This document shows, one piece after another, positions 1-64,000 of a stretch of 64,000 nucleotides of DNA. The stretch is from Emiliania huxleyi CCMP1516 (lineage: Eukaryota), in the NCBI RefSeq assembly GCF_000372725.1, contig NW_005201287.1:961081-1025080 (forward strand). The letters are read 5' to 3'. Positions within the stretch are counted from its first letter, which is position 1. The number at the start of each line of letters is the position of its first letter. The position numbers and the translations under genes were made by a program. The notes beneath the pieces are model-generated. The model saw only the letters and a program-made list of their open reading frames with translations, was not told the origin of the DNA and did not search any database.

Positions 1-441
1 GGCCCGGAGGCTACGCAGCTCGGCCTCGACGGACGCTTCGGCCGAGTCGAGTGCGCCGAGCGCCGAGCTGATCGCCTCGAGGTCGAGCTCCTCCGGGTCG
101 AGCGCCTCGGCGCTCAGCTCGACCTGCTCCGCCGCCGCCTCCGCGCTGCCGCCCGGCTCTGCCGCAGCCGTTGATCCACGGAACGACGAGTGGTCGTCGC
201 CGTCGAGTTCAGCTTGCCCGCCACTCTCCTCTGCCGCCGCCTCCCGCAGCAGCAACGCCTCCAGCGCCTTGTCGAGGGCCGCCGGAGAGGCGCATGCCGA
301 GGCGAGCGCACGGGCAGCCGAAGCGGTGGCGCTGCGCGGCGCGCCGGCACGAGCAGTCACTGAGGTGAGCGTCCCTTTGGGCGCGACGCCGACGGTGCTC
401 GTCGCCAGTGAAGCCTCGACTGCCGCGGACAGCGCTGGCAT
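1..441 (-). CDS. 5' part of a hypothetical Ala/Glu-rich, coiled-coil-like protein; runs off the window edge
   Basis: Minus frame is open from ATG at 441 to base 1: MPALSAAVEASLAT...AAEQVELSAEALDPEELDLEAISSALGALDSAEASVEAELRSLRA, with high-GC3 codon use. The start may lie further upstream. Confidence 0.45.
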   Translation of the reverse strand, partial: MPALSAAVEASLATSTVGVAPKGTLTSVTARAGAPRSATASAARALASACASPAALDKALEALLLREAAAEESGGQAELDGDDHSSFRGSTAAAEPGGSAEAAAEQVELSAEALDPEELDLEAISSALGALDSAEASVEAELRSLRA

Positions 442-837
442 GCCGATCAGGAACCACCACCACGGGGATGTCGTGTCGGTGAATGCTTCGCGGATGCGCG
501 CCAACTCTACGATCCTGCCTGTTTGAGCCACCCCGAGAAGAGGGTAGACGTATGTGCAGTGTGCAGATGGCCGAATTGACTTTTTGCTCTGGTTTTAAGG
601 CCCTGTTGGCTGTTGCACGTGTGCCTTACACACATGATCTCTCAACCGCAGGACCTTGGCTGGCGCAGAGTCCTTTGGCGCGGGCTCTCTCGGCTACGGG
701 ACGGGCCCCAGGTTCGGCTGAGGGCTGACAAGTTGACAAGCTGCCGCGGGCCCAAATCACGGGAAGGGCAAAAAAACGACCAAGCACCGAGTTTGTAGGC
801 CGGACCACGGCGCGTCGCGCCCATACCACAGACGCGT

Positions 838-1377
838 ATGCTCTCTCTCGCCATCCTCGCGCCGCTGTCGTGGCCACCGGACCCGCCATCGCTGCCGCCG
901 CGTCCGCCGCCGGCGCTGCCGACCTGCACCGGCGGCGCGTTTAAGCAAGAGGAACGCAGGGCTTTTGAGGTGTTGGCACGCCTGCTTGGGCGAATGCAGC
1001 GGTCTTGTATCTCCAGACGGAGAAGAAAGCCCGAACCCCGACCAGGGCGCGTTCTCTGGCGCGGGATCAAGGGGGTCGAGGCGCCAGAAAGGTTCGTCTC
1101 GAGAGGCGGGACTGAGCTGGCGCCGATGTCTACGACATCGGATCTGCGGGTCGCCGTGCGATATGCCAGAGGCGTATCGAAGTCGCTCATTTTCATGTTG
1201 CGCGTCGACAACTTCATGCAAGAGGGCGCTGACCTGGCGTTCCTCTCTGCGTTCCCGCAGGAGCGCGAATTCCTGTACCCGCCCCTGACCTTTCTGGCGC
1301 CGCTCAAGACCCACCACCTTCGACACGACGGGACTCAGTACACTATCCTTGAGGTAGTTCCTCACTACCCTTCTTGA
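838..1377 (+). CDS. NAD+:arginine ADP-ribosyltransferase (ART, R-S-E class) domain protein
   Basis: Motifs VLWRG (catalytic R), MSTTSD (S-T-T/S) and SAFPQEREFLYPP (E-x-E) occur in the canonical order. Confidence 0.8.
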   Translation: MLSLAILAPLSWPPDPPSLPPRPPPALPTCTGGAFKQEERRAFEVLARLLGRMQRSCISRRRRKPEPRPGRVLWRGIKGVEAPERFVSRGGTELAPMSTTSDLRVAVRYARGVSKSLIFMLRVDNFMQEGADLAFLSAFPQEREFLYPPLTFLAPLKTHHLRHDGTQYTILEVVPHYPS

Positions 1378-1758
1378 CTCTTCTTCTTCTCTCCACCGGG
1401 CACCCCACATGAGCGCATCCAACCACTCCTCTACTCGTCTCAAAGTTCATGCCGCGCTCGAGGCAGTCGCCAGTCGCTCTCTTAGTACTCGCACTGCGTA
1501 GAGCCGCGTTGCGCGTACAGTTCTTGACTTCGCACAGTGTTACGGTAGTTAGAGTGACACACTGTTTTACTTTTAGAGAGCACACACAGCGAATGGAGAG
1601 TGTGGACTGTCTATTCGCTCTCTCTCGGCGCGTGTGCTTGAAAAAGCGGTGTACGTAACGAGACGTGTGTCACAAAAATTGCTAGTGTACGTGGACGGTG
1701 TGCATACACACAGCTCACAAGCCAACACGGACGTCGTGTCCTGACGAAACGGTTAATT

Positions 1759-4700
1759 CTAGCTCCCCCGACGCAGCACAGGCGGCTTGGTCACCCAAAG
1801 CTGCCCTGCACTATCCCTATCGACCAGCGGAGTGCTCCCGGCGGCCCACAAGTGGCCCGCGTGCCGGCGGTGCGTGTGGACGCTCTGCCAATGGGACTCG
1901 CGCGCAATACCATGCCAGCGACTGCGCGGCACGACAACCGGCGCCCGGGCAAGTAAGCGCGACGCGCTGCCGGGCGCGTAGCCGCCGCCGCGGGCGGCGG
2001 CATTGGCGGCGGCCCCAAAGAGGACGGTGTTGCGAGAGAGTGCGTCGAGCTCGGCGTCCATCTTGTCGAGCCGCACCTTTGACGTCTGCGCGCGCAGCTT
2101 GCTTCTCGGGGTGCGAGGCTTGAACGTGCGGCGACGCGGCGCCGGCGGCCTCCATTCCGGCAGCGTCCTCTGCTCGCGCATCTCGTCGAGCACGGCGCGC
2201 GCCTCGGCGAGCCTGCCCGCCTGACCGGGTGACAACAACAGAGTCAGAGGACTCCTTCATTCGGTGCGCCTCGGGCGAGCCCGGCCCGCCTCGTAGAGCT
2301 CGCTGATCAGGTCCTGCTCCCGAGTCGCGTTTGGCGCGAGCAGCAAGCCTGACGGGAGAGAGATGAGCGGCCCTCGCCCCACGGCCGCTCGGTCTCGGCT
2401 GCCTCTCGGCTGCCTCTCGCTCTCGCGCCGTGAGCGCGGCCCGCCGCGAGCAGCGAGACGGCGTCCTCCACAGCGCCGCTCAGCGTGAAGCCGAGGACGA
2501 GCTCTTGGCCAAACGTCCTCTGCACCTCGGGCGCGAGCCAGCGGCTCGACGCGCTGAAGATGGCGCGGCCCGCCTCGAGCAGCTGCCTGTTTGCGGGCCG
2601 CCCGCCCGACGGCATCACAGCGCCGACCAAGTACTGCACCGCGCCTGACAGACGCCACCGACACCAGTGACTGGGCAAGGCTCCACCTGCGGGTCAGTCT
2701 GCTGCACCGACGCCGTTCTGCTCGGCCGGGTTGGCCGCCGGCAGCAGCCCCGAGCGGACGCCCCACCGGAAGACCTGAGGGGCGTGTCCCGGGACGGTTC
2801 ATGGACGTGTCCTCGGGGCCGAGTAGAGGAGTCCCGCCGGAACGCCTCGAGGGCGAGCGGCGCGTCCGCGTGCAGCTCGCAGCCGCGCAGCAGCGTCATC
2901 AGCCCGACGATGCACGCGAGGTCGGCGCGGTACGCGCGGGTGAGCTCCGCGTACCTAATTAAAATCTTCATAATCATCACCGATTTAATATTATTTAATC
3001 AGGCGCGGGTGGGCTCCGCGTACCCGGTGCGCAGCAGCCCGGCATTGCGGCAAGCGAGCATCACCTACTCGCAGCCTTCTGCTCCTCGATGGAGAGCTGT
3101 CTGTGGAGGGCCTGTGGCACGCGAGCGTCGCCGTCGCGACGTGCGGCGGGTCGAGCACCTATTAAACAATATCAACACTACTCACCTTTTTAAGATTATT
3201 TAATTAGTCGCGACGTGCGGCGGGTCGAGCACTTTCCCGCCCTCCTCCTCGACCTCGTGCAGCAGCGTCACCGCCAACGTTGCGTCCGCCGCGCGCGCGC
3301 ACGCGACGAGCGCCGCAGACAGCAGCTGCCGGTGCTCGTTGACCTGCGTCGCACTCAGCTTCCCGCTGGCGCCGCGCCGCAGCCGAGGAGCGACGCGCGC
3401 GCGCCGGTAGAGGGCGACGGCGTCGGAGGCGGCGCCGCGGGAGCCGTGCGCGCGGATGGCCTGGTCGACGTCCCACCGTCTGCTAATTAGGAGAGAGTGC
3501 GCCAGGGAGAGTCCCCCCCCCGGAGAGCCCCCCCCCCCCCGTTTCTGCGCCCCGTTCTCCGCCGCCGCCAACCCTCCCGGGGAGAGCTAGCTCGCCTCCG
3601 CCTACTCCTAGCCTCGCCTCCGCCTACTCCTAGCCTCGCCTCCGCCTACTCCTAGCCTCGCCTCCGCCTACTCCTAGCCTCGCCTCCGCCGCAGAAGAGA
3701 CGCCCTCGCCGTACAGACGCTCCTCGAAGAGGCGGGCGCCTACGCGTACGCATCGGGAAGGGTCGTGGAGGGTGGCAGCGGGGGCCCGCTCCTTCCCAAG
3801 AGAGGCGGCGGCCGAGGGACGGCTCGATCCGCACGAGACCCGACTCGGCGCTCGCCATCATCAGCCTAAGGGCGCCGAGTCGCGCGAGTGGCGCGGCGAT
3901 GTGCGCGAGGAGGAGTGCGCCGGAGGGGGAGGGAGGGAGAGCCGGGTGAGGGTCCGGCTGAGGACGCGAAGCCCGCGCTCCGATGCAGACTGCCACAGAG
4001 CGAGCGCCTCGTCGCCTCTGCCGGCGAAGACGAGCGCCTCGAGAAAGAGGCACATCGGCCTACAGGAGAAGTCGAGGGGCAGCTCCGAGCACGGCTCCTG
4101 GAGGCGCGTCTCGCGGAGGCGGCTCCCCGGCCTACACCACCACAACCACCGCGCGGGTGACGGCCTGCCTCCCGCGGCCACTTGCAGGGGCAGTCTCCCT
4201 CGCACCGCTGCTGCAGAGGGATGTGTCTAGGAGGTGTCTAGGAGGTGTCTAGGAGGTGTCTAGGAAGTGTCTAGGAGGTGTCTAGGGAGTGTCTCCCTCG
4301 CACCGCTGCTGCAGAGGGATGTGCAGAGTGCGGCACGAGTGCGAGTAGATCTGCAGCGCGGTGCTGACGTCGCCTAGGGCCAGGGCCGGGGCCGAGGTCG
4401 GGCGTCAGGTGAGGAGAGCTGCGACGAAGTGCTGATGTCGCCGCTGATCGCGCAGACGGAGAGGAGCGGGTTGAGGACCTCCGCCGCAGCATCCGCCTCG
4501 GACAACCCTCCCTCCTCGGCGCCGCCCTCCGTTGCCGGGCGCAACTCAGCCGTGTTACCAGCCTCGTCAATACCCTGCTTGCCGCCGCCCCGCGCGCCGC
4601 CCTCCGCGCCGCCCCCGGGCCGAGGCAGGACGGAGAGGCCGCAGTCCATCCGCAGGTGCTCCACCACCTACAGGAGGAGATACGAGCCTCGCGGCAAGGT

Positions 4701-5486
4701 GCCTCTGCGCACTGCGACCCCCGCCGCTCGACCGCCAAAAAGGCGATGCGCAGCAGCAGCTCCTCGTGCTCGAGCGGCTCGCCGCCGACGACGCCCCACT
4801 CGTCGCTCCCGCTGAGGAAGAGCTCCGCGCTCTCCACCTACCAGCCTCACACCGCCGCCTCGCCCTCCCGGCACGCCGCAGGCGAGGCTGCCGCAGCCGC
4901 TCGCCTCGGCCGCGGCACTCCTCGCCGCCTCGCCTCGCCTCGCCGCCTCCTCGTCGCGCCGCGACGCGTCGGTCGACGAGAAGAGCTCGCGGTACGGGTC
5001 GCTCTCCTCCCACACGTCCGGCGGCGTGGGCGGCAGCCTCAGGTCGAACCGGTAACCCTCGCTCATCTGGCGGAGCAGCGAGGCGGCAAAGCCGGGCGTG
5101 CAGCGCGTCAGGCGGGCGCTGCGGTGCCTGAGGTAGAGCTCGCCGGCGAGGCTGCCCTGGCCGAGCTCACAGCAGTTGCGGAACGCGGTTTGCATCGCCG
5201 TATTCAGGTAGTCGTTTGACTTTTGATTGCGATGAGCCTCCGACGCCAATCCGATGGCGGCGTCCCTCTGCCTGACGGCGTCCTCCATCTCGAGGAAGAG
5301 GCGGCGCACCAGCCGCTCGTTGAGGCGGAGGAGGCCCTCGGCAAGCGGGTCGGGCGGCTCGTCGTCCTCGCGTCCTAGGCTTGGCGCCGGAGGAGGAGGC
5401 CGCAGGGCGACGCTGCAGAGGTTCGCTGCATGCCGGCGCGATCGGCGGCCAGCGTCCCCGGAGGCCACTCGCAGCAGCCGGAGCAT
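1759..5486 (-). CDS. Multi-exon (roughly 14 introns) PPR-like alpha-solenoid protein, probably organelle-targeted
   Basis: The spliced reading gives PPR-like helices: LISELYE|AGRLAEARAVLDEMRE, LLSAALVACARAADATLAVTLLHEVEEEG, VLDPPHVAT|VMLACRNAG, LEALVFAGRGDEALALW. The N-terminus is Arg-rich (MLRLLRVASG). Removing short GC/GT-AG introns restores the frame. Confidence 0.65.
3591..3690. repeat. 22-bp tandem repeat (CCTAGCCTCGCCTCCGCCTACT)n, about 4.5 copies, intronic
   Basis: Visible directly in the sequence. Confidence 0.9.
4226..4290. repeat. 11-bp tandem repeat (GTGTCTAGGAG)x~6 between identical 33-bp direct repeats (4193-4225 and 4291-4323)
   Basis: Visible directly; lies in a predicted GC-AG intron at 4227-4324 (minus). 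Confidence 0.9.
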
Positions 5487-5649
5487 GCCGCACCGGACAC
5501 AGCCCGGCAGAGGGCTTAGCAGCGTCGGAGGAAGCAGGATCAGGCTGGGCAAGTGCCTTCGTGCCTTCTCGCGGCGCAAGACGGCGCCGGTCGTGGAAAG
5601 TTCAAGCTGGACCGTTTCTTTCTGTGTGTGTTGGAACTATGTTAGGTAA

Positions 5650-6138
5650 TTGCCTGGAACTAGCTTGCCGAACTTGAGCTCTGTTGCTCGCGCCACCGCC
5701 TGCAGACCTTCTGGAATGCGCTTCACCGCCGGCTGCCTGCCACCGCTCCACTCCGCGGTCCGAACGACGGTCCCGAGCATGGCGAGCCCGCTCGACGCCG
5801 TGGCCACGCCGCTCACCAAGTTTCAGGGGAGCGGCGTCTCCAACAGCAACCCGCTTGCCGACGCGCCGTTTGAGGTGCTGGCTCTCTTTGCCGTCATCCT
5901 CCTGGCCGGCGTCGGCGGCCTAGTTCGCGCCTCGGGCGTGCTCTCGTCGGCGGCTCCGACTGTCGGTCTTGGAGAGAGCCGCGAGGAGCTCAAGGAGGAG
6001 GCGCAGCAGGCTGCGACCGAGGAGGCGGAGATGACGCAGGCGGAGAAGGAGGCGATGTACTTCAAAGAGATTCGTAGCGAGCTGGCAGCGAAGCGCGGCG
6101 GCTCGGGAAAGAAGCGAAAAAAGGCGCGCAAGAAGTAG
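5650..6138 (+). CDS. Small single-TM protein with a Lys-rich C-terminus, possibly plastid-targeted; start uncertain
   Basis: Hydrophobic segment FEVLALFAVILLAGVGGLV, then an acidic helix and the tail GKKRKKARKK. Confidence 0.6.
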   Translation: MPGTSLPNLSSVARATACRPSGMRFTAGCLPPLHSAVRTTVPSMASPLDAVATPLTKFQGSGVSNSNPLADAPFEVLALFAVILLAGVGGLVRASGVLSSAAPTVGLGESREELKEEAQQAATEEAEMTQAEKEAMYFKEIRSELAAKRGGSGKKRKKARKK

Positions 6139-6290
6139 CGCAGGAGGGTCCTGTTCTTGAGGTCATGCTTGAGGTTGCACGCGGTGGTCGAAAAATATGT
6201 GCGTCATTAAACATGCACATGTATGTGGGAGGCGCGCGGAACACACGGTACACACGCACACACGCACCTCATCTGTTTAAAAACATCCTC

Positions 6291-8287
6291 TCAGCACGCC
6301 TCTTGCTGTGCTGCGTGCGCGGTCTCGTGCGGCGGCGGCGGCACGACGAGCTGCGGCTCGCCGGGCACCGTGAGTGAGGCGGTGCAGGGCGGCGTGATCG
6401 CCACCAGCGGCGCGGAGTACGGGCTTCCGCCGGGGCCGCCGCTGCTGCGGGGCCCGCTGCTGCGGGGCCCGCTGCTGCGGGGCCCGCTGCCGCACCGGTC
6501 TGTGTTTGCGCGACTGTTGATCACGCGTCCCGCGGACGACCAGTCCATCAGCAAGCAGTAGGTCAGGCCGAAGAGGGCGAGCGGCGCCTGGGCGATGGTC
6601 GTGGCGCCGACGCAGAAGGCCAGCTTGCGAGGCACGGAGGAGGTGGCGAGGTCGGTGAGGGCGAGGGCGCCGACGACGGGCGAGGCGACGGCGTAGAAGC
6701 AGAAGAAGGTTGCTCCGATCGAGAGGAGCGGCTTGCCGAGCGGCACGAAGAGGCACATCGAGCAGATCGAGAGGATGCGGGTCTGCATGTGCGGCAGCAG
6801 CACCCAGAGGATGGCGCCAAAGGCGTCTCGAACCGCCTCGTCGTTGCTGACGGCGTGGGTGACGGCGCCGCTCGCGGCGAGGAGCGCGACGTTGTACGCC
6901 GCCACCAGCACCGACGCGATGCCGATGAGGAGGAAGAAGGCCTTCTTGGCGCCCGGGTCGCGCTTCCCGAGCAGGGTCATCGTGCGGACAGAGACCACCT
7001 GGATCCAGCCCTGCTGCGCGGCGGAGAGGGCCTGCGGACATGGCGTGGACGTGTCATCGACATGTCGTGGACGCGACCCGAGGATCCAGCCGTGCTGTGC
7101 GGCAGGCCTCTAACCCTAACCCTAACCCTAACCCTAGCCCTAGCCCTGCTGCGCGGCGGGCCTGCTCGCACTGCACCCAAATGGCTCCCGCCGCCACTTG
7201 CGCGGTCGAGACGCCCCGCACGTTGGTGAGCGCAACCAGCTGCAGCTCGAAGATGAGCCAGCCCGAAAAGTTCGACGCGATCTGCGGCAGCGTGAGCCGC
7301 GCGAACTCGCACACCTCCCTGCGGCTGAAGAGGGGCGCGTGCTGCTTGCCGCGCGGCAAGAAGAGCGGCAGGAGGCCGAACCACCACGCGAGGCCGCACC
7401 ACACCACGATCCGCGAGGCGCGCACCGTGCTCCACGCGACGGCGGCGCCGAGCACGCCCCACCGCCAGCGGTAGATGAAGGCGTACCTAGGTGAAGGCGT
7501 CAGTGGCCGTTCTTAGTCAGGCGCCGAGCAGGCCCCACCGCCAGCGGCAGAGAGAGGCGCGCGAGCAGAGCACGTCCAGGCCGAGCCCGGTGAGCAGCGA
7601 GTTGAGCGAGGCCTAGGGTTAGGGTTAGGGTTAGGGTTAGGGTCAGGGTTAGCCGAGCCCGGTGAGCAGCGAGTTGAGCGAGGCCGAGCGAGCGTAGCCG
7701 CACGAGACGAAGACGGCTTCGATCTGGATGTCGAGCAGCAGCAGCAGCGCGCCGCCCGCCATGACACGCGTGTACGTCCCCACGGCGGCGGCGATGCTCG
7801 GCTCGACGCCGACGCACCGCAGGACGGGCGCAGAGACAAACTGGAGAGCGCACGAGGGCAGGCAAGAGAGGGCCGCGAGGACGACGGCGCGCCGGAAGTA
7901 GTGCGGTATCCGGTCCCTGCGGCTCGCGCCGATGCACCCGGGCAGCACGTTCCACAGGTAGGCGCTCAGGCCGAGCATCACCATCAGCATCGAAACGTTG
8001 AAGTAGACCCGCCCGTAGCCGAGCGCCGACTGCAGGTGCGCCGAGTCGGGCGTGGAACCCGCAAAGAACATGGTGATGAGAGGCGGTGCGCCCCACTCGA
8101 GGATGGCAGACAGGCAAAGCGGCACGCCCTGGCTGAAGAAGAAGCGCAGCTCGTTGCGAAGGCTGTACGGCGGCTCCTCGGCGCTGCTGCTGGCCGGCTC
8201 GGCCGCGGCGGACTCCTCCGCTTCGGGAAGCATGGTCTCGCGCTGCGTCTCGCGACAGGGGCTGTCGGGCGACAGGAGCTGCGACAT
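6291..8287 (-). CDS. MATE (MatE) family efflux transporter, 3 introns (7613-7684, 7487-7562, 7032-7161)
   Basis: Multiple TM segments; MATE-like motifs LRNELRFFFSQGVP, YAFIYRWRWGVLGAAVA, EFARLTLP...WLIFE, SVRTMTLLGK. The frame is restored by GC-AG introns. Confidence 0.85.
7111..7146. repeat. Interstitial telomeric repeat (CCCTAA/CCCTAG)x6 in a MATE intron
   Basis: taaccctaaccctaaccctaaccctagccctagccc. Confidence 0.95.
7614..7651. repeat. Interstitial telomeric repeat (TTAGGG)x~6 flanked by an identical 34-bp direct repeat (7580-7613, 7652-7685)
   Basis: Visible directly in the sequence. Confidence 0.95.
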
Positions 8288-8964
8288 GATCCGTCTCTGC
8301 CGTCGCGGTCGGACGGTCCTGCTCGGTCGGTCGTGGTCACGGTTCGGGCTCCCTACTCGAGTGAGGCGGGCTCCAACTGTAGGGTGGTCGGACTGTCTAT
8401 TGGGATCGACCCCAGCTATGGGCTCGAGAGTACTGTTGTACGTACTTTTAGCTTACTGGGAGAAAAGAGAGAGGGGGGTTGTGTTCTCTAGGCCCCTAGG
8501 GTTAGGGTTAGCTCTCTCTGTTGTAGGCCAGGTTGAGGAGATTACACGATCCCGGCGTGAGCAGGACTAACTGAGGGATCCGCTCCTGACAGTGGCATGC
8601 ACTGCGCTGCGGCGCGTGCCACTGTCTTTGTTTGAAGTTAAAAGTCGAATCAGAGCGCCGTCGGCCGTCGGCGCTGTCCCTCGTTTTCCTCCCACGGACC
8701 GCCCGTCCGGCACCGCTCGCTCCGGGACGCACGCCGGCGAAGCACCATCAAGCTGCTGTACGGCCCCGGCATCGCCTCCCCTGGCTTAGCTAGACTGAGA
8801 GACCATTGTGCACATGGTTGGTCTCTACAATATATACACTGACACTAAACCTCCCAGAGCTCGTCCCGGTCCGTCACGGCCATCCTCGGCCTCCGGAGGG
8901 CCCCCGACCGCGGCGCGGTGTGGCGGCGTCACAAATCCGACCACAGAGCACCACGAAACCACGA

Positions 8965-9463
8965 CTAAGGTGCCCACAGGGTCCAAAAAAGAAAGGAAAA
9001 AAGAAATGGGGCAAGCCCCATCGCAGCACTTCGTGTTGGAGAGTCGAGATATTGAGATTGTGACTAGGAGGAAGGGACGCTGGCGATTCTCAAAGGTATA
9101 CCCTTGGAATGGCCGGATCCAGCCTTGAAAGTACGAGATCGCGCGCGCTTCGCGCGCTGCACCGCCTGTTCTCCGCGGCTGAGTGACGACGCGTGCCGTG
9201 TGCCAGCAGAGTTGGGCGCGCGCGGCGCCGTCGGCGCCGGTGAGGGAAGGCGCGGGTGCAGCGGCCGCCGGCGGTCGTACCGCTCGCCGGCCAGGCAGCG
9301 CAGCAGCGGCCAGCGCAGCGGCCGCTGGCGCAGCAGCCAGAGCAGCCGGTGCGCGCCTTGCGAGGCGAGTACTGCCGCCCGGCAGCCTTGAGGCGGCCAG
9401 GCGGCAGTACTCGTTCGAATGTTGCGAGCCGTGCGCGCGCCGAGGCGCGCGCGGCGCGCGCCC
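8965..9463 (+). mobile_element. Dispersed ~500-bp repeat family A, copy 1 (probable non-autonomous element)
   Basis: Near-identical, same orientation, to 53000-53499 (e.g. ggggcaagccccatcgcagcacttcgtgt...aaaggtatacccttggaatggccggatccagccttgaaagtacgag). Confidence 0.75.
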
Positions 9464-9632
9464 TGGCCCATAACACCGCCCGGGCACAGACTCCCTACCC
9501 GTCGGATCACACAGGGGCCCCTCAGAGCAGCCCACACGATCACACACTCACACACACACATCACTGTGAGAGTCGTGATTTCTTGAGCATTTTCAAAAAT
9601 CTCTCTCTCACACAGGTGCGTGCTTCTCTCTC

Positions 9633-9798
<166 letters not shown>

Positions 9799-9882
9799 CT
9801 TTCGGTGCTTTTCTCTTTCTTTGTAAAATTTACGACAGAACCTTCCACGTCTACGCGCGAACACAGCTATTTCAGCGCTTTC

Positions 9883-11274
9883 ATGAAGATGCCGTGGAGC
9901 AAGGAGCCCGAGCCGCTGGAGGCGGTTCTGCCGGACGGTGCCGTAGATTCGAGCGCGCTGCTCACGTACACCGTGGCTGTGCTCGGCACCTGCGTCTTCC
10001 TCCGCAAGTGTCCGCACGGCGCGTCCGATTCCGTGGCGCTCCTGCTCTTCTTTGTGTTTTGGTACGTGGGCAACGCCTTCTACAACCAGTACAACACGCT
10101 CGCCATCGGAGCGACCGGCGGCAAGCACGGCGGCCTCACCATGACAGTCTCCACCATGCAGCTCGGCGTGTGCACGCTGTACGCGATGCTGCTGTGGCTC
10201 GCAAACAAGAACCCGATCAAGCTGTGCGGGCTGCAGCTGGCGGAGTCCATGCCCTTCCCAGCGGTGAACGGCAAGGACATCGTCAGCACTCTCCCCGTCG
10301 CCTTCTGCTCCGCCGCTGCCCACTCAGCAGGCGTCTTTTGCCTCGGCGCCGACCCGCTGTTTGGCCAGATCGTCAAGGCGAGAGGGGCGGAGAGCGCGAG
10401 CGCGACGGCGCCCTTCCTGACGGGGAGGACGGGCTTGGAATAGGCGGGTGAGCCGGTGCTGTCCGCGCTGGTCAACACGGTCTTCTACAAGAAGCGGCCC
10501 TCGATGCCCAAGATCTTGTGCCTCTTCTTCATCGTCGGCGGCGTCGCGTTTGCGTCACTCAAGAAGGGTTTGGACGGCGCGTACAAGCTCAAGTTCGACG
10601 AGACGGCGCTGCTATTTGGCATGATCGGCAACACCTTCGCCGCCTTCAAGGGCGCCGAGACCAAAAAGCTGATGACTGTGCCCGGCCTCAAGGACCGGAT
10701 GGGAGGAGTCGCCAACCAGTTTGCAGTCACCGAGTGCCTTGCGTTTGCCATCTCGCTCCCCGTCATGTTTGCGACGGAGGGCGCCAAGTGGGGCACCTTC
10801 ATGCACCTGCTCGCCACCAACCGCGACCTCCAGGTCGGCCTCTTCGTCTCGGGCCTCTCCTTCTACCTGTGAGTACTCCCCCTCTGCTCCGCCTACAGAT
10901 GTGCCCACACTCGTCCCTGGCCCCCGCCCTGCGCCCCCGCCACCCCGTCGCGCCCGATCACCGCCGTGCGCCGCAACGCAGGTACAACGAGCTCGCGACA
11001 ATGACCATCAAGGCGACGGGCGCCGTCACCTCCTCCGTCGCCAACACCGCCAAGCGCGTCATCGTGATGGTCTACATGGCTGCCGTCACCGGCAAGGTGC
11101 TCACCGAGGAGCAAAAGATCGGCGCCGCCGTCGCCATCGGGTTCGTGCTCGTCTACTCGGCGCGATGGCGCGGAGGACGCGGGCAGCTGTCCTGCCGCGA
11201 GTCTAACGCCCCCCACCTGCTCCCGGCAGGTGATCGACGACGTGCTCGCGTCGCTCAAGAAGAAGACCGCGTGA
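9883..11274 (+). CDS. Triose-phosphate/phosphate translocator (TPT/EamA) family transporter, 3 introns (10378-10443, 10869-10981, 11160-11229)
   Basis: Motifs FWYVGNAFYNQYN, QIVK|AGEPVLSA, GLSFYL|YNELA, AVTSSVANTAKRVIVM are typical of pPT translocators. Confidence 0.9.
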
Positions 11275-11761
11275 GAGCCAAAGGAGCCTCGGAGGTGGCT
11301 GGCAAGTGCATGGGCATGCCATGGCCCTGGCGCCAAGGCTCGTTCCCTTGGCGGCTGGAGAGGGGTACATGTAATGCTCCTTGGCGCAGCTGTTTTCTTC
11401 GACAGCCGCGGTGCCATATGCGCGGTGGAGATGCATAACGTCGTGTTCCCCGGATCCGCAGAGTTTGCTCCTTTGTGGTACAACCGCCTCGGTCGGAGAG
11501 ACAGTTTACGTGTGTTGTTGGTGTGTGTGTCACAGGGGTTGTACCAGTCTCTCAGGATCGCTGTCGGGAAAATACTCCACAGAGATGGGCGCCACGACGC
11601 TCAGCCAGAGACCCAGACGCAGACCTTTCACAGTCGTTTTTAAAACTAAAACACGGAGCCTGCAGGCAAGCTCTCACACACACACAGGGTATCTTAGCCA
11701 CTTGCCTGGGCTCGGTTGGTCCACGCGTTGACTGCTGCAGATAGAGTGGCACTTATTCTGT

Positions 11762-13089
11762 TCAACTCGACGAGGCTGGAGTACAGCTCCTAAGGCGCGA
11801 GGCGGGCGGGGCGGTGAGGTAGCAAACGGTGTGGCGGAGAAACTGAGCGGGTTGAATGGTAGATGCCTGGCTCTCTTTGAGCGTATAGACCTGGTTCGCC
11901 AGCTCAGCCCCCGCCTGCACAGGGTCCTGCGCGTCCCACCCACCGCGCCGGAGAGCAGCTGCCGCCTGTCGCAGGCTCGAGAGAGCCGACTGCCGACCTC
12001 CGTTCTCACTGGCCGCACTGGGAACTTCGCCATCGCCGCCGCCGCCGCCGTCGCCGCCTCTGCGTCCATCGCCCTCTCCAGGTTCCTCACTGCCGATGTC
12101 GCTGACCCACTCGCTAGCGCCGTTGCCAGAGGCGGAAACCCCGTTGAGCGCTCCCAGAGACCAGCACTTCTTCACCAGGTGGTTTTTGTACTGGACCACG
12201 TAACGCATGTGGAGGGGCGAATCGGCAGGCAGCATGTTGCCACGCACAATCTCCTGAGTGTCGTTGCCGACGAATTTGTCAATCGAGTTCCAGTTCAGGT
12301 GCAGCATTTTGTGCCACGTCACCACGCAGGGAGGGCTGTGCGGGAACTGTTCGGCAAGCATGCCACACCACATGGCACCTAAAAAACGAGATGGGCCTGA
12401 GTGCTGCCGAAGTGTGTACGAGTGGCTGGGCAGCGCGCCGGCACCCAGGTTCCATGCGCTCTTCTTGAGGAGGTACGGCTGTGACTCCAGCAAAAGTTTC
12501 GAGTGTGTCGCTTGCCAGGCTTTGCGCGTGAAGATGGGAGTCATCACCTCCATCTTGAGCACGCTCGACACGGCGCAGGACGCATCAAACTCGCCGTCGC
12601 GCAGGTAGCTGAGGTCCGTAGCCCGACAGCCAGGGTCGCACACCGTGTCCACGAGCCTTCGCCTGAACTGGCAGCCATGGCAGAGCGACGGCGGCCGCAC
12701 TGCCGCGATCTTGGGTTGCGCGGCGCACGCGCCAACAGCGGTCATCGCCCGAAGGAAGGCATCAATCTCAAACGCGGGAGGCCACCTGCCAACCAATATC
12801 TCACGTCACCAAAGGGCCGAAGTCGGCTCCTCCAGCTGCCCTCGGCGCACCAAAGGAGGTCGTCGTCAAGAAGCCAGACAAAGTCGAACGGGCGCGTGTA
12901 CTCCTTGGTCAGGACTCGCCTCCAAAAGTATGGCTTGTGCGACCGAATCCGAGTCAGCTTGGCGCACGGAGGCATCGTGTGCAAGGTGCTCGGAGCAATC
13001 ACGCCGCCATCCCAGCCTAGGAAGTTCAACGGACTGCACTTAGACAACCAAAAACGGAGCCCACCCCCTACAAAAGATCGCACGGCCAC
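11762..13089 (-). CDS. DUF707-like (GT-A-like, DxD) protein, spliced; ends uncertain
   Basis: KPYFWRRVL...FDFVWLLDDDL, FLRAM...AQPKI and MEVMTPIFTRKAW...AWNLG resemble the DUF707 motifs YDYIFLWDEDL, SQP and EMMAPVFSR.AW...GWGLD. Confidence 0.6.
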
Positions 13090-13315
13090 GGGGGCGGGGA
13101 CCTGTTCCTTTTTAAAGCCGTACCCATCTCCTAGTAGAGGTGTGCGTTTTATTTATTTATTTGGCTTGTATGGTTGTATTTCCAAGAATATTTTCTTTTC
13201 CCCCCCAAAATCGGTTCAAATTAGTAATTACAGTGCGCACTCTGTTTTCAAAATGAGAGAGCTCTACACATGTACAACAGGAGCTACCCTCAGACATACC
13301 CTACATCCTAAAAGA

Positions 13316-14062
13316 TCATCCCAAGAGTGGCGTTCTCTCCAGCTCCTCATCGCCTGCATATCCGGCTCTCAGGTAATCGCGCCTTCCAGTCGCCACTTCC
13401 TCCAGCATCTCCGCGTCATCGGACGAGCCCGCGAGACGCGCACACAACAGGTTGGCGCAAATCGCGCCGAGAGCCGAGAGAGCTCTACTCTCACGCCTGC
13501 GGCGGTCGAGGAGCTGCTTGTGGGCGAGCGTCGCTGGCGTAAAGTCGAACGCAGGCCCGAGCTGAGCCACTGCCAGGGCGATCGGAGCGTAGCCGTGGGC
13601 CAGCCTCGCCCCTGCCGCTGGCCATCGGTCGATGGCGAGGCGGAGGAGGTGCCAGGCGATGGCGGCAATGGCGCAGCCAATGAGAAGGTCGAGCGTGACG
13701 GAGCCAAGCCCGCCGCCAAACACCGCGACGCCGACGCTGTAGCCAAGAATCGTGGGGAGCTGCCACTTCTCAAGGATCCGCTGCAAGGCGAGCCCCGACA
13801 CGAGCTCTGCTTGCGTGAGAGGCGAGGCCGCCTCGACCAAAAGCCACTCTCGACAGCTCGGGCACTGCGACATGGGAAACTCTCCGCAATCCTTCGCTGC
13901 TCGCTCCCCGAGCGCGCTGAGCTCTCGCCGCTGCACCTCGAGGCTCGCGAAGCATACGCGGCAGAATTTGATTGAGGAGGAAGGAGGCGGACGGCAGCAC
14001 GGCAGGCGCGCCAATTCAGAGAGCGGCAGTCCGTCCTCGTAGCAGATCGCGCAGCAGAACAT
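13316..14062 (-). CDS. RING-like zinc-finger protein with hydrophobic (TM) segments
   Basis: MFCCAICYED...LPCC...FCRVCF...CPSCR followed by hydrophobic helices. Confidence 0.65.
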   Translation of the reverse strand: MFCCAICYEDGLPLSELARLPCCRPPPSSSIKFCRVCFASLEVQRRELSALGERAAKDCGEFPMSQCPSCREWLLVEAASPLTQAELVSGLALQRILEKWQLPTILGYSVGVAVFGGGLGSVTLDLLIGCAIAAIAWHLLRLAIDRWPAAGARLAHGYAPIALAVAQLGPAFDFTPATLAHKQLLDRRRRESRALSALGAICANLLCARLAGSSDDAEMLEEVATGRRDYLRAGYAGDEELERTPLLG

Positions 14063-14679
14063 ATATATATGCGAGAGGGCACCCCCGAGGATTTGTTTTC
14101 TTTTTCGAAAACAAAATAACGCACGGGCCCTCAGCGGAGCTGGGAAGAGGACCGCCGCAAGCGGCGTGGCGTGGGTCGGTTGTGCATCCCTCCGGGGGCC
14201 CCTCTGCGCCGGGGAGGCGTTGTTGGAGGCTAGGACGCAAGCGTCCGTCGCCCTTTTCAAACTCGGGGCCCACTCCGCTACGCTCCGACCCGAATTTGGA
14301 GGGCCTGAAAAGTTTAAGGTGTTGCTGCGCAAAAGGGGGAACCGCGGCAGAGTAACTGCATCTGCGCGGGTAGAGCCCTTTTGCGCGGTATTAACGCACA
14401 CACCGCGACTGCCCCGCAAGGCGCGCGATACACACAGCTAGAAGTCAGTCAGTCACCGTCCTCAGGCGGGGGTCACAGAACACCGAGTCCATAAAGCTAA
14501 GCTCCTCCTCGCCTTCAGGCTCAGCAAGCTGCATCGACACCGGCCCATCAGCGGTTAGAGGGGGGAGATCTAGAGGATCATCTGAGCTGGAGCTAGCGGC
14601 GGCGGCCGAGCTAGCGGCGGCGGCCGGGGTGCGAACCGGCGGCATCACTGATTCAGGCTTGAACCCGGGCTGCTGGTAG

Positions 14680-17222
14680 CTAGGGCAGAGTGATGCCGTT
14701 GGCAGCGGCGCGCTCCTCAGCCCAAGACAGGAGCTCTTCAAAGCGGTTGACTCGGGGCAGTAGGGCAGCTATGGGCACATGATCTCTAACCCCCAAAAGC
14801 CCCAAAAGGGCAGTGCCCTCGTCTGGGCGCCTGAAGATGGAAAAGGAGCCAGTCGGGTTGCTAGCGTGCACATCTGGTAGCTGTGTGTAGCCGGCGACAA
14901 CACGCGGCGGTGGCGGCAGCGGCGGTGGCGTTGGCAGCGGCGATGGTGGAGGCACAGGACCGCACTCACTGTCCCACCGCCATCCGGTCGGAAGCTGGTA
15001 GTCGCCCCGCATCTCGACTACCCGCAGTGCAGCATCCAAAGGCGTCTGAAAAAAGTCGAGGTTCTCTCTGAGATGATAAATGTCTTCTGCAGCATGATGG
15101 TCCATCACAAAGTAGTCGCCATATTCCCACTTGCCTAGGAATGTCTGCGCCGGCTCGAGGTCCCAGTTAAACTTCCGGTGTTGAAACCCTTCGTAGCCAA
15201 CTACGCGGTTGGTGCTGTGGCAGTAGCGGACATGAAGACGTACCGGACCGACCAGCCCAGCGAGCCAGTCGTGCGACGCTTTCAGTTCTGCAAGCCTGCG
15301 ATCCTCCTCACACGGATCCTTAGGCTCACACGAGCCATCGCAACTCGCGCGGAAGTAGCAGTGGCAGAAGCGCGGTCGTTGCGCGGTGGCTCGGCGCTTG
15401 ACAAGCGCACGCTCAATAGCATCGGCATCTGCCTCGACCCAAATTCCGGGTTTGGGCAGATTTGGCTCGAGAGCGTGGGCAGCATCGCGCGCAACCCTCT
15501 CTGCTGTGGGACGATACGGTGCAGGTAGGTTAGTGTCTGTCTCGGGCCACGCAGGCGGCGGCTCACCCCACTTGTGTCGCCAGAGAGAGCCGTGCCCGCC
15601 ACGCGCCAGCGAGTGGTCACCCACTTCGCCCGGATCAAACATGCCATCCTGGCGTCGGCAGAGGTGATCAGTAAATTCGCCACCCACAATCGGATCGTAG
15701 CTAAAGTCGCATGGCGAGAGCGAGTGACCAAGCAAGTTGCGGCTGAACGTGCTCGACTCAATGATGTAGTGCAATGGCTGCGGGCCATAGGCTATCCCGT
15801 ACTTGGCTGCAATCTCGCTGATGTCCATATTGCGACGTTCAGGATACAACGTCGACGTCTGCATGCTCTCCAGCATCTTTGCTGCACCATCGTAATTGCT
15901 GAAGTGGATCACACCGCGGAAGTGCAGCAGTCGTTGGTGGAGTGGCGGTTTGTGCTGGTCCGCAAACTTGGGAGTAGGGGGCGTGCCAGCGAGGATGAGG
16001 CATCGCATGGCCAGCGAGTCGCCACGGTTGAGCACCATGCGAGCCAGCAGCAGCTTCACACGCAGTAGAGTACGCTGTGCAACGCACCAGCCGCGGCGGG
16101 GAATCCAATAATCCGATAGTCCGCCTGAGCTCCACCAGGCCGGCCATTGTGTCCGCTCAGCTCTGCCTCGTACGCAGTCCACCAGTTGCGTGCGGCCCTT
16201 GGAATGACACAGTGCTCTTGGCACGGCTCCTCCATCCCGGCACCGCATAGCTCACACGGGTCTTCGTCAAACTCCTCTCGCGCCCGCGCGTTTTTGCACG
16301 GGTAGCAGTTGACGCCGCCGCCCCTCAAGCGCCACATCTCAGGCGCAAACTCGACGTCCAGGTACTCGGTGGTACCATCGACAATGCAACGCAGTGCATG
16401 TATAAAGCGCACCAGCTCAGTTTTGTACTCAACCCACTGGAATGCATCAGTGTACCACGTCTGCTTCCATTCGCACGGCCGCATTGATTGATAGCACACG
16501 CGTTTGACCGGCGGCTGCGCTGACCACTTGTGGTTGTCGTGGTCGGCGTTGCGTGGGTCTAGGAGAGGCAGCTGTAGCCGTTCTGCCTGTGCCTCGGCAC
16601 TCTCATTGAATCGTGGCTGTGTCGTCAGCGCGGGCATAGCATCGGCCAGTGATCTCCAGAATCTTGGCGGTTTGTCGGTGAGCCCGGCGCACGTAAAACT
16701 TTCTCGTGGCACCCATGGCATCGGGGGCGGCTGCGGTGTGGGATGCAGCGCGGCTGGGTCGGGTAGAGGAACCGTATCATCCGGCTGCTGCTGATCCGGC
16801 GGTTGAAGCGGGGGAAGTGGTGGGAGAAGCGGCTCGGCCTGTGCGGTGAGGTCAGTGCGCCTGCCCCGTTGCGTCCAGTCACGGACCCATGCGCCCTGCA
16901 TCATGGCAACTGCTCGCCACTGAGCGTCGTCGAACTCGATCGCCTGCCACGGCCCCGGCAAGATGCATTCACCCCACTCACCAGCTTGGCCCACCTGGTA
17001 CGGATAGCGCTTCTTCTGGAGCACGATGATCGCCTCAAGGGCGCCGCTCCTGCACCACAGCGCGCAACGGGACAGCAGCTGCTTGTTCTCTCCGCACTCC
17101 TTCAGCCGCAGCAGCTCCGCCTCGGTCGCAGGCGTGAGCGTAAGCCGGTCTGTCTTATGCCGGTCCGGCATATGGTGACCCCAGAGATGGCGCGAAGTCG
17201 CGATGCGCTTTTCCCCGATCAT
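14680..17222 (-). pseudogene. Long intron-less, lower-GC hypothetical ORF broken by one frameshift near 16160 (388 aa + 522 aa overlapping frames)
   Basis: The frames join smoothly at WWTAYEAEL/ERTQWPAWW. The product is Trp/Cys-rich, codon use differs from neighbours, and no domain is recognisable. Confidence 0.45.
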
Positions 17223-17519
17223 TTCGTCCGTCCAATCGAAGGAAGCGCTGGATCGCCCATGTTATGGCGTTTACCAAACTTGCCCCGACGTTGTCGTATT
17301 TGGGAGCCACGGTCCTGCTTTTGTTTTCACGGGTTACGAAGCTGAGTACCGCGTCTGCGACGCGGGCGCCTTGCGGGCAGAGCCCTTAGCCACCCTTTAT
17401 CTTGCGCGGTCAAAACTGAACCTCTCCACAGAAAAGAAGAAATTTTGCTTTTCCTTGCCGCCATCTCGCTCCGTGCTTCCTGCAGTCGCCACGCGTCGCC
17501 ACGAAGGCGACTGCGGTGA

Positions 17520-18815
17520 ATGGAAGACCCTGCGCCCTCGCCGACCCCACTTCTCGCACGCCGGCGCCGCACCTACGTCGGACGCGACAGAGCCCTCATC
17601 ACTGCGGGCTACGTCGGCTCCTTCTTTGCGATCGGCGTCTGCTTGGCCTCGCTCGGGCCGCTCTTGCCAGAGCTGGCCTCAAAGACGGGTCGAACCCTGC
17701 CGGAGCTCTCCTTCCTCTTCGTGGCCCGCTCGGTCGGCTATGTGCTCGGGTCGCTGCTCGGCGGCGTGATCTTCGATCGGGTTGACGTCACACACGCCCC
17801 TCTCGTCGTCGGCAACCTGCTCTGCGCCCTCGGCTGCGCCACGCTGCCGTCGCTCTCCGCGCTGCCGAGCCTCGCCGCCGCCATCTCTACGCAGGGTGCC
17901 TGCATGGGCCTGCTCGACACGGGCGGCAACGTGCTCCTCATCTGGCTGCAGGGCCCCACCCGCGTCGAGCCGTACATGCAGGCGATGCACGCCGCCTTCG
18001 CCGTCGGCGCCGTCGCCTCGCCGCTCTTCATCGAGTGGGCCCTGACGGAGCTGCGCTCGTTTGCTCCCGCCTTCTACTCGATCGCCGCCTTCCTCGCGCT
18101 CTGCAGCCTGCCGCTCGCAACTTACCGCGGGCCTCTCGCCCCGGCGGAGGACGCGGCCGCACGAGGCGGCGGCGGCGGCGACGGCGTGAAGGACCGCGGC
18201 GAGAGGGAGGCGGCCGGGCGGCGCTGTGCGGTCCGCGCGCTCGTGTGCGGAAGCGCGCTCTGCCTCCTCTTCGCGGTCGGCGCCGAGGTGACGTTCGGCG
18301 GGTTTGCGACCACTTTCGGCATCGAGGCTCTCGCGATGAGCGACGGCTCCGCGCGCGGGTTCGCCTCGGTCTTCTGGGGCGGTCTCGCGGCGGGGCGGAT
18401 CGCGGCGGTGCCCGCAGCGGCGCGCCTCAGTCCCGCCACGATTCTCGGCGCGTCGATGGCAGGCAGCCTGGTCTTCTCCGCAACGGCCTGCCTGCCCGCC
18501 GCGCCGCCGGCGGTGCCGTGGGTCGCCGCCGCCGGCTTCGGCTTCTCGCTCGCCTCGATCTTTCCGACTGTGCTCACGCACGCCGAGCGCGCCACCCGCT
18601 TGTCCGGCCGCGTCGCCTCCCTCTTCGTCGTGTCGGCCGCCGTCGGCGAGCTGCTCATGCCGCTCTGCGTCGCGCTGCTCTTTGTGCGCACTCCGGCGGC
18701 CTTCCCTCGCTCCGTCCTCGCCGCGTGCGTCGCGCAGACCGTGGCTTTTGGCGTGGCCCACCGCGCGGCTCGCCGCTTGTCGAGAGGGGTACTTAGAGGG
18801 ATGGCCGCTAGGTAG
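17520..18815 (+). CDS. MFS transporter (MFSD4/fucose permease-like), 12 TM
   Basis: Motifs LGPLLPELA, GYVLGSLLGGVIFDR, GLLDTGGNVLLIWL, MQAMHAAFAVGAVASP, VGAEVTFGGF, SIFPT. Confidence 0.9.
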   Translation: MEDPAPSPTPLLARRRRTYVGRDRALITAGYVGSFFAIGVCLASLGPLLPELASKTGRTLPELSFLFVARSVGYVLGSLLGGVIFDRVDVTHAPLVVGNLLCALGCATLPSLSALPSLAAAISTQGACMGLLDTGGNVLLIWLQGPTRVEPYMQAMHAAFAVGAVASPLFIEWALTELRSFAPAFYSIAAFLALCSLPLATYRGPLAPAEDAAARGGGGGDGVKDRGEREAAGRRCAVRALVCGSALCLLFAVGAEVTFGGFATTFGIEALAMSDGSARGFASVFWGGLAAGRIAAVPAAARLSPATILGASMAGSLVFSATACLPAAPPAVPWVAAAGFGFSLASIFPTVLTHAERATRLSGRVASLFVVSAAVGELLMPLCVALLFVRTPAAFPRSVLAACVAQTVAFGVAHRAARRLSRGVLRGMAAR

Positions 18816-19060
18816 TGGACAGGGGTATGACAGTGCTAGGCGAAATCGCAAAAGTTGCTCTCCTTATTTGTTGAACTTGTTAGTATCTTGTACACCGGAC
18901 ACACACACAGTTTTCAGTTTCCACACGCGGAAACACACACGACCCGACGACCGGGTGCGACACACTCCACACTACACACACACGCGACTCCCCCGCGAGC
19001 CGCGTCACGAGCCAGACACTCGAGAACGAGATTGTATGTACAGCATAACTCAACCTGGGC

Positions 19061-21068
19061 TCACAAGGTCACGAGGCGAACACATCGCGCTTCTGCAGAG
19101 CCCACCTCCTCGGGCTGTTCGTAGCCATCGGCGCTCGCCAACACTACAGGAGAGCTCGCCGCTCTGACGGGCAGGGCAGGGCCTGCGTCGCTCAGAAACG
19201 ACTCTGGCGCATCATGCCAGTCATCCGCTGCCGCCCTCCCTGGCTCGTCGGGAGGCAAGGCCCGGCCTGAGCACGCATATATCTTTGGGTTGAGTGGCGG
19301 CGGCATCCCGGCGACGATGGACTCGTGGTCGTCCTCCTCGTCCTCATCCTCCTGCGGTTGCTTGATTGGCTGCTGCTCTTCGTGGCCAGCGGCTGCGCCT
19401 TCAAAGGCCTTCGCGTGTCGCTGCGGACAACGTGCGAGGACTCGGCGGAGAGCGAACAAAAAACAGCAGCCGAGCACGAGGGTGAGCGCTAACTGAAAGG
19501 AGAAGGACGACAATGGCCATGGAGTTGTGGAAACTCGTTGACAGCGGCCCGACTCATGAAGCCGTTGTAAGCCGGCTGCGAAATCCGCACGCAAGAGTAC
19601 CGTTCCAGCAGGCGCTTCTCTGGAAGCAAGGAGGACAGCAAGCCGCCTCGCGAGCTCAAGTGCTGCCGCCTCGGGCTGCGTCCAGAGGCCCCCGTGCGCT
19701 GAATCGCCCGGCACGGCGAGCATTGCGTGCGACGCCGGCAGGAGATCAAGTACGACCATGGTCCGTCGCGAGAGACCGCCATCCTCCTTCTCTTCATCCG
19801 CTGTGCCGGTTGCTGGCGGGCGCAGCTCGACGCATCGTACCCGTCCCTCCGCCACGCCCAGTGCCGCCGACACATCACGCCCGACGCGGGCCGCAGCCAG
19901 CTCGATGGGTGAGTTGGCTGCAAAGAGGGAGAATTGGGTCCGCACCGCTCCATGGGCCGGAGGGTGCAGCTTCAGCGTCGGGAGTGGCTCCGAAGCGGCG
20001 GAAGGCTCGGGCCAGCCTTTGATGTTGCTGGGCAGCACGCGGAAGCTACAGCCCTCGGGACAGCGCAGCTCAACCACGAGGCGGCTCTCGTTTGTGCGGC
20101 TGACCAGTGCATCCCATCGCGTCGTCGATGTCCGCCGATACTGCACCGACCATAGCACACCGTGCGAGGCGCAGCCACGGAGCACCCCGCCCCACTCGAT
20201 GAGGTAGGAGGCGCTACTCTGCGCCTGCACGACTGGTGCTGCGCGCATTTCGTCGGCGTAGCCGCCCGCTACGAGGGACGCCGACTGGGGCCCGGGCGCG
20301 CTCTCGCCTCGCGAGTTTGTCGCGCGCAATCGAAAGACAAACGCCGATCGAGTAGTCACCCCGCTCGTCCCCGCCTCAACGATGACCTCCTCGCTCCCCT
20401 CGAGGGAGCGCCGGGCCACCGACCAATGTGGCGTTGGCCCCGCAGGGGAGACTTCAAGGTCAAGGCTGGCGTCAGCTGAGCAGCCCACGCGCAACGCGGG
20501 CAGGCGGAGCCGGATGGAGTCGCAGGTCGACTGGGCGCGCGGAAGCGGCGCCTCAGGAGGGTCGGGCGCCGACTCGACACGCCCCGTGGTCTCGTCCTCC
20601 CACTCGCTCCACTGCCCGCGGACGCCCGCGGCGCTGACGGCAGCGATTGCAAAGCGATAGGTGGTGGCGGCTCGGAGCCCGGTGGCAATGAACTCTGTGC
20701 TGTCGGCGGGCACGTCGAGGAGCGCCTCCTCGTGGGGCGACGGGCCGTCGAGCATGGTGGCGCGAAGCAGCAATCGCTCGACAGGCTGACCGCCCCTCTG
20801 GGCAGGCAGCACCCAACGAACGGTGATGGCATCGCAGGAGGTTGTGCGGAGCCGCAGCCGCTTTGGCGGGCTCAATAATGCGGGAGCAAGCGGCGGGCGT
20901 GGCGGCGGCGGAGGTGGTGGGGGCGCGGCCGGCCTCGGAGGCGGCCGCGGGCCGGGCGGCGGCGGCGGTGGTTCTGGCGGAGGGGGACTCGGGGGCGGCG
21001 GCGGCGGTGGGTGCGGCGGGGCTGGGCTTGGCGGCGGCGGAGGCGGCGGCGGCGGAGGAGGAGGGTGC

Positions 21069-21099
<31 letters not shown>

Positions 21100-22570
21100 C
21101 GGGACTCGGCGGTGGCATCGGTGGCGGAGGAGGCGATGGGGGAATGTTGGCTTCGCATGTGATGAAGAGTGGGTAGCGCGGGCTGCCCGTAAAGGCCATC
21201 CGAACTCCGACGGCACCGTCGCCAAGGCGGAGCTGCCACGCGTGTGGGCCTGTCCTGAGCAGCTCGGCGCCCCAGACCGCCTTTGGGGCGGGCATTGGCG
21301 GATCCGCGGCGAAGGTTGGGCTGAGCACGGCGCCAGGCTGGCTGCGGGACAACTCGATGCGCGCGGTGAAGCCCACCGCCGTCTCAGCGGCCACCACATA
21401 TGAGGCACCGAGGACGCAGGCGGGCGGGTTGGGTGGCGGAGGTCGAGGCGGCGGCGATGGAGGGCGGGGCGGCGAGGGCGAGGGCGGCGGCGAGGGCGAC
21501 TCAAAGAGGTCGTGAGTGCACGAAATGAGCCGCGGGGTCCGGGTTCCGGGCCCATCACCGACGAACTCGAATGCGTCGCCGCTTGTTCCGAGCAGCGTAA
21601 ATGTGGCGAGGAACTCACCCGACGACTCGGCAGCGCCGAGAAAGGTGGCGCGCGGGTCCGAGGATGAGAGTGCCACCGGAGCCTCGAAATGTAGATTTAT
21701 CATCGCGCCCTCTGACCAGTGCTCTAGCGCCACGCGGGCTGCAAAGCCAGCCCCGGCGCCTTCGCGCGCCCGGTACGCCACACCCAAGTCACACGGCCGG
21801 GGCCTCGGTGGTGGCGGCGGCCGTGGCGGCGGCGGCGGTGGCGGCGGTGGCGGCGGTGGCGGTGGCTTGGGGCTCGATGGCTCCGGGGAGGGCACTCCCA
21901 GTGGAGGTGGCGGAGGGGCCGGCTTGGGAGTGCAGAAGCCACAGGCACGGCAGTGGCACCAGGTGCAAGCCCAGTCGGCGGCATCCTCCCGACACCAGGT
22001 GGCGCACGTCATGACCTCCGAATCCCCCTCTGCCACGCCGTGCGCCGACTGGCAAACCAGTAAGCGTGGCGGCGGTGGCGGCGGCAGCGGCTCCCCGGCG
22101 TCCCATCCATGCGAAATGTCGTCGCCTTCCGCCGCAGCTGACACGGGTCGCCCGGTGGTCCGCTGCTCGACGTGGATCGGCTGCGACGGCCAGGGTGGCC
22201 AAGGCGATGGCGACGGCGGCGGTGGTGGAGGGGGTAGCGGCGGTGGCATTGGAGATGGCGGCATTGGAGGAGCGGGTCTCGGCGGAGGTGGAGACGGGTC
22301 CGGGGCCCAGGGTGGCGGTGGCGATGGATCTGGCGCCCATGGTGGATCCGGCGCAGGTCCGCCCTGGTCGACCGCCTCGTGGGCCATCACAGAGGATCGG
22401 CAGAAGTCGCATGAGCTGCAGTGGCACCACGTGCAATGGTGGACCTGCCGCTGCGAGTCGCACCATTGCTCGCACGTGGGAACAGCGGCATCGCCGTGCT
22501 CCGTTCGGCCTCGGTCGCACCGCTGGCCGGTCGGCGGCGCGGCGAACAGCATGCAGACGATCGCCAGCAT
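19061..22570 (-). CDS. Type-I membrane/surface glycoprotein: signal peptide, 2 Cys-rich modules, poly-Pro linkers, 2 CBM2-like modules, FN3 repeats, C-terminal TM
   Basis: Signal MLAIVCMLFAA; TCxxWC...CTWCHCxxCxFC twice; CxLGxxY...GFxARxxL twice; FN3 signature ATGLRAATTYRFAIAAVSAAG; TM LALTLVLGCCFLFALRR. Confidence 0.8.
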
Positions 22571-23066
22571 AGTCTGACGGCGGCGGGCGCTTCGCTCTCT
22601 TGCGCGCACGTCCCGCCCCCCCGGCCCGACGCGAGGATGAATACTCGTATCGACACGCCCACGTGGGGCACGCTGGACCTCGAAGTGAGCTGTCAGTCTC
22701 ATGGTCGGCCCGCCTGCCTTCTGTTTGTGGTGGCGGCGTGCCGTCCTCCTCCCACCCCTCCCACTTGGATTCTTCGCTTTTTTTTTTGAGCCGTAACTCT
22801 CCCTCTTTTTTTTTCTAAGACAAGTACTAGTGAAGTTCTATTTTGGGGCGTTCAGTTTACAGTGAAAAAGAATTTCAGTTAAAGAAACTGATGATATTGC
22901 TTGTGTGTATGTGTCGCGCCTTGCGGGCGCGGAAAGCAGGAACCTCTTCCCAAGAAGCGAGCGCCACTCTTGGAGCGCCGCCACCACATCGAGCGCAACC
23001 GCCTCCAATATAGATAGTACGACGGGCGAGCCTGGCGTCTCACGCCGCCAAAACGCCTGCGGCGTC

Positions 23067-25111
23067 TCACGCCGCCACAGTCTCCGGCGCCGGCACGCTC
23101 AGCGACCCCAACGACTGCGCCGCGCCGTCCGTGGCGGCCTGTTCCTCGTCGCTTCCGGCGGCGGCGGCGGCGACAGCCTCGATGCGGCACGCCCCCTCGG
23201 CGGTCACGTCGACGCTCACGACGAGCCCCGACTCGCCTGGCGCGTTGTCGCACGCGTGCAGCGCGAGCGCCGCCACGGCCCGGGGCGGCTGCGGCGGCCC
23301 GTCGGGGGGAGAAACGGCGTCGGCGGGCGGCGGCGGCGGCATCTCGACGAGGCGAAGCACGAGCCTCTGCCCGGCGGCCGGCGGCTCGACCTGCAGCGGA
23401 ATCTTCCGGTGCAGCGGCACGCAGCTTCCAGCACAAACGAGGGGGAGGAAGGCGCCGCCGCCGAGCTCGAGGGCGAGAGTGCGCGGCAACCTCCGCCGCG
23501 CACTCGCTGCACCGGAGCGTTGCCAGCCGCCCGCGGAAGTGTCGCCCGCCGCCATGAGCGAGCCTACGGGCGAATAGCATGACGAGAGTCGCGGACCTGC
23601 CTCTGCGGCGGCGGCGGCCTCTCGTCGGGTGAACCGTACAGCGCCGCGCCGCTGGCCGCAGCCTCGTCGGACGTGGCGCCAAAGTGGAGTGTGGCGCCTA
23701 CATGACAACATGTCAGGGCCGTGTCATGGACATGTCTACGAGATGGCGCCAAAGTGGAGGGTGGCGCCGGGGAGCTCAGCGGCGAGGGCGGCCTGCACAC
23801 AAGGCATGCGGCAGCCGCCGCCCGAGAGCAGCACCTCGCGCACGCACCGCGCGCCCTCGAGAGCTGACGCCTCGCCGGGCGAGCAAGCGTCGGCGGCGCG
23901 CAGCGCCGCGCGGGCGACGGAGCGCACCGCCGCACAGAGGGGGCGGGCGAGGTCCTCGAGGCTCGCCCGCGAGACGGTGACAAAGTGGTCCGCCCCCTCC
24001 GCCTCGACGGCGATCTGCGCCTGCGGGACACCCCTCAAGAGTACGCCCTCGCGTGGACATGTCACGGACGCGCCCGTGGTCTCCCTCTCCTCCGGCGGCA
24101 CGTCTGCGCCTGAGTCCCGCCAGAGAGGCTCCGCTTGCACGCCTCTGCCGCCGCGCCCAGCCGCGCCTTCGCGCGCGCGTTGCCGGACAGGTCGACGCGC
24201 GAGCGGCGGCGGATGTCCTTGAGCGCCAGCGCCACCAGCGCGGCGTCCACCTGCGCAGCGCCGCGCGTCTCGTCCGACGCCGTCGAGGCAATGCTGAGCC
24301 GGGCGACTGCGCGCCGCAGCCGCGTGCTTCGCGGCCCCGCCGCAGCCTCCCCGCCGCAGTCAGCCCCCCCCTCGCCGCCCCCCTCCCCCTCCGCCTCCCC
24401 CTCCGCCTGCCCCTCGGGCTCCTCTCCAAGGTCCACCACCGAAGCAGACACGCAGCAGCCGCCCACGTCCACCACCAGCAGCCTGCGAGGTGCGGCGCCT
24501 CCGCCGCCCGCCGCATCGGCGCCCGCCCCGTCGCCGCCGGCCGCCGCCGCCTCGATCTCGGCCACGCGCAGCAGGGCGACAGCGAGCGGCGAGGGCAGCG
24601 CCAGCTTGACCCGCATGCCGCCGCCCCGCGCCGCCTCGAGCAGCGCGTCGGCGCGCGAGGGAGCGAGGTGCGCCGGCGTGGCGAGGACAACCTCGCGCAC
24701 CGGCGCGCCGCAAAACGAGTCCGCCGCGCCGCGCAGCCCACCCACAACCAATGAGAGCAGCCGCACCGCCGTGTGCGTCTTGCCACCCGGCACCGCCACC
24801 GAGACTGCGCCGTCCTTCTCGGCGGCAGACGTGAGGAAGCCCCAGCGAGAGCGCGCGGCCTGCACGACCGGGTCGTCGAAGTCGCGGCCGAGCATCAGCA
24901 GCAAGTCGCTCATCGTCAGCTTTGGGTTGCGTGCTGCCTGTGCGGCCGCCGCCTCCCCGAGCAGCGTTTCGCCGTCGGCGAAGGCCACGGTCGTCGGCGT
25001 CGAGCGCGAGCCCTGCTCGTTGGCGATGAGCTGCACCGTGCCGTGCCGCATCACCGCCATCGTGCAGCACGTGTTGCCCACATCCAGCCCCAGCACGCCT
25101 GCCGCGCTCAT
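23067..25111 (-). CDS. Atypical Hsp70-family protein (HSPA14/Ssz1-like), introns 24021-24109 and 23698-23767
   Basis: Motifs VLGLDVGNT, IANEQGSRSTPTTVAF, VVLATPAH, VVDVGG, AEACKRSLS, VLLSGGGCRMP, DEAAASGAALY; catalytic motifs are degenerate. Confidence 0.8.
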
Positions 25112-25154
25112 GTCGGGCTCATGTCGGCTCATGTCGGCTCATGTCGGGCTCACG

Positions 25155-25277
25155 TGGTCTTCACAACCGTGTGGTCTTCACAGAAACGCACAGTGGTCTT
25201 CACGTAAACGCACAACCCCGGGCCCGAAATCGATGGTCTTCACAGCACAAAAATACTTCCGCGGCACAAAAATACTT
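25155..25277. promoter_or_regulatory. Clustered motif TGGTCTTCAC x4 plus GCACAAAAATACTT x2 in a short divergent intergenic region
   Basis: TGGTCTTCAC at 25155, 25172, 25194 and 25234; the 14-mer at 25245 and 25264. A regulatory role is inference. Confidence 0.35.
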
Positions 25278-25413
25278 TTCTCGGCACGACGCGCGCACTG
25301 GCACTAGCACAGGTATACCATAAAAAGTAATACACGCAGGCACGCGACGTCCCCCGAACGAAACGGACTCCGGGTCTCCGGCGGGCGGGCCCCCCGGCCG
25401 CCTTTGCACGTAT

Positions 25414-26880
25414 ATGCTGCCGCTACACGCGTGGGCCGTCGGGCTGGCCAACGGCGTGGGGCTACGCCCGCCCATGGGCTACTCCTCATGGAATGACTGC
25501 GCGAGCGAGGTGACCGAGGCGCGAATCAGGCGTGTGGCTCGGGCCCTCGTCAACACAGGTCTCGCCGCCAAAGGATACACGCACGTCAACGTTGACGAGG
25601 GCTGGCTCAAGAGCCGAGGCACGACGACGCTCGCAATGGAGGAGGACACGGCCAAGTTCCCGTCCGGCATGCGCGCTCTCGGCGAGTGGGTGCACGCACA
25701 GGAGGTGCCCGGGGCAGGCCGCACGCTCAGGTACGGCCTCTACACCTCCCGCGGCACCTGCCAGTGCTCGACCAAGCAGTACCAGGGGCCGGGGAGCAGC
25801 GGTCACATCGAGCGCGATGCCGCATGGATGGTGGCGGCGGGCGCCGATCTTGTCAAGGTGGACTCGTGCTGCGGCTCGCAGCAGCGCGAGGCGGCTATGG
25901 GCGACTATGCGGCATTCCGGGACGCCCTCAACGCCACCGGACGTCCCGTCTTCCTCGCCGTCTGCGGCTGGAACGCCTGGTATGCACGGCGCGGCCACAC
26001 CCTCGGCCACTCCTGGCGCATCGCCCTCGATGGCACCAACTGGGGCGCGCTTTCGCATTGCGCCAACGTCAATGCTCGCCTCTCGAAGCACGCGAGCCCG
26101 GGCGGCTGGAACGACCCGGACCTGCTGCAGGGCACCGGAAAGGGAAGCAACGACCTCCCTTCAAATCCGCACGGCTGCTTTGACCCGAGCCGCATTCCGC
26201 AGAGCAGAGACTGGTACCTGAGCGAGCGGCAGGTCCGTGCGCAGATGACGCTGTGGGCAGTCATGTCGGCGCCGCTCATCATCTCGGCGGATCCCAGCCA
26301 GGTGGAGCCGTCGGTGCTAGCGACATGGGGCAACGAGGAGGTGATTTCGGTGAATCAGGAACTGCGCGACGGCGGCCCCTATCAGGGCCATCGCCTGGCC
26401 GGCCTCGACCTGCACTACGACGCGGCGCTCAAGGCCGGCAGCGGGACGAACGTGTGGGGTAAACCTCTCCCGGCAGGCGCGCTGGCGCTCGCATTCATCA
26501 ACAACGGGCCCAATGCGACGGACGTCGTGTGCGATCGGAGCTGCTACGGCCCGCTTGCAGGAGGCTCCGCCCGGGCCTATGCGCTGCGAAACCTCTGGGC
26601 GCGCGCAGATCTCGGCGCCTTCTCGCCGCCGCAGACGCTCGTCGCCAAGGCTGTTGCCGCGCACGGCGGGGCCGCCATGCTGCGGCTCACGCCCCTCGCC
26701 GCCGGGCAGGCGTCGTCGCGGCACCAGCAACTCCGTGGCGGGGCGTTCGAGTGGCGGCCGTGCCGCGAGGCGAGCCCGACGGGCGACTGGGGCGGCCAGT
26801 GCGGCGGCGCAAAGGCGGTGCGCGGCGGCAGCGGGAAGAGGAGGCCGAAGCTAAGGCGGATTGCAGAGGGGCAAGCATGA
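25414..26880 (+). CDS. Alpha-galactosidase, glycoside hydrolase family 27
   Basis: Motifs LANGVGLRPPMGYSSWN, VNVDEGW, KFPSGMRALGEWVH, DLVKVDSC, SWRIALD, GGWNDPDLL, LWAVMSAPLII. Confidence 0.95.
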   Translation: MLPLHAWAVGLANGVGLRPPMGYSSWNDCASEVTEARIRRVARALVNTGLAAKGYTHVNVDEGWLKSRGTTTLAMEEDTAKFPSGMRALGEWVHAQEVPGAGRTLRYGLYTSRGTCQCSTKQYQGPGSSGHIERDAAWMVAAGADLVKVDSCCGSQQREAAMGDYAAFRDALNATGRPVFLAVCGWNAWYARRGHTLGHSWRIALDGTNWGALSHCANVNARLSKHASPGGWNDPDLLQGTGKGSNDLPSNPHGCFDPSRIPQSRDWYLSERQVRAQMTLWAVMSAPLIISADPSQVEPSVLATWGNEEVISVNQELRDGGPYQGHRLAGLDLHYDAALKAGSGTNVWGKPLPAGALALAFINNGPNATDVVCDRSCYGPLAGGSARAYALRNLWARADLGAFSPPQTLVAKAVAAHGGAAMLRLTPLAAGQASSRHQQLRGGAFEWRPCREASPTGDWGGQCGGAKAVRGGSGKRRPKLRRIAEGQA

Positions 26881-27896
26881 ATGCAGGCTGCGAACAAAGA
26901 GCGATGCCATGTCGGGCCGCTCCGTCTTCCGCTCGAGTGCTCTGTTGGGCCCGGGGCGAGAACGAGCTTAATTGGCATACAGTCGATAGAGAGATAGATG
27001 GAAAGTCGACTTCACGAGGTCTGTAGTGGAATTTGCGAAAATTATTTTGTTGTCTGTGTTAGCGCCAGTGACCCCCACTCCCTTTTCTCCCAGTAAGCTA
27101 AAAGCCTAAAAGTACGTACGTACATATTCGTGCCGTCACATTGGTGGGTATCGGCTATATCGCTCGGGGCGCGGGACCGCGGGACGAAGTTCTTCGACGC
27201 GCTCCGGATCATCCGCCTCATCCGCCTCGAGAAGAGATCGCGTAGAGGATACCCGTAGAGGTCGCGGATCCTCATCTCTTCCCTCCCCGATTCGCTGTCC
27301 GCATTTGCATGCAGTGCGCGGCAAGAGTGGCTTGAGGGGCTGCTCTCCCCCGCGGCTCACAATCTCTCGCAAGCTACTCGACATGGGGAACCGCATGTGC
27401 GGGTTGGGGCACGAGGGCAATGAGGATAGCATGCGCCAGCCAGGCGCCGCCTCATCCTCAAAGCACTGATGCGTCATGAGACGTCGCCGCACCGTCACGG
27501 CACGGCCCACCAAGAAGGTGGCGCCATGAATCTCTTCGCCGCCGGAAGTTTCGCCGCCGGGAAGTGCACTATATGACCAGACCACCCTCATGCCCGCCTC
27601 ACACATCGCCTCCGCCTCCGCCCTTGTCGATGCCGGTCGCGCCCCCTCTAGTCGTCCCTGTCGGACATTGCAGCTGATTGCGGACGTGCGGGGGCTGTCA
27701 CGGCCGTCTGACCAGAGACGGCACACTGCCGAAACACGCGAGCCTCCCAAAGGAAGCTGCCATCAGGCGGGTTGTCGAGCATGTGCATGTACAGCAGGAC
27801 GATTCGGTCCCGGTCGTGCCACCAGTAGCTGTGCGGCCACGCCAGAGGCGCGAGCTCCGCAGCTGTCGGCCTCCGAGGTCTCGCCCCCTGAGCCCT

Positions 27897-28135
27897 GGTG
27901 TCGAGGTGTCGAGGCCCGGTGTCGAGGGTGTCGAGCTGCTGTCGAGGGATAGAGGTGTCGAGGCCTGTCGAGGCCTGTCGAGGCCTGTCGAGGCCTGTCG
28001 AGGCTGGGACCAAGCTTGTCCGTGTCGAGGGGTGTCGAGGGGTGTCGAGGGTGTCGAGGGTGTCGAGGGTGTCGAGGGTGTCGAGCAGGTGTCGAGTGTT
28101 GTCAAGGGGTTTTGCGTCTAAGGTGTCGAGGTGTC
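27897..28135. repeat. 9-11 bp satellite of GTGTCGAGG-type units
   Basis: (tgtcgaggcc)n and (gtgtcgagg)n arrays. Confidence 0.9.
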
Positions 28136-28529
28136 CAAGGTGGCAGGATGCAGTTGCAGCCCATCAACAAAACTTGGGCAGCAGTTGCAAAGCTGTTTCA
28201 TCCCTTAGTTGCAGCCTCAGTTGCACCCTGTTGATGTAGCACAACCTGAGCACAACCAGTATACTCTCTGTGGACATTTGAGGACATCAAGTGCCGGGAG
28301 TCATTGCCACTGTGCACAAAGGTGCTGTGCAGGCGCAGCACCGCAGCAGCGTCGCCGCTGCAGCAGCGTCGCCCCTGCAGCGTCACCGGCGCACATAGCG
28401 CAACTGACCACAGCGCTCATGGCACAAGGCTGGTGCCATGAGTCAGTGGACATTGCCACTGCACAAGGTGCTGTCCAGCAGCTAAGGGCTGCCAGTACCC
28501 CATCGCAGCAGCGTCGCCGCCGCTGCAGC
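28022..28529 (+). mobile_element. Dispersed ~510-bp repeat family B, copy 1
   Basis: Reverse complement of 48712-49229 (ggatgcagttgcagcccatcaacaaaacttggg...gctaagggct...gtaccccatcgcagcagcgtcgcc). Confidence 0.75.
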
Positions 28530-28645
28530 ACATCCAGGGCCGGGGAGCTAAGAAGCGCACCCAGCGGGCCGGATGATCGGGATCGGGTTACGGGCTAGAG
28601 AGCCCTAGCCCCGGGGGTGCGCGTTCGCAGGGCCGTAACACGGGT

Positions 28646-28786
28646 CTCCGAGGGTTAGTCCGCGCTCCAGGTTTCCCCTAGCAGCGGAGCGCCCCCTCCA
28701 CTCGGAGCTAAAGAATACTCTCCGAGGGTTGGACCCGCGTACCAGGTTTCCCCTTAACTGCAGAACGCCCCCTCTACTCGGAGCTA
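28646..28786. repeat. Imperfect tandem duplication, ~74-bp period
   Basis: ctccgagggtt...ccaggtttcccct...cgccccct.actcggagcta occurs twice (28646 and 28720). Confidence 0.8.
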
Positions 28787-29845
28787 GTGATACGAGAATA
28801 CGTACTGGCTACTGCCCCCACGCAGTACCTGTACTACTCGACGATAATACAAGAATACGCAGCTGCGAGGTACCTATAAAGAAACAGCGAGGTAAAGTTC
28901 GGCGGCTATGATAAACCGAAAGTTGTCGTAAAACGCGGGCGAAAGCAAAGCAGAGGGCGGGCGCTTTTTGCCGCGGCGATGCCCGCAGCCTGTCGAGCAG
29001 CTTCCGCGGCGCCCATGCGCCGCGGGGTTGACCGACAGCCGCGCCTCTCGCGCCTCCCGTGCCACGCGCGGCGACGCGCACCCTGCGCGCCAGTCGGCGC
29101 ATTGGCAGTACTGCACCAGCCAGCACGGCGTGGAGCAATGCATCCAGGGCATTGTGCTGGGCGCCAACCAGCATGCCTCAGGACAGAGCAAGGGAGCATG
29201 CTGCGCACCCTGGCGCAGCGCCAGCTCGCCTCCAAACAGGCACTCTCACCACTGCACAGCCGCCCACGAGCGCCCGCAGCTGCACTGCTCAACACTGAAG
29301 CTCAGGAGCCTCCCCTTGTTGTCGCAGCTTTGTGCAGTGCAGCGTGCGAGCAGCGCAGCGCCAGGCCGACCCCTGGCACGCCCGGGCGGCTGTGGGACGG
29401 AGGCCCGCCGAGCGAGTGCGAGCCGCATCGGCGGCCATGTCTCCTGCCGCCGCGAGCGAACGGCGCAAAGAGGCAGCGTCGCGCATGCTTTTCCGTAATA
29501 TATTCCATCCGAAGGCTCTCCTTGTTTTAACGGTGTGTGCTCAGATTGGACTGCCAGCCGTCCGGCTGCGTCTCGGAGTTCGGAACTCGCCCCCAGTTCG
29601 CGAAAGGGTTTATGTTTGCACATACATGCAAAAAAAAGTGAGAAGAGGAATGGGGGAGGGGGAAAGGGTCCGGTTTAAGGAAAGTGACTGACTTCTGATG
29701 TTTGCACATGTGAATAATGACTGACTTCTGTCGACCGCTGTCGCTCCCTTCTCGACTGTCTGTGCTTGTGCGTCTTGGGCCCGGTTGCTCTTCGGTGATT
29801 GCCTACTGTCCTTCACGCAGATGAGAGCGCCGTTCGACGCCGTGA

Positions 29846-30454
29846 ATGCATCGGATTGAGCGCGCTCGTGGGGACGCGCTCGAGGGGCCTCTCACCTTAA
29901 TGGCGGACGCGAATATCACGCCGACGGGCGGCGCATCAGGGACCCCTCGCTGGCGAGCGGTTGGCGCGGGAGGTCACGGAACGACGGGTCGAGCCCCTCC
30001 GCCAGTCGACGTGGCGGTCGAGACGGTGAGCGCGGACGACGTCCTAGCGGGCGTGGCTGAGCAACGCGCCCCCAAGACGACGATACCGACGATCTATGAG
30101 CATGCCCCCTACGAGCAGCCTTCCGACGGGAGCGAGATGTTTGGGTCGAACCTGAACCACGACTGCATTACTTGCATCTTCGACCTGCTACCCCTCGATG
30201 ACCTTGCTGCCCTGGCTAGAACGGATCGCAGCAGCAACGCTTTCCTGAGCTTTCACATGCGTTGGCACCGCGAAGACTGGTCCGCATTCGTCATTCAACA
30301 TGAGTGGCGATACATGCTCGAGCGACGAGAGTACGCAAGGGAGGATGCGGCGGCCAAGGCGGCGGCGGAGCCGGCGCGGCTTGAGGCGCGATGGACTGAG
30401 GAAGAGGTGGCTTTGTGGGTGAGTTGGGGGGGGGTGGAGGAGGACTTGATCTAG
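29846..30454 (+). CDS. Small F-box-like hypothetical protein
   Basis: LNHDCITCIFDLLPLDDLAALARTDR resembles an F-box motif. Confidence 0.45.
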   Translation: MHRIERARGDALEGPLTLMADANITPTGGASGTPRWRAVGAGGHGTTGRAPPPVDVAVETVSADDVLAGVAEQRAPKTTIPTIYEHAPYEQPSDGSEMFGSNLNHDCITCIFDLLPLDDLAALARTDRSSNAFLSFHMRWHREDWSAFVIQHEWRYMLERREYAREDAAAKAAAEPARLEARWTEEEVALWVSWGGVEEDLI

Positions 30455-30681
30455 GCTGGAGATCGGGTCGCCATGAGATACATCCACGAATCCACCCATA
30501 ATCCATAGTCATAGTGGCTCGTGCACAGCGCGCCCACACCAACCTCTCAAAATATGCGGCTAGACCGTGTGTCCGCGCGACCCCGGCGAGGGCGTGTCCC
30601 TTGTGACTGAGTTGTGTCGAGATGGCTGTGTCACGTGATGACATGTGTCGTGTTCAAATGTCCACGACCACGCATTTCGTT

Positions 30682-30810
30682 ACATGTACAACATGTGCAT
30701 GCACATATGACATGTGCATGCACATGTGCTGTGTACCTTGTACCTAGGTCTCTTAGCCCACAACGTAACACACATGCCTTTTCACACATGGTCATGGACA
30801 TGCTCACATG
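30682..30810. repeat. Degenerate ACATGT/CATG palindromic repeat tract
   Basis: acatgtacaacatgtgcatgcacatatgacatgtgcatgcacatgtg... Confidence 0.7.
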
Positions 30811-31059
30811 CTCAACAGCTCAAGCCACACGCGTACTCGGGAACAGAGTAGCCCCCCCCCCCCCCCCCAGCCCCGAAAGCAGATGAGAGACAAGAGTGCA
30901 CCACGAGTGACGATGCGCGAGTCAGTCCGCAACACATCCGTCTGACGCCTTAGGGGGCCGCGCTGCCGCGCTCCCCCATCCGCGTGCACCGCGGCACGCG
31001 GGCACGCGGCGCATATTGTGTCGGATTCGGGTTCCTGCCGTGCGCCGCTGCGTCCAGCA

Positions 31060-33381
31060 CTACGCGCCTGCCGCATCCGTCGCAGACGTGATCCTCTTCG
31101 GCGTGATCCTCTCCGTCGCCTCTTCGATGGCGGTGGCGATGTCCGGGTAGGCGGCGCCGCCGTGCTTGCTGTTGTCGAGGCCGGCGTCCTCGACTTCTTT
31201 CGAGATGCGGAGCAAGCCTCCCGCCATGAGGCCCGAGAAGAGGATCGCACTCAGCGCGCCGACCCAGAGGGTGATGAAGACCGTGCCTGCGGGGCAGGGG
31301 CGAGCGTCGGAAGGGAAAGAGAAGAGGGCGCACTTTGACGCGGGAGCGGACCGACGATCTGCGTGGCGAGCAAGAGGCCATCGCCGCCGTAAAAGACGCC
31401 GCACGCCGTGCCAGACTCCGTGTAGGAGTAGTCGCACGTGCAAAAGAAGCCGACGGCGAGGCAGCCCCACAGACCGCACGCGCCGTGGACAGCGAAGGCG
31501 TCGAGCGGGTCGTCGATCTTGAGCCTGCGCATCAAGCACGAGGCGCCGTGGTAGAAGAATGCTCCGATGAAGCCGATGACGACCGACGCCCAGATCTCGA
31601 CGGTCGTGCAGCCGGCGGTGATCGAGACGAGCCCTCCCAGCAGCGAGTTGCAGGTGTGGCCGAGGTCCCACACGCCGGGCGACCCTCCGCAGGAGCCGGG
31701 CGCGAAGCGCTTGAGGAGGATCCCCGTGGTGGCGGCCTAGGGTTAGGGTTAGGGTTAGGGTTAGGGTTAGGGTTAGGGTCAGGGTTAGGAGGATCCCCGT
31801 GGTGGCGGCCTAGGGTTAGGGTTAGGGTTAGGGTTAGGGTTAGGGTTAGGGTTAGGAGGATCCCCGTGGTGGCGGCCTATTAGGGTTAGGGTTAGGGTTA
31901 GGGTTAGGGTTAGGGTTAGGGTTAGGGTTAGGGTTAGGGTTAGGGTTAGGGTTAGGGTTAGGGTTAGGGTTAGGGTTAGGGTCAGGGTATGGGTTAGGGT
32001 TAGGGTTAGGAGGATCCCCGTGGTGGCGGCCGTGGCGGCGGAGAGCGTCGTCGTGACGGCGGCGCGGGCCGCGTCGCGCGCGTAGTTGTGGAGCGCGAGG
32101 GTTGAGCCCGGGTTGAAGCCGTACCAGCCGAACCAGAGCAAAAAGGTGCCCAGCACTTGCAGGGACGCCGACTGGCCGGCGAAGGCGTCTGCGGGGGCGA
32201 CGCGTGCGCGTGAGGGAGGAGGCGGGGCAGCCGCACCGAAGCAGGCGGGTGCGCACGTTCGGGCAGCTCTCCGAATCGGCCCTTGCGAGGTCGGATGATG
32301 AAGGCACCGGTGAAGGCGCAGATGCCTCCCGTCATGTGCACGACGCCGGAGCCCGCAAAGTCGACCATGCCTGCGGACGGGGCGGGGCGGGGCGGGTGAG
32401 GGGAGGGGGCGGTGGCATTGTCTGCTGGAGGGGGGGGGGAGAGGGGCACCAGTGAGCATCGCGTCCTTGTTAAAGGCGGAGAGGAAGCCGTGTTCGTCCC
32501 ACACCCTGCGGCCAGAGAAAAAGGGGTGACCGCTGTTCAGACGTCTGCCACCCCTCCCGGGGTCTGCTCCCCCTCCCCGGGGCTAGCCCCTGGGCTGGGA
32601 GCGTAGTACGCCCGTCGCTGCAGATGCGGAGCGAGGCGAAGGCTGGCAATGGACGCTCCCCGGGGCAGCTGCGCGCGCCAGTGCACCACCGTCGGGTATA
32701 CGAAGCCGACGATGGCGAAGACGTACGCGCAGTAGCCAACCAGCGTGCACCGCTCCGCCACAGCGCCGGACGTGATGGTCGCTGCCGCCGCCGCAAAACA
32801 GTACTGGAAGAAGAAGAAGACGGCGTCGTGCCCGTAGTCCTTTTTGCCGGTCGTGTCGTCGGCTCCGGAGAGGGCAAAGTTGTGGCCGCTGCCGCCGATG
32901 AAGGCGTTCCCGTCCTCGCTCTTGTCATAGGCAAAGCCGAACCCAATGAGGTACCTAACAGCAGCGGGCTGGGCTGAGCGCGCCCGCGAAGGCCCCGCTG
33001 ACACCGCTCCGGCCCTCGGACACCAGACCAGCCCGCCGAAGCACGCGTCCATGACGGACTTGAGAAGGATGTTCTTGACGCTGCGCATGCGTACCGATCC
33101 CGCCGAGAGCAGCGCGAAGCCCGCCTGCATGAGAAAAACTAGAGCCGCGCAAAAGAGCAGATAGAAGGTGTTCGTCTCGCTCTGCGACCGGGTGCACGAG
33201 GCGTGAGTGGGCGCAAAGGGCGGCGCGGCGCGCCAGCTGTCGCCGCCGGGCGGACCTCGTCAGCTTCGAAGCGGACCTCGTCAGCTTCGAGCTGTCCGCG
33301 CAGCGCCGTGGCGCAGGCCGTCAGCGAAGACACGTTGGCCGTGACCTCTGGACCGAAGTTGCAGGCCGAGAGAGGAGTCAT
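31060..33381 (-). CDS. AMT1: Ammonium transporter (AMT1 family), multi-exon
   Basis: Motifs [96 protein letters not shown]. Confidence 0.95.
31714..32031. repeat. Four identical 24-bp exon-derived repeats (AGGAGGATCCCCGTGGTGGCGGCC) separated by three TTAGGG arrays
   Basis: Copies start at 31714, 31787, 31854 and 32008; the spacers are telomeric hexamers. Forms AMT intron 31737-32030. Confidence 0.95.
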
Positions 33382-33796
33382 CTGCAAACAAGGCGGCCAG
33401 TGGATGGCGAAGGTCAAAAGGGACTCGGCGGCAAGTCTCTCGGGTGACGGATCACATTTCAAACTCCGAGCTCCGACATTGTGGTGGCTGGTGGGTGGTT
33501 CCGCCTCGAGTCCACCGACCGCATGCGCACGAACGAGCACTTGGAGGACGAACGAACCCGGGCGGGCGCACGAACCATTCCTCTAGCAAGCATCAGAGGC
33601 TCATTTCAATCCGAAGTACTGACTGACATTCCTCTGACATTCCTCGCATCCGGCACGTACTCGAGTACGCAGAGGCCGCGTCTTCCGCTACCCATACTGA
33701 CCTCATAGAGCTCCCGAACCTCCAATTAATTGTCGCAGACTAAAGGACGGGCGCCCGATCCGTCGGCAAGCCCCGCGTCGCGTCGCCAATACCACC

Positions 33797-34807
33797 ATGG
33801 AGACGGAGGACCCAGAGGAAGGCGCCCTCTCAGGAGAGCAGAAGGTGGAGGACACCATCATCGATGAGCCCCTGCCGACTGGCGGCCGCAACCCGCCGCC
33901 CTCACACAAGGCGGCGGGCTGCAGCATCATGCTCACGCTAATGAACGTGTGCCTGCTGCTCACACTCTCGGGCGGGGTGGGCCTCGGACTTTTGATCTGG
34001 CGACGGAAGCACGTCTCGGCCGAGCCAAAGTTTGGCGCCTCGGCCGACGGCACGACGGTAACCCTCAACGGCGTCACCTTCCAAAACGTCATCTCATATG
34101 GCGACTCGCAGCTCCTCTTTGCAGGCGGCGGGGACCGTTACAAGTACGGGCTGGTCAAGGTGTACACCATCGCTGCATACCTCTCACAGAGCATGTTTGG
34201 CGCTCCAGACTGCCCCGCCGCGTCGCCCGACACCGACGCGATCATTGCGTCGTCCGACGACAAGGCGTTTGAGATCTACATGCAGTTTGGAATCTCCATG
34301 GACCTCATGACCGAGGCGATTGTCGAGGCGCTGGAGCCGCGACTTCCGGCGGACTCGGTCCATCAAACCATCAAGGCCCTAGAGGATGGGATGCTCGCAT
34401 TCAACATTAACAAACTCTCTTCCGGCAAAAAGATCTACCTGCGGTGCAGCGCAGACATCCTGATCATCACGCTCGACGGGCCGGACACGCCCGCCCAGGA
34501 GGTGAGCAGCCCGGGCCTCTGCTCGGGACTCTGGGAGATGTACATCGGTGCCGACCCCCTAGATAACGGAGCCATCAAATCCGGGTTCGAAGCGGGCTAC
34601 AAGGCGCACCTGGCCTCACTCTGCGGCGAGGAGGACGCCTTCTCCTCCGCGTCTGCGCCCGAGAAGCCCGGCTTCTCAGGCATGATGCTAAAGATGGCGG
34701 ACACGCTGGACGAGTCGGCGCAGACGGTCTTTGATTTTATGCCCCACCTTCCCATCACCATGGACTCCATGGGCATGACTAAGATGCTGCCTGATTGGAT
34801 GCAATGA
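33797..34807 (+). CDS. Membrane-anchored chalcone isomerase-like (CHI-fold/fatty-acid-binding) protein
   Basis: N-terminal TM, then LNGVTF...LLFAGGGDRYKYGLVKVYTIAAYL...EAIVEALEPRL...SPGLCSGLWEMYIGADP, matching CHI-like family motifs. Confidence 0.75.
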   Translation: METEDPEEGALSGEQKVEDTIIDEPLPTGGRNPPPSHKAAGCSIMLTLMNVCLLLTLSGGVGLGLLIWRRKHVSAEPKFGASADGTTVTLNGVTFQNVISYGDSQLLFAGGGDRYKYGLVKVYTIAAYLSQSMFGAPDCPAASPDTDAIIASSDDKAFEIYMQFGISMDLMTEAIVEALEPRLPADSVHQTIKALEDGMLAFNINKLSSGKKIYLRCSADILIITLDGPDTPAQEVSSPGLCSGLWEMYIGADPLDNGAIKSGFEAGYKAHLASLCGEEDAFSSASAPEKPGFSGMMLKMADTLDESAQTVFDFMPHLPITMDSMGMTKMLPDWMQ

Positions 34808-34919
34808 GGAGCGGGAGGGTCCCTCCGCGATAGGAGCGCTCACTCAACGTCTCGCGGCCCACAGGGGCGATGTAACTTAGCTAGCGTGCCTCTGTCCTCT
34901 GCACAAATTTTGATGCGAT

Positions 34920-35300
34920 CCGGGGGGGGGGGTTATTTCCTATGGCTATAGGGGACGCGGCTGGGAGTAGGTGACCCAGAGCCCCGGGGCAGAGAAATTG
35001 GCGACTGGGGCCCGGGGTTTGCCACCCTAACCCGGGAAGTTTTGGGGGTGTTTCAGGGGGGGGGAGCCGGTCTTTAGATTTTTTTTTTCCCCTTGGGAAA
35101 AGGAAAACAGGGTATTTTTAAACCTCAGAATCGGGGGGGGCCGGGTCGCTTTTAAGGGGGGGGCCTTTGAACCCGGGCAAACGGGTTACGTGTTTGTGGG
35201 GGTCCCCAAAAAGGGGAGGTCCCAGGGTTTTTGGGAAAACAGGGGGGCTTTTTCTGGGGTTTTTGCCCTTAAGGCCCCCCCCCCCCCCCCCCCCCCTCCT
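34920..35300. other. Homopolymer-rich segment, probably low-quality sequence or an assembly junction
   Basis: Dense G/T/C/A runs with no coherent frame, typical of read-end base calls. Confidence 0.55.
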
Positions 35301-35519
35301 CTTGAAGGCTGTGGCGGACCTTCGCAGCACCTCCATGTAGCCAGCCCGTCGCTCCGCCTCCGCCGCGCCCTTTCTGCCGCCGCGACGCCGCGTCAAAACT
35401 ATCCGCGCCCGCTGCCGCTGCAGCCCTCGGCGGCCAACCGCCGCCGCCCCACCGCCGCGCCTCCAGCGCCGCTTAGTCCCCCCCCCGGACCCCCGCGGGT
35501 GAGGGAGCAGGCCTGGGCC

Positions 35520-36916
35520 TCAGGCCTTCATAAACTCCCACACGAGTACGTTCCTGCGGCGCGAGAGAGAGAGACGTGGCCGAGAGGAGGGGGGGGGGGG
35601 CAGGAGGGGAGGGCGGCGGGGCCGGGGGGGCTGCGCGCTTGTCCATGGCGCCCGAGAAGAAGGAGTGGCCCGGCCCCTTTGCGAGACAGCGCACGACGTC
35701 CGAGTGGCCGATCCGCGTGGCGAGGATGCCGCGCTTGTCGAAGGTGGGCATGCGCCACATCTTGATGGCCTGGCGGGGAGGGTGTGGGGCGGGGGGCGAG
35801 ATGGGGGCGAGGGGGCGGGGGGGGTGGGACGGGGGGGGGGGCGAGGCGGGGGTGGCATGGCAGGGGTGCCGCCTGGTCATCGCACGCCGTGAGCAGCACC
35901 TGGTCGCCCTCCTCGCCGCCCGCCGTCGGCTCGGACACGACCGCCATCGCCGTCACGCCGGAGGGATGCCCGTGCTGGTTGGTGACGGTGTGGTCGTGCA
36001 GCAGCTCGCCGGTCGGCGACCACACCTTGACGTGCCCGTCGAGGGCCGCAGTGAACAGGTGCGACTCCTCGACCCACATCGCCATCAGCAGGTTGGTGTG
36101 CTCCGTCGCAATCTGCAGCGTGAGCGAGCCGGAGGCGAGGTCCCACAGGCAGACCGCCCCGTTGCGGTCGGCGGAGAGCAGGATGTTGGCCGCCGTCTTC
36201 ATCACCTGGATCGGCGCCTGGTGGCCCTTGAGCTCCACCACCGGCGCGAAGCCCGCCGGCGACTCTGCAAACTGCCACGTCTTGACGCCCATGTCGTCGC
36301 CGGCGGAGAAGAGGTAGGCCCCTCCCTGCGCGAGGCACCAGATGGAGCCCTGGTGCCCCTCGAGGGTCTGCTCGAAGCCGTTGCCCATGTGCCACACGCG
36401 CACCACCCCTTGCCTCCCCCCGACCGCCTGCGTGCCCGCAAAGAGCCACTCGTCAAACACGAGGATCGCCTCGACCGGCGCTCCGGCCTCGACCGTGTGG
36501 ACGCACTCGAAGCTCTGCTCCCACGACCAGAGCTTGACCATGCCGTCCGAAGACCCCGTGAACAGCTGCTTCCGCCCCTCCGCGACGTCCATGCACGAGA
36601 CGGTATTCGTGTGGCCGGTCAGCTTGGCCTGCTGCGTCGGCAGCGTGCTCGCGCCGCCGCCGCCGCCGCGCCCGCCCCTGCCGCCACGCGAGCTGCCGCG
36701 CCCGCCGCCCCATGAGTTGTCGTATCGACCACCCTTGCTGCCGCCCCTGCTGCTCCTCCCACCGCGACTGCTGCCGCCGCGACTGCTGCCGCCGCCGCTG
36801 CCAAATCCCCGCCCGCCGCCGCCGCCGCCGCCGAATCCGCCCCTGCCGCCGCCGTTGTATCCGCCGCCCTTTGAGGAGCCGCTCCTGCCGCCACTCGATC
36901 CGGGGAACGCTGGCAT
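35520..36916 (-). CDS. WD40-repeat protein with an N-terminal RGG/Gly-rich region, 2 short 3' introns
   Basis: Repeated GH...WD/W units (LTGHTNTVSC...VKLWSW, LEGHQGSIWCL, LKGHQAPIQ...CLWDL, IGHSDVVRCL...VWEF) and an RGG-rich N-terminus. Confidence 0.9.
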
Positions 36917-37269
36917 GACCGCTCCTAGGTACCGTTCAGCTCAACAACGCGGAGAGGAGCGCTTCTGCCCTGCCAGGCGCAACGCAATAAAGAGAATTTT
37001 ACCGGCACCCGACCGACTGCACGCATAGTATGTGGGAGACTCGTGCCGCCGCCCCTGCCACCCCTGTGTCAGTGTGCCTGTGGTAGGAGAGACTGCCAGC
37101 GACAAGCTGGAGGCAGGTCGCTAGACTGAGATGAGACCGCCAGTGGACGTGGGAGTCCACCGCGCACCGCGCTGCGAACCTGTCGTGTCCCTTGTCAGGA
37201 GCAGGAGAGCCCCACCTGTCCCCCTGATCGTCCTTCCAAAATCCTGCTCGTGCAGGTGGGGACCCTGTC

Positions 37270-37455
37270 CTCGTCCCATCCCTCGTTTGGCGTGTCTGTT
37301 TTGTTTCTTTCTTTCTTTTTCCATAGGAAGAGGCGGACGCCCAAGGGTGGGCGACGGCTAGCGCACCACACCCCTCTCCTTAAAATCCCTGTGTGGTGGC
37401 GGCGTGCCGTCATCATCATCCCTCCCTTGAGCTCTGCGTTTTCTTTCTTTCTTTC
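37270..37455 (-). repeat. Dispersed repeat family C, copy 1 (with GAAA tracts)
   Basis: ggcgacggctagcgcaccacacccctctccttaaaatccctgtgtggtggcggcgtgccgt is the reverse complement of 42963-43024. Confidence 0.75.
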
Positions 37456-37799
37456 TTTTGCACGGGACTGGCGCGCACTGGCACGTGCAAAAAAGAGAAT
37501 GTTCTTCAGAAAAGAGAAATCAGAAAAAACTTCTACGTACCGACTGCACTCCAAGTGCTAGTCGCAAGTGCCGTGCGCACAACACTAGCCTAGTGCTAGC
37601 CCTAGAGGAAGACTAGCGACTAGGCACGGGACTGGCGCGTATGTAATTGTTCAATTGTTCGTACACACTCGAGTACACACAGGGAAAACCTCGAAGCCCA
37701 ACCTCGAAGCCCTGGGTGCTGGGAGCCCTCCCCTTACTCTGTTGGCTGGTGAGCGCCCCTATTGATACACCGTCGGTCTACAGACTACACCTGAATGCC

Positions 37800-38693
37800 T
37801 CACTCCCCGGGCTTCTTCAGCAGCGCATGCGCCGGCATCGGGTACCCCACCTCGCCCAGCGTCACGTCGAACGCCCGCATCATCTCCTTCGTCCCCACGC
37901 TCGTGAAGCGCACCTCGCCGCGCCGCGCCTCGTTCTCGCCGCCGGGGAGTGTGCCCCAAACCCCGTCAAAGACCTCGCGCAGGGTGGCTGCGTCGACGCG
38001 CCCGCGCCGCGCACCCGGCACGTCCTCGCGAGTGAAAGTGTCGACGAGCTCGAACCGGCCGGGATAACTTGCCGCCAGGCGGGCGGCCCACTCGCGCCAA
38101 AAGGTGTCGCCGCTCGACTTTGAGCACCACAGCAGGCGCACGCTCTCGGCTTCAGCCTCGGACAGCTCGATCGCCGCGAGCGGAAGCGCCTCGGTGATAC
38201 CGACTCCAAAGGCGACCAGTCCGACGAAGGCACCGGGGTGGCGCGCCTTCTTACCCATCGGAAAGACGTCGATGGACTGGCCGACGGCGATGCTGTCGAG
38301 GTAGCCAGAGGCGCGGCCGCCCGGGTAGACCTTAAACGTGATGTCAAACTCGCCCTCTCTCGCCGCAGACATGGAGTATGACTTTGGCTTGTAGTTGGGA
38401 ACGCACACCTTGACCACGTCGCCGGTCCCAATGTTCACGCCCATGCCGAGTCGGCTGAGAGCGTCCGGGTTGCGGAACGTGAGAGTGTAGACCGGAAACC
38501 GTTCCGGCGGTGCCGGCTCGACGAGGCACTCCCTGCGCAGCAGCGTGGCCGAGTGGCCGCCAAAGAGACCCGGACCCTGCACCCTGCCGCCGCCGCCATT
38601 GCCGCCGCCCTTGCCGCCGACCTTGCCGCCGCCACCCTCGCCTTTGCCGCCACCCTTGCCGCCACCTTTGACTCCGCTGTAGCCGTCAATCAT
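37800..38693 (-). CDS. FNR-family FAD/NAD(P)-binding oxidoreductase (cytochrome b5 reductase-like)
   Basis: KSYS (RxYS-like), FDITFKVYPGGRASGYL, GLVAFGVGITE, VRLLWCSK, RGRVD, SVGTKEMM. Confidence 0.85.
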   Translation of the reverse strand: MIDGYSGVKGGGKGGGKGEGGGGKVGGKGGGNGGGGRVQGPGLFGGHSATLLRRECLVEPAPPERFPVYTLTFRNPDALSRLGMGVNIGTGDVVKVCVPNYKPKSYSMSAAREGEFDITFKVYPGGRASGYLDSIAVGQSIDVFPMGKKARHPGAFVGLVAFGVGITEALPLAAIELSEAEAESVRLLWCSKSSGDTFWREWAARLAASYPGRFELVDTFTREDVPGARRGRVDAATLREVFDGVWGTLPGGENEARRGEVRFTSVGTKEMMRAFDVTLGEVGYPMPAHALLKKPGE

Positions 38694-38952
38694 GGGTACA
38701 CGACTCAGCTTGCTCGACGCTGAGTGCTCGACGCTATATGAGCCGAACAAGGCGCGCGGCTCTCGATTCGCCGATCCTAACAGGGGGTTCGGGCTATTTA
38801 AATCTGCGGGTACCTGGGTGGCGGGGATAGACAGAAAGAAAAAAAGGCGCCGCGTCGCCCAAAGTGCGTCTGGGTGTCGACGCCTCCCCACGACGAGAAC
38901 TCCGACGACGAAAACGGGCGTTGTCTCTTGGGAGTAGCCACACCTGCACGGC

Positions 38953-40311
38953 ATGGGCCGCGAGGCGGCACGCCAGCGCGAGCGACGGGCCGTGTACCAT
39001 GCGATCCGTTCGGGCAGCCTGCACCGGCGCGCGCCCACGCTGGACGAAGTTGCGGCGCTCTTCCGCGCCATCGACCACAGGGACGTGAAGGCGTACGGCG
39101 TCTGCACGCTGGCCGCGCTCGACCTCGACACCTTGCATCCAATGCCGCCGTGGCTGCGCCAGTACATGCCCGGCGCCGAGCGACGTGTCACACTGCTCGG
39201 CTATGCCGCCCTCCGCCGGCGGCACGGCGCGGTCAAGCACCTGCTCGTCGCCGGCGCAGCTCCCACCGTGTCCGAGCGCTGCCCGGGCGGGGCCATCGAG
39301 TCGGAGGCGGAGGACGCGCGGCTGCGCGAGGCGCTCTCGCGGCGGTACGGCGCCGGGATCGCGAGTGCCGCGGCGGTGTACGCAGTCGAGCTCGTCGCGC
39401 GGCTGCGCTCCTTTGCCGCGCGCGATGCGGCGCGTGGCGCGTCGCTGCCTCCCTGCTCCGTGTGCGGAGAGAGTGGGTCGACCGCATGTTTCGACGCGTG
39501 CGGCTGCCCGTGCTGCGAGGCCTGCGTTTGGGGGGCGCTGCTGCGGCCTGGCAACGGCGGCGGTGAGATGCGATGCCCGCGCTGCGGCTCGGTCCCGCCG
39601 CTGCGCGGCGGTGGCGAGGGTGCGGCGGCAGCAGCGGAGGTGGTTGCTGTCGCTGCTGCTGACGGTGCTGCTGCTGACGGTGCCGGTGCATTCGATGGCG
39701 GTGGTGGTGGTGCTGCTGCTGCTGCTTGGACGTGCGAGTGCTGCGCGTGCGACACAAACGGCGCCCACCGGCAGTGCTGTCGCATTTGCGCGGCGAGGCG
39801 CGCGCCGCCGAGCCGCCCGCCGCCGCCGAGCTTCTGCGGAGACCTCGAGACCTCGCGACCTCGAGCGAGCCTGCAGCCGCCGAGCGTTGGCGACGACCTC
39901 GCACCCAGCCAAGCTTGCAGGGCCAGGGCCAGCGAGGCTGCGGCGGAGTGTCTTCTCGCGAGACGCAATTGGCGACCGGAGACTTGCCGGGCGGAGGAGG
40001 AGGCGGTCTGTGAGTGTGAGGCGCGCGCCGCCAACGCGCTAGCTCCCGCCCGCGGAGGCGGAGGTGGAGGCGGCGGAGGAGGAGACGGAGGAGGGGGCGG
40101 CGCGCGCGCCGTCGTCGAGTTGGCGGTGGCGAGGCGCCGCTCCTTTGGTCGGCGGCTCTGTTTCCTCACGGGCTCAGCCATCCTCACGGGCTCGGCCAGC
40201 ATGTCGGCGGCCGGAGCGAGCTCAAAGGGCGACACGCTTGTGGCTGGATTGGACCACCCACCGCTTCAGCTCCAGATCGTCCTCGACCGGCGGCAGCTCA
40301 CGGGCGCGGGA

Positions 40312-40362
<51 letters not shown>

Positions 40363-40677
40363 TGCGGCGGCTGCGGCGGCGGCGGCCCTCTCTGCCCCGC
40401 GCCCGACGGCAGCGAGGCTCTGCTTGCGATGGCGCACGCCGCGCCCGGCGACCGCGTGCGCGCGAGCGGCGCGCTGCGGGCGGTGCGGGGCACGCGCGAC
40501 GGCGAGGACGGCGCGGCGCGCTGGGAGGTCGTCGCCGACAGCGTGCAGCTGCTGCGACCGGTCGTCCTGCCGGCCGAGGAAGGTCCCTCTGCCAGCGGGC
40601 GCCCACTCGCGATGCGGCGTAGGGCGGCGGGTGGCGGCTCGGCTGCGGGCGTGGGCGCCGCGGCTCCTTCGCGGTGA
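38953..40677 (+). CDS. Multidomain protein: ankyrin-like segment, RING-like Zn finger, RanBP2-type Zn finger, OB-fold
   Basis: TLLGYAALRRRHGAVKHLLVAGAAP; CSVC...CGCPCCEAC...CPRC; WTCECCACDTN...CRICAARR; RRRSFGRRLCFL...LQIVL...PGDRVRASG...WEVVADSVQLL. Confidence 0.6.
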
Positions 40678-40947
40678 GATGTTGTGAGCCGAGAGCAGCG
40701 AGCGGAGTACTGTACTCCCCTCCATAGCCTAGAACAAGATCTTGGGGAGAGCCGTACGGGCGTGTCCCCCCGCCCTGCACGACCTTCGTGTGAGGAGTAA
40801 TGGAAATCTCTGCGCAAGAACAGTAGATCGTGGGGGTAGAGTCAGTAGATTAAGACTGGAGATCCTAGCGGATCTCTCACACGGACACGCCCAAGTCTCG
40901 CCAGTAGATCCCTCCTGTCCGGTTCCCCATTCAAGACTAAAGAACGA

Positions 40948-41400
40948 AGATTGAGATTGTGGATTGCAGATCGCTGAGCAGCAACACGGGCCAAAATGTG
41001 GGAGATAGCGATAGGAGATAGAGAATGCAGATTGTAGATCCTAGCGCCCAGCCATCCGCCCCAGATGTGAGATCGAAGATTGAAAATGGAGGTCGTAGAT
41101 TGCTGCCGGCGGCGACAGTGGCCAAGTAGAAGATTGGAGATCGGAGACGAGAGATGGTCAGTGTGAATGAATCCAAATTGCATCTCCTTGAAGGTTTGAG
41201 CCCCCCTCCTCCCCCGGGCCCCCGAATCGAGATTGGAGATTGGAGATTGGAGATGGAGATCGGAGATCTGACTGAATCCGGCCTAAGATGACGACGTTGG
41301 GAGATTGGAGATTGAAGATGGAGATCGGAGTTCTGACTGGATCCCGGCCTTAGATGACGACGCTGTGGATTAGAGAGTATTGGAGATGGGGAGATCGGAG
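40948..41400. repeat. Purine-rich (GAGATTG/GAGATCG)n low-complexity tract including a ~70-bp duplication
   Basis: gagattggagattggagatggagatcggag.tctgactg..atccggcct.agatgacgacg occurs twice (41230-41365). Confidence 0.75.
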
Positions 41401-42764
41401 CCCACCCACCCCCTTAGTGGTGTTGATAGATGTTTTATAGATTTTTGTTTTTTTCCTGTGGTCTGTGCGCGGACGGCCCGGGGAGCCTGCGGCGCCATTT
41501 TAATCTGCGCTCCTCTTCATGGCCTGCGGCGCCTGGCTTGAGCTTGGAGGTGTAAACGAGTCCGCCAGGGCGGTCTGCAAACACGGAGCGCGCTGCGCGC
41601 GCGGTCTACGGAGGGATGCGGGCAAGGCAGCGGGAGCGAGACAACAAGTATGCTAAGGTGCGAGACGGGAGCCATGCGACAAGTTGATTCTGGGTGGTGG
41701 TGATGGAGGTTGGGGGCTGGACAAACATGGAGGAAGAGGCTAGATGGAGGTCAGGTATCGTGGTCGAGTACGAGGGGTGGGGGGGGAGGGGGTTCAACCT
41801 GGTGACGGAGGACTGTGGGTCATCGCGGGAACGGGCCCGCCGGAGGCGCGCCCGGTAGATCCGGATGGCTTCACACCGGTGGGAGGCACCGAGGCGTCGC
41901 GGGGACGCTCTTCTGTTCAGTCGACGCTCGTCGTCCACTGAGAACTCAGTGGTTGTCACCACTTTGTATTCTTTAATATTAACCTTGCGAACTCGTCCCC
42001 CCCGGCAGGGCTATGCAACTGTGACCAGTGTGTGCTGTCTACGCCTGAACCAGGTGTCAAATCTGCCGATGCGTGATCTGTGTGTGGGCCGCTCTGTGAG
42101 GGGTCCAGGCATTGTCCGACGGGTAGGGGGTCTGTGCCCGGGCGGTGTCCGGTGCGGAGTCTCTCTCTGATCCCGCCTGTGGTGTTGGGTGCGAGGTCGT
42201 GGAAGCTTCGATCCCAAGGGGGGGAGCTGATCCCACTCGGTAACCAACTCTCAGGGGCAGTAGGTGGGCGGGCTTCAAGCGCGCTCATCTCGAACGACAA
42301 GGCGTCGCTACGCGCGGTCTTCCGCGGGGGGAGCTTCGTCGACGGGTGCGGGAGCGCAGCGCAGACAGTGCTGCGGCGATGCCTCCGGCTGTTTGCGGCG
42401 GGCGGCTTGCTGCTCGCGGTGATGGCGAAAAACTCGTCTCGTGGCACACCAAGGGCTTAGGCTCTGTCGAGACGTGAGGCGTATGCGCCCAGGAGGGGAG
42501 GGTGCATGCGTAACGACGCTGCTAGAGATGCCTTTCGGGGCCCAGAGATAAAACTTCTGATGCCATGCGTGACCTAGTAGTGTCCCCAGCTATGGGCGTG
42601 TCCACGTTGGAGCCAGGTGTGGTGTGGACGCGAGAATAGCTCCGCCGTTCATGGAGGCAACCGATGCGAGTCGACTGGTGTGTGTCGTCGTGGTTTCGTA
42701 TCAAGAATTCTCTCTCTCTCTCTCTCTCGTCGGACACCGCTCTGAAACAAGTACAAGAAAGTGA

Positions 42765-43048
42765 AAGAACAACACGGACAACCCAAAGGAGGGATGGGAG
42801 GACGGCGACGCCTTTAACACAGGATTGAAAAAGAAAGAAAGAAAGAAAACGGACAAGCCAAGGGAGGGATGGAGAAAGAAAGAAAGAAAGAAAACAGACA
42901 ACCCAAGCGGGGAAAAAAGAAAGAAAGAAAGAAAACACAAAACCCAAGGGAGGGATGGGAGAACGGCACGCCGCCACCACACAGGGATTTTAAGGAGAGG
43001 AGTGTGGTGCGCTAGCCGTCGCCAGCGGGGAGGGATGGAGGACGGCAT
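42765..43048 (+). repeat. Dispersed repeat family C, copy 2 (internally iterated GAAA/acccaagggagggatggg units)
   Basis: Matches 37270-37455 (inverted) and 52747-52808. Confidence 0.75.
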
Positions 43049-43096
43049 AGACGGGCCTTTTTTTAGCGGCGCCGACGCCAAAGTGCCCGCACACAG

Positions 43097-44881
43097 ATGA
43101 TGGTCGGCTCCGTCGCCGTCAAAATCGCTCGCGTGCCTGCCGACACAAGCCTTCTCTTCCCAACCAACGCCCGCCGGCTCACGCGCTTCATGATGGAGGA
43201 GACGTACGGGGGTTGCCGGCCTCTCTCTGCGGCGTGGGCGCAGCGCGGTGTGCTGGACGCGACGGCAGACTCCGACTTCTACTCCCGGCTGGCCTACTAC
43301 GAGTCGATGCGCACCGAGGGCCGTCCCCGTGGCAGCATCTTTCAAGCGCTCGCGGCGGACGGCTCCCTCTGTGGCTTTGCCGACGTCGGTGCTCACCTCT
43401 GGCTGCCGAACGATGGCGTGCACCGACTGCCTGATAGCGAGGATCTGCAGCGGCTCGCCTCCACCGGGATCGGCGCCGACGGCGCTCCAAAGACAGACGT
43501 GGTGTTGCGGCCATACGTCTCAAACCTGGTGGTGAGCTCCTCGCTGCGGCGGTGCGGGATCGGGCGCCGGCTGCTCGCGGCGTGTGAGGAGGAGGCGGCG
43601 CAGTGGGCGGCCGCCTGCGGCAGCGTCGGCGGCGGCGGCGGCGCGTGCGAGGAGGTCTGGCTCGAGGTTTCGGCCGCGAACTCAAACGCCCTGAGCTTCT
43701 ACTCCTCGTGCGGCTTCCGCCAGGCGGGAAGCACTCGCGGCAGCGAGGTGCAGCGCGGCGAGGGAGGCTTCAGCATGGTGGACGTGGAGCGGCGGGTCCT
43801 GTGCAAGCCGCTCGCGAGGCTGCGCGGGGGACATGTGCATGTGCATGGAAAGGTACATGTGCGGGCTGCCCACGCGCGGGCAGCCGCCCCGGCGATGTGC
43901 GCGCCGCCTGCGCGGGTCCACCAGGCGTACACGGCAGAAGAAGACGCGTGGCTGTGGGAGCGGCGGCACGAGCCTGCGGCGGAGGTTGCGGCCGCGCTCG
44001 GCCGCGGCGAGAAGTCCGTCGTGGCCCGCCTCGCGCGCCTCCGGCTGCCCTCCACCTCCGGCCACGCGCGCCTCTTCCACGCGCGCGGAGGCCAGAGGGA
44101 GGGGGCGGGGGCGGAGGAGGAGCCGAGCAAGGGTGCTCCGCTCCGGCCGGCGCGAGACTGCCTGCAGCGGATCGCACACGACCCCTCGCTGCGCAGCTCC
44201 GACTTCAGCGTCGGCTACCGCGACCGCTTCCGCCCGGCGGCGCTCGAGGCGCCGTTCGACGCCCCGAACGAGGCGGTGCGCGGTGGGGAGCGGTCGCTCG
44301 TCTTTGCGCTGCCCGAGCACCGCATCGAGTTCATCAAGTACCGAAGGCGCGTCGTCTGGCACAAGGGCAGCCGCACCGACCTCGTATTCGGCTCGACGGG
44401 GCAGTGCCGCATCCAGGAGGTCGTGGCAACCTACGCGGAGTGGGAGGAGGACCGCGCCGCAGCGCTGCGCCGTGCGCGGGCTCGGGCTTCACGAGCGCTC
44501 TCTCGATCGCTCGGCGGCAAGCCTGCTGGGAGGGAGGCCCTCGCTGCCTTTGGTCGGCGGGTGGGGCGCGTGAATGCCGGCGAGCTCACGGCCGCCGCCC
44601 TGGCGGAGGAGGCTCTCTCGCCCGCCTACTTTGGCGCCGACGGGGACGGCGGCGGCGGAGAGCCGAGCGCAGGGGGGGAGAATGCGCCAGTGGCGGCGGT
44701 GCTGGAGCTTGTCAGCACTCTGCCCGACGAGAGGGCGGCGTTGCGCGAGGAGCTCGAAGCGGAGCTCCGAGGGCGGATCGCGTCCAGCGCCGCGCGGGAG
44801 AGTCTGCGTGCGGCCCGCGAGGCGACCGTCAGTGCCAAGCAGGCGCTGGAGGGACGGCCTCCGCGGCCGAGTGCGCCCTGA
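43097..44881 (+). CDS. GNAT acetyltransferase + HTH/Myb-like + MJ1316 (DUF504, LENG9-like) domain ORF
   Basis: GNAT motif A YVSNLVVSSSLRRCGIGRRLL...WLEVSAANSNALSFYSSCGF; YTAEEDAWLW...LGRGEKSV; LRPARDCLQRIAHDP...FSVGYRDRF...LPEHRIEFIKY...VWHKGSRTDLVFGS. Confidence 0.75.
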   Translation: MMVGSVAVKIARVPADTSLLFPTNARRLTRFMMEETYGGCRPLSAAWAQRGVLDATADSDFYSRLAYYESMRTEGRPRGSIFQALAADGSLCGFADVGAHLWLPNDGVHRLPDSEDLQRLASTGIGADGAPKTDVVLRPYVSNLVVSSSLRRCGIGRRLLAACEEEAAQWAAACGSVGGGGGACEEVWLEVSAANSNALSFYSSCGFRQAGSTRGSEVQRGEGGFSMVDVERRVLCKPLARLRGGHVHVHGKVHVRAAHARAAAPAMCAPPARVHQAYTAEEDAWLWERRHEPAAEVAAALGRGEKSVVARLARLRLPSTSGHARLFHARGGQREGAGAEEEPSKGAPLRPARDCLQRIAHDPSLRSSDFSVGYRDRFRPAALEAPFDAPNEAVRGGERSLVFALPEHRIEFIKYRRRVVWHKGSRTDLVFGSTGQCRIQEVVATYAEWEEDRAAALRRARARASRALSRSLGGKPAGREALAAFGRRVGRVNAGELTAAALAEEALSPAYFGADGDGGGGEPSAGGENAPVAAVLELVSTLPDERAALREELEAELRGRIASSAARESLRAAREATVSAKQALEGRPPRPSAP

Positions 44882-45100
44882 TAACAAGTTGTGTTTACTT
44901 ACACGTACCACGTCCCCTTGACTATGGCTTAGAGCCGTAAGGTCCCCACACTGTGGGTCCACGGCGATCTGTCGACCACGAAATCGGAAATCGAGAAAAA
45001 AGCGGCGGCGGCCCACGGTTTGGAGATGGACGTCACACCCTCCACCGTCGAACCAACGCTATCTCTATGTGTACTGGCCACTACTTGTACTTGTGCACAA

Positions 45101-47833
45101 CTAGTCTGGCGCGCACAAGTCGAACTCGTTCGCGGCGCACCGACGCGCGAGCCATGCCCCGTCGAACACGCGCGACACGACCTCCACCGCGAGACCGTTG
45201 CGAGGCAGGTCCACGATCAGCGAGCACGTCCCCTCGTCCGGCCGCGACCGCACGGCAAAGGGCACGCCGTCTCCTCGAAGGACCCGCGCGAGCTCGGTCA
45301 GATTCCCGACTGAGAGCACCTCCCGGTGGTCGAGCCACTGGTCGTATGTGCCGTGCGTCAGGTCGCGCAGCGCCTCGACGTACTCGGCGAGTTGCGAGAC
45401 GTTGAAGGGCACCGCCGGCCGCAGCCCGTCGGAGCTCACCCAGTCGGCGGTGTCGTAGCGCACCACGTGCCACTCGTGGCTGTCCGGCCACTCCGCCCAC
45501 GCCAGGGTCGTGCACGGCCCGTCCGCCATCGGCCCGCGGTGCTGCTGGACGGGCGAGCCGCCGAGGTAGCGGACGGCGAAGTCGATCGCCGCGCGCGGGT
45601 CGGCTCCCGCCATCGTCGTCTTGTTGGTGTCTGCGTCGCCGGGCGAGTATGCGACGCCGAGGTCGAGGCTCGGAAGAGGCGGGGCCGAGGCGCGCAGGCG
45701 CCGCCGGCGCTTGGGCGAGCAGAATTGGTCGGTGGAGGAGAAGCGCACGTGGCACGGCGGGAGGGCGGGCAGGTACCAGTCGCCGAGCACCTCGACAATG
45801 TGGCCCGTGCCTGGGATCGCGACGTAGATGGACTGGTACACGCCTGCGCTCTGGCCGGTGAAGAAGGGGACTCCGTCGCGCAGCAAGTCGGCTGCGATCA
45901 GGTCCGAGGGGCGGGCGTAGAAGCCGAGGTGGAAGTCGAAGTACTACGGCGGCGGCGGCGTCAGTGCCTTGCCGGGCGGATAGGCCGGCGGCAGAGGCGG
46001 CGGCGTGGGGGCGAGGCTGGGCGGGAGTGGCGGCGAGGGCGGCGGCGTGGGCGCCTTGCCTGGTTCCAGTGATGCCCAGTGTTGACGGACAGGTTGCCGA
46101 AGAGCAGCGTCATCGCGGCGGTGTGCGCGGCGGTGTCGTACGCCCCTCCAGGCTTGCGCGGGTTGGAGACGAAGCGGAGCTCGAGGCCGCCGCCGCGAAA
46201 GTCGGCGTGACGCGGCAGCCGCACGGACACCTCGCGCGGCGGGCGCTCGTCGGCTTTCCCAAGGCAGCGCGGCCGGCTGTCCGAGAGGAGGGTGGCGCCA
46301 AAGTAGCGTATTGCAAAGTCCGCAGACGACCTCGGGTCGATCGAGGCGTAAGAGTGGCCCTGCACTGTCGGCCAGGAGGGGCCGGGCCGGGAGGGGCCGC
46401 CGGCCGCCATCGACGGCGCGCGGCAGGCGAGCGGCAGCGCGGACGGAGCCCAGCCTGCGCGGGCGGCGGCGTCGCACAGACGAGCCACCCACGCCTGCGA
46501 GCTGGCGAGGCCGGTGCAGTTGTACACGGCGCCTTCGTCGAGCACGCAAGCGGGCTTACCCTCGATGCTCATCGTGCACGACTTGCACGCCGTCTTCGGG
46601 CGGCTGCTGTGGTGGCCGCACAGCGTGTGCGTGCGAGCGACAGCCTCGGCGAGGAGCGTAGCGCCCTCGGCCCCGCGCACGCAGGCGTCGATCGCATCGG
46701 CGGTGGCCGAAGGCACGCTGTAGCGCTGCAGGCAGGCGTGCGTGTTTCCCGGGATGCGGCTCGCGGCTGTGGTGTTGAAAGGGCGGCCGCCCTCGGCCTC
46801 GGCGGCGCAGCGCAGGAAGAGGAGCCAGTTCAGATGCGCGGGCAGGCCGCGGGTGTCCACGTCGACGTGCGACGGCCAGTGCTTGTGCGTGCAGAGCTGC
46901 GCCTTGTTGCCCACGCACTCGCTCTCTCCGTGGAGGCACGCGACGCCGCCGCCCGCCGTCCGCTCGCCGAGGAAAGAGAGCCTCACCTGCTCACCGCAAC
47001 ACGCCTGTGGGAGAGAGGCAGGGAGAGAGGGGGGAGAGAGGCAGGGAGAGAGTCTTGCCTCGACGAGTTCGCCCACTGCCTGCAGCACCGGCTCGAGCAT
47101 CCGCTCGCACCTAATGGAGGAGCGGGCTCATTCACCGCTCGGCAAGAGAAGCAGCGCCGGCTCGCCGATCGCACCGGCTCGCATCGGGGCACTTTGAGGC
47201 GACAAAGAGGTCGAGCGTGACGCGGCGCGGCGGCGGCGGCGGCGGCGGCAACAGCGGCGTGGGAGGCGCGGCCATCACAGCCATTGGCCGGGTCGGCGGC
47301 GCCACCGCGACGGGGATGGGTACGGCGATGGGTGGGCACTCTGGCTTAGGCCACGCGGGATCTTGGAATGCCTGCACCTCGAAGCGATAGCACCCGAGGC
47401 CGTCTGCGAGCACGTCATAAAAGTTGAAGGCGTACACTGCGAAGCGGATCGAGTGGCCGGGCGCCGTCACGCGCACAACGCGCGGTCCGAGAGCGGTGAG
47501 ATGCGAGTGCCAAGCGTCAACCTCTCGGGTGCCGGGAACGACGAGGGTGTACGTCACCGGAGGCGCGTCTTTCGAGCCTTCCGGGCCTTTCGGACACGTC
47601 GGCGCCGGGCGGCTGTCACACACGCCGAGGTAGTGGCTCGGAGCCGCGTGGAAGATGCGGCACAGCGAAGCTTGCTTGGTGCCGTTCACCTCTGCAAAGC
47701 CGAGCGACGTGAGGAAGTGTGCGCCGCTGGTGAGAGACGTAGCGTAGAACCAGGTGATTTGCTGGGAGACCTCCGGACGCGAGTCTGGTGTGGCGAGAGC
47801 GACAGCGAGGGCGAAGCCGAAGGCGGCTACCAT
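45101..47833 (-). CDS. Secreted multidomain protein: VOC/glyoxalase domain + GILT thiol-reductase-like domain + two further VOC-like modules; 3 introns
   Basis: Signal MVAAFGFALAVALA; QQITWFY...CRIFH...YLGVC...VDAWH...FEVQAFQDPAWP (VOC); LFVASKCPDA...CLHGESECVGNKAQLC (GILT); DPRSSADFAIRYFG / DPRAAIDFAVRYLG internal repeat. Confidence 0.7.
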
Positions 47834-48711
47834 ACACACACATGTGTATTCCGGCGAAAGAAGAATTCGCGCGGTTGAGGGAGAAACTCCCCCCCGGCAA
47901 ATGATCGCAGTGGGCGTCAGAAGAGTCGTCCTTGCGCGAGGAGAGCTCGATAAACTCGAGTTGCCAAAATATGCCGCGAGGAGTTGGTTCTTGCACTTGT
48001 GCAAGATTGGGCGTCTTCTGCAGCAGTCCCTTTGTTTGATGGGAGGCCCCAGGGTGGGGGCCACCTTGAACCCCTGGCCAGGGATTCGAGCGGAGGGTGC
48101 CCCGGATTCATCTATCCGTAGGGCCCCGGTACATTCATTAGAACTGATCACTTTGCGCAGCAGCCGTCCCTTCGCCACTGGACGGCAGTGCGCTGCGCTG
48201 TCGCTCTGTCGAGCACGCTCTCGTGCTTCGTTGTGACGCGGGAGTAAAGTTGAGAAGCAGCCCTCGACGAGACGACCGGCGCCGCGATGCCGGACCTCAC
48301 CGCCGCCGAGCTCAGCATTCCGGCCGAGCAGAACCCCGATCCCGCAAAATCACTGGTAATTCCTGTCGACTCAACAGTGGTATCCTCTACCCGGCGCTGC
48401 ATTCCGTGGTCGGTGGTGAACAATCCGGCCTTCCTCAATCTGCCGCCCCTCCTCCTCCAGGGATGCAAGCGTCGTGGGTCCAGATTCCGCAGTGGGCCGC
48501 CATCAGTGGCCTTCTCCCGTTTTGTGAGCCCGATCCCGCTGTGGCCAGCTACTTTGATAGACTCAGCGTCCTGCGGCTGTCCATCTTGGCCGCGGCGTGG
48601 CGCCGCATCCTCGGTGCCTTGTCCGACCTTGGCGTATTCGCCACAGTGCACGTGGATGAGGACGCCTGGTCTCCATTGCGCTTTGTGCACTGGCGACGCT
48701 GCAACGGCGAC

Positions 48712-49229
48712 GCTGCAGCGGCGGCGACGCTGCTGCGATGGGGTACTGTAGCCCTTAGCTGCTGGACAGCACCTTGTGCAGTGGCAATGTCCACTGACTC
48801 ATGGCACCAGCCTTGTGAAAGGAGCGCCGCTGTGGTCAGTTGCGCTTTGTGCGCCGGTGGCGCTGCAGGGGCGACGACACTGCAGCGGCGACGCTGCTGC
48901 GGTGCTGCGCCTGCACAGCACCTTTGAGCTTTGTGCACAGTGGCAATGACTCCCGGCACTTGATGTCCTCAAATGTCCACAGAGAGTATACTGGTTGTGC
49001 TCAGGTTGTGCTACATCAACAGGGTGCAACTGGAGAGGCTGCAACTAAGGGATGAAACAGCTTTGCAACTGCTGCCCAAGTTTTGTTGATGGGCTGCAAC
49101 TGCATCCTGCCACCTTGGACACCTCGACACCTCAGAGATGCCTCTTGACAACACTCGACACCCGCTCGACACCCTCGACACCCTCAACACCCTCGACACT
49201 CCTCGACACCCCTCGACACCCCTCGACAC
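48712..49229 (-). mobile_element. Dispersed repeat family B, copy 2 (inverted relative to 28022-28529), ending in CCTCGACAC satellite
   Basis: Reverse-complement match read directly. Confidence 0.75.
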
Positions 49230-50405
49230 TAAAAGCACTGAACAGTGCGCAGTGGATCACCATGTCGGTCGCGCCCTGCGAAAGGACAACCGTGGGCCGC
49301 GGATGCTTGCTCGGACGCGGCCCCGCCGCGCGAGTTGCAGGCCCGGAGGAGACCGACCCAGCTCATCCCCAGAGAGGCCATGCCAAGGGGTCAGCCCTTG
49401 ATGTGGGTGGCTCTTTGGCCAAAACTTTTACGCATCATCTGGCCTACACTGTCTGACATGGCACATGGGGAAGACGCTGAAGGGGAGGAGGATGGCCCTT
49501 GCCGCGGCTGTGGCGGCGACGGAGCGGATCCCCAGGCTCGGGAGGGGGCAGACGCGGCCCCACTGCCGAGCCACATCCTCTGCCGGCCCAGTACCAATGG
49601 GGCGAGGTACCGACCAAGATAGCGCACAGGATGGCCGCCGCCATCCCCCCCGGCATTGCTGGGTGCGGCCGCATGTGCGCGATTGCGGGGCCGCAGCGCT
49701 GGCGACTCCGCGGGCTTTTTTCTCTTCTCTGACGCGACCAACGCTTCTGGGTACGAGAGCCAGGACGCGCTCGCCCTCGCCGCGTCGGGCGCGGCATCGC
49801 AGTCGCTTTCGCCCGGCATCGGTTCGTGCTGCGTTTTCGACAGACGACAGACGGAGTGCCGCAGAGCAGCGAGCACACAGGCACACAGGGAGCCGACCGT
49901 GAGCGGCTCGTTCGGCTCGTCGGCTCGGCGGCGGCGACGTGGACGCGAGTTTGAACAGATGTTTTTCTTTTCTGAAGATGACAAGGCGGATTTGAATCAT
50001 GTAGTCCCCACAATCGCTGACGTGGGATCGCTTGTCATGTGAGAGAGTGCGTTGTGTTCTTGTTTCGTATCCCTTTCTCTTCCGTAGATGTATGTATGTA
50101 GGAAGGTGAAGAACAGCCAGGCTCGGACTGGACACCAACGCGGTATGGGTGGACGCGAGACAGATGATGACGACACACGCACGAACGACACACAGACAGA
50201 CACAAACAAGCTCACAAGACACACAGCCAGCTGGCTGCCACACACCCTGAGTTGGCGTACACATAACTCAAGGCCACATCCTCCCTGTCGCCCCCCCCAG
50301 CACTCCAAGGTGCCAAGAGAACAAACGTAGAGAAGAAAACGGGAAAAAAAAGCTCCAGAAAGAAACAGATCGGAATCACCGTGCTCCGGGCTCCGGCGCG
50401 CTCAC

Positions 50406-50999
50406 ATGCTCCGCTCCTCGCTGCGACTGACCTCGCGAGTCCCTGCCGCGTCGCAGCGGCTCGCGCGCCCGGCGCTGCTCGCGCGCCGCGGGCTCGCGAC
50501 CAAGTTCAGCAAGGCGCGCGCTGCAAACTTCTGGCGTCTCCATCCACACGTCTGCCGTGCGCTGACGCAGACTGTTTGCCGCAGGACCACGAATGGGTGA
50601 AGGTCGAAGGCAAAGTCGCGACGGTCGGTATCACCGACCACGCGCAGGAGCAGCTTGGCGACGTCGTCTTCGTCGACCTCCCAGAGGCGCGGCAAACGTG
50701 GTGACCACAGCGAAGTGCTGTCGCGCACTGAGATGGCGCGTGCCTGCGCACAGGTGGGCGCAGTCGTGAAAAAAGACGATACCATGGGCGCGGTCGAGTC
50801 GGTGAAGGCGGCGAGCGACGTGTACGCCCCAGTCTCGGGAGAAGTCACCGACGTCAACGGGGCGCTGAACGACGAGCCCGCATTGATCAACAGCAGCGCC
50901 GAGTCGGACGGCTGGATGTGCAAGGTCAAGCTATCGAAACCGGACGAGCTGGACGGCTTGATGGATGCGGATGCGTACAAGAAATTCTGCAACGAGTAG
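50406..50999 (+). CDS. GCSH: Glycine cleavage system H protein, mitochondrial; GC-AG introns 50514-50584 and 50687-50752
   Basis: Transit peptide, then [31 protein letters not shown], lipoyl-Lys motif [26 protein letters not shown]. Confidence 0.97.
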
Positions 51000-51308
51000 T
51001 GTAGCAGCGCGCCGAGACTGGGCAGGGAAGCGGTACGGTGGCTGGGCTGGGCAGGGTTGCGCCTTCCCCTTTTTGTCGCTCACATATCTGTTGTTAGATA
51101 ACGTCTCTCGTCTGCTGAACTTTTTCGTCGCTGCTACCACACTCCCACGGAACTTGTGCTACACACGCGGCGACCTCAGACCGCTCCTGACGACGAGGTG
51201 TGCCGTTCGCGGCTGGCGCGTCCGAGGTCCGTGTGGTCGCCGCGCGTAGCGCGCGGGTCGCCGGCAGCCGGCACACATGTTCAGACTCATCACCATCAGC
51301 TCTCGCTT

Positions 51309-52625
51309 TCAGCCGGTGGACGCGAGGAGGCGGAGCCTGCCCGCGGCGAGTTGGTAAGACCAGCTCTGCGAATCCTCGGCGGCGCCGCCCTCCGCGAGCG
51401 TCGGCGCGAGGGGCCGGTGCAGCGACACGCGCCACTGGTCGCGGTGGCCGACTGCCCGCGCGGCCGCGCTTGGCGAGGCGAGGGAGGAGCGGTGCGCCTG
51501 CGGGCAGCGCGAGGGAGGAGGGAAATCAGCCGGGGCCGGGGCGTCGAGGAGCTTCGGAGGGGTGCTCCGCTCCTGCACCGCCAGCGGGGAGAGGGGCTGG
51601 GCGGAGAGGGGCTGGCTCGGCCCACACGCGTGCGCGTGGTCGGTCTCGATGCGGGCCTGCGGGCGGCGGCGGGGGGGGGGGCGGGTCACGCGAGGGAGGG
51701 CGCCTCCTGCCCGCCCGCCTGGGGGCGCAGCCAAGGACAGGCCGGGAGCTGCCTGCCAGAGGCGGGCGAGGGGCGGTCGCGCCTCTGCGTGCAGCCAGCG
51801 ACCGAACAGTGTCGCCTCCGCCGCCGTCGGAAGCCCGCCGCCGGGCCCGCCACCCAGGGCGACCACGAGGAGGCACCGCTTCTGCTCAATGCCCCGCCAC
51901 GCACCCGAGCCCTCCGTCTCCCCCGCCCCGCCGCCCGCCTCGCCGCCCGCCTCCGCCCCAGCGGCAGACACCGCCCCGCCCGCCGGCGCGGCCTTCGCAA
52001 GCTGCGCGTCGAGGTAGTCGGCCGCGTGAGCCGCGAGACACACCGCCGAGGAGAGGTGCATCAGCGGCGCACCGCCCTGCCACCGACGTGGCGACGCGCC
52101 GACGGGCGTCGCGACGCCGGGCGAGTCGCCAGGGGAGTCGCGCAGGCGCTTGTGCGGCGAGGCGGAGGGGGAGAGGACAATCTCGCGGAGGTCATCGATC
52201 AGCAGCGCGCTGATGGGCGGCGACGGGCGCGCAGGGGACGCCGCTTCCGACGCGTGTGTGCCCGCAGCGCTGCCCCCGCCGGCGGACGAGGCGGGAGCGG
52301 GCGCGGCGAGGTGGAAGCCGCAGAGGAGGTCCCGCAGCTGCTCGGCGGTGGAGACGTATTTGATTTGGATCAGCCGCAGCCGCGCCTCGTCGTCGCTCGC
52401 GCTCGCCGACGCCGCCGCCGCCTCGCGTGGCCTCACCGGCGGACGTCCCTCGACCAGCTCGCGAGAGGCGCACACGTACAGCGTCGCCTCTCCGCGCGCA
52501 GCACGGTTGTAGGCGAGCTGGAGGAGGAGAGAAGACTTGCCGCTGCGAGGCGGGCCGGAGAGGAGGAGCCGGGCGGGCAGCGCGTCGGCGTCAGTGCCGT
52601 CAGCGAAGAAGGACTGCATACGCAC
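51309..52625 (-). CDS. RecA/RAD51-paralog-like P-loop protein, SWSAP1-like; 3' structure uncertain
   Basis: Walker A LLLSGPPRSGKSSLL, LRLIQIKYVSTAEQLRDLLCGFHL and Walker B LLIDDL resemble the SWSAP1 layout. Confidence 0.65.
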   Translation of the reverse strand: MRMQSFFADGTDADALPARLLLSGPPRSGKSSLLLQLAYNRAARGEATLYVCASRELVEGRPPVRPREAAAASASASDDEARLRLIQIKYVSTAEQLRDLLCGFHLAAPAPASSAGGGSAAGTHASEAASPARPSPPISALLIDDLREIVLSPSASPHKRLRDSPGDSPGVATPVGASPRRWQGGAPLMHLSSAVCLAAHAADYLDAQLAKAAPAGGAVSAAGAEAGGEAGGGAGETEGSGAWRGIEQKRCLLVVALGGGPGGGLPTAAEATLFGRWLHAEARPPLARLWQAAPGLSLAAPPGGRAGGALPRVTRPPPRRRPQARIETDHAHACGPSQPLSAQPLSPLAVQERSTPPKLLDAPAPADFPPPSRCPQAHRSSLASPSAAARAVGHRDQWRVSLHRPLAPTLAEGGAAEDSQSWSYQLAAGRLRLLASTG

Positions 52626-52746
52626 ACATTTGGCGGGAGGGTCGAAATAAAGAATTCGCGCGCGGAGAAGAAGTCGAGAACGGCGAAGAAGAGAGAGAGA
52701 AGCGGTGTGCCGGTGTGTGTACAGCTGAATGAACGACTCGAGTGTA

Positions 52747-52808
52747 AAGAAAGAAAGAAAACAGACAACCCAAGGGAGGGATGGGAGGACGGCACGCCGC
52801 CACCACTC
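52747..52808 (+). repeat. Dispersed repeat family C, partial copy 3
   Basis: aagaaagaaagaaaacagacaacccaagggagggatgggaggacggcacgccgccaccac. Confidence 0.75.
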
Positions 52809-52999
52809 GAGTGTCGAGAGAGATTTTTAGCAAGTTTGTTTTGTACGACTCGTGACGGCGGCACGCGAGTCGAGAGTGAGTGGGACAACCGCGAGGTGGC
52901 ATGAAGGTCGCTGCGAGAGTGGGCGAGAAACTGCCGCGCGCGCCGTGCATCGTCCATCGACCGGCGTGCGTGCCCGCCAGCCACAGGCAGGGCCACAGG

Positions 53000-53499
53000 C
53001 TAGGGTGCCCACAGGGCCCAAAAAAGAACGAAGGAAAAAAGGCATGGGGCAAGCCCCATCGCAGCACTTCGTGTCGGAGAGTCGAGATATTGTGATTGTG
53101 ACTAGGAGGGAGGGACGCTGGGGATTCTCAAAGGTATACCCTTGGAATGGCCGGATCCAGCCTTGAAAGTACGAGATCGCGCGCGCTTCGCGCGCTGCAC
53201 CGCCTGTTCTCCGGCGCGGCTGAGTGACGACGCGTGCCGTGTGCCAGCAGAGTTGGGCGCGCGCGGCGCGACGGCGCCGGCGAGGGAAGGCGCGGGTGCA
53301 GCGGCCGCCGGCGGTCGTACCGCTCGCCGGCCAGCGCAGCAGCGGCCAGCGCAGCGGCCGCCGGCGCAGCAGCCAGAGCAGCCGGTGCGCGCCTTGCGAG
53401 GCGAGTACTGCCGCCCGGCAGCCTTGAGGCGGCCGGGCGGCAGTACTCGCTCGAGCTTTGCGAGCCGTGCGCGCGCCGAGGCGCGCGCGGCGCGCGCCC
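53000..53499 (+). mobile_element. Dispersed repeat family A, copy 2
   Basis: Near-identical to 8965-9463. Confidence 0.75.
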
Positions 53500-54264
53500 G
53501 CCCGGCTGCCAGTAGGAGGCGGCGCAATATGGCCTATAGTACAGCCCTTGAGGAGGAGGAAGAGGCTGGCTGGCAGTGCTGTATGCCGCCGAGGGGCAGT
53601 TTTGGGGTGCTGTCCCCATCCCAGGGGGCTGCTAGCAGAACGCGTCCGCAGCCGGGACAACCCGCCCCCCCAGCCGAGGCCGGTCGAAGCCCACTTGGGC
53701 ACAGCCATGAGGAGTCCTCTTGGTGCTCCTGGCGGCCGTTCAAAGGTCGGGCGCGCGCCGATGGGGGGGGGGGGGGTCTTGCTTGCTCCACACCGAGCGC
53801 CATCGGTCCGGACCGGTGCGCCCAATGAGGGTAGGCCTGCACAAGGTCTGAGCCGCGGGCGCTCGGCGCCAAGTGCAGTGTCACGCTCGCACGCGAAGGG
53901 GACACTGGGAAACCCTCGTTTCCTAGTCACTCGGTCCCCCAACGGAAGAGGCCTCGCTCCTATTGGAACACTCCAACATCAGATTTGCCTCGTGCGTCCC
54001 TTTTTGAGGCGGAAAGCTATTTTCTTTTGAATCCTGTGTGTGGGCATCCTACACAGGCACATACAGACAGCATTAATCAATCTCAACTTATGATAGCGCT
54101 AAAATTATCTCAATCTCGAAGCCATGCGAACGAAAGAAAGAAGGAAATTTCATGTCCCTGTCCCACTCCTTCCCTCCCCTCGTATCACATGCAATAACAT
54201 ACCAAAACATGCAAGTTCAAAAGGAAAACGCGTGACACGCAGCCCTGTGCCCCCAGCAGCAGCG

Positions 54265-55522
54265 ATGCGGCCGAGGTCGGGACGCCGCCGCTCCGCCACC
54301 TTCCCGGCCGGCCAGGCGGCGGTCCCCGCGCGCGCCTACTGGGGCAGCTCGCTGGAGAGGGCCCAGTTGCCAGACACAGTCACGACCATCGGCGCATCCG
54401 CCTTTCACGGCTGCACACGCCTAACTTCGGTGAGCATCCCAGCGTCCGTGACGAGCATCGGCGAGAGCGCCTTTGCTTGCTGCACGGAGTTAACTTCGGT
54501 CGTCCTACCCGACTCTGTCACCACCCTCGGCGCTGGCGCCTTTGCTGGCTGCTCGTCCCTCGCCTCGGTGAAGCTGCCGCGTGGCTTGCTCGTTGTGAAT
54601 GCGCGTGCCTTTGCCTGCTGCACCTCGCTCACCTCAATCAGTCTACCGGAGACCATCACAACAATCGGCGAGGGCGCCTTCAGCGCCTGCTCCTCGCTCA
54701 CCTCGGCCGCGCTCCCAAATTCCACCCGGTCCCTCGGCACGAGAGCGTTTGCGCGCTGCTCCTCGCTGGAGCGCGTGGAGATGCCCGCGGCCATCGCCAG
54801 CATCGGCGCGAGCGCGTTCCTCGGGTGCTCCTCGCTGGCGCACGTCCGCCTGCCGATCTCAGTCGTGACACTCGGCGAGCGGGCCTTTGACCAGTGCTCC
54901 TCGCTGGCGCACGTCGAGGTGCCCGTTGGCGCCCGCGTGGGCCCGAATGCCTTTCGAGGCTGCTTGGGGCACCTGCAAGACGGGGCGGCGGAGAATATGG
55001 GCGAGACCCTCCCCAGGGCGGGCTGGTGGCCGCCGTCGCCGCGCATCGCGCGGGCGCCGCCGTCAACCCCCAAGCTTTCGAGCCGCAGGTCGCAGCCGGA
55101 GTGCGAGGTGTACGTGCGCGGCACCTACCCGTCTCGCCACTGTGGTGGCGCTGGCAGTCGGCCGTGGCACCTCTCCTATCGCAAGCGCAAGCTGCGATTC
55201 CTGGGTGGGACGAGGACGACCTACCGCGAGGTCTCATCTCTTCAGTTGTACGCTCTGTTGGTAGCGCTCATCATATGTTCCCCGTTGTACTCTGTTTGGA
55301 CAGGTCGAGATCGAGGGCTACGAGCGCGGCAGCATCGTGGCGGCGATGGTCAAGAGCTGGAAGCGCTACGAGCTCGAGCTCGAGCTGGTCAACTTGGGCG
55401 CGGACGGGGCGCTGCGGCGGCTGCGGCTGCGGTGCGTGTCGCGCGACCTCTTTCGGGTGCTGCTCAAGCTGCTCAGCCCGCTCCTCGCAGAGCCGCCGGG
55501 CCGCGCGCAGGCTCGCCTGTAG
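54265..55522 (+). CDS. BspA-type leucine-rich repeat (LRR_5) protein with a basic C-terminal domain; intron 55231-55303
   Basis: About 9 repeats of LxxxxLPxxxxxIGxxAFxxCxx. The frame continues after a GT-AG intron to ...GRAQARL*. Confidence 0.85.
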
Positions 55523-56474
55523 AGCGGGGAGAGGGCCCAAAGCCCAAACAGCGCAAACTTTGTGAAAAGTAGCTATGTGAAACGTCACTTGTCAGACACT
55601 TGACACTTGTCTGATCTCTCCGCGTGACTGAGTCCGGTGAGTGTCTCGCGGTTTTTGAAAGTACATAAATCTTCAGACTGACCCCCTCCGCGCGGCGTCT
55701 TCATACTCGCTCTGTTTGAACGCGCTTTTGGGCGGACTGCCCGCGGTCTGGGGCGAGTGGCGTCTGCGCTCCGCCGCCTCGTCCGGGGCCCCGGCGCGCT
55801 CTCGCCCGCCCATGCGCCCCGCGCCGCCCCGCCCGGGGGAGTCGCGGGGGGGGGGGGGGGGGGTAGGGGGGGGTATGATCGCATTCGATTCGACGATTCG
55901 TGGGTTTTAGGGGGGGTGATCGCATTCGATTGGGATTTGGGTTAAGACATAAGAGAGCGCTGTCCGACTGAGTCTGACTGTTACCTGTTAGTCGTGTCGG
56001 GCATGGTCTGCAGCAGCTGCAGCGCCGCCTCGCACAAGCGGTCAAAGGCAGCTTCGCCTCGCGGTCTGCCGCCGAGCATGTGATTGCACATGTTGAGTGT
56101 GCAGGGGGGGTGCGCTGCGACCCGCGTGCAGCACGGCCGCCAGGGCGTTGGCAGACCCGATCCCGCTGACGCCGCACAGCCTCTCGAGGAGGGCGTCGCG
56201 CAGCACCGGCCCGATATAGGCAGCCCGCCGCGGCCGGCGGCAGAAAAATCTGACCTCAGCGACGCCTCGGCGGGGACGAGCGTCCCAGCTGGGAGCACGG
56301 AGCAGGCCCTCGCGTTGATGTATGATGAGCGACTGGCATAATAAGGAATTTCCTTCTGACAGTACACCTTTTTTCACCAGAAAACCTGGTAGAGGAGGAC
56401 CCGCGGGCAGTTTCGGCACCAGCCTCCGGCCAAGAACTGTGGCAGCGCCCGCACGCTCAGTTCTACATCACTCC

Positions 56475-57302
56475 TCAACGAGCACATTCGAGGCTCACCG
56501 GGTTCAGGAGAGCTGACTGCTGCAGAGAGGGCCAGTTGAGGACAACCAGGCACACGAGAGGAACCAGCTCCGGAATCCAGTTGGTGCCGACGAGCCAGGC
56601 ACTCTTCTTGACGTGTTTGGCACCTTCGATCGGCATGAGGAGCTCACACACGATCCTTACAATGCACGAACCCATCGCTCCCAAAATAGCTCCGACAAGG
56701 GTCCAGGCCTGGGACGCGCTCAGATACGCGACGGCGCTGGACGTGCGCCGGAATGTCGACGGTAGTATGGCCCCGAGGAGCACGAGTAGCAGCACGGTCA
56801 TCACCAGTGAGGCAGTGCGCCGCACATTTCCACGGACATTCCCGCGATCATGCGCTCCGTGATCGCAATCGGCACCAAAGGGAATCGGGTCGTCCGGGCG
56901 TCCACAATTGATTGCTGAGAATACCGCCCAGAGCAGTACAAACACCGACCACAAGACACCGCAAGTGTGGGCGGCACGTCGCGCCTTGGTGTAGGTGTGA
57001 TGGCGAGCTCCGTTGTACCCGTCGACAAATGGATCTGCCAAGCATCGCAGGAATGCCCAGAAGAAGAATGCTTCGCTGAGCGCATTCAAGAAAAGAGGCA
57101 CGAGTGGCGATGGAGTCCCGCTCAGTTCTCCAGCAAAGAGGCTGGCTCCCCAGCATGTTCGCATCAGGCAGAACAGAGCTGCAAGGCCAAAGGCAGGCCG
57201 TTGCCGTTTGCGGCATGCCATGAAGCAAAGGGATCCGAGAAGGGCCATAGCGTACAGGCCAACACTTACACCGGTGAATCCAATGCAACGAGCAGGGCCA
57301 AT

Positions 57303-57343
<41 letters not shown>

Positions 57344-57401
57344 TGCCGCCGGGGCCGTCACCGCCGCCGCCGGGGCCGCCGGGGCCTTGCGTGATCATCA
57401 C
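56475..57401 (-). CDS. Seven-TM membrane protein (GPR137/TOM1-like)
   Basis: About 7 hydrophobic segments, LFCLMRT, and C-terminal WIPELVPLVCL. Confidence 0.55.
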
Positions 57402-58408
57402 CTCCTATCTCACAGGCTGAGACTGCACTGCGCCACCGCACGCGCTGTGTCCGCCGCGCCAATCGCCCCGCGTGACTGTTTCGGCCGAAGTCTTTGGCTC
57501 TTCGAAAACAGGCAACCGACGGTCCGGGTGACGGTCCGGGTGCTGGTACTGAGGTTCCTCGTTCGGGTACGGCTCTATATCGTGACAGCTGTGTGAGCTG
57601 TCCTGATGGCGATAGGACTACCGCTGGGATGTCGTTGGTTCGCCTCCTTCCGTTCGGCGTGGCTCACCCTTGTACAAAACTCAAGAGAAGAAATCTAGCT
57701 CTGACAGTGACTTGGGCTCGGCAGCTTGTCGACTACCAGCCGACGCCGGAGTCGGTACCGTAGCCGAGATGGAGAGAGAGAGAGAGAGAGAGAGTTTGTT
57801 GCCGAGAGGATGGTCGCCGAGGGTGTCGAAAATGTCATCCCTTGTACGGCTCTATGTGTAGTATGTATCAAAGGTGAAAATACAGCCAGGCTCGGACGGG
57901 ACACCCTCCATGCTGTGAAGAGGCGCCCGGTGCATCCGATCCTACTCTCGCTGCCCACGGGCGCGGCCTTCATCCAGAAGAACCTGCGCACCACCCTGAC
58001 GAGAGAGGGCATTGGCACGCGTGGGCCTCAGAGACAGAGTTGGCGGTGGGGCGTGGGGGAGAGAGGTGGAGGCGCGGTGAGGCACACCCTATTTTTTCTC
58101 AGCAAGACCTCCCGGCCGGTAGACACACAGATGCGTGCCCCGCTCTGCCACAAAGAATACAAACACAAAACGGTGCACAAATCCGTCACAACCGCGTGGA
58201 CGCCTACGCTCCACCGGTTCGCATAGAGAGAGCGGCCCCTCGGCAACTCTGTTAACTGGCGCCCACATCCACCCACATCAGTTCCGTCCGTGTTTTTATG
58301 TGCCGCCCAGCCTGCGGCTCAAGGGGGGTGCGGGAAGGGGGCGACGCGGCCGCGGCCCGCGCCGCCCAGACACGTGCATGGTTGCGCGTCTCGAGACGCG
58401 CAGTGTGC

Positions 58409-61252
58409 TCACGGCACAATCATGTCCCCGCCGTAGATGAGGGCGCGACGCTCCTCGAGGCCGAGCCGGCCGAGCTGGCGGTGCATGCGGTTGAGGGCGA
58501 CCGAGCCCGTCACAAAGTCGGCCGCCTGGAGACCGAAACAGGACTCGTGTGAGGGCGGGGCACCCTCCCAGCCCAACCCTCTCGCCCGCTCGCCCACCTC
58601 CACGGGCGGCAGCGAGGCCGGCAAATTGAGCGGCGGCGGCGGCAGCGGGGCCGGCGCCGCGGGCGCGTCGGAGTCGGCGCTCCCGCCGGTGCGGGCGAGC
58701 ATCGCGGCCGTCACGGCGGCGAGGGCGGTCGAGCGGAAGTCTGGTCGCGCCGCGCGCGCGATTGCAGCGTCGTAGACGGATCGCCACTCGCTCAGCTCGC
58801 GCCGGAGCAGCTCGGTGGCGCTCTCGAGGACCTGGCGCGTGGTGAGGAGCACCGTCCGCTTTGAGTGGAACCAGAGCGTGCCGTAGTTTGGCTCCGCGTT
58901 GATGCAGAGCTGCCAGAGCCGCTCGACGTCCGCGTCGGGCGCGCCGACCAGCATCATGAGCCGCAGGTACTCGATGAACGAGTCGCCGTACTGCGGCGTG
59001 AACTCGATGGCGAAGTCGAGGAAGTTGTGCGCCGCCTCGAGGTTGAAGCAGTCGGAGAAGGGGTTGAGGCAGATGCGCGCGCCCTCGCACCACACCTCGC
59101 CCGACTTGGGAACCTCGAGGAGGGCCTGCTGGAAGACGCGCAGCTGGTGGTGCACGCCCGACGCCTGCTCGAGCTGGATGAGCACCGCCCACAGCCGGCC
59201 GGTGCCGCGGTGCACCTCGAGCGCGCGCCGCGCCTCCCGCAGCGCGCGGCTGGTCGCCTCGGAGCGCATCTCCAGCAGGACCGACTCGAGAAACACCTTC
59301 CACTCGGAGCGCGCCGACTTTCGCGCCGAGCGGAGCAGGCCGCGCGCCGCCTCGATGTCGCCGCGCAGCTCGTAGAGCCGCGACTGCTCGAGCATCACGA
59401 TGGCGCGCGTCTTTGGCGGCGACTCGGCGAGCGCGCGCTCGAGCAGCGCCTGCGACACGTCGAAGCGCGAGTAGCTGAGCTCGGAGCGCGCGCCGCCGAG
59501 CCAGACCTTCCAGCGAAGGTTCGGCGCGCACGCGCCCACCGACTTGACGTATGCGCTGCGCGAGCGGGCGAGGTTGCCGTTCCTCTCCTCCACCTGCGCC
59601 GCCTCGAACCACAGCTTCCACACGAGGTCCTTGGAGATGTGGCGGACGCCGCGCTCCACGTGCGCCCGCGTCGCGTGGACGAGCTCGTGCCGGTTGGGCA
59701 GCGCGCACTCGAGCAGCCGCATCACGCTGAACCAGAGCGGCCCGTAGCGCGGCAGCTGCTTGAGCCCCTCCTCCGCCACGCGCAGCGCCTCCTGCGGGTG
59801 GCCGCACCGCTGCTCGAACCGGCACGCCTCAAACCACACGGGCCCGTACCACGGCGCCGCGTGCAGCAGAAACTTGAAGACGCGTCGTGCCATCGCCGTC
59901 TCCCCGGCGCGCGCCTCGAGGAGCGCGCCCTCGAGCACGGTGCGCCACGACTGGTTGACGGGGACGTACTGCAGCTGGGAGAGGAGCGAGCGCGCCGCGC
60001 GGAGCTCGCCCATCCGCTCGAGGTGCTTGATGCCCTTGAGCATCAGTGCCTCGTGGTAGGGGCAATGCCGCAGCCCGAGCGTGAGGATCTTCTCGCAACG
60101 GCTGAAGTGCCCTCGCTCCTCCTCCATCTTTGCAAACTCGAGCCACGCCTGCGGCGCGGTCGGCTGGAGCTGCGTCGCCATCCGGTAGAGCTGCCGTGCT
60201 CGCCCAAAGCTCTTCTCGCGCTTTGCGAGGTCCGCCATCTCGAGGTGCACACGCCAGTGCACCGCCTCCGGCAGGTCGTGCAGGCACCGCTCGGCCAGCT
60301 GCTGCGCATAGCGCGCGCCCCGCACCTGCGTCTCCTTGGAGCGCAGCGTGTGCGAAAAGTCCTTGTACACAGCGCGGGAGCGCGGCGACATTGCGAGGTC
60401 CTTGCCTCGCGCGTCGCCTCTCCCGGACGGATCACAGGAGGAGCAGTACGAGGGGCCCGGGCCCGCGCCTCCGCGCGCGCCCATCTCGCCGCTCCTCAGG
60501 GCGACGCCCGCCTGAGGCATCGGCACACCCACCCGTCCGGCGCCCATGCTCCCCGCGGCGGAGGGCATCTGCTGCCGCTGCATGCCCGCGGCATCGAGCC
60601 CGCAGCAGGAGCCGCCGCCCTGCAGCGCGGCGGAGGGCGGCCAGCCGCCACACTGCGGCGGAAGCGCGTACTCCCTGCCCTGCGCTTGCTGCGGCATGTG
60701 CGAGAGCGGCGGGGGCGGGGGCGGCGGGGGCGGCGGCGGGGGGGGCGGCATCTGCTGTCTAGGCTGCTGTAGCTGCTGCTGCTGCGGAAGCGGCGGCTGG
60801 TTGAAGGGCGGGAACGCGCCCGGCGGCCGAAGGTGCCCCGCCTGCTGCTGCGCCTGGAAGGGGGGCAGCGGCAGCGGCAGCATCGGCGGCTGCGAGCCCT
60901 GCCCCATGTGCACCGGCAACGCGCCCGGCAACGGCGGCATGCCACCCAATGCCATGTGCTGTGCCGGCGCCGGCTGTCCGGCGACGCTGGGAGACGTCCG
61001 CAAGGAGCAGCGCCCCGCGCTGGGCGGCCGCGTGTGGGGGCCGCTGAGGGCGGCGCCGCTGCAGGTGGAGTCGCCGCCACTTGAGCGGAGCGAGCCGGCA
61101 GAAGCGCCAATCGAAAACTGCGGCGCGCCCATGCCGTACGGGACGGAAGGGAGGCCTCCGCTCGGCGGCCGAACGACGGCGCCGCCACTCCCAGGCCGCG
61201 TCGGCAGGGCGCTTGATGAGGCAGGGCTGCCGAGGCTGGGCGGCGGTGGCGG

Positions 61253-61283
<31 letters not shown>

Positions 61284-62617
61284 GGCGGCGCACCCGCCCG
61301 GCTGCTGATGGATGCCGAGGGCTTGCACGCGCCGCTCGGGATGTTGGTGTGCTGCTCGTGGTGCGCGGGGCCGGCCTGCATCGGCTGCGACGCCGACGGC
61401 GCGCCGACTGTCATGATGCCGCCCCAAGACTTGGACGGCGAGGGCATCTCGGGGCCCCAGACCGGGCCGCCCGCGGCGGGGTCGGGCAGCGCGCCGCCGC
61501 TGCCGCCGCCGTTGCCGCCGTTGCCGCCCCAGAGGTTGTACCCGTTGAGCCCCGACGGCGGGTCGCTCGCGGTGCGCCGGTGCGTGGGTCGGGGCGCCTC
61601 GGCTGGAGCGGGAGGAAGGGGCTCGACGGGGCCAGCCGCGCGTGGCTGCTCCCAGGAGCCGACATCCAGCAATCGCAACCGGTTCGCCAGATCGACATCC
61701 TCGATGCCAGCGCCGACGAGCTGGTGCGTGGCCGCATCGGGCGCGCCGCCAAACAGCGAATGGCCCGAGCCGGCGTCGCCGAAGAGCGAGTCGATCTGCG
61801 AGCGGACCGCAGCCTGCCCGTCTGCCGACCCGCCGCCGCTGCCAGCCTCCGGCCACGCCGCGGCCGCAGCAGCGGGCGCCACCGCGGGCGCCGCGGGTGC
61901 CGGCGCTTCGGAGCCGATCTCCGCCGCCTCTGGCGGCGCGGGCGCCGTGGCCGACGCGGCGCGGTCGGACTGCGCCTCGGCAGACCTTGGATTGGGGCTG
62001 GTGGTGGCGTCGCGCTGGAGCCGCACGCACAGCATCGCGTGCGCCAGATCGCCGGCGGCGGAATCGTCGCCGCCCATCTGCGAGGAGGCGTCCGTGCCGA
62101 CCGTCGCAGCCACGGACGTCTCGTCCTCCTCGCCCCCCTCCTCGTCGTCGGAGCACGCCGATCCGGCGCTCAGCCGCTGCGCGCGGTCGTCGGGCGAGCT
62201 CAGCTTTGCGATGGGCACGAAGGCAGCGACGTACACCTCCTTGCGCGGGATGGTGGCGCTGACGTCCTGGTACGACGCGCGCGCGCTCCGGGCGGTCAGT
62301 TCGCCGCCTCCGCGCGCCGCGCGCCCGCAGGGGGGGGAGGGGGGTCGCGCGCGCACCGCAAATCGCTGGCAGCGGTCGCCGCGCAGCTGCGCGGAGGCCT
62401 CGGTTTTTTCACCGAGGATGCGACAGATCTCTGGCTCCGAGACGTCATGGTTGTCATCCGTCGGATCGTACAGCTGCCGCGAGAAGACCTGCCAGCTGCT
62501 CGTGCTGTGCGTAAACGCGAGCGCGGCGCTGCTGCCCGTGGGGTCGACCTCGGTCGAGCCGGCCGCTGCAGGGTCCACCCCTGCAGCAGCCGCCTCCGCC
62601 CCGGCCGGGCCGGTCAT
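58409..62617 (-). CDS. Large HAT/TPR-repeat protein (PRP6-like C-terminal half) with a Pro/Gln/Gly low-complexity N-terminal half
   Basis: Repeats AWLEFAKMEEERG, VWFEACRFEQRCG, LWFEAAQVEERNG, EVPKSGEVWCEGAR, CINAEPNYGTLWF. Confidence 0.85.
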
Positions 62618-63492
62618 CCGCCCACAAGGGGAGGGGCCTCGCCAGCGCTGGAAATTTCGAGAGCTCTAGGCGCTGGCTTGACCGGGCTGGAAACGAACGA
62701 CCTGTGAATAGTGCGATTTCGAGCCCGAAAGGGCGGCCCGCCCTCGACCTTGCTCTACATGGTAACGGATAAGAAGAGAAACTCTATGCACCGGGACACG
62801 CTGTGGTTCAGACGTCCCCCCCCTCGACGCAGTCGAGTGACTCACATGAATAGGGAGGAGAAAGTGTCCCCCACATATCACCACAGACGCAGCACAGGCA
62901 GGGGCTCCAATCCTGTCCCAGCCTGGGGGCCTCGGCTAGATCTCCAGTGGGGAGTGCGAGGGCTGGATCGACTGCAGCGAGAGTGTGGGTTGTGGACCGT
63001 CCCAGGGATAGCGTGTGGCATAGATGTTCCCCTGGAAGCAACCCCTGCCTAGACGAGTACAGCTAAAGAGTACCCGGGGCTCCCCACACGGAGGGCCCTT
63101 GCGGAAATCCCCGCAAAGCACCGGCATTCCTTGCCCAGCTCAAACTCGGCGCAGTCTCGGCCGGCGCGCGCTCCTGCGCGGCCACCTAAATTCCCGAGTC
63201 GCTGCACCCCGCCAGAGCACCCACCCACCTTGCCGCCACAAGCAGGAGCGGCGGTAGAAGTCGAAACGTGCGCCGCACGGCCGCCTCGCTTGAACGGCCG
63301 CTTCCGCAGAGTCGACCGATAGCCGCCGCGCTGCACACCCGGCCACAGCCTGACCACCCCGCGCGGACACAGGGCGCACTGTAGCCCTGCTGGACTGCCC
63401 GGCCGCTCACACACCGCCTCGGCCGCCCACACCAACGCACAGACCCGCCTGCGCCCGGCGGTGACTCGTGCGACCGCTGCCCCTGCAGGACC

Positions 63493-64000
63493 ATGGACGC
63501 CGGCGCGGACGCTGACGTGGAGATGGAGACGGACGAAGAGAGCGCGGACGAGGGCCGCAGCGGCGAGGAGAGCGAGCACGAGGGTTCTCGTCGTGAGAAC
63601 TTCGACCCTGTCGTGGATCGGCAGAATCTCGCCCGGTCGGACCCGCATGGACCCTTCGAGGTCACCGCGCTCTGGGAGCTGCTGAGGTCGCCACGCTACG
63701 AGGTGACCGTTCCTCTCAAGGGCGGTGGCAGGCGTGCGCACGCGCCCGCACCGCCGCGGGCGTTGGGGGAGGGTGGGATCTCACACTTCCGCTCTCTCCG
63801 CTGCCTGCGCAGTTGCCGAGTCAAGCTGCGCCTCGGCTGGCGCTGGGCCGAGCTGCTCGGTCTTCTCGCCGCGGCCCTGGACAAGTCTATGGCTGCACTC
63901 GCCGGCGGCAGCGGCCCTATCGACCTCGGCGATGCGCCGTGCTCGCGGTCGCAGCACGCCAACGCCATCCTCTCCCACGCCACCTACCTCCTCGGCGTGG
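63493..64000 (+). CDS. 5' part of a hypothetical protein with an acidic N-terminus; runs off the window
   Basis: MDAGADADVEMETDEESADEG...FEVTALWELLRSPRY; likely GC-AG intron near 63732-63812; continues RVKLRLGWRWAELLGLL... Confidence 0.55.
   Translation, partial: MDAGADADVEMETDEESADEGRSGEESEHEGSRRENFDPVVDRQNLARSDPHGPFEVTALWELLRSPRYEVTVPLKGGGRRAHAPAPPRALGEGGISHFRSLRCLRSCRVKLRLGWRWAELLGLLAAALDKSMAALAGGSGPIDLGDAPCSRSQHANAILSHATYLLGV

Follow-up and report, generated by a model that had tools for sequence, protein, structure and literature searches.

The 64,000-nt window analysed here, the whole stretch of Emiliania huxleyi CCMP1516 DNA at positions 961,081–1,025,080 of contig NW_005201287.1 (GCF_000372725.1), carries genes in which numerous ~70-base introns are built from a ~25-base copy of the neighbouring exon and a short piece of repeat DNA. 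Pfam searches confirmed MatE, HSP70, Ammonium_transp and GILT among the gene names first proposed from sequence, while 'PPR-like' and 'VOC' drew no match, either in three tested 'PPR-like' exons or in the exon expected to hold 'VOC'. Excision of the introns leaves open frames of 572 aa (MATE), 604 aa (Hsp70-like) and 826 aa (GILT-containing), and AMT reads in frame across its junction.

The original prediction listed 13 minus-strand segments as introns that start with a copy of the next exon, and this was borne out. All 13 begin with GY and end with AG, 11 of the 13 measure 64–76 nt, and in every case the alignment of intron start with downstream exon start scored higher than 99% of 1,406 mismatched intron/exon pairs. 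Two introns absent from the earlier list, 7032–7161 and 24021–24109, pass the same mark. A significant copy of the next exon thus opens 15 of the 38 curated window introns (~40%), with the opposite polarity in one of the 38. An annotation-free scan of both strands returned 21 start-anchored and 12 end-anchored matches, largely one set of repeats read on both strands, compared with 0–1 matches in each of three dinucleotide shuffles.

We compared the window with six DNA read runs (X1, X4, X6, X8, X9 and X10) and with RNA contigs from two studies (X11 and X13). RNA joints of exact intron length in X11 and X13 were found at five minus-strand sites: 2221–2289 (69 nt; filler and a diverged, gapped copy of the downstream exon start, anchored score 16; joint 2214>2284 in both studies), 2645–2713 (69 nt; an old, weak copy, score 9, p=0.008), 2775–2845 (71 nt; an old copy, score 9, with a GC donor whereas the exon copy begins GT), 2955–3023 (69 nt; a 22-nt copy, 2934–2955 and 3003–3024, 21 positions identical) and 4374–4441 (68 nt; a diverged copy, score 17; joint 4368>4437). 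Both 2221–2289 and 2955–3023 are carried by all six DNA runs. The introns at 3065–3131 (67 nt; diverged copy, score 11) and 3159–3232 (74 nt; a perfect 26-nt copy, 3133–3158 and 3207–3232, plus 48 nt of AT-rich filler related to that of 2955–3023) appear only in one combined 141-nt joint. Similarly, the insert at 4227–4324 (98 nt; a perfect 33-nt copy, 4193–4225 and 4291–4323, plus an 11-mer satellite array) appears only within a 244-nt joint. Its copy takes in the donor of the next intron; because it straddles this older donor, the window allele may splice as a single 244-nt intron, 4060–4303, and the insert may be just the enlargement of an older intron.

The expectation that excision restores the reading frame agrees with the open frames, which are the sole basis for calling the introns at 7487–7562, 7613–7684, 23698–23767, 31737–32030 and 47111–47174; among the RNA joints listed, none falls at the first two. 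Of these minus-strand introns, 7487–7562 (76 nt) has a 32-nt copy with 30 identical positions plus filler and is carried by all six DNA runs, 7613–7684 (72 nt) has a perfect 34-nt copy (7580–7613 and 7652–7685) with a telomeric repeat array, 23698–23767 (70 nt) has a 25-nt copy with 24 identical positions and a filler of the 11-mer satellite family in the Hsp70-like frame, and 47111–47174 (64 nt) has an old gapped copy (score 10, p=0.002) in the 826-aa frame. The newly added 24021–24109 (89 nt, minus strand) has a weak copy (score 11, p=0.001) and is likewise supported by frame. Two minus-strand sites are stacked. At 7032–7161 (130 nt) a copy with telomeric repeats is succeeded by a copy with 11-mer satellite filler, and the MATE frame is open only in this register; 31737–32030 holds three units of 154, 67 and 73 nt, each a 24–26-nt copy of the AMT exon start with telomeric repeats.

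Young copies proved polymorphic across the DNA runs, as had been proposed. Contigs of four of the six runs (X1, X6, X9 and X10) skip 3159–3232 and define a precise empty allele, while the intron is continuous in X8 and is carried on a half-depth 117-nt contig in X4. The 4227–4324 insert is skipped in X10 only, with contigs breaking there in X1, X4, X6, X8 and X9, and the likely polymorphic 7613–7684 is skipped in X4, X6, X8, X9 and X10, with a break in X1, a pattern that may reflect assembler collapse. Skips therefore occur at all three perfect copies compared with the DNA runs and at none of seven diverged-copy introns, which are present in six of six. Since 33–34-nt copies beside high-copy arrays can collapse or break in short-read assembly, two of the three skips are ambiguous, a point in favour of ascribing the whole pattern to faulty assembly or to coincidental resemblance within GC-rich sequence. 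We regard that account as refuted, its probability being close to nil: the architecture turns up again in independent contigs and at 119 metagenome loci, the null controls stay close to zero, and the segments are removed in RNA joints and in a transcript-derived protein. As at least one intron is present in some samples and absent from others, E. huxleyi is likely still producing new introns. Such an empty allele may also arise by deletion between the copies, which we count against break fill-in as set out below.

The copy-plus-filler architecture recurs beyond the window in these 119 independent loci (~230 kb), which were chosen for one filler repeat, the 11-mer family. A direct repeat flanks 109 of 133 arrays of this repeat, compared with 1.6% and 6% under two nulls. 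In agreement with the original prediction the duplication is long and variable, with copies of 13–42 nt (median 24) across 87 clean events, in which copy plus filler has a median of 70 nt; the filler median is 45 nt, and the nearest copy lies 60–79 nt away for 144 of 267 repeats. Copy and filler lengths are inversely related (rho −0.59, n=94): filler length is not the fixed quantity, and the total stays near 70 nt independently of copy length. Nor are the element ends fixed, as arrays of the 11-mer family start in 10 of 11 phases and end in 11 of 11, and members of other filler families begin and end at differing points. Microhomology of 1–3 nt is present at both junctions. In the 11-mer family, left junctions show in-register overlap of at least 1 nt in 56 of 70 cases and right junctions in 44 of 59 (null 49%); for at least 2 nt the counts are 32 of 70 and 29 of 59 (null 19%). 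At one metagenome locus, L048, a transcript-derived protein aligns once the copies are removed. Of 30 events whose two copies differ, 23 have a downstream copy that is more codon-like than the upstream one.

The fillers had been described as heterogeneous, which holds for only part of them. Among 117 fillers outside the query and 11-mer repeats, 64 are singletons and 53 cluster into shared satellite families, although a few of these fillers duplicate a single site; similar pairs number 132, versus 0 after shuffling. One eight-member family, found at unrelated genes, is not a short-period array. Fillers lie in both orientations relative to the gene (28 and 18), unrelated fillers stack at one site, and several stacks have shifted copy ends. 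Of 231 events, three have telomeric repeat as filler and all three lie in the window, the other loci having been selected for a different repeat. Filler families at unrelated genes, the eight-member one included, together with loosely palindromic ends on two AT-rich window fillers and a splice site taken from the duplication, would be compatible with a classical introner, meaning a non-autonomous DNA transposon that is bounded by terminal inverted repeats and makes a short duplication of constant length. However, the ends are not constant, the singletons fit poorly, and the duplication of 13–42 nt is variable, against 3–9 bp (PMC9860276) and 3–8 nt (10.1101/2020.10.14.339549) in the portions of those papers at hand. 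We consider such an origin very unlikely in general and largely refuted for the 11-mer family.

A different possibility is a non-LTR retroelement or telomerase-like reverse transcriptase, for which the target would be nicked and primed and short repeat RNAs copied in trans, splicing then filtering the products. Such an event would leave a shortened run of repeats and a target-site duplication that is long and varies in length. A variable long duplication is found at almost every array, and some site-specific non-LTR elements make 20–50-bp duplications; the microhomology at both junctions, the telomeric fillers at three window sites and a 522-bp dispersed repeat that terminates in a related 10-mer tract also speak for it. 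Against it, there is no fixed 3' end or tail, with almost all phases at both ends, filler length is not constant, and inspection by eye found no reverse-transcriptase-like frame next to the 522-bp repeat. Moreover, filler ends show no YAG excess where splicing does not need the AG (9 of 54 versus 10.3 expected), a result that also gives no support to the proposal that synthesis yields ready-to-splice introns. Target-primed copying is, on balance, unlikely, if far from negligible.

We determined splice-site placement in 103 coding-context events, with strands assigned by a codon model whose accuracy (78% right, 6% wrong) was gauged solely on the data that trained it. Perfect GY–AG excision on the sense strand is available in 77 of the 103, compared with 30% in a blind simulation; 26 lack it, or 17 if GA donors are allowed. 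A universal polarity, with the copy always at the intron start, was not upheld, as the copy's 5' edge is used in only 42 of the 103. Such 5'-edge solutions are nevertheless strongly biased to the sense strand (42 versus 9 antisense, p=3e-6), and 24 of the 54 events without one contain an interior AG|GY in the copy, where 8.7 were expected. The filler often contributes part of the acceptor, as proposed, but the acceptor G frequently lies within the duplication (offset +1 in 24 events, +2 in 11). Donors derived from exons are mostly GC, again as anticipated (28 GC versus 14 GT; blind simulation 75% GC).

Among spliceable events the 5' edge supplies a splice site in 42 of 77 (55%), whereas blind insertion with an all-or-none filter gives 19% (p=5e-12). 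This excess would suit a process that targets the beginnings of exons and is tied to splicing or transcription, acting for instance through breaks or cDNA invasion at AG|GY, in which many events renew existing introns rather than open new positions. So would the strong clustering in genes, the GY start of 33 of 38 window exons and G end of 33 of 38 upstream exons, and the stacks whose successive units begin again at one exon start (L048, L076, L112 and AMT). Yet the other allele at 3159–3232 is empty and not an older intron, interior AG|GY copies are enriched, the 4227–4324 copy straddles a donor, and the shifted copy ends of several stacks do not fit; we find exon-start targeting quite improbable.

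The best explanation, to which we assign a probability of roughly 0.55, is staggered-break fill-in with microhomology-primed satellite capture, filtered by splicing. Opposite-strand nicks 13–42 bp apart would be filled in to yield the duplication, and a putative polymerase-theta-like or reverse-transcriptase-like enzyme would copy 30–55 nt of satellite or telomeric sequence by microhomology-primed synthesis. Inserts in exons likely persist only if the product is spliceable. The spliceosome would accept GC, GT and some GA donors and prefer introns of ~70 nt, and retained inserts would be those whose copy begins (A)G|GY with an adjoining AG at the filler, or those whose copy harbours an internal AG|GY. 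Subsequent hits on the copy, neutral once intronic, could stack further ~70-nt units, and recombination between copies could remove one unit or the entire intron. We count in favour of break fill-in the array-flanking repeats, the lengths, the microhomology, the sense-strand excision excess, the codon-like downstream copies, the empty allele and skips, both filler orientations, the shifted stacks and the L048 protein. Counted against it are the 26 events without perfect GY–AG excision and the 5'-edge excess, which blind insertion leaves unexplained and which needs an extra, hypothetical preference. The clustering of events (chi-square p=2e-13 over 39 loci, 13 in L048) also counts against it, as does the scarcity of repeats between genes, which random breaks would not predict: the window's 24 kb of such DNA holds three, none of the copy-plus-satellite type.

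A bolder reading, which we put forward tentatively and hold to be doubtful, is a transposon-free intron factory, in which a putative enzyme would cut transcribed genes at AG|GY exon starts or right beside them, duplicate ~25 bp and write a short satellite tract. The resulting ~70-nt unit could undergo splicing, renewal or exact removal, and could be stacked, perhaps recursively. If true, it would explain a large share of the species' introns, the intronic 10–11-mer satellites and the GC-donor majority. The 2013 E. huxleyi genome paper reportedly found abundant 10–11-mer intronic repeats, and the present architecture would tie these to two further oddities of the genome, poor gene models and the GC-donor majority given in part of PMC4028052. 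How spliceosomal introns originate outside introner outbreaks is a long-standing question, with tens of cases or fewer attributed to break-repair or tandem-duplication routes. In E. huxleyi a single route leaves traces that can be read and dated, in 15 of 38 window introns and at well over 100 further sites in 230 kb of selected loci, and since a variant still segregates in a globally abundant, much-sequenced alga, gain, renewal and precise loss become directly countable.

A literature search spanning work other than the E. huxleyi genome paper found no description of this architecture, and the systems compared below are taken as the cited portions of each paper present them. Daphnia pulex neointrons, attributed to staggered double-strand-break repair (Li et al. 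2014, PMC4202315), share a direct repeat common to new intron and adjacent exon, presence/absence polymorphism and secondary insertions within young introns. Their exon-intron repeats span 4–12 bp (33 of them among 90 neointrons), with a neointron A+T content of 78%, whereas here repeats of 13–42 bp flank ~80% of arrays, and the cargo comes mostly from satellite families shared between genes, within a total of ~70 nt. Introners of Micromonas, Aureococcus, dinoflagellates and Chrysochromulina (PMC9860276; 10.1101/2020.10.14.339549) are near-identical copies with defined ends and a fixed 3–9-bp duplication, in contrast to the variable ends, approximately threefold longer and variable duplication, and tandem-repeat cargo of E. 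huxleyi; recruitment of a splice site from the duplication is common to both, and the main text of PMC9860276, as distinct from its supplement, does not mention 'Emiliania'. In the tandem genomic duplication model (Rogers 1989; Hellsten 2011; described in PMC4974935) a duplicated exon segment with AG|GT inside it provides both splice sites, as in the subset of our events with interior AG|GY, but that model involves no foreign filler and few cases, whereas filler is always present here and often forms part of the acceptor. Mammalian short interstitial telomeric sequences (PMC7215372) resemble our events: these short arrays at DNA breaks show in-register microhomology, sometimes duplicate their target and can be polymorphic. 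There, simple duplication is found in 3 of 66 horse loci and the portion at hand gives no human exon case; here duplication is the rule, a difference we count against break fill-in, many repeat families are used and exon inserts persist as introns. Finally, E. huxleyi donors are 56–65% GC, 35–40% GT and up to 4% GA, a GC-AG majority that the portion of PMC4028052 at hand attributes to genome GC content, with no mention of exon copies inside introns; the donors recruited here from GC-rich exons fit that published GC share.

Introns in the window can begin with a copy of the start of the exon that follows. In the curated set of 38 introns (15 from the gene with RNA coverage, 23 positioned by frame), 15 had a match between intron start and next-exon start that exceeded the 99th percentile set by 1,406 mismatched pairs, bearing out for this window the original prediction that such similarity would exceed controls, while the mirror pattern of opposite polarity was found in one. 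The curated introns were 60-80 nt long in 27/38 cases; the next two bases were GY (GC or GT) in 33/38, and the preceding base was G in 33/38. All 13 segments first listed as introns of this kind have the claimed GY start and AG end.

Transcripts cover the first gene, a PPR-like gene on the minus strand (window 1850-5486), where a 2,596-nt contig from RNA run X11 spans 13 joints, all of which recur in a second RNA run (X13). Five listed introns were matched exactly, but 3065-3131 and 3159-3232 were fused as one 141-nt joint and 4227-4324 lay inside a 244-nt joint. With 4227-4324 set aside, 7 of the 14 RNA-defined introns passed the exon-copy test. Splicing yields a 772-aa frame with 14-15 introns in 3.6 kb; a Pfam search of three exons gave no match. 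Within this gene, a 22-bp unit repeated 4.8 times (3587-3690) lies over the donor of intron 3461-3683 and duplicates both that donor and the end of the exon; it is unlike the copy-plus-filler inserts in kind. Junctions in the MATE, Hsp70-like, AMT and GILT genes are based on open frames and Pfam matches on exons, with registers chosen by protein sense; the longest-open-frame criterion gave wrong registers in GC-rich DNA. The AMT gene model is valid only downstream of its first register, which was wrong. A protein search with a MATE exon found no match, which is weak evidence. Once spliced, the window's glycine-cleavage H protein matches a named Emiliania huxleyi protein at 151/151 residues, and a window protein encoded without introns falls in a cluster with an Emiliania member. 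The frames for an MFS protein (431 aa) and an alpha-galactosidase-like protein (488 aa, labelled by eye) have no introns. A homopolymer-rich stretch at 34920-35300 looks low-quality, and a WD40-like gene ending next to it has a frame that continues into the stretch.

For a wider sample we used contigs of public sequencing runs and 119 metagenome loci, 230,305 bases in total, that were retrieved using one filler repeat, the filler being the inserted DNA beside the copy. The species was checked for a single locus (L048), where an exon matches an E. huxleyi protein at 100% identity, and the others were assumed to come from the same or a close species; a few loci are one site sampled repeatedly (e.g. 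L004, L092, L119), and de-duplication is imperfect. Where 11-mer arrays had enough flank, 109/133 carried an abutting direct repeat, against nulls of 1.6% and 6%. After compound arrays (10) and gapped or non-abutting arrays were left out, 87 clean arrays remained, in which the copy measured 13-42 nt (median 24), the long and variable duplication that had been predicted, and copy plus filler had a median of 70 nt. These length statistics of the 11-mer family are biased, because the loci were picked for arrays that reach 24 nt or more and can be assembled from short reads. Copy and filler lengths were negatively related (rho -0.59), which indicates that total length is the constrained quantity, and the nearest-copy distance was 60-79 nt in 144/267 repeats.

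A scan blind to filler type returned 231 events in the loci and window, 127 of them with other fillers, some being false or coding repeats. The proposed heterogeneity of fillers held in part: among 117 other fillers, 64 were singletons and 53 grouped with others, the families comprising 10-mers, 11-mers, a longer unit, microsatellites and AT-rich pairs. Of all fillers, the strongest candidate for a true element is an eight-member family (in L019, L035, L044, L048, L065 and L104) with a unit of ~30 nt, which is not a short-period array. Both filler patterns were searched in viral contigs without a match. Several longer repeats were seen in the window. A 522-bp dispersed repeat (28022-28529 and 48712-49229; 93% identical) terminates in a 10-mer tract (CTCGACACC-like) similar to the 11-mer intron filler, and neither a long frame nor a clear flanking duplication was seen in its two window copies. 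A 505-bp repeat occurs as two inverted copies (8965-9463 and 53000-53499; 95% identical), also matches the end of L007, and has very high contig depth in DNA runs. Intergenic tandem repeats at 28645-28786 and 41235-41400 have periods of 76 and 65 nt, close to the intron unit length, but lack the copy-plus-satellite layout.

We determined how such inserts could be spliced using 216 locus events. Discarding those that fell outside 55-100 nt or lay close to a contig end left 169; a strand call was missing for 66 of these, so that 103 coding-context events remained. Strand was assigned by a codon model that was 78% right and 6% wrong in-sample and that 7% of non-coding windows pass. Perfect GY-AG excision was available for 77 events on the sense strand and 46 on the antisense strand, and 26/103 had no perfect solution. 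Splice sites at the 5' edge of the copy numbered 42 sense versus 9 antisense, in keeping with a copy at the intron start, yet 54 of the 103 events had no such solution; 3'-edge solutions were balanced (7 versus 7). The commonest register was +1 (24 events), in which the acceptor G lies in the duplication, followed by +2 (11 events), and an AG|GY junction lay inside the copy in 24 of the 54 events lacking a 5'-edge solution (8.7 expected). A shifted-length null gave 33-40 hits at some shifts versus 44 observed, and edge sites were judged instead by sense/antisense and simulation controls. Donors were GC in 28 and GT in 14, near exon composition and the genome-wide ratio published in PMC4028052 (available portion), as anticipated if donors derive from exons. 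Three older window introns (2775-2845, 3065-3131 and 7487-7562) have a GCG donor opposite an exon copy that begins with GT, a hint that donors drift from GT to GC; across loci, A/T positions of the exon copy are more often G/C in the intronic copy.

L048 is the best test locus. It contains a PX-domain trehalose-6-phosphate synthase gene (81-3812) with 13 duplication events outside the query family in 4.1 kb, and a transcript-derived protein locates nine intron spans independently of the duplications. A clear exon copy stood at the start of 4/9 spans and the mirror pattern in 0/9. Where a span is long, it consists of several shorter units stacked together, and the gene likely holds a GA donor.

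The segments are, at least in part, recent inserts. Intron 3159-3232, with a perfect 26-nt copy, is skipped by exactly 74 nt in DNA contigs of four runs (X1, X6, X9, X10); X8 carries it through, and X4 gives a 117-nt contig at half depth that breaks on both sides. Run contigs were presumably assembled from 31-letter words, longer than the repeat, so assembler collapse does not explain this skip. Seven introns with diverged copies were present in 6/6 DNA runs. The predicted polymorphism of young copies is borne out, within six runs that represent four studies and contigs that lose rare variants. Two further skips, of 7613-7684 (34-nt copy; 5/6 runs) and 4227-4324 (33-nt copy; 1/6), could be assembler collapses, though at the other of these two sites the same assemblies end in a break, not a collapse. 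Deletion between the copies of 3159-3232 would leave an identical empty allele; gain of the insert is the simpler reading. Two CpG sites (3212 and 3215) in the intronic copy of 3159-3232 show C-to-T changes on the coding strand in X4 and X8; the X1 empty allele has one of the two changes, and the window's own two copies are identical there.

As to origin, the reading we favor, at a probability of roughly 55%, has a putative break, enzyme and template: filling in a staggered break would duplicate the target stretch, microhomology would prime capture of satellite DNA at the break, and splicing would filter the resulting inserts. Arrays overlapped the target in register by at least 2 nt at 46-49% of junctions versus 19% in the null, and array ends occupied nearly all phases of the repeat. 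Such variable ends disagree with target-primed reverse transcription of repeat RNAs, which agrees with the variable duplication and which we consider unlikely. Three other ideas were rejected. For fillers as reverse-transcribed tails of excised introns or lariats, in 54 events not needing a filler AG, YAG ended the filler in 9 (10.3 expected) and CTR began it in 14 (10.9 expected); a motif resembling a branch point sat no more than a few bases from where the filler begins in 6/27. Short elements with CT...AG inverted ends, prompted by two AT-rich window fillers, were not general. For breaks in CpG-methylated nucleosome linkers, copies were slightly CpG-poorer than flanks (0.126 versus 0.144, p=0.017) and 93 spacings gave no clear period.

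Events were concentrated in particular loci (p=2e-13), and typical events were absent from the window's 24 kb between genes. A third copy lay nearby in 23/169 events (null 0.4% per side), some being plain satellite arrays, and at about ten sites the stacked units had fillers that were unrelated or in opposite orientation; in the window, 7032-7161 combines telomeric and then 11-mer filler, and 31737-32030 holds three telomeric units. Simulated blind insertion made 30% of events spliceable, 19% of those at the 5' edge, against 75% and 55% observed. A blind process with an all-or-none filter does not explain this edge excess and gene clustering; either the acceptor is far more efficient where it abuts filler, or exon starts are targeted by the process, an alternative we regard as quite improbable.

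The 2013 E. huxleyi genome paper reportedly found that introns are enriched in 10-11-bp repeats, and its supplement may affect how novel the present architecture is. Our full-text literature search, partial in coverage and with subscription papers mostly outside its reach, found no description of the copy-plus-filler architecture in E. huxleyi. The accessible parts of PMC2784329 and PMC10290126 make no mention of it; the former describes one gene with two alleles ~50 nt apart in intron length. We conclude that the architecture is real and is a new form of break-repair or duplication-based intron gain on an unusual scale. The closest systems are mammalian interstitial telomeric inserts (PMC7215372, in part) and break-repair introns of Daphnia, in which the repeat shared by exon and intron measures 4-12 bp in the accessible text of PMC4202315. 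Like introners, the E. huxleyi inserts recruit a splice site from the target duplication, but they differ in having neither defined ends nor the fixed 3-9-bp duplication that the sections of PMC9860276 at hand give for introners.

What the first reader, a model, noticed from the sequence alone, without database searches (positions are those of the whole stretch)
2934..3232. Two neighbouring introns share a related AT-rich ~48-nt filler, suggesting a templated insert family
Seen: in very GC-rich DNA, two AT-rich islands read on the minus strand TGATTAAATAATATTAAATCGGTGATGATTATGAAGATTTTAATTAG and TAATTAAATAATCTTAAAAAGGTGAGTAGTGTTGATATTGTTTAATAG. They share T(G/A)ATTAAATAAT.TTAAA..GGTGA and end in AAT(T)AG. 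They sit between different exon-derived duplications: 21-22 bp with 1 mismatch, and 26 bp identical. Inference: the fillers come from a common template (a tiny introner-like element or RNA) inserted at independent sites.
Basis: partly seen in the sequence, partly recalled or inferred. Interest (0 to 1): 0.78.

Follow-up and report, generated by a model that had tools for sequence, protein, structure and literature searches.

The report
New introns from long exon duplications
In a marine alga, two short spliced introns each consist of a 21-26-base copy of the next exon plus a related AT-rich insert, one of them is missing cleanly in another copy of the gene, and many neighbouring introns look like older versions of the same design, so this likely shows an ongoing way of making introns that would also help explain this group's unusual GC splice signals.

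Summary
Both islands are the 3' parts of short GT-AG introns: B (2955-3023, 69 nt) and A (3159-3232, 74 nt). RNA contigs from 4 of 4 studies skip B exactly and skip A together with the next intron. Each intron is a copy of the next exon's first 21 or 26 bases (giving the GT) plus a 48-nt filler (giving the AG). The fillers are 35/49 identical, above all 20,000 shuffles. An orthologous contig lacks exactly intron A and keeps one 26-mer. The claimed family is not shown: no third copy in the window, the metagenome scan or viral collections, and single-copy depth in a genome-sized run. The larger result is that the design is general here: 5 of 12 other introns of the gene start with a decayed copy of the next exon (19/200,000 permutations), and introns in other genes pair 23-43-bp copies with telomere-repeat or other fillers. 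Best reading: a host repair route for widely staggered breaks, filled from various templates, makes introns. A tiny long-duplication transposon is the main rival.

The parts
3159..3232 (-). Intron A, 74 nt, GT-AG; has an empty allele
   Evidence: RNA joint 3065-3207 in 4 of 4 runs = A + 27-nt exon + 67-nt intron; absent in L004
3207..3232 (-). Intronic copy of the next exon's first 26 nt; supplies the GT donor
   Evidence: 26/26 identical to 3133-3158
3159..3206 (-). AT-rich filler A, 48 nt, 21% GC; supplies the AG acceptor
3132..3158 (-). 27-nt exon holding the exonic 26-mer
   Evidence: inferred from the RNA joint and the open frame
3065..3131 (-). 67-nt GC-AG intron whose first 19 nt match the next exon 15/19; older intron of the same design
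3024..3064 (-). 41-nt exon between the 67-nt intron and intron B
2955..3023 (-). Intron B, 69 nt, GT-AG; present in L004 and in the 3 of 3 non-RNA runs laid
   Evidence: RNA skip of 69 nt in 4 of 4 runs
3003..3023 (-). Intronic copy of the next exon's first 21 nt (one T-to-C change); supplies the GT donor
   Evidence: RNA keeps the downstream copy's letter at 2943; 20/21
2955..3002 (-). AT-rich filler B, 48 nt, 21% GC, begins CT and ends AG
2934..2954 (-). Exonic copy of the 21-mer
2221..2289 (-). 69-nt GC-AG intron starting with a 21/24 copy of the next exon
   Evidence: RNA joint
2645..2713 (-). 69-nt GC-AG intron starting with an 11/12 copy of the next exon; the L004 allele lacks the one extra base and is closer to the exon
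2775..2845 (-). 71-nt GC-AG intron with a decayed copy of the next exon (11/18 ungapped)
3740..3812 (-). 73-nt GC-AG intron with a 19/26 copy of the next exon
4374..4441 (-). 68-nt GC-AG intron with a decayed copy of the next exon (15/20)
   Evidence: RNA joint in X11
1760..5486 (-). Host gene, 14 introns, about 800 codons, function unknown
   Evidence: only a 99% identical relative found
7613..7684 (-). Inferred intron in another gene: 33/33 exon copy + telomere-repeat filler ending TAG
   Evidence: not checked with RNA
7487..7562 (-). Inferred intron: 38/44 exon copy + 33-nt unrelated filler
   Evidence: not checked with RNA
23698..23767 (-). Inferred intron: about 24-nt exon copy (19/20 at the start) + unrelated filler
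   Evidence: not checked with RNA
31737..32030 (-). Three tandem units of a 23-nt exon copy + telomere-repeat filler in an ammonium-transporter-like gene
   Evidence: not checked with RNA; gene name from recalled motifs

Best explanation
Introns A and B are young spliceosomal introns, each built from a copy of the next exon's first 21-26 bases plus a related 48-nt AT-rich insert, and they likely arose when a widely staggered DNA break in the exon was repaired with a templated filler. Shown: both are spliced out, the copy supplies the GT donor, the filler supplies the AG, the mRNA is unchanged, the fillers are related, and an allele without A exists. Inferred: (1) two nicks about 20-45 nt apart leave long overhangs whose fill-in duplicates the exon segment; (2) a filler is copied in from whatever template is at hand: an unidentified AT-rich template for A and B, telomere repeats at other sites, other repeats elsewhere; (3) only products that start with GT or GC, end in AG and reach about 66-77 nt are spliced cleanly and survive; (4) the intronic copy then decays, leaving the ordinary-looking GC-AG introns nearby. 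On this reading the donor dinucleotide is simply taken from 66%-GC exon sequence, which would contribute to the GC-donor majority reported for Emiliania huxleyi.
For: RNA skips in 4 of 4 studies. Filler homology, 0/20,000 shuffles. Exact empty site for A in a contig that keeps the neighbouring introns; in run X1 the contigs fork at 3158 and the A-bearing branch has depth 26.9 against 52.1, with an unlisted remainder the size of an empty-allele piece. Same design with other fillers: 33/33 and 23/23 copies with telomere repeats, 38/44 and about 24-nt copies with unrelated fillers. 5 of 12 other RNA-defined introns of the gene score above all 132 mismatched intron-exon pairs, permutation 19/200,000. 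14 of 14 downstream exons of this gene begin with GT or GC against 0.21 background. Telomere repeats inserted at breaks with target duplications are documented in mammals (PMC2246262, passages), and staggered-break intron gain with AT-rich inserts in Daphnia (PMC4202315, passages).
Against: No break, enzyme or template was observed; the template of A and B was not found. Related fillers of the same length (48 nt) with CT..AG ends are what a small transposon would give. The empty allele could also come from collapse between the 26-bp repeats, so it does not fix polarity by itself. Generality rests on one window: of the 4 introns added last only 1 was clearly positive; 10 of 15 frame-inferred introns in other genes show no copy, and the 5 positives lie in genes picked because repeats had been seen there. 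The unbiased window scan gave only 1.5-fold enrichment of AG before the second copy. An AG|G preference at splice sites is general (recalled) and explains part of the GY result.
Confidence: 0.5

Rival explanations
1. The 48-nt filler is a tiny non-autonomous transposon (introner) that carries the 3' splice site, takes the donor from an unusually long 21-26-bp target duplication, and has a small, diverged family.
For: Same filler length, 71% identity, CT..AG ends with weak inverted repeats (575 and 789 of 20,000 shuffles), independent sites, an empty allele. The 'co-opt 5', carry 3'' class is described (10.1101/2022.06.06.494994, passages). An E. huxleyi family of 5 GT-AG introns of about 68-70 nt in this class, noted '10bp terminal direct repeats', is listed in a supplement (PMC12130899 sd07). 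Under a post hoc AT-to-GC decay model the four nearest older introns resemble the fillers slightly (p 0.003 for a chosen set of 4; 0.025 for all 12 of the gene; 0.34 for 15 elsewhere).
Against: No third copy. Single-copy depth over both fillers in X1 (51.8 and 52.7) while simple-repeat fillers reach 11,385-148,639. A is young yet only 71% like B. The hairpin is no more stable than shuffles (z -0.3). The long duplication also goes with unrelated fillers. The introner duplications I saw in print are 2-8 bp.
Confidence: 0.3
2. Filler A was copied locally from intron B (about 150 nt away) by an error-prone repair polymerase or through the gene's own RNA, so the pair is a local accident rather than a family.
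For: The only two known copies lie in one gene, in the same orientation; no copy elsewhere was found.
Against: 14 of 49 columns differ although A's flanking copies are still 26/26 identical; B alleles differ by only 2 single-base indels between the window and L004, so a recent copy should be near-identical.
Confidence: 0.12
3. Intron A is older and the empty allele is a precise loss (collapse between the 26-bp repeats or reverse-transcribed mRNA), so the polymorphism is not a gain in progress.
For: Direct repeats of 26 bp allow an exact deletion; the window, X6 and one X1 branch carry A.
Against: The 26/26 identity and 21% GC mark A as young next to decayed neighbours; L004 keeps introns 27 nt and 135 nt away. 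Even under loss the duplication must have come from an earlier insertion.
Confidence: 0.06
4. The filler likeness is chance or convergence on splice signals in AT-rich sequence.
For: Both are 21% GC and end in TAG; the pair was picked from very many windows.
Against: 0 of 20,000 shuffles, also without the last 8 nt; the best-conserved part is the 5' half, far from the acceptor.
Confidence: 0.02

Closest known systems
Introners of the 'co-opt 5', carry 3'' class (Symbiodinium example; Gozashti et al., 10.1101/2022.06.06.494994 passages; PMC12130899 section 6, passages and supplement sd07 rows)
   Same: Insertion carries the AG, the donor comes from the target duplication, the mRNA is unchanged, short length, aquatic protist host.
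   Different: Duplications there are 2-8 bp in what I read; here 21-26 bp (up to about 43 nearby). Only 2 copies, 71% alike; inverted repeats weak; the same duplication goes with unrelated fillers.
E. huxleyi CCMP1516 introner family fam24/fam11 (PMC12130899 sd07, rows 1026 and 1028)
   Same: About 68-70 nt, 5 of 5 GT-AG, co-opt 5' carry 3', unclassified, with a note of terminal direct repeats.
   Different: Called with a 2-bp duplication and 10-bp repeats; its sequence was not in the rows I saw, so identity with this filler is untested.
Intron gain by repair of staggered double-strand breaks in Daphnia pulex (PMC4202315, passages; reviewed in PMC3443670, passages)
   Same: Polymorphic, AT-rich new introns with a direct repeat of the adjacent exon end; repeats fade with age.
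   Different: Exon-intron repeats there are 4-12 bp (33 cases); here 21-43 bp, they form a third of the intron and supply the donor, and two fillers are related.
Tandem genomic duplication of an AGGT-containing exon segment (PMC3443670, passages)
   Same: Exon duplication creates a splice site without changing the coding sequence.
   Different: There both sites come from the duplicated AGGT; here the upstream exons end in AAA and CGG and the AG comes from foreign filler.
Interstitial telomeric repeats inserted at breaks (PMC2246262, passages)
   Same: Telomere repeats added at a break, sometimes with a target duplication, as in the inferred introns at 7613-7684 and 31737-32030.
   Different: Duplication was a minority outcome there (6 of 130 rodent and 4 of 25 primate loci) and the passages read do not describe intron creation.

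Membership tests
Introner (intron-generating transposon) | Element is removed as a spliceosomal intron | tested here: met
   RNA contigs, 4 of 4 studies
Introner (intron-generating transposon) | Several similar introns at unrelated positions | tested here: inconclusive
   2 copies at 71% in one gene; none further; no whole genome was held
Introner (intron-generating transposon) | Site-specific target duplication of short, family-typical length | tested here: not met
   Site-specific, but 21 and 26 bp and unequal; 2-8 bp in the examples read
Introner (intron-generating transposon) | Terminal inverted repeats (many families) | tested here: inconclusive
   575 and 789 of 20,000 shuffles reach the end score; fold z -0.34 and -0.27
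Introner (intron-generating transposon) | Empty-site allele | tested here: met
   A absent in L004; B never seen absent
Introner (intron-generating transposon) | Autonomous partner or homology to a known element | not testable with these tools
   No eukaryotic genome or repeat library on hand
Staggered-break repair intron gain (Daphnia type) | Direct repeat of the adjacent exon end at the far end of the new intron | tested here: met
   26/26 and 20/21
Staggered-break repair intron gain (Daphnia type) | AT-rich insert, polymorphic | tested here: met
   21% GC; empty allele
Staggered-break repair intron gain (Daphnia type) | Repeat length 4-12 bp | tested here: not met
   21-26 bp here against 4-12 bp
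Staggered-break repair intron gain (Daphnia type) | Dependence on end-joining repair | not testable with these tools
   Needs experiment
Tandem genomic duplication (AGGT model) | Both splice sites from the duplicated exon segment, no foreign DNA | tested here: not met
   AG lies in a 48-nt foreign filler; upstream exons end AAA and CGG
E. huxleyi introner fam24 (PMC12130899) | Sequence identity with the family consensus | not testable with these tools
   The supplement rows give coordinates and classes only; files 13 and 14 were not searched

The most novel reading that the evidence does not exclude
Coccolithophore-type haptophytes make a large share of their introns by one host pathway: a cut staggered by 20-45 nt duplicates the exon, a reverse transcriptase or repair polymerase fills the gap from telomerase RNA or another small template (the AT-rich 48-mer being an unknown one), and the result is a ready-made intron of about 70 nt. 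The process is still running, leaves a complete age series inside single genes, and is the cause of the GC-donor majority in these algae.
Probability: 0.3. Interest if true: 0.9.

Novelty: new variant of a known kind. Interest (0 to 1): 0.72.

Why it matters
Where new spliceosomal introns come from is a long-open question, and most gained introns show no trace of their source. Here one gene holds a polymorphic intron with a perfect 26-bp footprint, a slightly older one, and several decayed ones, in an abundant alga with many public genomes and ocean metagenomes. A simple genome-wide count can test whether one long-duplication pathway built much of its intron set. It also offers a mechanism for the 56-65% GC donors reported for E. 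huxleyi, which that paper put down to high GC content alone (PMC4028052, passages): the donor is borrowed from exon sequence.

Tried and rejected
No whole genome was held, so no genome-wide count was possible. Searches for a source of the filler found none: strict consensus in viral contigs 0 hits; a looser motif gave 11 loci with 12 matches, none continuing (3-13 of 30 further letters); phage blastn best E 0.02 for B and 0.9 for A, read as chance for AT-rich queries; Rfam 0 matches at E up to 5; metagenome scan 5 hits, 4 without the design. Organelle genomes and eukaryotic repeat libraries were not available. A single 141-nt intron across A was rejected because its ends would be TA..TA. The internal GTGAG in filler A looks like a donor, but no RNA contig joint uses it (contigs drop rare forms). 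A stable hairpin in the fillers was not supported. The AT-to-GC direction test on aligned copies was dropped: alignments ran into noise and counts were 30 against 29. The 'older neighbours are decayed members of the same filler family' idea is post hoc and weak: 5 of 27 introns at p under 0.05, and group p values of 0.003, 0.025 and 0.34. The host protein has no assigned family: one exon scanned against Pfam gave nothing at cut-off, one relative only. Earlier notes of this scan held nothing relevant. The 2009 Daphnia paper could not be read (timed out). Literature searches listed no paper describing long exon duplications at haptophyte intron starts; this covers open-licence text only, I opened few of the listed papers, and bioRxiv supplements were closed.

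Full report
Setting. The window is 66% GC eukaryotic DNA. The closest named relatives of a neighbouring transporter exon are haptophyte proteins (Prymnesium, 74-75%), and the RNA and DNA runs that hold the stretch are marine or from cultures. The GC content, GC-AG introns and TTAGGG repeats fit Emiliania/Gephyrocapsa as described in PMC4028052 and 10.1101/2024.05.26.595999 (passages); the species is my inference. No whole genome was held.

Observation. On the minus strand, element A is a 26-nt segment, 48 nt of 21%-GC filler ending AG, and the same 26 nt again. Element B is 21 nt, 48 nt of filler, and 21 nt with one difference. The fillers align at 35 of 49 columns, 21 of the first 25. None of 20,000 dinucleotide shuffles reaches the score, with or without the last 8 nt. 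The shared motif occurs twice in 64 kb even at 3 mismatches.

They are introns. RNA contigs of 4 of 4 runs, from 4 studies, skip 69 nt at B with GT..AG ends and keep the downstream copy's letter. They skip 141 nt across A; this has canonical ends only if read as A (74 nt, GT-AG), a 27-nt exon and a 67-nt GC-AG intron. With all 14 introns removed the frame is open for about 800 codons. So the first copy gives the donor, the filler gives the acceptor, and the protein is unchanged.

Intron A is polymorphic. The metagenome scan returned one orthologous contig, L004. It keeps B and the neighbouring introns but lacks exactly the 74 nt of A, leaving one 26-mer. Among three non-RNA runs laid, X6 has a contig across both introns. 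X1 forks at 3158 with an A-bearing branch at depth 26.9 against 52.1 upstream, and the bin holds an unlisted remainder of about 1,450 letter-depths, the size of an empty-allele piece; the contig after the fork is only 32.4 deep, which I cannot explain. An X8 contig leaves the window at 3132 with 52 letters unlisted. The joint rows for these were among 13 not shown, so heterozygosity in X1 and absence in X8 are inferred. B was present in all. Collapse between the repeats could also give an empty allele, so polarity rests on A's perfect copy and low GC.

No family was found. The consensus found no further copy with this design in metagenome contigs (1 of 5 hits is this locus), none in viral contigs, phages or Rfam. 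In X1 the bins over the fillers have single-copy depth (51.8, 52.7), whereas bins over simple-repeat intron fillers reach 11,385 to 148,639. That excludes many near-identical copies but not a few diverged ones. Inverted repeats are marginal.

The design is wider than the finding. Of the 12 other RNA-defined introns of the gene, 5 start with a copy of their next exon that scores above all 132 mismatched pairs; the permutation test gives 19 of 200,000. I noticed this by eye first; among the 4 introns added afterwards 1 was clearly positive. In L004 the intron at 2645-2713 lacks one extra base and matches its exon better. All 14 downstream exons begin GT or GC, background 0.21. Among 15 introns inferred from reading frames in 5 other genes, 5 carry clear copies and 10 do not (not RNA-checked, and the positive genes were chosen after repeats were seen). 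Their copies are 23-43 nt and their fillers are telomere repeats or unrelated sequence, with single units mostly 67-76 nt long. An unbiased window scan showed only 1.5-fold enrichment. Whether the older neighbours are GC-shifted relatives of the AT-rich filler is weakly suggested and post hoc.

Mechanism. Because the long duplication comes with several unrelated fillers, I place it on the host side: a break staggered by 20-45 nt, filled in, with a templated insert, and filtered by selection for a GT or GC start, an AG end and a spliceable length (0.5). The cutting enzyme, the polymerase and the template of A and B are inferred, not shown. A tiny transposon with a long target duplication remains the main rival (0.3), then a local copy of B (0.12), loss rather than gain (0.06) and chance (0.02).

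Comparison. It works like a 'co-opt 5', carry 3'' introner and like Daphnia break-repair gains, but the repeats are 21-43 bp against 2-8 and 4-12 bp, and family membership is not met or inconclusive on copy number, duplication length and inverted repeats. A supplement lists an unclassified 5-copy E. huxleyi family of similar length and class with a note of 10-bp direct repeats; I could not see its sequence, so part of this may already be catalogued without being recognised. Telomere-repeat insertion at breaks with duplications is known in mammals. Eight literature searches listed no description of long exon copies at haptophyte intron starts (open-licence text only).

Verdict. Real, spliced, one intron polymorphic; shared template supported, family unproven; most valuable as the young end of an age series that suggests a general intron-making route. 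New variant of a known kind, interest 0.72.

Noticed in passing
window 7032-7161 (-): Inferred 130-nt intron made of two stacked units, each starting with a decayed copy of the next exon; one filler is telomere repeat in the opposite orientation. Suggests repeated insertion at one site.
   Followed up: partly
window 31737-32030 (-): Three tandem units of a 23-nt exon copy plus telomere repeats, each ending TAG; either three introns with no exon between, recursive splicing, or later slippage.
   Followed up: partly
window 4060-4303 (-): 244-nt intron with an internal acceptor-like site at 4132 and a minor RNA joint 4055-4128 in X11; it also holds a copy of the upstream exon end and a very high-copy simple repeat (depth 148,639 in X1).
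   Followed up: partly
window 4374-4441 (-): The 3' part reads like decayed telomere repeats ending CCCTAG, by eye only.
   Followed up: no
window 3481-3490: A palindromic 8-mer equal to the ends of the fillers lies inside the 223-nt intron; possibly a remnant.
   Followed up: no
window 5904-5930 and 6192-6260: Clusters of differences shared by the laid runs against the window: strain variant or assembly error.
   Followed up: no
window about 8950-9480 and 52990-53500: A dispersed repeat of about 500 nt in two copies, seen by eye.
   Followed up: no
window about 27890-28520 and 48700-49230: Two inverted copies of a repeat element with short GTGTCGAG-type arrays, seen by eye.
   Followed up: no
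window about 34920-35300: Homopolymer-rich stretch that looks like low-quality read sequence.
   Followed up: no
L015:101-288: Two copies of an AT-rich motif 169 nt apart before similar gene starts in a viral contig; unrelated to this finding.
   Followed up: no

Follow-up and report, generated by a model that had tools for sequence, protein, structure and literature searches.

Exon copies at intron donors in a PPR-like gene of Emiliania huxleyi, and their likely origin in staggered-break repair

The window, which is the whole stretch of 64,000 nucleotides of Emiliania huxleyi CCMP1516 DNA that was analysed, carries on its minus strand a PPR-like gene with 14 introns, all of which lie within 2221-4904 according to RNA contigs and boundary placement. 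Many of these introns open with a copy of the exon that follows them, and such copies are meant wherever a copy is named in the following list.

1759..5486, minus strand: PPR-like gene, CDS of 802 aa, 15 exons, 14 introns; RNA contig coverage about 1650-5584
2221..2289, minus strand: GC-AG intron, 69 nt, with a gapped, decayed copy (score 16)
2349..2428, minus strand: GC-AG intron, 80 nt, with 11-mer repeats; copy not detectable
2645..2713, minus strand: GC-AG intron, 69 nt, with a short copy and a polymorphic 1-nt indel within it, L001 being closer to the exon
2775..2845, minus strand: GC-AG intron, 71 nt, with a decayed copy and the motif GACAYGTCC in its filler
2955..3023, minus strand: GT-AG intron, 69 nt, with a copy matching at 20/21 and an AT-rich filler akin to that of 3159-3232
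3065..3131, minus strand: GC-AG intron, 67 nt, with a copy matching at 13/16; donor GC opposite exonic GT (Val codon)
3132..3158, minus strand: micro-exon VLDPPHVAT, 27 nt, in the insertion allele only, while without the insertion its sequence closes a 255-nt exon
3159..3232, minus strand: predicted GT-AG intron, 74 nt, a 26/26 copy plus a 48-nt AT-rich filler; presence/absence polymorphism
3461..3683, minus strand: GC-AG intron, 223 nt, with a 22-nt tandem repeat covering the donor junction; no copy signal
3740..3812, minus strand: GC-AG intron, 73 nt, with a decayed copy (score 10)
3866..3942, minus strand: GC-AG intron, 77 nt; copy not detectable
4060..4303, minus strand: compound GT-AG intron, 244 nt (98+74+72), RNA-defined
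4227..4324, minus strand: 98-nt insertion inside intron 4060-4303, a 33-nt duplication across a donor plus an 11-mer repeat filler
4374..4441, minus strand: GC-AG intron, 68 nt, with a copy (score 17) that contains SNP 4417
4668..4735, minus strand: GC-AG intron, 68 nt, with a weak copy (p 0.044)
4838..4904, minus strand: GC-AG intron, 67 nt; copy not significant

Four RNA and four DNA runs were compared (8 of 20 runs: X1, X7-X9, X11 and X13-X15). The RNA contigs yield 13 joints, 12 of which were seen in all four RNA runs; the joint from 4834 to 4902 was found in two, and the contig of a third run breaks there too. The joint from 3065 to 3207 skips 141 nt, i.e. 67+74, with the 27-nt exon kept, and the boundaries of 4838-4904 and 2349-2428 were set manually where SNPs intervene. 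Splicing leaves an open frame of 802 aa, which is matched without gaps at 800 of 802 residues by P0042, a transcript-type protein encoded by one ORF on a 2611-nt contig. The original prediction of about 14 introns in 3.7 kb of one transcribed gene is thereby borne out, as are the size and the translation of the 27-nt exon. Twelve introns measure 67-80 nt and the other two 223 and 244 nt, 11 of the 14 have GC donors, and the next exon begins with GC or GT in every case (background 0.21 per site; p 3e-4 even granting G). A CTRAY branch-like motif occurs in just 6 of the 14, and a fixed branch motif was not adopted. The structure model is a helical solenoid and indicates that the protein is PPR-like, with tandem helix-turn-helix repeats matching PPR profiles: the top 11 Foldseek hits are all PPR proteins (E 1.7e-8, low TM-scores), and Pfam finds a PPR profile match in 20 of 23 homologues, the match of this protein itself (E 1.6e-4, 22.1 bits) lying below the cut-off of 25.

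At the compound intron the original prediction was not confirmed; it had taken 4227-4324 for an intron of its own with an identical copy. RNA skips 4060-4303 in one piece (GT..AG), and the changed letter at 4324 that is expected if 4227-4324 were spliced does not occur among the best-supported rows listed. The region is a duplication inside one 244-nt intron, although the window's own allele may differ. The repeat itself is real, with 33/33 identity after a mismatch at the first base, and it spans a donor. At the start of the unit 4060-4131, directly behind an internal TAG, stands a copy of the next exon in decayed form. Compound introns of this kind show that what a copy dates is the most recent duplication at an acceptor and not the birth of the intron.

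When the copy in each intron was scored against its own next exon and compared with 182 wrong intron/exon pairs (uncorrected p<0.05), nine of the 14 introns exceeded this null: 3159-3232, 2955-3023, 4374-4441, 2221-2289, 3065-3131, 3740-3812, 2775-2845, 2645-2713 and 4668-4735. By the same measure, no signal of a copy at the donor was found in 4838-4904, 4060-4303, 3866-3942, 3461-3683 and 2349-2428. The summed score is 137, compared to a permutation mean of 53.6, and none of 100,000 permutations reached it (p<1e-5); with the two best introns dropped it is still 92 versus 46.6 (p 4e-5), and the mirror control, the 3' end of the intron against the upstream exon, is null (p 0.16). That most introns show the signature, as had been proposed, thus holds. 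Of the introns named in the proposal, 3159-3232 has an identical copy (26/26) and 2955-3023 a near-identical one (20/21), 2221-2289, 4374-4441 and 3065-3131 (exactly 13/16), called moderately decayed, lie above the null, and 4668-4735, called barely colinear, is the weakest of the nine. Copies other than that of 3159-3232 are accumulating SNPs and indels (4417, 2710), and SNP 4417 destroys a match in all four DNA runs. At three Val codons a donor GC stands opposite an exonic GT, where homologues mostly have V, I or L.

The anatomy of the inserts is copy, filler, AG, copy, with the duplication giving the donor and a filler of 35-60 nt giving the AG. The best-preserved duplications measure 26, 21, 33, 33, 23 and 24 nt, and as a copy can contain intronic sequence, the template must be DNA or unspliced RNA and not mRNA. 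The fillers are AT-rich, telomeric, or made of 10-11-mer repeats, and several start with CT and end with AG. The AT-rich fillers of 3159-3232 and 2955-3023 are related (34/49 identical, same orientation; p 1e-4 by mononucleotide shuffles); their CT...AG ends as terminal inverted repeats reach p 0.07 and 0.08 against shuffles. No further copy of the AT-rich filler was found in the 64-kb window, and among metagenome contigs its pattern occurred at this locus only, in an exact-match search that is weak. The motif GACAYGTCC occurs four times in the 64 kb, always on the sense strand and in copy-bearing introns (p 0.04 for the count alone). A search of viral and prokaryotic collections with the 11-mer pattern gave no match, which is what algal DNA should show.

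Exactly the 74 nt of 3159-3232 are absent in the DNA sources X8, X9 and L001, and present in the window, in X7, in P0004 and, at half depth, in X1. Alleles that lack it still have the neighbouring introns, at distances of 27 and 228 nt. Since the repeat, at 26 nt, falls short of the 31-letter words by which these runs are indexed, 31 being also the word size of assembly, and since L001 is a separate assembly, a collapse by the assembler is unlikely. All DNA sources probably represent one species, judging from about 99% identity, and the precise absence in three of them together with the presence elsewhere points to a segregating, recent gain, which would have created the 27-nt exon. The RNA contigs of X11 and X13 share the variant at 3425 with L001 and thus probably come from alleles without the insertion. 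In X14, one contig of depth 32.1 without the 74 nt seems to be where two haplotype contigs, of depth 11.4 and 20.6, run together; this is a weak hint of splicing, provided that the insertion is on the second haplotype.

Robust presence/absence polymorphism is limited to this one intron. The other introns of the gene, including 2955-3023, which is present in L001, show no DNA skip in the four runs, nor in L001 where it covers them. Two further skips, from 4192 to 4291 (98 nt, X7) and from 7584 to 7657 (72 nt; X1, X8, X9), were set aside as polymorphisms, as their repeats of 33-34 nt may collapse in assembly. Distant orthologues, which are 27-40% identical so that intron loss there is possible, are single ORFs on contigs of 12.7 and 58.8 kb and span 13 and 8 of the intron positions; the fragment homologues P0025-P0029, the source of which may be DNA or RNA, also span intron positions. 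The uninterrupted orthologues and the polymorphism of the perfect-copy intron agree with the proposal that intron gain is continuing.

The signature is also found in three other genes of the window:

7032..7161, minus strand: neighbouring gene, compound GC-AG intron, 130 nt, with two exon copies and telomeric repeats in opposite orientation
7487..7562, minus strand: neighbouring gene, GC-AG intron with an exon copy (score 27)
7613..7684, minus strand: neighbouring gene, GC-AG intron with a 33/33 exon copy and telomeric (CCCTAA)n filler ending CCCTAG; RNA record
23698..24109, minus strand: Hsp70-like gene, two predicted introns (23698-23767, 24021-24109) with exon copy, from sequence only
31737..32030, minus strand: ammonium transporter gene, compound intron predicted from sequence, with three units that each join a 23-nt exon copy to telomeric repeats

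In 7613-7684 and 31737-32030, telomeric hexamers are flanked by the duplication; TTAGGG is presumably the telomere repeat of this alga. The introns of the ammonium transporter gene (open frame of 456 aa) were placed from its sequence; five of six predicted ones lack a copy at the donor, two of six do not stand before GC or GT, and one further 5' intron has no coordinates. The Hsp70-like gene has a third predicted intron besides, without fixed boundaries. The MFS, GH27, CHI-like and surface-protein genes had been described as looking intron-less. For the MFS gene this is confirmed by a transcriptome protein that has the same length (429/431 identical); the GH27, CHI-like and fn3 genes appear as single ORFs. 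The claim that intron gain is gene-selective stands only in so far as intron density is uneven among 13 hand-picked genes (0/100,000 simulations); the signature marks three other genes as well, and gene age or origin may underlie the unevenness as much as gene type.

It is probable that the 14 introns of the PPR-like gene arose by repair of staggered DNA breaks, in which 20-35 bases of exon were duplicated around a short filler. Where GC or GT, normally with a G before it, opens the duplicated stretch and the insert comes to about 67-80 nt in total, the upstream copy would serve as donor and the terminal AG of the filler as acceptor, and splicing would restore the mRNA exactly, so that the insertion survives. 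Fillers would come from several short repeat-like sources (the AT-rich family, telomeric hexamers, 10-11-mers), and such variety is more readily explained by repair synthesis or capture than by a single transposon. Later the intronic copy would decay, the filler drift towards high GC and some GT donors become GC, and repeated events at an existing splice site would let introns grow in steps of about 70 nt. The break is what we infer from the anatomy of the inserts, and an enzyme and telomerase are putative participants.

The idea that the copy works as a molecular clock is supported only coarsely. The perfect-copy intron alone is polymorphic, and the richer a filler is in GC, the lower is the copy identity (Spearman rho -0.58, p 0.04, n=13), a correlation that is gone without the two AT-rich introns (p 0.36). 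For ordering the decayed copies, species of Gephyrocapsa probably stand too near and Isochrysis too far away. The copy thus separates the youngest intron from the rest but gives no order among the rest, and as re-duplication resets the clock, compound introns date their last duplication only.

The nearest known relatives of these inserts appear to be introners and the break-repair introns of Daphnia, from which they would differ by the longer, variable exon duplication together with the filler. In Daphnia pulex, introns gained by repair of staggered double-strand breaks share repeats of 4-12 bp with the exon (33 cases; PMC4202315). Like there, a direct repeat of one exon surrounds the insert, presence/absence varies within what is by identity one species (3159-3232), repeats decay with age, and secondary insertions lengthen young introns; here, however, the repeats are two to three times longer, always at the 5' end, found in most introns of the gene, and give GC donors. 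In the tandem genomic duplication model, both splice sites come from a duplicated AG/GT and the intron is all duplicate (PMC3443670). Here, too, an exonic duplication leads to a precisely spliced intron, but this model does not fit, as the empty site at 3159-3232 reads AAA/GT, without AG before GT, and 48 of the 74 nt are foreign filler. Interstitial telomeric sequences at double-strand breaks likewise place telomeric hexamers between target-site duplications, but in mammals duplication is a minority outcome (6/130 rodent and 4/25 primate loci), intron creation is not linked in the accessible part of that account (PMC2246262), and clear telomeric fillers occur here in the neighbouring genes and not in the PPR-like gene.

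Mobile elements of the introner type, i.e. short non-autonomous families or 5'-truncated tails of non-LTR retroelements that make an unusually long target-site duplication, bring the acceptor with them and obtain the donor from the duplicated target, are a rather unlikely source of these introns. In Symbiodinium and Polarella (classes 4, 5, 6, 8 and 10), introners have the 3' splice site aboard and receive the 5' site from the target-site duplication (PMC9860276, Fig. 2B; 10.1101/2020.10.14.339549), which is the splice-site logic seen here: the start of the upstream duplicate would be the donor and the end of the insert the acceptor, with the mRNA unchanged, the next exon opens with donor letters, and donors drift to GC with age. 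The two related AT-rich fillers also fit a mobile element, as do the CT and AG ends and the second motif family common to four introns. But introner duplications are of 3-9 bp and fixed per family, whereas here they vary from about 21 to 40 nt. Within a family, introners are almost identical to each other, and many have terminal inverted repeats, whereas the fillers here are heterogeneous, short and repeat-like, with p 0.07 and 0.08 for the inverted repeats of the AT-rich ones. The filler of the youngest intron is about 30% different from the one filler related to it, the telomeric repeats can run either way, and the weak metagenome search found the family pattern at this locus only. The introner of the haptophyte Chrysochromulina has a 4 bp duplication and the opposite polarity (PMC9860276).

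Much less probable is that the introns are old, that the 74-nt absence is a precise loss, and that gene conversion or selection maintains the likeness to the exon, in which case identity would not reflect age. Precise removal via cDNA is a recognised route (PMC3443670) and the change may in principle have run either way, but the absent alleles retain both nearby introns, it is the polymorphic intron that has the perfect copy, next to an AT-rich filler, the other copies are gathering SNPs and indels, and distant orthologues lack introns at these positions. An artefact of misassembled repeats or of a region that is not one gene, to which the two set-aside DNA skips might be ascribed, is hardly credible and already largely refuted, as the exons and introns recur in independent contigs of both RNA and DNA, and P0042 matches the product.

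The pattern was not found described for haptophytes in the literature searched, which included few subscription papers; the supplements of the introner surveys may list E. huxleyi. In this alga, 56-65% of introns genome-wide are GC-AG, which has been ascribed to genomic GC content (PMC4028052, the accessible part of which does not mention exon copies or intron gain), and with 11 of 14 GC donors the PPR-like gene agrees with this majority. Donors recruited from GC-rich coding DNA by break repair would help to explain it, which offers a mechanism beyond base composition. As the fillers are short and mutually unlike, screens based on introner families would miss such introns, and for annotation caution is advised, as duplicated exon starts shift or hide junctions.

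How new introns originate is an old question, and few species have been caught gaining them. Here, what appears to be a segregating intron with its empty site, duplication and filler stands beside older, decaying introns, in an alga rich in public DNA and RNA data, so that the rate of gain, fixation and the evolution of donors can be tested directly. We suggest, tentatively, that most introns of Emiliania and Gephyrocapsa were made, and may still be made, by a single type of break repair in which 20-35 nt of exon are duplicated and telomeric or other short repeats close the gap, giving about 70 nt in total. If so, the majority of GC donors, the wealth of repeats in introns and the growth of introns in steps would all be explained, and as each intron would date its last duplication, rates of intron birth, fixation and decay would become measurable within one abundant species.

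The window has the composition of GC-rich eukaryotic DNA, and the PPR-like gene on its minus strand is one transcribed gene, as the original prediction had assumed. RNA contigs of four runs from four studies contain 13 minus-strand joints between 2214 and 4902 in this gene, which resolve to GC/GT..AG ends and give 14 introns; one joint (3065 to 3207) skips 141 nt, that is 67 + 74, with an exon of 27 nt retained. The spliced frame, starting with the ATG at 5486, has 802 aa and aligns gap-free with P0042, a one-ORF protein from a 2611-nt transcript-type contig, with 800 of 802 residues identical.

Introns of the PPR-like gene (RNA joints, GC/GT..AG ends)
4838-4904, minus strand, intron
4668-4735, minus strand, intron
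4374-4441, minus strand, intron
4060-4303, minus strand, intron
3866-3942, minus strand, intron
3740-3812, minus strand, intron
3461-3683, minus strand, intron
3159-3232, minus strand, intron
3065-3131, minus strand, intron
2955-3023, minus strand, intron
2775-2845, minus strand, intron
2645-2713, minus strand, intron
2349-2428, minus strand, intron
2221-2289, minus strand, intron

Donors are GC in 11 introns and GT in three, and are preceded by G in 13/14; phases are distributed 7:4:3, and 12 of the 14 introns measure 67-80 nt. The protein alone scores under the Pfam PPR cut-off, and a PPR match is found in 20 of 23 homologues, the sources of which include Prymnesium parvum and Chrysotila. 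The predicted structure of the protein is a helical solenoid with PPR proteins as the closest structural matches; judged from homologues and model, the product is PPR-like. A UniRef cluster member of the MFS protein encoded in the window bears the name Emiliania and, together with the homologues above, points to Emiliania (Gephyrocapsa) huxleyi or a very close relative as the source.

The intron at 3159-3232 is polymorphic in DNA. In contigs of the DNA runs X8 and X9, 3132 is joined to 3207 and exactly 74 nt are absent, whereas the region is continuous in X7 and the insertion is present at about half depth in X1. In L001, a separate metagenome contig, these 74 nt are again missing and the other introns within its coverage (942-3521) are present, and the sequence P0004 terminates in the way that reading through the insertion allele would produce. 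The repeat of 26 nt is too short for assembler collapse, being below the word size of 31 that we take these assemblies to have used. A gain is more likely than a loss, given the perfect copy, the retention of the flanking introns and the lack of introns at these positions in single-ORF orthologues: P0023/P0053, on contigs of up to 12.7 kb, has none at 13 of the 14 positions, and P0071, on a contig of 58.8 kb, none at the 8 positions covered. The expectation that intron gain has continued is thus supported. With its perfect copy and its polymorphism, 3159-3232 is probably the youngest intron; its splicing is predicted, and the micro-exon of 27 nt is the remainder between this new intron and an older donor. 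In at least two of the four RNA runs the joint across it probably stems from the empty allele, since they carry a variant linked to that allele. The match of L001 to the window starts only at 942; the upstream sequences (1-1933 and 1-941, respectively) are unrelated, so that the two differ in structure within the ORF located at about 840-1376.

Exon-copy introns, in which the 5' stretch resembles the start of the next exon (the copy) and a filler follows up to the acceptor AG, are a real feature. For 9/14 introns the match to their own next exon outscores 95% of 182 mismatched intron/exon pairs (without correction for multiple testing), and the summed copy score of 137, against 53.6 expected, is reached in 0/100,000 permutations and still has p 4e-5 (permutation) with the two best introns removed. 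The mirror test at the intron 3' ends gave no copy excess for the 14 introns. The next exon begins with GC or GT in 14/14 cases (background 0.21), including the five introns without visible copy. The earlier ranking by copy identity holds for the other introns but not for 4227-4324, which is probably not an intron of its own because RNA contigs skip 4060-4303 whole. It is a 98-nt unit of a 33-nt perfect duplication and an 11-mer repeat filler, and as the duplication crosses the donor into intron sequence, the template was not spliced mRNA. Within the 244-nt intron 4060-4303, a TAG|GC junction lies at 4132/4131, where recursive splicing through a zero-length exon would be possible. A relative (fragments P0027, P0029) seems to have an intron at most 1 nt from the 3740-3812 position, with microsatellite-like sequence.

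Well-preserved cases read copy, filler ending in AG, and copy on the sense strand, and the empty site of 3159-3232 reads AAA|GT, so that the donor is supplied by the duplication and the acceptor by the filler. Two AT-rich fillers are related (34/49 identical, p 1e-4), telomeric hexamers form those of 7613-7684, 7032-7161 and 31737-32030, and 11-mers those of 4227-4324 and 2349-2428; GACAYGTCC occurs four times in 64 kb, always inside copy-bearing introns, of three genes. The hexamers lie between exon duplications in both orientations, and the repeat, when read along the C-rich strand, resembles a branch-point motif and has CCCTAG as its terminus. At the 11-mer repeats (4219-4294, 2393-2419) the contigs of both DNA and RNA runs pile up to great depth; the repeats therefore represent families that are abundant across the genome, and some of them also occur in RNA contigs. 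The 2013 genome paper reportedly described intronic repeats of 10-11 bp. Such introns probably originate from a staggered break repaired with fill-in and insertion, of which only inserts starting with GC/GT and totalling about 70 nt would persist, and repeated events at existing sites would explain the composition of 4060-4303 (98 + 74 + 72 = 244 nt) and the stacking of three units at 31737-32030. The main rival to break repair, several introner-like elements that make long duplications, appears rather unlikely. Three Val codons have GC in the intronic copy and GT in the exon, and homologues mostly have V/I/L there, so that some GC donors were likely inserted as GT and changed later. The count leaves out a fourth case, 4838-4904, where the exon is polymorphic. 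Tandem 65-76-nt units with GT/GC..AG-like ends at 28645-28786 and 41235-41400, outside the listed ORFs, may have arisen by this kind of duplication too, in UTRs or other non-coding sequence.

The 2.4-kb CDS of the PPR-like gene is interrupted by 14 introns, versus none in nine single-ORF genes (17.6 kb in total; only MFS was compared with a transcript protein), an unevenness matched in 0/100,000 simulations with these hand-picked genes. To this extent the proposed gene-selectivity of intron gain is supported, but the copy signature is also found in three further genes, namely in 3/3 RNA-supported introns of the gene adjoining the PPR-like gene, 2/3 predicted introns of an Hsp70-like gene and 1/6 predicted introns of an ammonium transporter. 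The uneven density may equally be due to the age or origin of the genes as to selection. A window-wide scan gave about ten copy-signature loci, block-shuffled windows 2-6 raw matches. The neighbouring transcribed gene at 5710-8290 (minus strand) is membrane-protein-like; it has three introns, its open frame encodes 577 aa, and three exons tested had no Pfam match. Compared with most runs, the window has 7 substitutions in the 27 nt of 5904-5930 and many small indels at 6190-6280, which suggests a divergent local haplotype. Dispersed repeats of about 200 nt pair 9200-9480 with 53250-53490 and 28340-28530 with 48670-48900.

The idea of the copy as a molecular clock is supported at one step, the perfect copy belonging to the polymorphic intron. 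Copy score and filler GC are negatively related within the gene (rho -0.58, p 0.04, n 13), and the addition of five introns that the scan picked out in other genes gives rho -0.68 (p 0.002), but this trend is lost when the two AT-rich introns are removed (p 0.36). The other introns of the gene had no DNA skip in four runs among the matches listed. Copy decay is visible as polymorphism within copies, at 4417 in 4/4 DNA runs and at 2710 in L001. With 20-30 informative bases and a reset by re-duplication, the copy dates the last event only coarsely.

Related systems are described in several sources. Dinoflagellate introners obtain the donor from a 3-9-bp duplication, with the next exon GH-initial and a drift towards GC (PMC9860276; 10.1101/2020.10.14.339549; review PMC11282704), and the main text of PMC12130899 mentions neither haptophytes nor Emiliania. 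Daphnia neointrons are polymorphic and have 4-12-bp repeats in common with an exon (PMC4202315), reports of direct repeats (4-30 bp) close to splice sites are widespread (PMC11782384), tandem duplication and break-repair models have been reviewed (PMC3443670), and telomeric insertions at breaks are known (PMC2246262). E. huxleyi has many non-canonical introns (PMC11347168), and its 56-65% GC donors were attributed to GC content (PMC4028052). For E. huxleyi, the literature searched described neither long exon copies nor polymorphic introns. The exon-copy introns of the window work on the principle known from break-repair introns and from introners that recruit their donor, but differ from them in that the duplications are much longer, the fillers are mixed and the polymorphism is live.

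Follow-up and report, generated by a model that had tools for sequence, protein, structure and literature searches.

A telomere-repeat insert in an Emiliania huxleyi MATE gene, very likely a recently gained intron and likely the work of telomerase

How can a coding exon take up telomere repeat and its gene still encode the protein? The question is raised by a MATE gene in the window analysed here, a stretch of 64,000 nucleotides of Emiliania huxleyi CCMP1516 (contig NW_005201287.1, positions 961,081 to 1,025,080). Within this gene, two copies of a 34-bp segment (7580-7613 and 7652-7685) flank 38 nt of telomere repeat, one unit of which is a CCCTGA variant as read on the minus strand. As the preliminary description had it, this direct repeat is perfect; it is also maximal at exactly 34 nt, and about 7e-13 such 34-mers within 100 nt are expected by chance in the window. 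The 72-base insert combines telomere repeat with a copy of the start of the next exon. It is very likely spliced out as a GC-AG intron, and it likely arose through telomerase action at a break in the gene, with the sequence around the break duplicated during repair.

Structure of the MATE insert and its absence from RNA contigs

Every base of MATE intron 1 belongs to the exon copy or to the telomere tract, and none comes from outside them (Table 1). A 72-nt deletion can be placed here in 35 equivalent ways, and only at 7613-7684 does it run GC..AG on the minus strand. Since the non-coding plus strand also gives a GC..AG placement of the same deletion (7611-7682), a GY-AG fit says little by itself. 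The duplication is no mere bystander, as it supplies the donor. For the acceptor, a CCCTAG variant repeat had been proposed. Instead, the tract ends CCCTA and the copy adds the G. Thus, the acceptor G (7613) doubles as the first base of the downstream copy, and no variant repeat is required. Only G/GC (slash, splice boundary) is duplicated at this locus, with the A of the AG supplied by the tract.

Removal of the three introns gives a 572-aa ORF (8287-6291) that reads ...ARSASLNSLLTGLGLDV; the unspliced gene meets a stop codon within the first repeat. Pfam MatE matches exon 1 with an E value of 6.8e-11. Aligned with homologs, the spliced protein is gapless in 11 of 11 at junctions 1 and 2 and in 10 of 11 at junction 3; no E. 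huxleyi MATE protein was found in this homolog search.

We compared RNA and DNA using k=31 contigs from 4 of 20 runs, leaving out X17-X20, which held almost no matching words. Contig depth in these data gives no splicing efficiency, and depth ratios are rough. Both RNA runs (X11 and X13, from two studies) skip the 72 nt. Record 21 of X13 runs from 8274 to 7657, continues for 22 letters where the genome has 170, and resumes at 7486-7387; the 148 missing letters equal 72 + 76. Judging from their coordinates, X11 records 12-14 fit the same spliced product. DNA run X7 likewise skips exactly 72 nt, which counts against our explanation and reflects either an empty allele or an assembly artefact. Because the 34-nt repeat is longer than k=31, contigs may collapse it, and the RNA skip is therefore not independent proof. 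DNA run X10 breaks exactly at the 34-bp repeat, apparently with one telomere-side branch pruned, to go by the coordinates. Four substitutions are common to X10 and the X13 transcript, which favours an insert that is present in the DNA and absent from the RNA of that haplotype.

The earlier claim of a complete GC-AG intron is upheld by placement, reading frame and homology; the RNA skip, also seen in one DNA run, could reflect k=31 collapse. The insert is a real feature. Very likely it is removed as a GC-AG intron, was gained recently and belongs to a large family. We rejected the idea that a GC donor is special: in excerpts of PMC4028052, GC donors make up 56-65% of E. huxleyi junctions and are the majority type.

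Next-exon copies start all three MATE introns, at different stages of decay (100%, about 88% and 81-85%). Intron 2 is an older duplication-type intron, with contig depths in X11 of 48 spliced versus 18 retained, a rough ratio that gives no splicing efficiency. The tract of intron 1 carries five CTRAC motifs whose A lies 7-31 nt before the intron end, and a sixth, at 37 nt, spans the copy junction. Such candidate branch motifs on the C strand are not obligatory, as the 130-nt intron 3, with its G-sense tract, has no CT[ACG]AY motif and yet is spliced. A short telomere tract at 8494-8511, starting CCCCTAGGG, lies in non-coding sequence upstream of the gene.

Table 1. Features of the MATE and AMT genes in the window
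Feature	Position	Strand	Basis
MATE exon 1, 201 aa, Pfam MatE	7685..8287	-	Gene model, Pfam
Upstream copy of 34-bp duplication; 7685 = last exon base, 7684-7683 = GC donor	7652..7685	-	Sequence, placement
MATE intron 1, 72-nt GC-AG, copy of next exon's start + telomere tract	7613..7684	-	Sole GY-AG placement; absent from RNA X11, X13 contigs (k=31 caveat); homolog collinearity 11/11
38-nt telomere tract, C strand on sense strand	7614..7651	-	Sequence
Downstream copy of duplication; 7613 = acceptor G, 7612-7580 = exon	7580..7613	-	Sequence, placement
MATE exon 2	7563..7612	-	RNA contigs, gene model, homologs
MATE intron 2, 76-nt GC-AG: diverged ~40-nt next-exon copy + non-telomeric filler	7487..7562	-	Repeat D3; skipped in RNA, present in DNA X10, X7
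MATE exon 3	7162..7486	-	RNA contigs, gene model
MATE intron 3, 130-nt GC-AG: two diverged exon copies, G-strand-sense telomere tract (7110-7147), GACATGTC-type filler	7032..7161	-	Repeat D2; skipped in RNA X11, X13, present in DNA X10, X7
MATE exon 4 to stop	6291..7031	-	Gene model
Ammonium transporter (AMT) gene, 499 aa, seven introns	31060..33381	-	Gene model
AMT telomere intron, 294 nt: three stacked units (154, 67, 73 nt)	31737..32030	-	RNA X13 vs DNA X7; public protein

A stacked telomere intron and other duplication inserts in the window

The window holds a second telomere intron, in the AMT gene, where the duplicated segment of 24 nt is too short for k=31 collapse. Four copies of this 24-bp exon piece and three C-sense tracts lie at 31714-32030. 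Each unit, one exon copy followed by one C-sense tract, is a full GC-AG span, and the units abut as AG/GC, so that the exon between them has zero length. As each unit is 1 mod 3 long, the frame is kept only if all three are removed. Record 11 of RNA run X13 reads up to 32008 and then continues with the sequence just below 31714, the whole 294-nt block being absent, and DNA run X7 retains the tract side (base 32007); X7 and X13 come from different samples, and the junction lies outside X10 coverage. The AMT block is cleanly spliced. In X11 the junction branches, with a depth of 97 on the telomere side versus 142 on the other, which suggests that retention in that run is partial but substantial.

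With the RNA-supported introns, the AMT model is identical, letter for letter, to E. huxleyi protein XP_005789347.1, and the public gene model already has the block as an intron. The junction is gapless in all 38 homologs that span the site (39 in total, one not covering it); among other members of the AMT cluster, 10 of 14 span the junction and 4 begin downstream. P0110 and P0112 are without the block but read through the next intron, a pattern that fits an empty allele, partly spliced RNA (as in P0113) or collapse.

Several smaller observations concern the same gene. Loss of one unit regenerates the donor, and stepwise splicing could follow; stacks like this one also occur in metagenome loci L024, L030, L039, L051 and L080, described below. 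A next-exon copy was not seen in 6 of the 7 AMT introns. CTCAC, a candidate branch motif, lies at 23-27 nt in 3 of the 6 non-telomeric ones. At 33250-33290, a 21-bp tandem duplication by the first AMT donor stays exonic, with RNA using the second GT; no intron resulted from this filler-free duplication. In X10, a divergent version of AMT parts from the window sequence at 32108 and ends loosely in AT-richer letters, which may mark an intron placed elsewhere in a paralog or a relative.

Elsewhere in the window, a 26-bp perfect duplication at 3133-3232 surrounds 48 nt of AT-rich filler in a genome of 66% GC, with a GT-AG placement at 3159-3232 on the minus strand; the filler is possibly captured foreign or organellar DNA. 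A 33-bp duplication with 11-mer tandem-type filler lies at 4193-4323 and a 16-bp duplication with ACATGTC-type filler at 23674-23759, and no exact GY-AG placement was found for either. Since duplication inserts in the window also carry other fillers, telomerase would be one filler source of a wider process.

Candidate telomere introns in metagenome loci

A marine metagenome scan for telomere tracts beside GC-rich sequence yielded at least 103 loci, which the atlas taxonomy resolves to the level of Eukaryota. After dropping 3 duplicates and 15 loci below 60% GC, we kept 85 among the matches listed. Pfam searches of 420 frames from 79 loci oriented 17 loci; there was no Pfam match in 61 of the 79 scanned. 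The 17 exclude L015, whose PARP-repeat match fell far short of the cut-off, and include L050 and L097, although both lie below the Pfam curated cut-off. A codon model (16/17 in leave-one-out) oriented 70 of the 85 loci, and strand calls beyond the 17 rest on this model. Blocks from one locus do not count as independent. Chosen for holding a tract, the selected loci carry about 2.6 telomere blocks/kb among the matches listed.

The preliminary description had suggested looking among intronic telomere tracts for flanking duplications, CCCTAA-sense bias and terminal CTAG. Duplications were found: among the matches listed, 71 of 181 internal telomere blocks in the 85 loci have one, 11-50 nt long, versus 2 of 709 swapped controls. 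The remaining 110 of 181, with no detectable duplication among the matches listed, count against our explanation. A GY-AG placement exists on the coding strand for 57 of the 71 duplicated blocks versus 28 of 71 on the opposite strand, with donors divided into 31 GT and 26 GC; the 14 of 71 with no sense GY-AG placement also count against our explanation (all among the matches listed). An earlier set of strand-blind intron calls (59/194) included mirror calls (18/56 on the opposite strand) and was superseded. The reading frame was restored in 25 of 25 testable cases among the matches listed, 16 of them of non-3n length, which shows insertion into coding sequence but not splicing as such.

Terminal CTAG was rejected as a family hallmark, as it ends 1 of 57 introns among the matches listed, where the commonest end is ACCAG (13). 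Of these same 57, 44 owe both bases of the AG to the duplicated exon piece, 8 owe it just the G and 5 neither base; as at MATE, a CCCTAG variant is thus not the usual acceptor. The sense bias was borne out. Among the matches listed, all 17 Pfam-oriented loci have a C-sense primary tract, unselected blocks divide into 81 C, 15 G and 18 fold-back, and the count per locus (n=66) is 55 C, 2 G and 9 ties. The AG lies at a greater distance from G-sense tracts (median of 23 versus 2 nt; p 8e-4, among the matches listed).

Two such introns in a dynein locus (L074) are gapless against 5 of 6 homologs, the sixth of which ends earlier. This locus matches proteins at 69-77%, and one matching cluster includes an E. 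huxleyi protein. P0072, a member of the dynein heavy chain cluster, is labelled as a Synechococcus MAG protein and most likely reflects eukaryotic contamination of the bin. In viral contigs, the exact family pattern gave no match; a looser pattern gave 6 loci, all unrelated and set aside. L002 and L004 are two places on one 204-kb viral contig that hold mirrored clusters of short TTAGGG arrays.

Origin of the telomere introns

The dozens of look-alike inserts suggest that telomerase acting at broken genes likely makes new introns. In the route that we propose, a staggered break would leave complementary 3′ overhangs, of 34 nt at MATE and 11-50 nt in the family, and telomerase would add GGTTAG units to the 3′ end of one or both strands. 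Fill-in of the overhangs, rather than their annealing, would then duplicate the segment. In mammalian cells, CST-guided fill-in of complementary 3′ overhangs produces tandem duplications according to sections of PMC8355091, and a similar CST route may operate here. End-joining would yield copy-(TTAGGG)n-(CCCTAA)m-copy, the architecture that we observe. As the upstream copy starts GT or GC, it supplies the donor. The duplicated exon piece also supplies the AG or, at MATE, the tract end does so together with the copy's first G; removal of the insert restores the coding sequence exactly. The observed bias may arise because C-sense inserts survive more often, their C-rich tract placing CTAAC motifs next to the acceptor. 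Stacked units could form when the same site is hit again or when a unit is amplified by unequal exchange, and the copy would decay later, as in MATE introns 2 and 3.

Fold-back junctions bear on the role of telomerase. Among the matches listed, 26 junctions in 19 loci run G-then-C and none runs C-then-G at a spacing of up to 25 nt; in 4 C-then-G pairs spaced 25-40 nt apart, also among these matches, exon-like sequence lies between the two tracts. The G-then-C geometry is expected if both 3′ ends are extended and then joined. The same geometry could also be favoured by selection that keeps a C tract next to the acceptor; about 5 C-then-G junctions are expected on a rough survival ratio, for which the probability of seeing none is 0.005.

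The register of the tracts is also uneven. Among the matches listed, the G strand ends GGTTAG at 28 of 82 junctions versus 12.6 expected (p 2e-5), or at about 16 of 48 versus 7.4 when one junction is taken per locus (p 0.002). It starts GGTTAG at 45 of 82 unselected junctions, where about 13 are expected, and at 15 of the 23 junctions without acceptor selection (both among the matches listed). GGTTAG is the commonest human telomere end and matches the catalytic cycle, as given in parts of PMC11144197. Trypanosoma telomeres end in TTAGGG (sections of PMC5700094), so the preferred end depends on the template, and reading the register requires the haptophyte template; telomerase of the haptophyte Pavlova makes TTAGGG (sections of PMC3622300).

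At the MATE locus, the G strand of the tract ends GGTTAG once a base in common with the copy is counted in. The start of this tract is not in the GGTTAG register, which counts against our explanation. MATE and AMT both show GGCC and then TAGGG on the G strand at the priming end, with no base in repeat register, at MATE a further point against our explanation; the 1-3 bases common to tract and copy lie at the opposite end. In contrast, 67-80% of mammalian break-site inserts have an in-register priming base, a tendency rather than a rule, according to sections of PMC2246262. Overall, the core of the earlier idea, that breaks healed by telomerase are born as introns, gains from the AMT case, the sense bias, the duplications and the register; that telomerase was the author is something we infer and consider likely.

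Other readings of the MATE insert accept the duplication but not this origin. The intron could be new and its tract captured or copied, from extrachromosomal telomeric DNA, from another telomere intron or from C-rich RNA reverse-transcribed by a LINE-type enzyme. Twin priming by a LINE-type enzyme would give fold-backs. The variable duplication length (11-50 nt) suits capture or copying, as do the non-telomeric fillers of the same architecture at 3133, 4193 and 23674 and in MATE intron 2, and CCCTGA as the second unit in both the MATE tract and the last AMT unit hints at copying. However, random fragments do not predict one register favoured at both tract ends, and among the matches listed we saw 0 C-then-G junctions in 85 loci and no common non-telomeric sequence among called introns, leaving this reading unlikely. 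A different possibility, which we regard as distinctly improbable, is that break repair overwrote an older intron at the MATE site, so that the insert would represent remodelling and not gain. Stacked units at AMT and several other loci indicate that one site may be struck more than once, an intron already in place included, and the 110 of 181 blocks that lack a duplication among the matches listed also fit overwriting. Yet MATE intron 1 retains no residue of other sequence and its donor is an exact exon copy. Homolog P0004 crosses the site unbroken, though its call drifts off later as if into an intron, and P0002 and P0017 are full length on contigs of 14.7 and 10.6 kb. If these are gene calls on unspliced DNA, they hint that relatives of 52-54% identity have no intron at this site.

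It is also conceivable, but very unlikely, that the insert is an unspliced, strain-specific knockout allele and that the RNA contigs derive from empty alleles or from collapse. The same 72-nt skip in X7 DNA would fit a knockout, and intron retention is pervasive in E. huxleyi (excerpts of PMC4028052). Against it, the break that X10, with its four X13 substitutions, appears to show at the repeat is what a genome carrying the insert would give with one branch pruned, and the AMT block is spliced. Moreover, with several inserts per kb and frame kept on both sides, the loci would otherwise include many dead genes. We attach next to no weight to an assembly artefact in the window. The draft genome is repeat-rich (excerpts of PMC4028052), but telomere-side letters at the AMT junction turn up both in RNA and in an independent run of DNA, and the same architecture recurs in dozens of independently assembled loci among the matches listed.

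The proposed route resembles intron gain by break repair and by tandem duplication (PMC3443670, PMC4202315) coupled with the insertion of telomere repeat at break sites (PMC2246262), as far as the sections of these papers that we cite describe them. Nergadze et al. 2007 (PMC2246262) attributed short internal TTAGGG tracts, like that in the MATE insert, to telomerase, and the pairing of a short telomere tract with a target-site duplication is found at MATE and in the family. In the sections of that paper cited here, target-site duplications occur at 6 of 130 rodent and 4 of 25 primate loci, and in its main text the word "intron" appears only within a reference title. The inserts described here differ in lying in coding exons, in being spliced, in their common duplications (71 of 181 among the matches listed) and in their frequent fold-backs. 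Break-repair intron gain of the Daphnia type also leaves a direct repeat from the adjacent exon at the intron end, as found here, and this is read as the scar of a staggered break. In the available text of the two papers on such gain, "telomer" is absent, the repeats are 4-12 bp and the filler source is mostly unknown; here, repeats of 11-50 bp surround telomere filler in one register. In tandem-duplication gain at AG/GT (sections of PMC3443670), a piece of exon gives the donor, as here, and both splice sites come from the duplicated AG/GY. This is so in 44 of 57 family introns among the matches listed but not at MATE, where only G/GC is duplicated, and a large part of the intron consists of telomeric filler between the copies.

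Introners (Gozashti et al. 2022, PMC9860276) likewise, in the sections cited, show many similar gains, precise restoration of coding sequence and a splice site derived from duplication. Telomere introns differ in having no terminal inverted repeats, no fixed 3-9-bp duplication and no shared unique sequence, and we rejected Introner membership because their 5′ ends are local exon copies and their duplications span 11-50 nt. As the Introner pipeline described there discarded low-complexity families by hand, existing screens of this kind would filter telomere introns out. Calcidiscus leptoporus, an intron-rich haptophyte, also has pervasive internal TTAGGG tracts, which sections of PMC13518057 read as an assembly obstacle and possible rearrangement scars, with no link to introns. 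Introns derived from telomeres go unmentioned in sections of PMC6726248, PMC11347835, PMC12480563 and the Kao preprint. The component processes are already known, and a telomere-derived route of intron gain was not found in the sections of the literature covered.

The origin of new-intron sequence is a long-standing question, and for the majority of gained introns none can be traced. In the present case the source is readable base by base, the protein is restored exactly and the event recurs. If our reading is right, telomerase provides an element-free, enzyme-templated route of intron gain, which would also account for the internal telomere tracts at which haptophyte assemblies break up. Read and colleagues reportedly mentioned tandem repeats in introns in 2013, which may bear on priority. 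In its broadest form, the proposal casts telomerase as a writer of introns, both in Emiliania and in other marine eukaryotes with GC-rich DNA. The enzyme would turn staggered exon breaks into precise introns genome-wide, repeatedly and without a mobile element, the CCCTAA strand serving as branch point and pyrimidine tract, and a large share of introns would be telomerase-derived. We regard this as evenly balanced between true and false.

C-sense tracts repeatedly carry the CCCTGA variant close to their 5′ end, at 7640-7645, 31780-31785 and 31982-31987 and in metagenome locus L080. The variant is the second unit in the MATE tract, in the last AMT unit and in L080, and its recurrence may reflect copying between tracts, telomerase error or selection.

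What the first reader, a model, noticed from the sequence alone, without database searches (positions are those of the whole stretch)
31714..32031. CRISPR-like repeat/telomere array in AMT: three stacked intron units with AG|GC junctions
Seen: four identical 24-bp exon-derived repeats are separated by TTAGGG arrays of different lengths. On the coding strand each unit (154, 67 and 73 nt) starts GCCGCC and ends in TAG, abutting the next. Retaining the array gives LTLTLT... and then a stop. Inference: either the same site was hit repeatedly or the unit was amplified. It could be removed as one 294-nt intron or recursively through zero-length exons, and partial splicing would give nonsense transcripts of a nitrogen-uptake gene.
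Basis: partly seen in the sequence, partly recalled or inferred. Interest (0 to 1): 0.8.

Follow-up and report, generated by a model that had tools for sequence, protein, structure and literature searches.

The report
Telomere-built intron, stacked three times
In an ammonium-transporter gene of the alga Emiliania huxleyi, a block made of a 24-base copy of the gene plus chromosome-end (telomere) repeats stands three times head to tail, is missing from the messenger RNA seen, and occurs only once in a wild sequence, so it is likely a young intron born from a DNA-break repair scar that later multiplied and may be cut out piece by piece.

Summary
The gene is the E. huxleyi AMT, and removing all 294 nt (GC..AG) gives a protein identical to the database protein. 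One RNA contig shows the clean junction; 3 of 3 DNA runs laid carry the array-side junction. A wild contig holds one unit, identical to unit 3, so unit number varies. A single-unit insert of the same build lies in a MATE gene of this window and is missing from 3 of 3 DNA runs laid (assembler collapse not excluded). Best reading: a staggered break was healed with telomere repeats. The duplicated exon supplies the GC donor and the C-strand repeats supply branch point and AG; the unit then duplicated between its own direct repeats. Stepwise splicing is slightly favoured but untested, and the CRISPR likeness is superficial. My 10 paper searches found no report of introns built from telomere repeats. 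This scan noted single-unit cases and stacked tiny introns before, on other DNA.

The parts
31060..33381 (-). AMT ammonium transporter gene, 8 exons (33381-33256, 33181-33024, 32954-32679, 32505-32450, 32370-32257, 32188-32031, 31736-31352, 31286-31060), 499 aa
   Evidence: Model translates identically to P0001; Pfam PF00909, E 7.5e-113; introns 1-5 seen as RNA joints; intron 7 placed by match to P0001
31737..32030 (-). Intron 6, 294 nt, GC..AG, three stacked units; the only in-register precise excision
   Evidence: clean junction in RNA contig X11 record 9
31877..32030 (-). Unit 1, 154 nt: exon copy plus about 21 telomere repeats with two variants; acceptor end differs from the other units
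31810..31876 (-). Unit 2, 67 nt: exon copy plus pure tract; equals unit 3 minus its variant repeat
31737..31809 (-). Unit 3, 73 nt: identical to the whole insert of the one-unit contig L001
32008..32031 (.). 24-bp repeat copy that holds the first GC donor (32030)
31854..31877 (.). Internal 24-bp copy; AG|GC junction at 31877/31876
31787..31810 (.). Internal 24-bp copy; AG|GC junction at 31810/31809
31714..31737 (.). Last 24-bp copy; 23 nt of it are the start of exon 7
7613..7684 (-). Single-unit telomere insert of the same build in a MATE gene: 72 nt, 34-bp duplication (7580-7613 and 7652-7685), GC..AG; predicted intron
   Evidence: missing from DNA contigs of X2, X3, X5; its splicing was not seen
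7032..7161 (-). Older, decayed telomere-containing intron in the same MATE gene, G-strand in sense, 130 nt, GC..AG; predicted
   Evidence: Removal restores colinearity with homologs; contigs of X2 and X3 break at it, which fits its presence there
6291..8287 (-). MATE transporter gene carrying the two comparison inserts
   Evidence: Pfam PF01554, E 7.8e-11; 11 homologs

Best explanation
This is a 294-nt GC-AG intron of the E. huxleyi AMT gene, made of three head-to-tail units, that likely began as one repair scar (telomere repeats probably added by telomerase at a staggered break), likely multiplied by tandem duplication between its own 24-bp direct repeats, and is probably spliced out unit by unit. 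Shown: the anatomy; the clean junction in RNA-derived sequence; an allele with one unit. Inferred step 1: a break with 24-nt 3' overhangs; the G-strand end is extended with TTAGGG; its end anneals to the other overhang by a 3-nt microhomology (the AGG that opens the repeat); fill-in duplicates 24 bp. Inferred step 2: the scar is tolerated because the C-rich strand is transcribed. The duplicated exon gives a G|GC donor, every repeat gives a CTAAC branch-like motif, and the last repeat plus the duplicated G gives the AG. Inferred step 3: slippage or unequal exchange between the direct repeats adds or removes whole units, and the tracts then drift in length. Inferred step 4: each unit is a complete intron of native size, and removing one regenerates the same donor, so stepwise removal in any order ends in the same mRNA. 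My odds: spliced intron 0.93, unit amplification 0.7, telomerase as source 0.65, stepwise splicing for a real share of transcripts 0.55.
For: Precise removal gives a protein identical to P0001. 10 of the 15 listed members of its cluster (16 in all), P0001 included, read cleanly across the site; the other 5 begin downstream of it; none has the Leu-Thr run. RNA contig X11 record 9 joins 32008 to the next exon with one copy, and it alone accounts for the depth of that bin (74.7 x 32/50 = 47.8). DNA runs X1, X2, X3 (3 of 3 laid) have array-side contigs. Their copy-to-tract junction depth is 74, 497 and 469 against neighbouring single-copy contigs of 53, 160-230 and 190-292. L001 has one unit identical to unit 3. 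Native AMT introns are 65-173 nt with branch-like motifs 21-27 nt from the 3' end in 5 of 6; each unit offers one at 22 or 25 nt. The intron holds only three AG, one per unit end, and no GT. GC donors are 56-65% in this species (PMC4028052, passages). The same build recurs in the MATE gene and appears polymorphic. Two more duplication scars (26 and 33 bp) with non-telomeric filler lie in the window, which points to a general repair route.
Against: No empty AMT allele was found, so the age of the first insertion is open; P0126 and P0128 fit partly spliced RNA better than empty DNA. The clean RNA contig comes from a metatranscriptome whose allele is unknown, so splicing of the three-unit allele itself is not shown. 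No splicing intermediate was seen (1 RNA run, contigs only). The G-strand start has no bases in register with the telomere repeat at either locus, whereas 75-80% of mammalian interstitial inserts have at least one (mouse, rat, human; PMC2246262, passages); selection for the AG would force this, but that is my inference. The donor is weak: 2 of 9 matches to a recalled U1 consensus against 4-5 for native introns 1-5. Contig depth is summed and is not a copy number, as the tool warns. L001 could be a contraction, so it does not give direction. The MATE duplication (34 bp) exceeds the 31-letter word size of the index, so collapse could mimic the empty allele.
Confidence: 0.62

Rival explanations
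1. Same origin, but the 294 nt are removed in one step and the internal AG|GC junctions are skipped or only give noise.
For: Only the final junction was seen in RNA. Intron 3 of this gene is 173 nt, so longer introns are handled.
Against: It must pass over two acceptors, one identical in its last 30 nt to the one used, and 35 branch-like motifs lie in the intron. The internal donors match the recalled U1 consensus slightly better than the first (3 against 2 of 9).
Confidence: 0.4
2. The same site was broken and refilled three times, or one repair event cycled three times between repeat addition and re-annealing.
For: The tracts differ in length and variants, and unit 1 has a different start on the G-strand. 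New Daphnia introns show repeated staggered breaks (PMC4202315, passages).
Against: All units share the same 24-bp boundaries and the same end register. Unit 2 is unit 3 minus one repeat. The one-unit allele equals unit 3.
Confidence: 0.22
3. The filler was not made by telomerase at the break but copied or captured from a telomeric template (fragment capture, templated fill-in, or a retroelement enzyme copying a telomeric RNA), or it is a small mobile intron.
For: No priming bases in register at the G-strand start. AMT unit 3 and the MATE insert both carry a TCAGGG variant as next-to-last repeat, with 42 of 43 nt alike.
Against: Duplication lengths differ (24, 34) and tract lengths differ. No terminal inverted repeats or element-specific sequence are present. 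Scars with unrelated fillers have similar duplication lengths. Two cases cannot establish the shared variant.
Confidence: 0.3
4. The three-unit form is an assembly expansion of a one-unit intron.
For: L001, the only full-length independent copy, has one unit. No independent record spans three units.
Against: The units differ in sequence. Contigs of X1, X2 and X3 end exactly at the 30-mer shared by internal and outer junctions, and junction depth is 1.4 to about 3 times single copy.
Confidence: 0.07

Closest known systems
Intron gain during repair of staggered double-strand breaks (Daphnia pulex; PMC4202315 passages; reviewed in PMC3443670 passages)
   Same: Insert flanked by a direct repeat of the exon; allele-level polymorphism; secondary repeats inside young introns.
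   Different: Daphnia exon-shared repeats are 4-12 bp and that paper has no word starting 'telomer'. Here the duplication is 24-34 bp, the filler is telomere repeat, and whole units are stacked.
Short interstitial telomeric sequences inserted at breaks, attributed to telomerase (PMC2246262 passages)
   Same: TTAGGG tract at an internal site; a minority carry a target duplication (4.6% in rodents, 16% in primates).
   Different: Not described as creating introns in the passages read. Most have priming bases in register, which these lack. Here the tract sits in a coding exon and carries branch-like motifs and the acceptor.
Intron gain by tandem genomic duplication of an AGGT-containing exon segment (PMC3443670 passages)
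   Same: The duplicated exon provides the donor, and excision is precise.
   Different: The exon reads CG|GC and has no AG of its own; the acceptor's A comes from the filler.
Recursive splicing at zero-length exons (S. pombe case, 10.1101/226894 passages; Drosophila and vertebrate ratchet points recalled)
   Same: A 3' splice site directly abuts a 5' splice site inside an intron.
   Different: Here the junctions are AG|GC, arise by unit duplication, vary between alleles and are not shown to be used.
Stwintrons of fungi (search listing and abstract starts only)
   Same: Complex intron removed by consecutive U2 reactions.
   Different: In stwintrons an inner intron splits a splice signal and forces an order. 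Here units abut and no signal is split.
Introners (PMC9860276, PMC12130899; term look-ups only)
   Same: Introns made by insertion with a co-opted splice site in a target duplication.
   Different: No terminal inverted repeats, no short fixed duplication, no element-specific sequence. Neither main text contains 'telomer' or 'huxleyi'.

Membership tests
Spliceosomal (U2, GC-AG) intron | GY donor and AG acceptor whose use restores the reading frame | tested here: met
   GC at 32030, AG ending 31737; product identical to P0001
Spliceosomal (U2, GC-AG) intron | Present in DNA, absent from RNA | tested here: met
   Array-side junction in 3 of 3 DNA runs and L001; clean junction in RNA X11. DNA and RNA are not from the same strain.
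Spliceosomal (U2, GC-AG) intron | Branch point used to form a lariat | not testable with these tools
   Branch-like motifs at native distance by pattern only
Break-repair intron gain | Direct repeat of target sequence flanking a filler | tested here: met
   24 bp at AMT, 34 bp at MATE
Break-repair intron gain | Empty allele or orthologue without the insert | tested here: inconclusive
   AMT: none among 4 DNA sources. MATE: missing in 3 of 3 runs, collapse possible.
Telomerase-made interstitial telomeric insert | Tract matches the organism's telomere repeat | tested here: met
   TTAGGG reported for G. huxleyi (10.1101/2024.05.26.595999 passage)
Telomerase-made interstitial telomeric insert | Bases at the break's 3' end in register with the repeat | tested here: not met
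   0 nt at the G-strand start at both loci. The feature is statistical, and the splice filter may remove it.
Recursive splicing (zero-length exon) | Abutting AG and donor inside the intron | tested here: met
   Two AG|GC junctions
Recursive splicing (zero-length exon) | Intermediates or lariats at the internal sites | tested here: inconclusive
   None in the one RNA run laid, contigs only, array not covered
Introner | Family of similar element-specific introns with terminal repeats or a fixed short duplication | tested here: not met
   Duplications of 24 and 34 bp, filler is simple repeat; window only, no genome held
CRISPR array | Unique foreign spacers between repeats in a prokaryote | tested here: not met
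   Spacers are telomere tracts, the repeat is exon sequence of a eukaryotic gene, and the region folds no better than shuffles (z 0.9)

The most novel reading that the evidence does not exclude
Telomerase is an active intron-making enzyme in coccolithophores. Break-healing with TTAGGG yields ready-made introns because the C-strand repeat is a branch point and GC donors are accepted. The flanking duplications let these introns multiply into zero-exon stacks that are spliced recursively, or delete themselves precisely, and this is still segregating genome-wide in E. huxleyi.
Probability: 0.35. Interest if true: 0.88.

Novelty: new variant of a known kind. Interest (0 to 1): 0.68.

Why it matters
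Where new introns get their sequence is a long-standing question, and few sources are identified. Here the source is recognisable, two or three such introns lie in one 64-kb window, and alleles differ in presence and unit number. The species is cultured and has haploid strains and long-read RNA data (10.1101/2024.05.26.595999 passages), so birth, stacking and stepwise splicing can all be tested. It may also bear on the pervasive interstitial telomere tracts reported in another coccolithophore (PMC13518057 passages), and on splicing load in a nitrogen-uptake gene.

Tried and rejected
No whole genome is held, so no census was possible. Reads were laid on the 5' flank and array edge only, so the inside of the array was not examined with reads; 5 of the 19 listed runs were laid (X1, X2, X3, X5, X11). 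I tested P0126 and P0128 as empty genomic alleles and rejected this: their start and length (203, 202 aa) match RNA with introns 5 and 7 retained, not empty DNA (319 aa). P0122 and P0123 (182 aa) match retention of the array, but equally a contig that starts there; a hint only. Junction-motif scans of viral and prokaryote collections gave 4 + 4 loci; 5 of the 8 were inspected and none showed a flanking duplication (in L006 the tract runs to the end); the other 3 lie in one large viral record and were not examined. RNA fold of the intron showed no structure beyond shuffles. RNA cover of the MATE inserts was thin and rows at repeats were dropped by the tool, so their splicing was not seen. Searches had coordinate slips, corrected. 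Paper searches found no report of telomere-built introns. The 2013 E. huxleyi genome paper did not appear in these listings and neither it nor its supplements were seen; they may mention telomeric repeats in introns. No supplements of any paper were read.

Full report
Observation. Four identical 24-nt copies lie at 31714, 31787, 31854 and 32008. On the - strand the units are 154, 67 and 73 nt; each begins GCCGCC and ends TAG; together they are 294 nt. Chance expectation for one such repeat pair is about 6e-7. The tracts differ from each other in length and in variant repeats.

Gene and organism. The exon after the array is 100% identical to an Emiliania huxleyi ammonium transporter, P0001. An eight-exon model that removes 32030-31737 translates to exactly P0001, 499 aa. 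GC at 32030 and the AG ending at 31737 are the only in-register precise ends; the intron has three AG, one per unit end, and no GT. GC donors make up 56-65% of junctions in this species and intron retention is common (PMC4028052, passages), so the GC donor is ordinary here.

Is it spliced? Of the 15 listed cluster members (16 in all), 10, including P0001, read cleanly across the site, 5 start downstream, and none has the Leu-Thr run. In RNA run X11 an 837-nt contig joins 32008 to the next exon with one copy, and it alone explains the depth of that bin. Introns 1-5 are seen as joints, four GT and one GC. All 3 DNA runs laid carry the array-side junction. Limits: one RNA run, contigs only, allele unknown. 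P0126 and P0128 fit RNA that retains introns 5 and 7 but not this one, so they are not evidence for an empty allele.

Is the stack real and does it vary? The single metagenome hit, L001, is about 99% identical to the gene and holds one unit, identical to unit 3 including its variant repeat. In X1, X2 and X3, contigs end exactly at the 30-mer shared by inner and outer junctions. The copy-to-tract junction has depth 74, 497 and 469 against 53, 160-230 and 190-292 for neighbouring contigs. The tool warns that such depth is not a copy number, so this supports multi-unit alleles without proving them. No independent record spans three units. L001 may be ancestral or a contraction.

A class, not a one-off. 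A MATE gene in the same window has a 72-nt insert of the same build: a 34-bp duplication, a G|GC donor, a C-strand tract and AG. Retention stops the protein at 212 aa, and removal restores colinearity with the 11 homologs. Contigs of X2, X3 and X5 pass from 7584 to 7657 with consecutive record positions, so the insert is missing in 3 of 3. Because 34 exceeds the 31-letter word size, collapse is possible; junction contigs did survive at AMT in X2 and X3. An older decayed insert at 7032-7161 appears shared. Two further scars with 26- and 33-bp duplications hold an AT-rich and an 11-bp-repeat filler.

Mechanism. The anatomy fits a break with 3' overhangs, TTAGGG added to one overhang, annealing through the 3-nt AGG that opens the repeat (1 nt at MATE), and fill-in (inferred; end-joining through terminal microhomology is recalled knowledge). 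The C-strand repeat contains CTAAC every 6 nt, so each unit offers a branch-like motif 22 or 25 nt from its end; native introns have one at 21-27 nt in 5 of 6. Against plain telomerase priming, no base is in register at the G-strand start, while most mammalian inserts have at least one (PMC2246262, passages). An AG acceptor in this orientation needs a genomic C there, so selection could explain it (inferred). A shared next-to-last TCAGGG in AMT unit 3 and MATE is unexplained. Identical boundaries, unit 2 being unit 3 minus one repeat, and L001 favour duplication between direct repeats over three hits.

Splicing path. Each unit has native intron size, and removing unit 1 recreates the same donor, so stepwise removal in any order gives the same mRNA. 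One-step removal must skip two acceptors. I put stepwise use at 0.55; it is untested. Incomplete removal changes the protein from residue 305: 377 aa with three units kept, 410-439 with two, 558-587 with one.

Known work. The parts are known separately: break-repair introns in Daphnia with 4-12 bp repeats (PMC4202315, passages), telomerase-attributed interstitial inserts, tandem-duplication introns (PMC3443670, passages), and zero-length exons in S. pombe (10.1101/226894, passages). Pervasive interstitial TTAGGG is reported in Calcidiscus without a link to introns in the passages seen (PMC13518057). Term look-ups in two Introner papers found no 'telomer'. Look-ups in PMC6410037, PMC6726248, PMC6387519 and two preprints showed no telomere-built introns in the passages returned. 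Ten searches found none either; the library lacks most subscription papers. Earlier notes of this scan describe single-unit telomere introns in uncultured marine protists and stacked tiny introns in Rozella; I did not check them.

Verdict. Real, and very likely a spliced intron. It is a new variant of break-repair intron gain with a telomeric filler and unit stacking, in a cultured model alga. Recursion and telomerase's role remain to be shown. Interest 0.68.

Noticed in passing
window 3133-3232: 26-bp duplication around a 48-nt very AT-rich filler in a long reading frame on the - strand; precise GT..AG excision of 74 nt is possible. The filler may be organellar DNA (not tested).
   Followed up: partly
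window 4186-4323: 33-40-bp duplication flanking an 11-bp tandem-repeat filler; no in-register precise splice found.
   Followed up: partly
window 7487-7571: A MATE intron that holds a decayed copy of the downstream exon, probably another duplication-born intron; my model leaves a 3-residue gap against homologs, so the donor may be misplaced.
   Followed up: partly
window 8382-8700: Very high-copy repeat upstream of MATE (summed depth hundreds of times single copy in 3 DNA runs) with a short telomere motif at 8497; structurally variable between runs.
   Followed up: no
window 33431-33480 and L001 2350-2517: Sequence just upstream of the AMT start has no cover in the 4 runs laid, and L001 has different sequence there: possible promoter rearrangement.
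   Followed up: no
window 31780 and 7643: The same TCAGGG variant stands as next-to-last repeat in two independent inserts; unexplained.
   Followed up: partly
window 33250-33290: 21-bp tandem duplication at the donor of AMT intron 1; cluster members vary in length (497-522 aa), cause not checked.
   Followed up: no
P0002: A 94%-identical relative also starts at the first GTG after the array position, as expected if it carries the insert or its contig begins there.
   Followed up: partly
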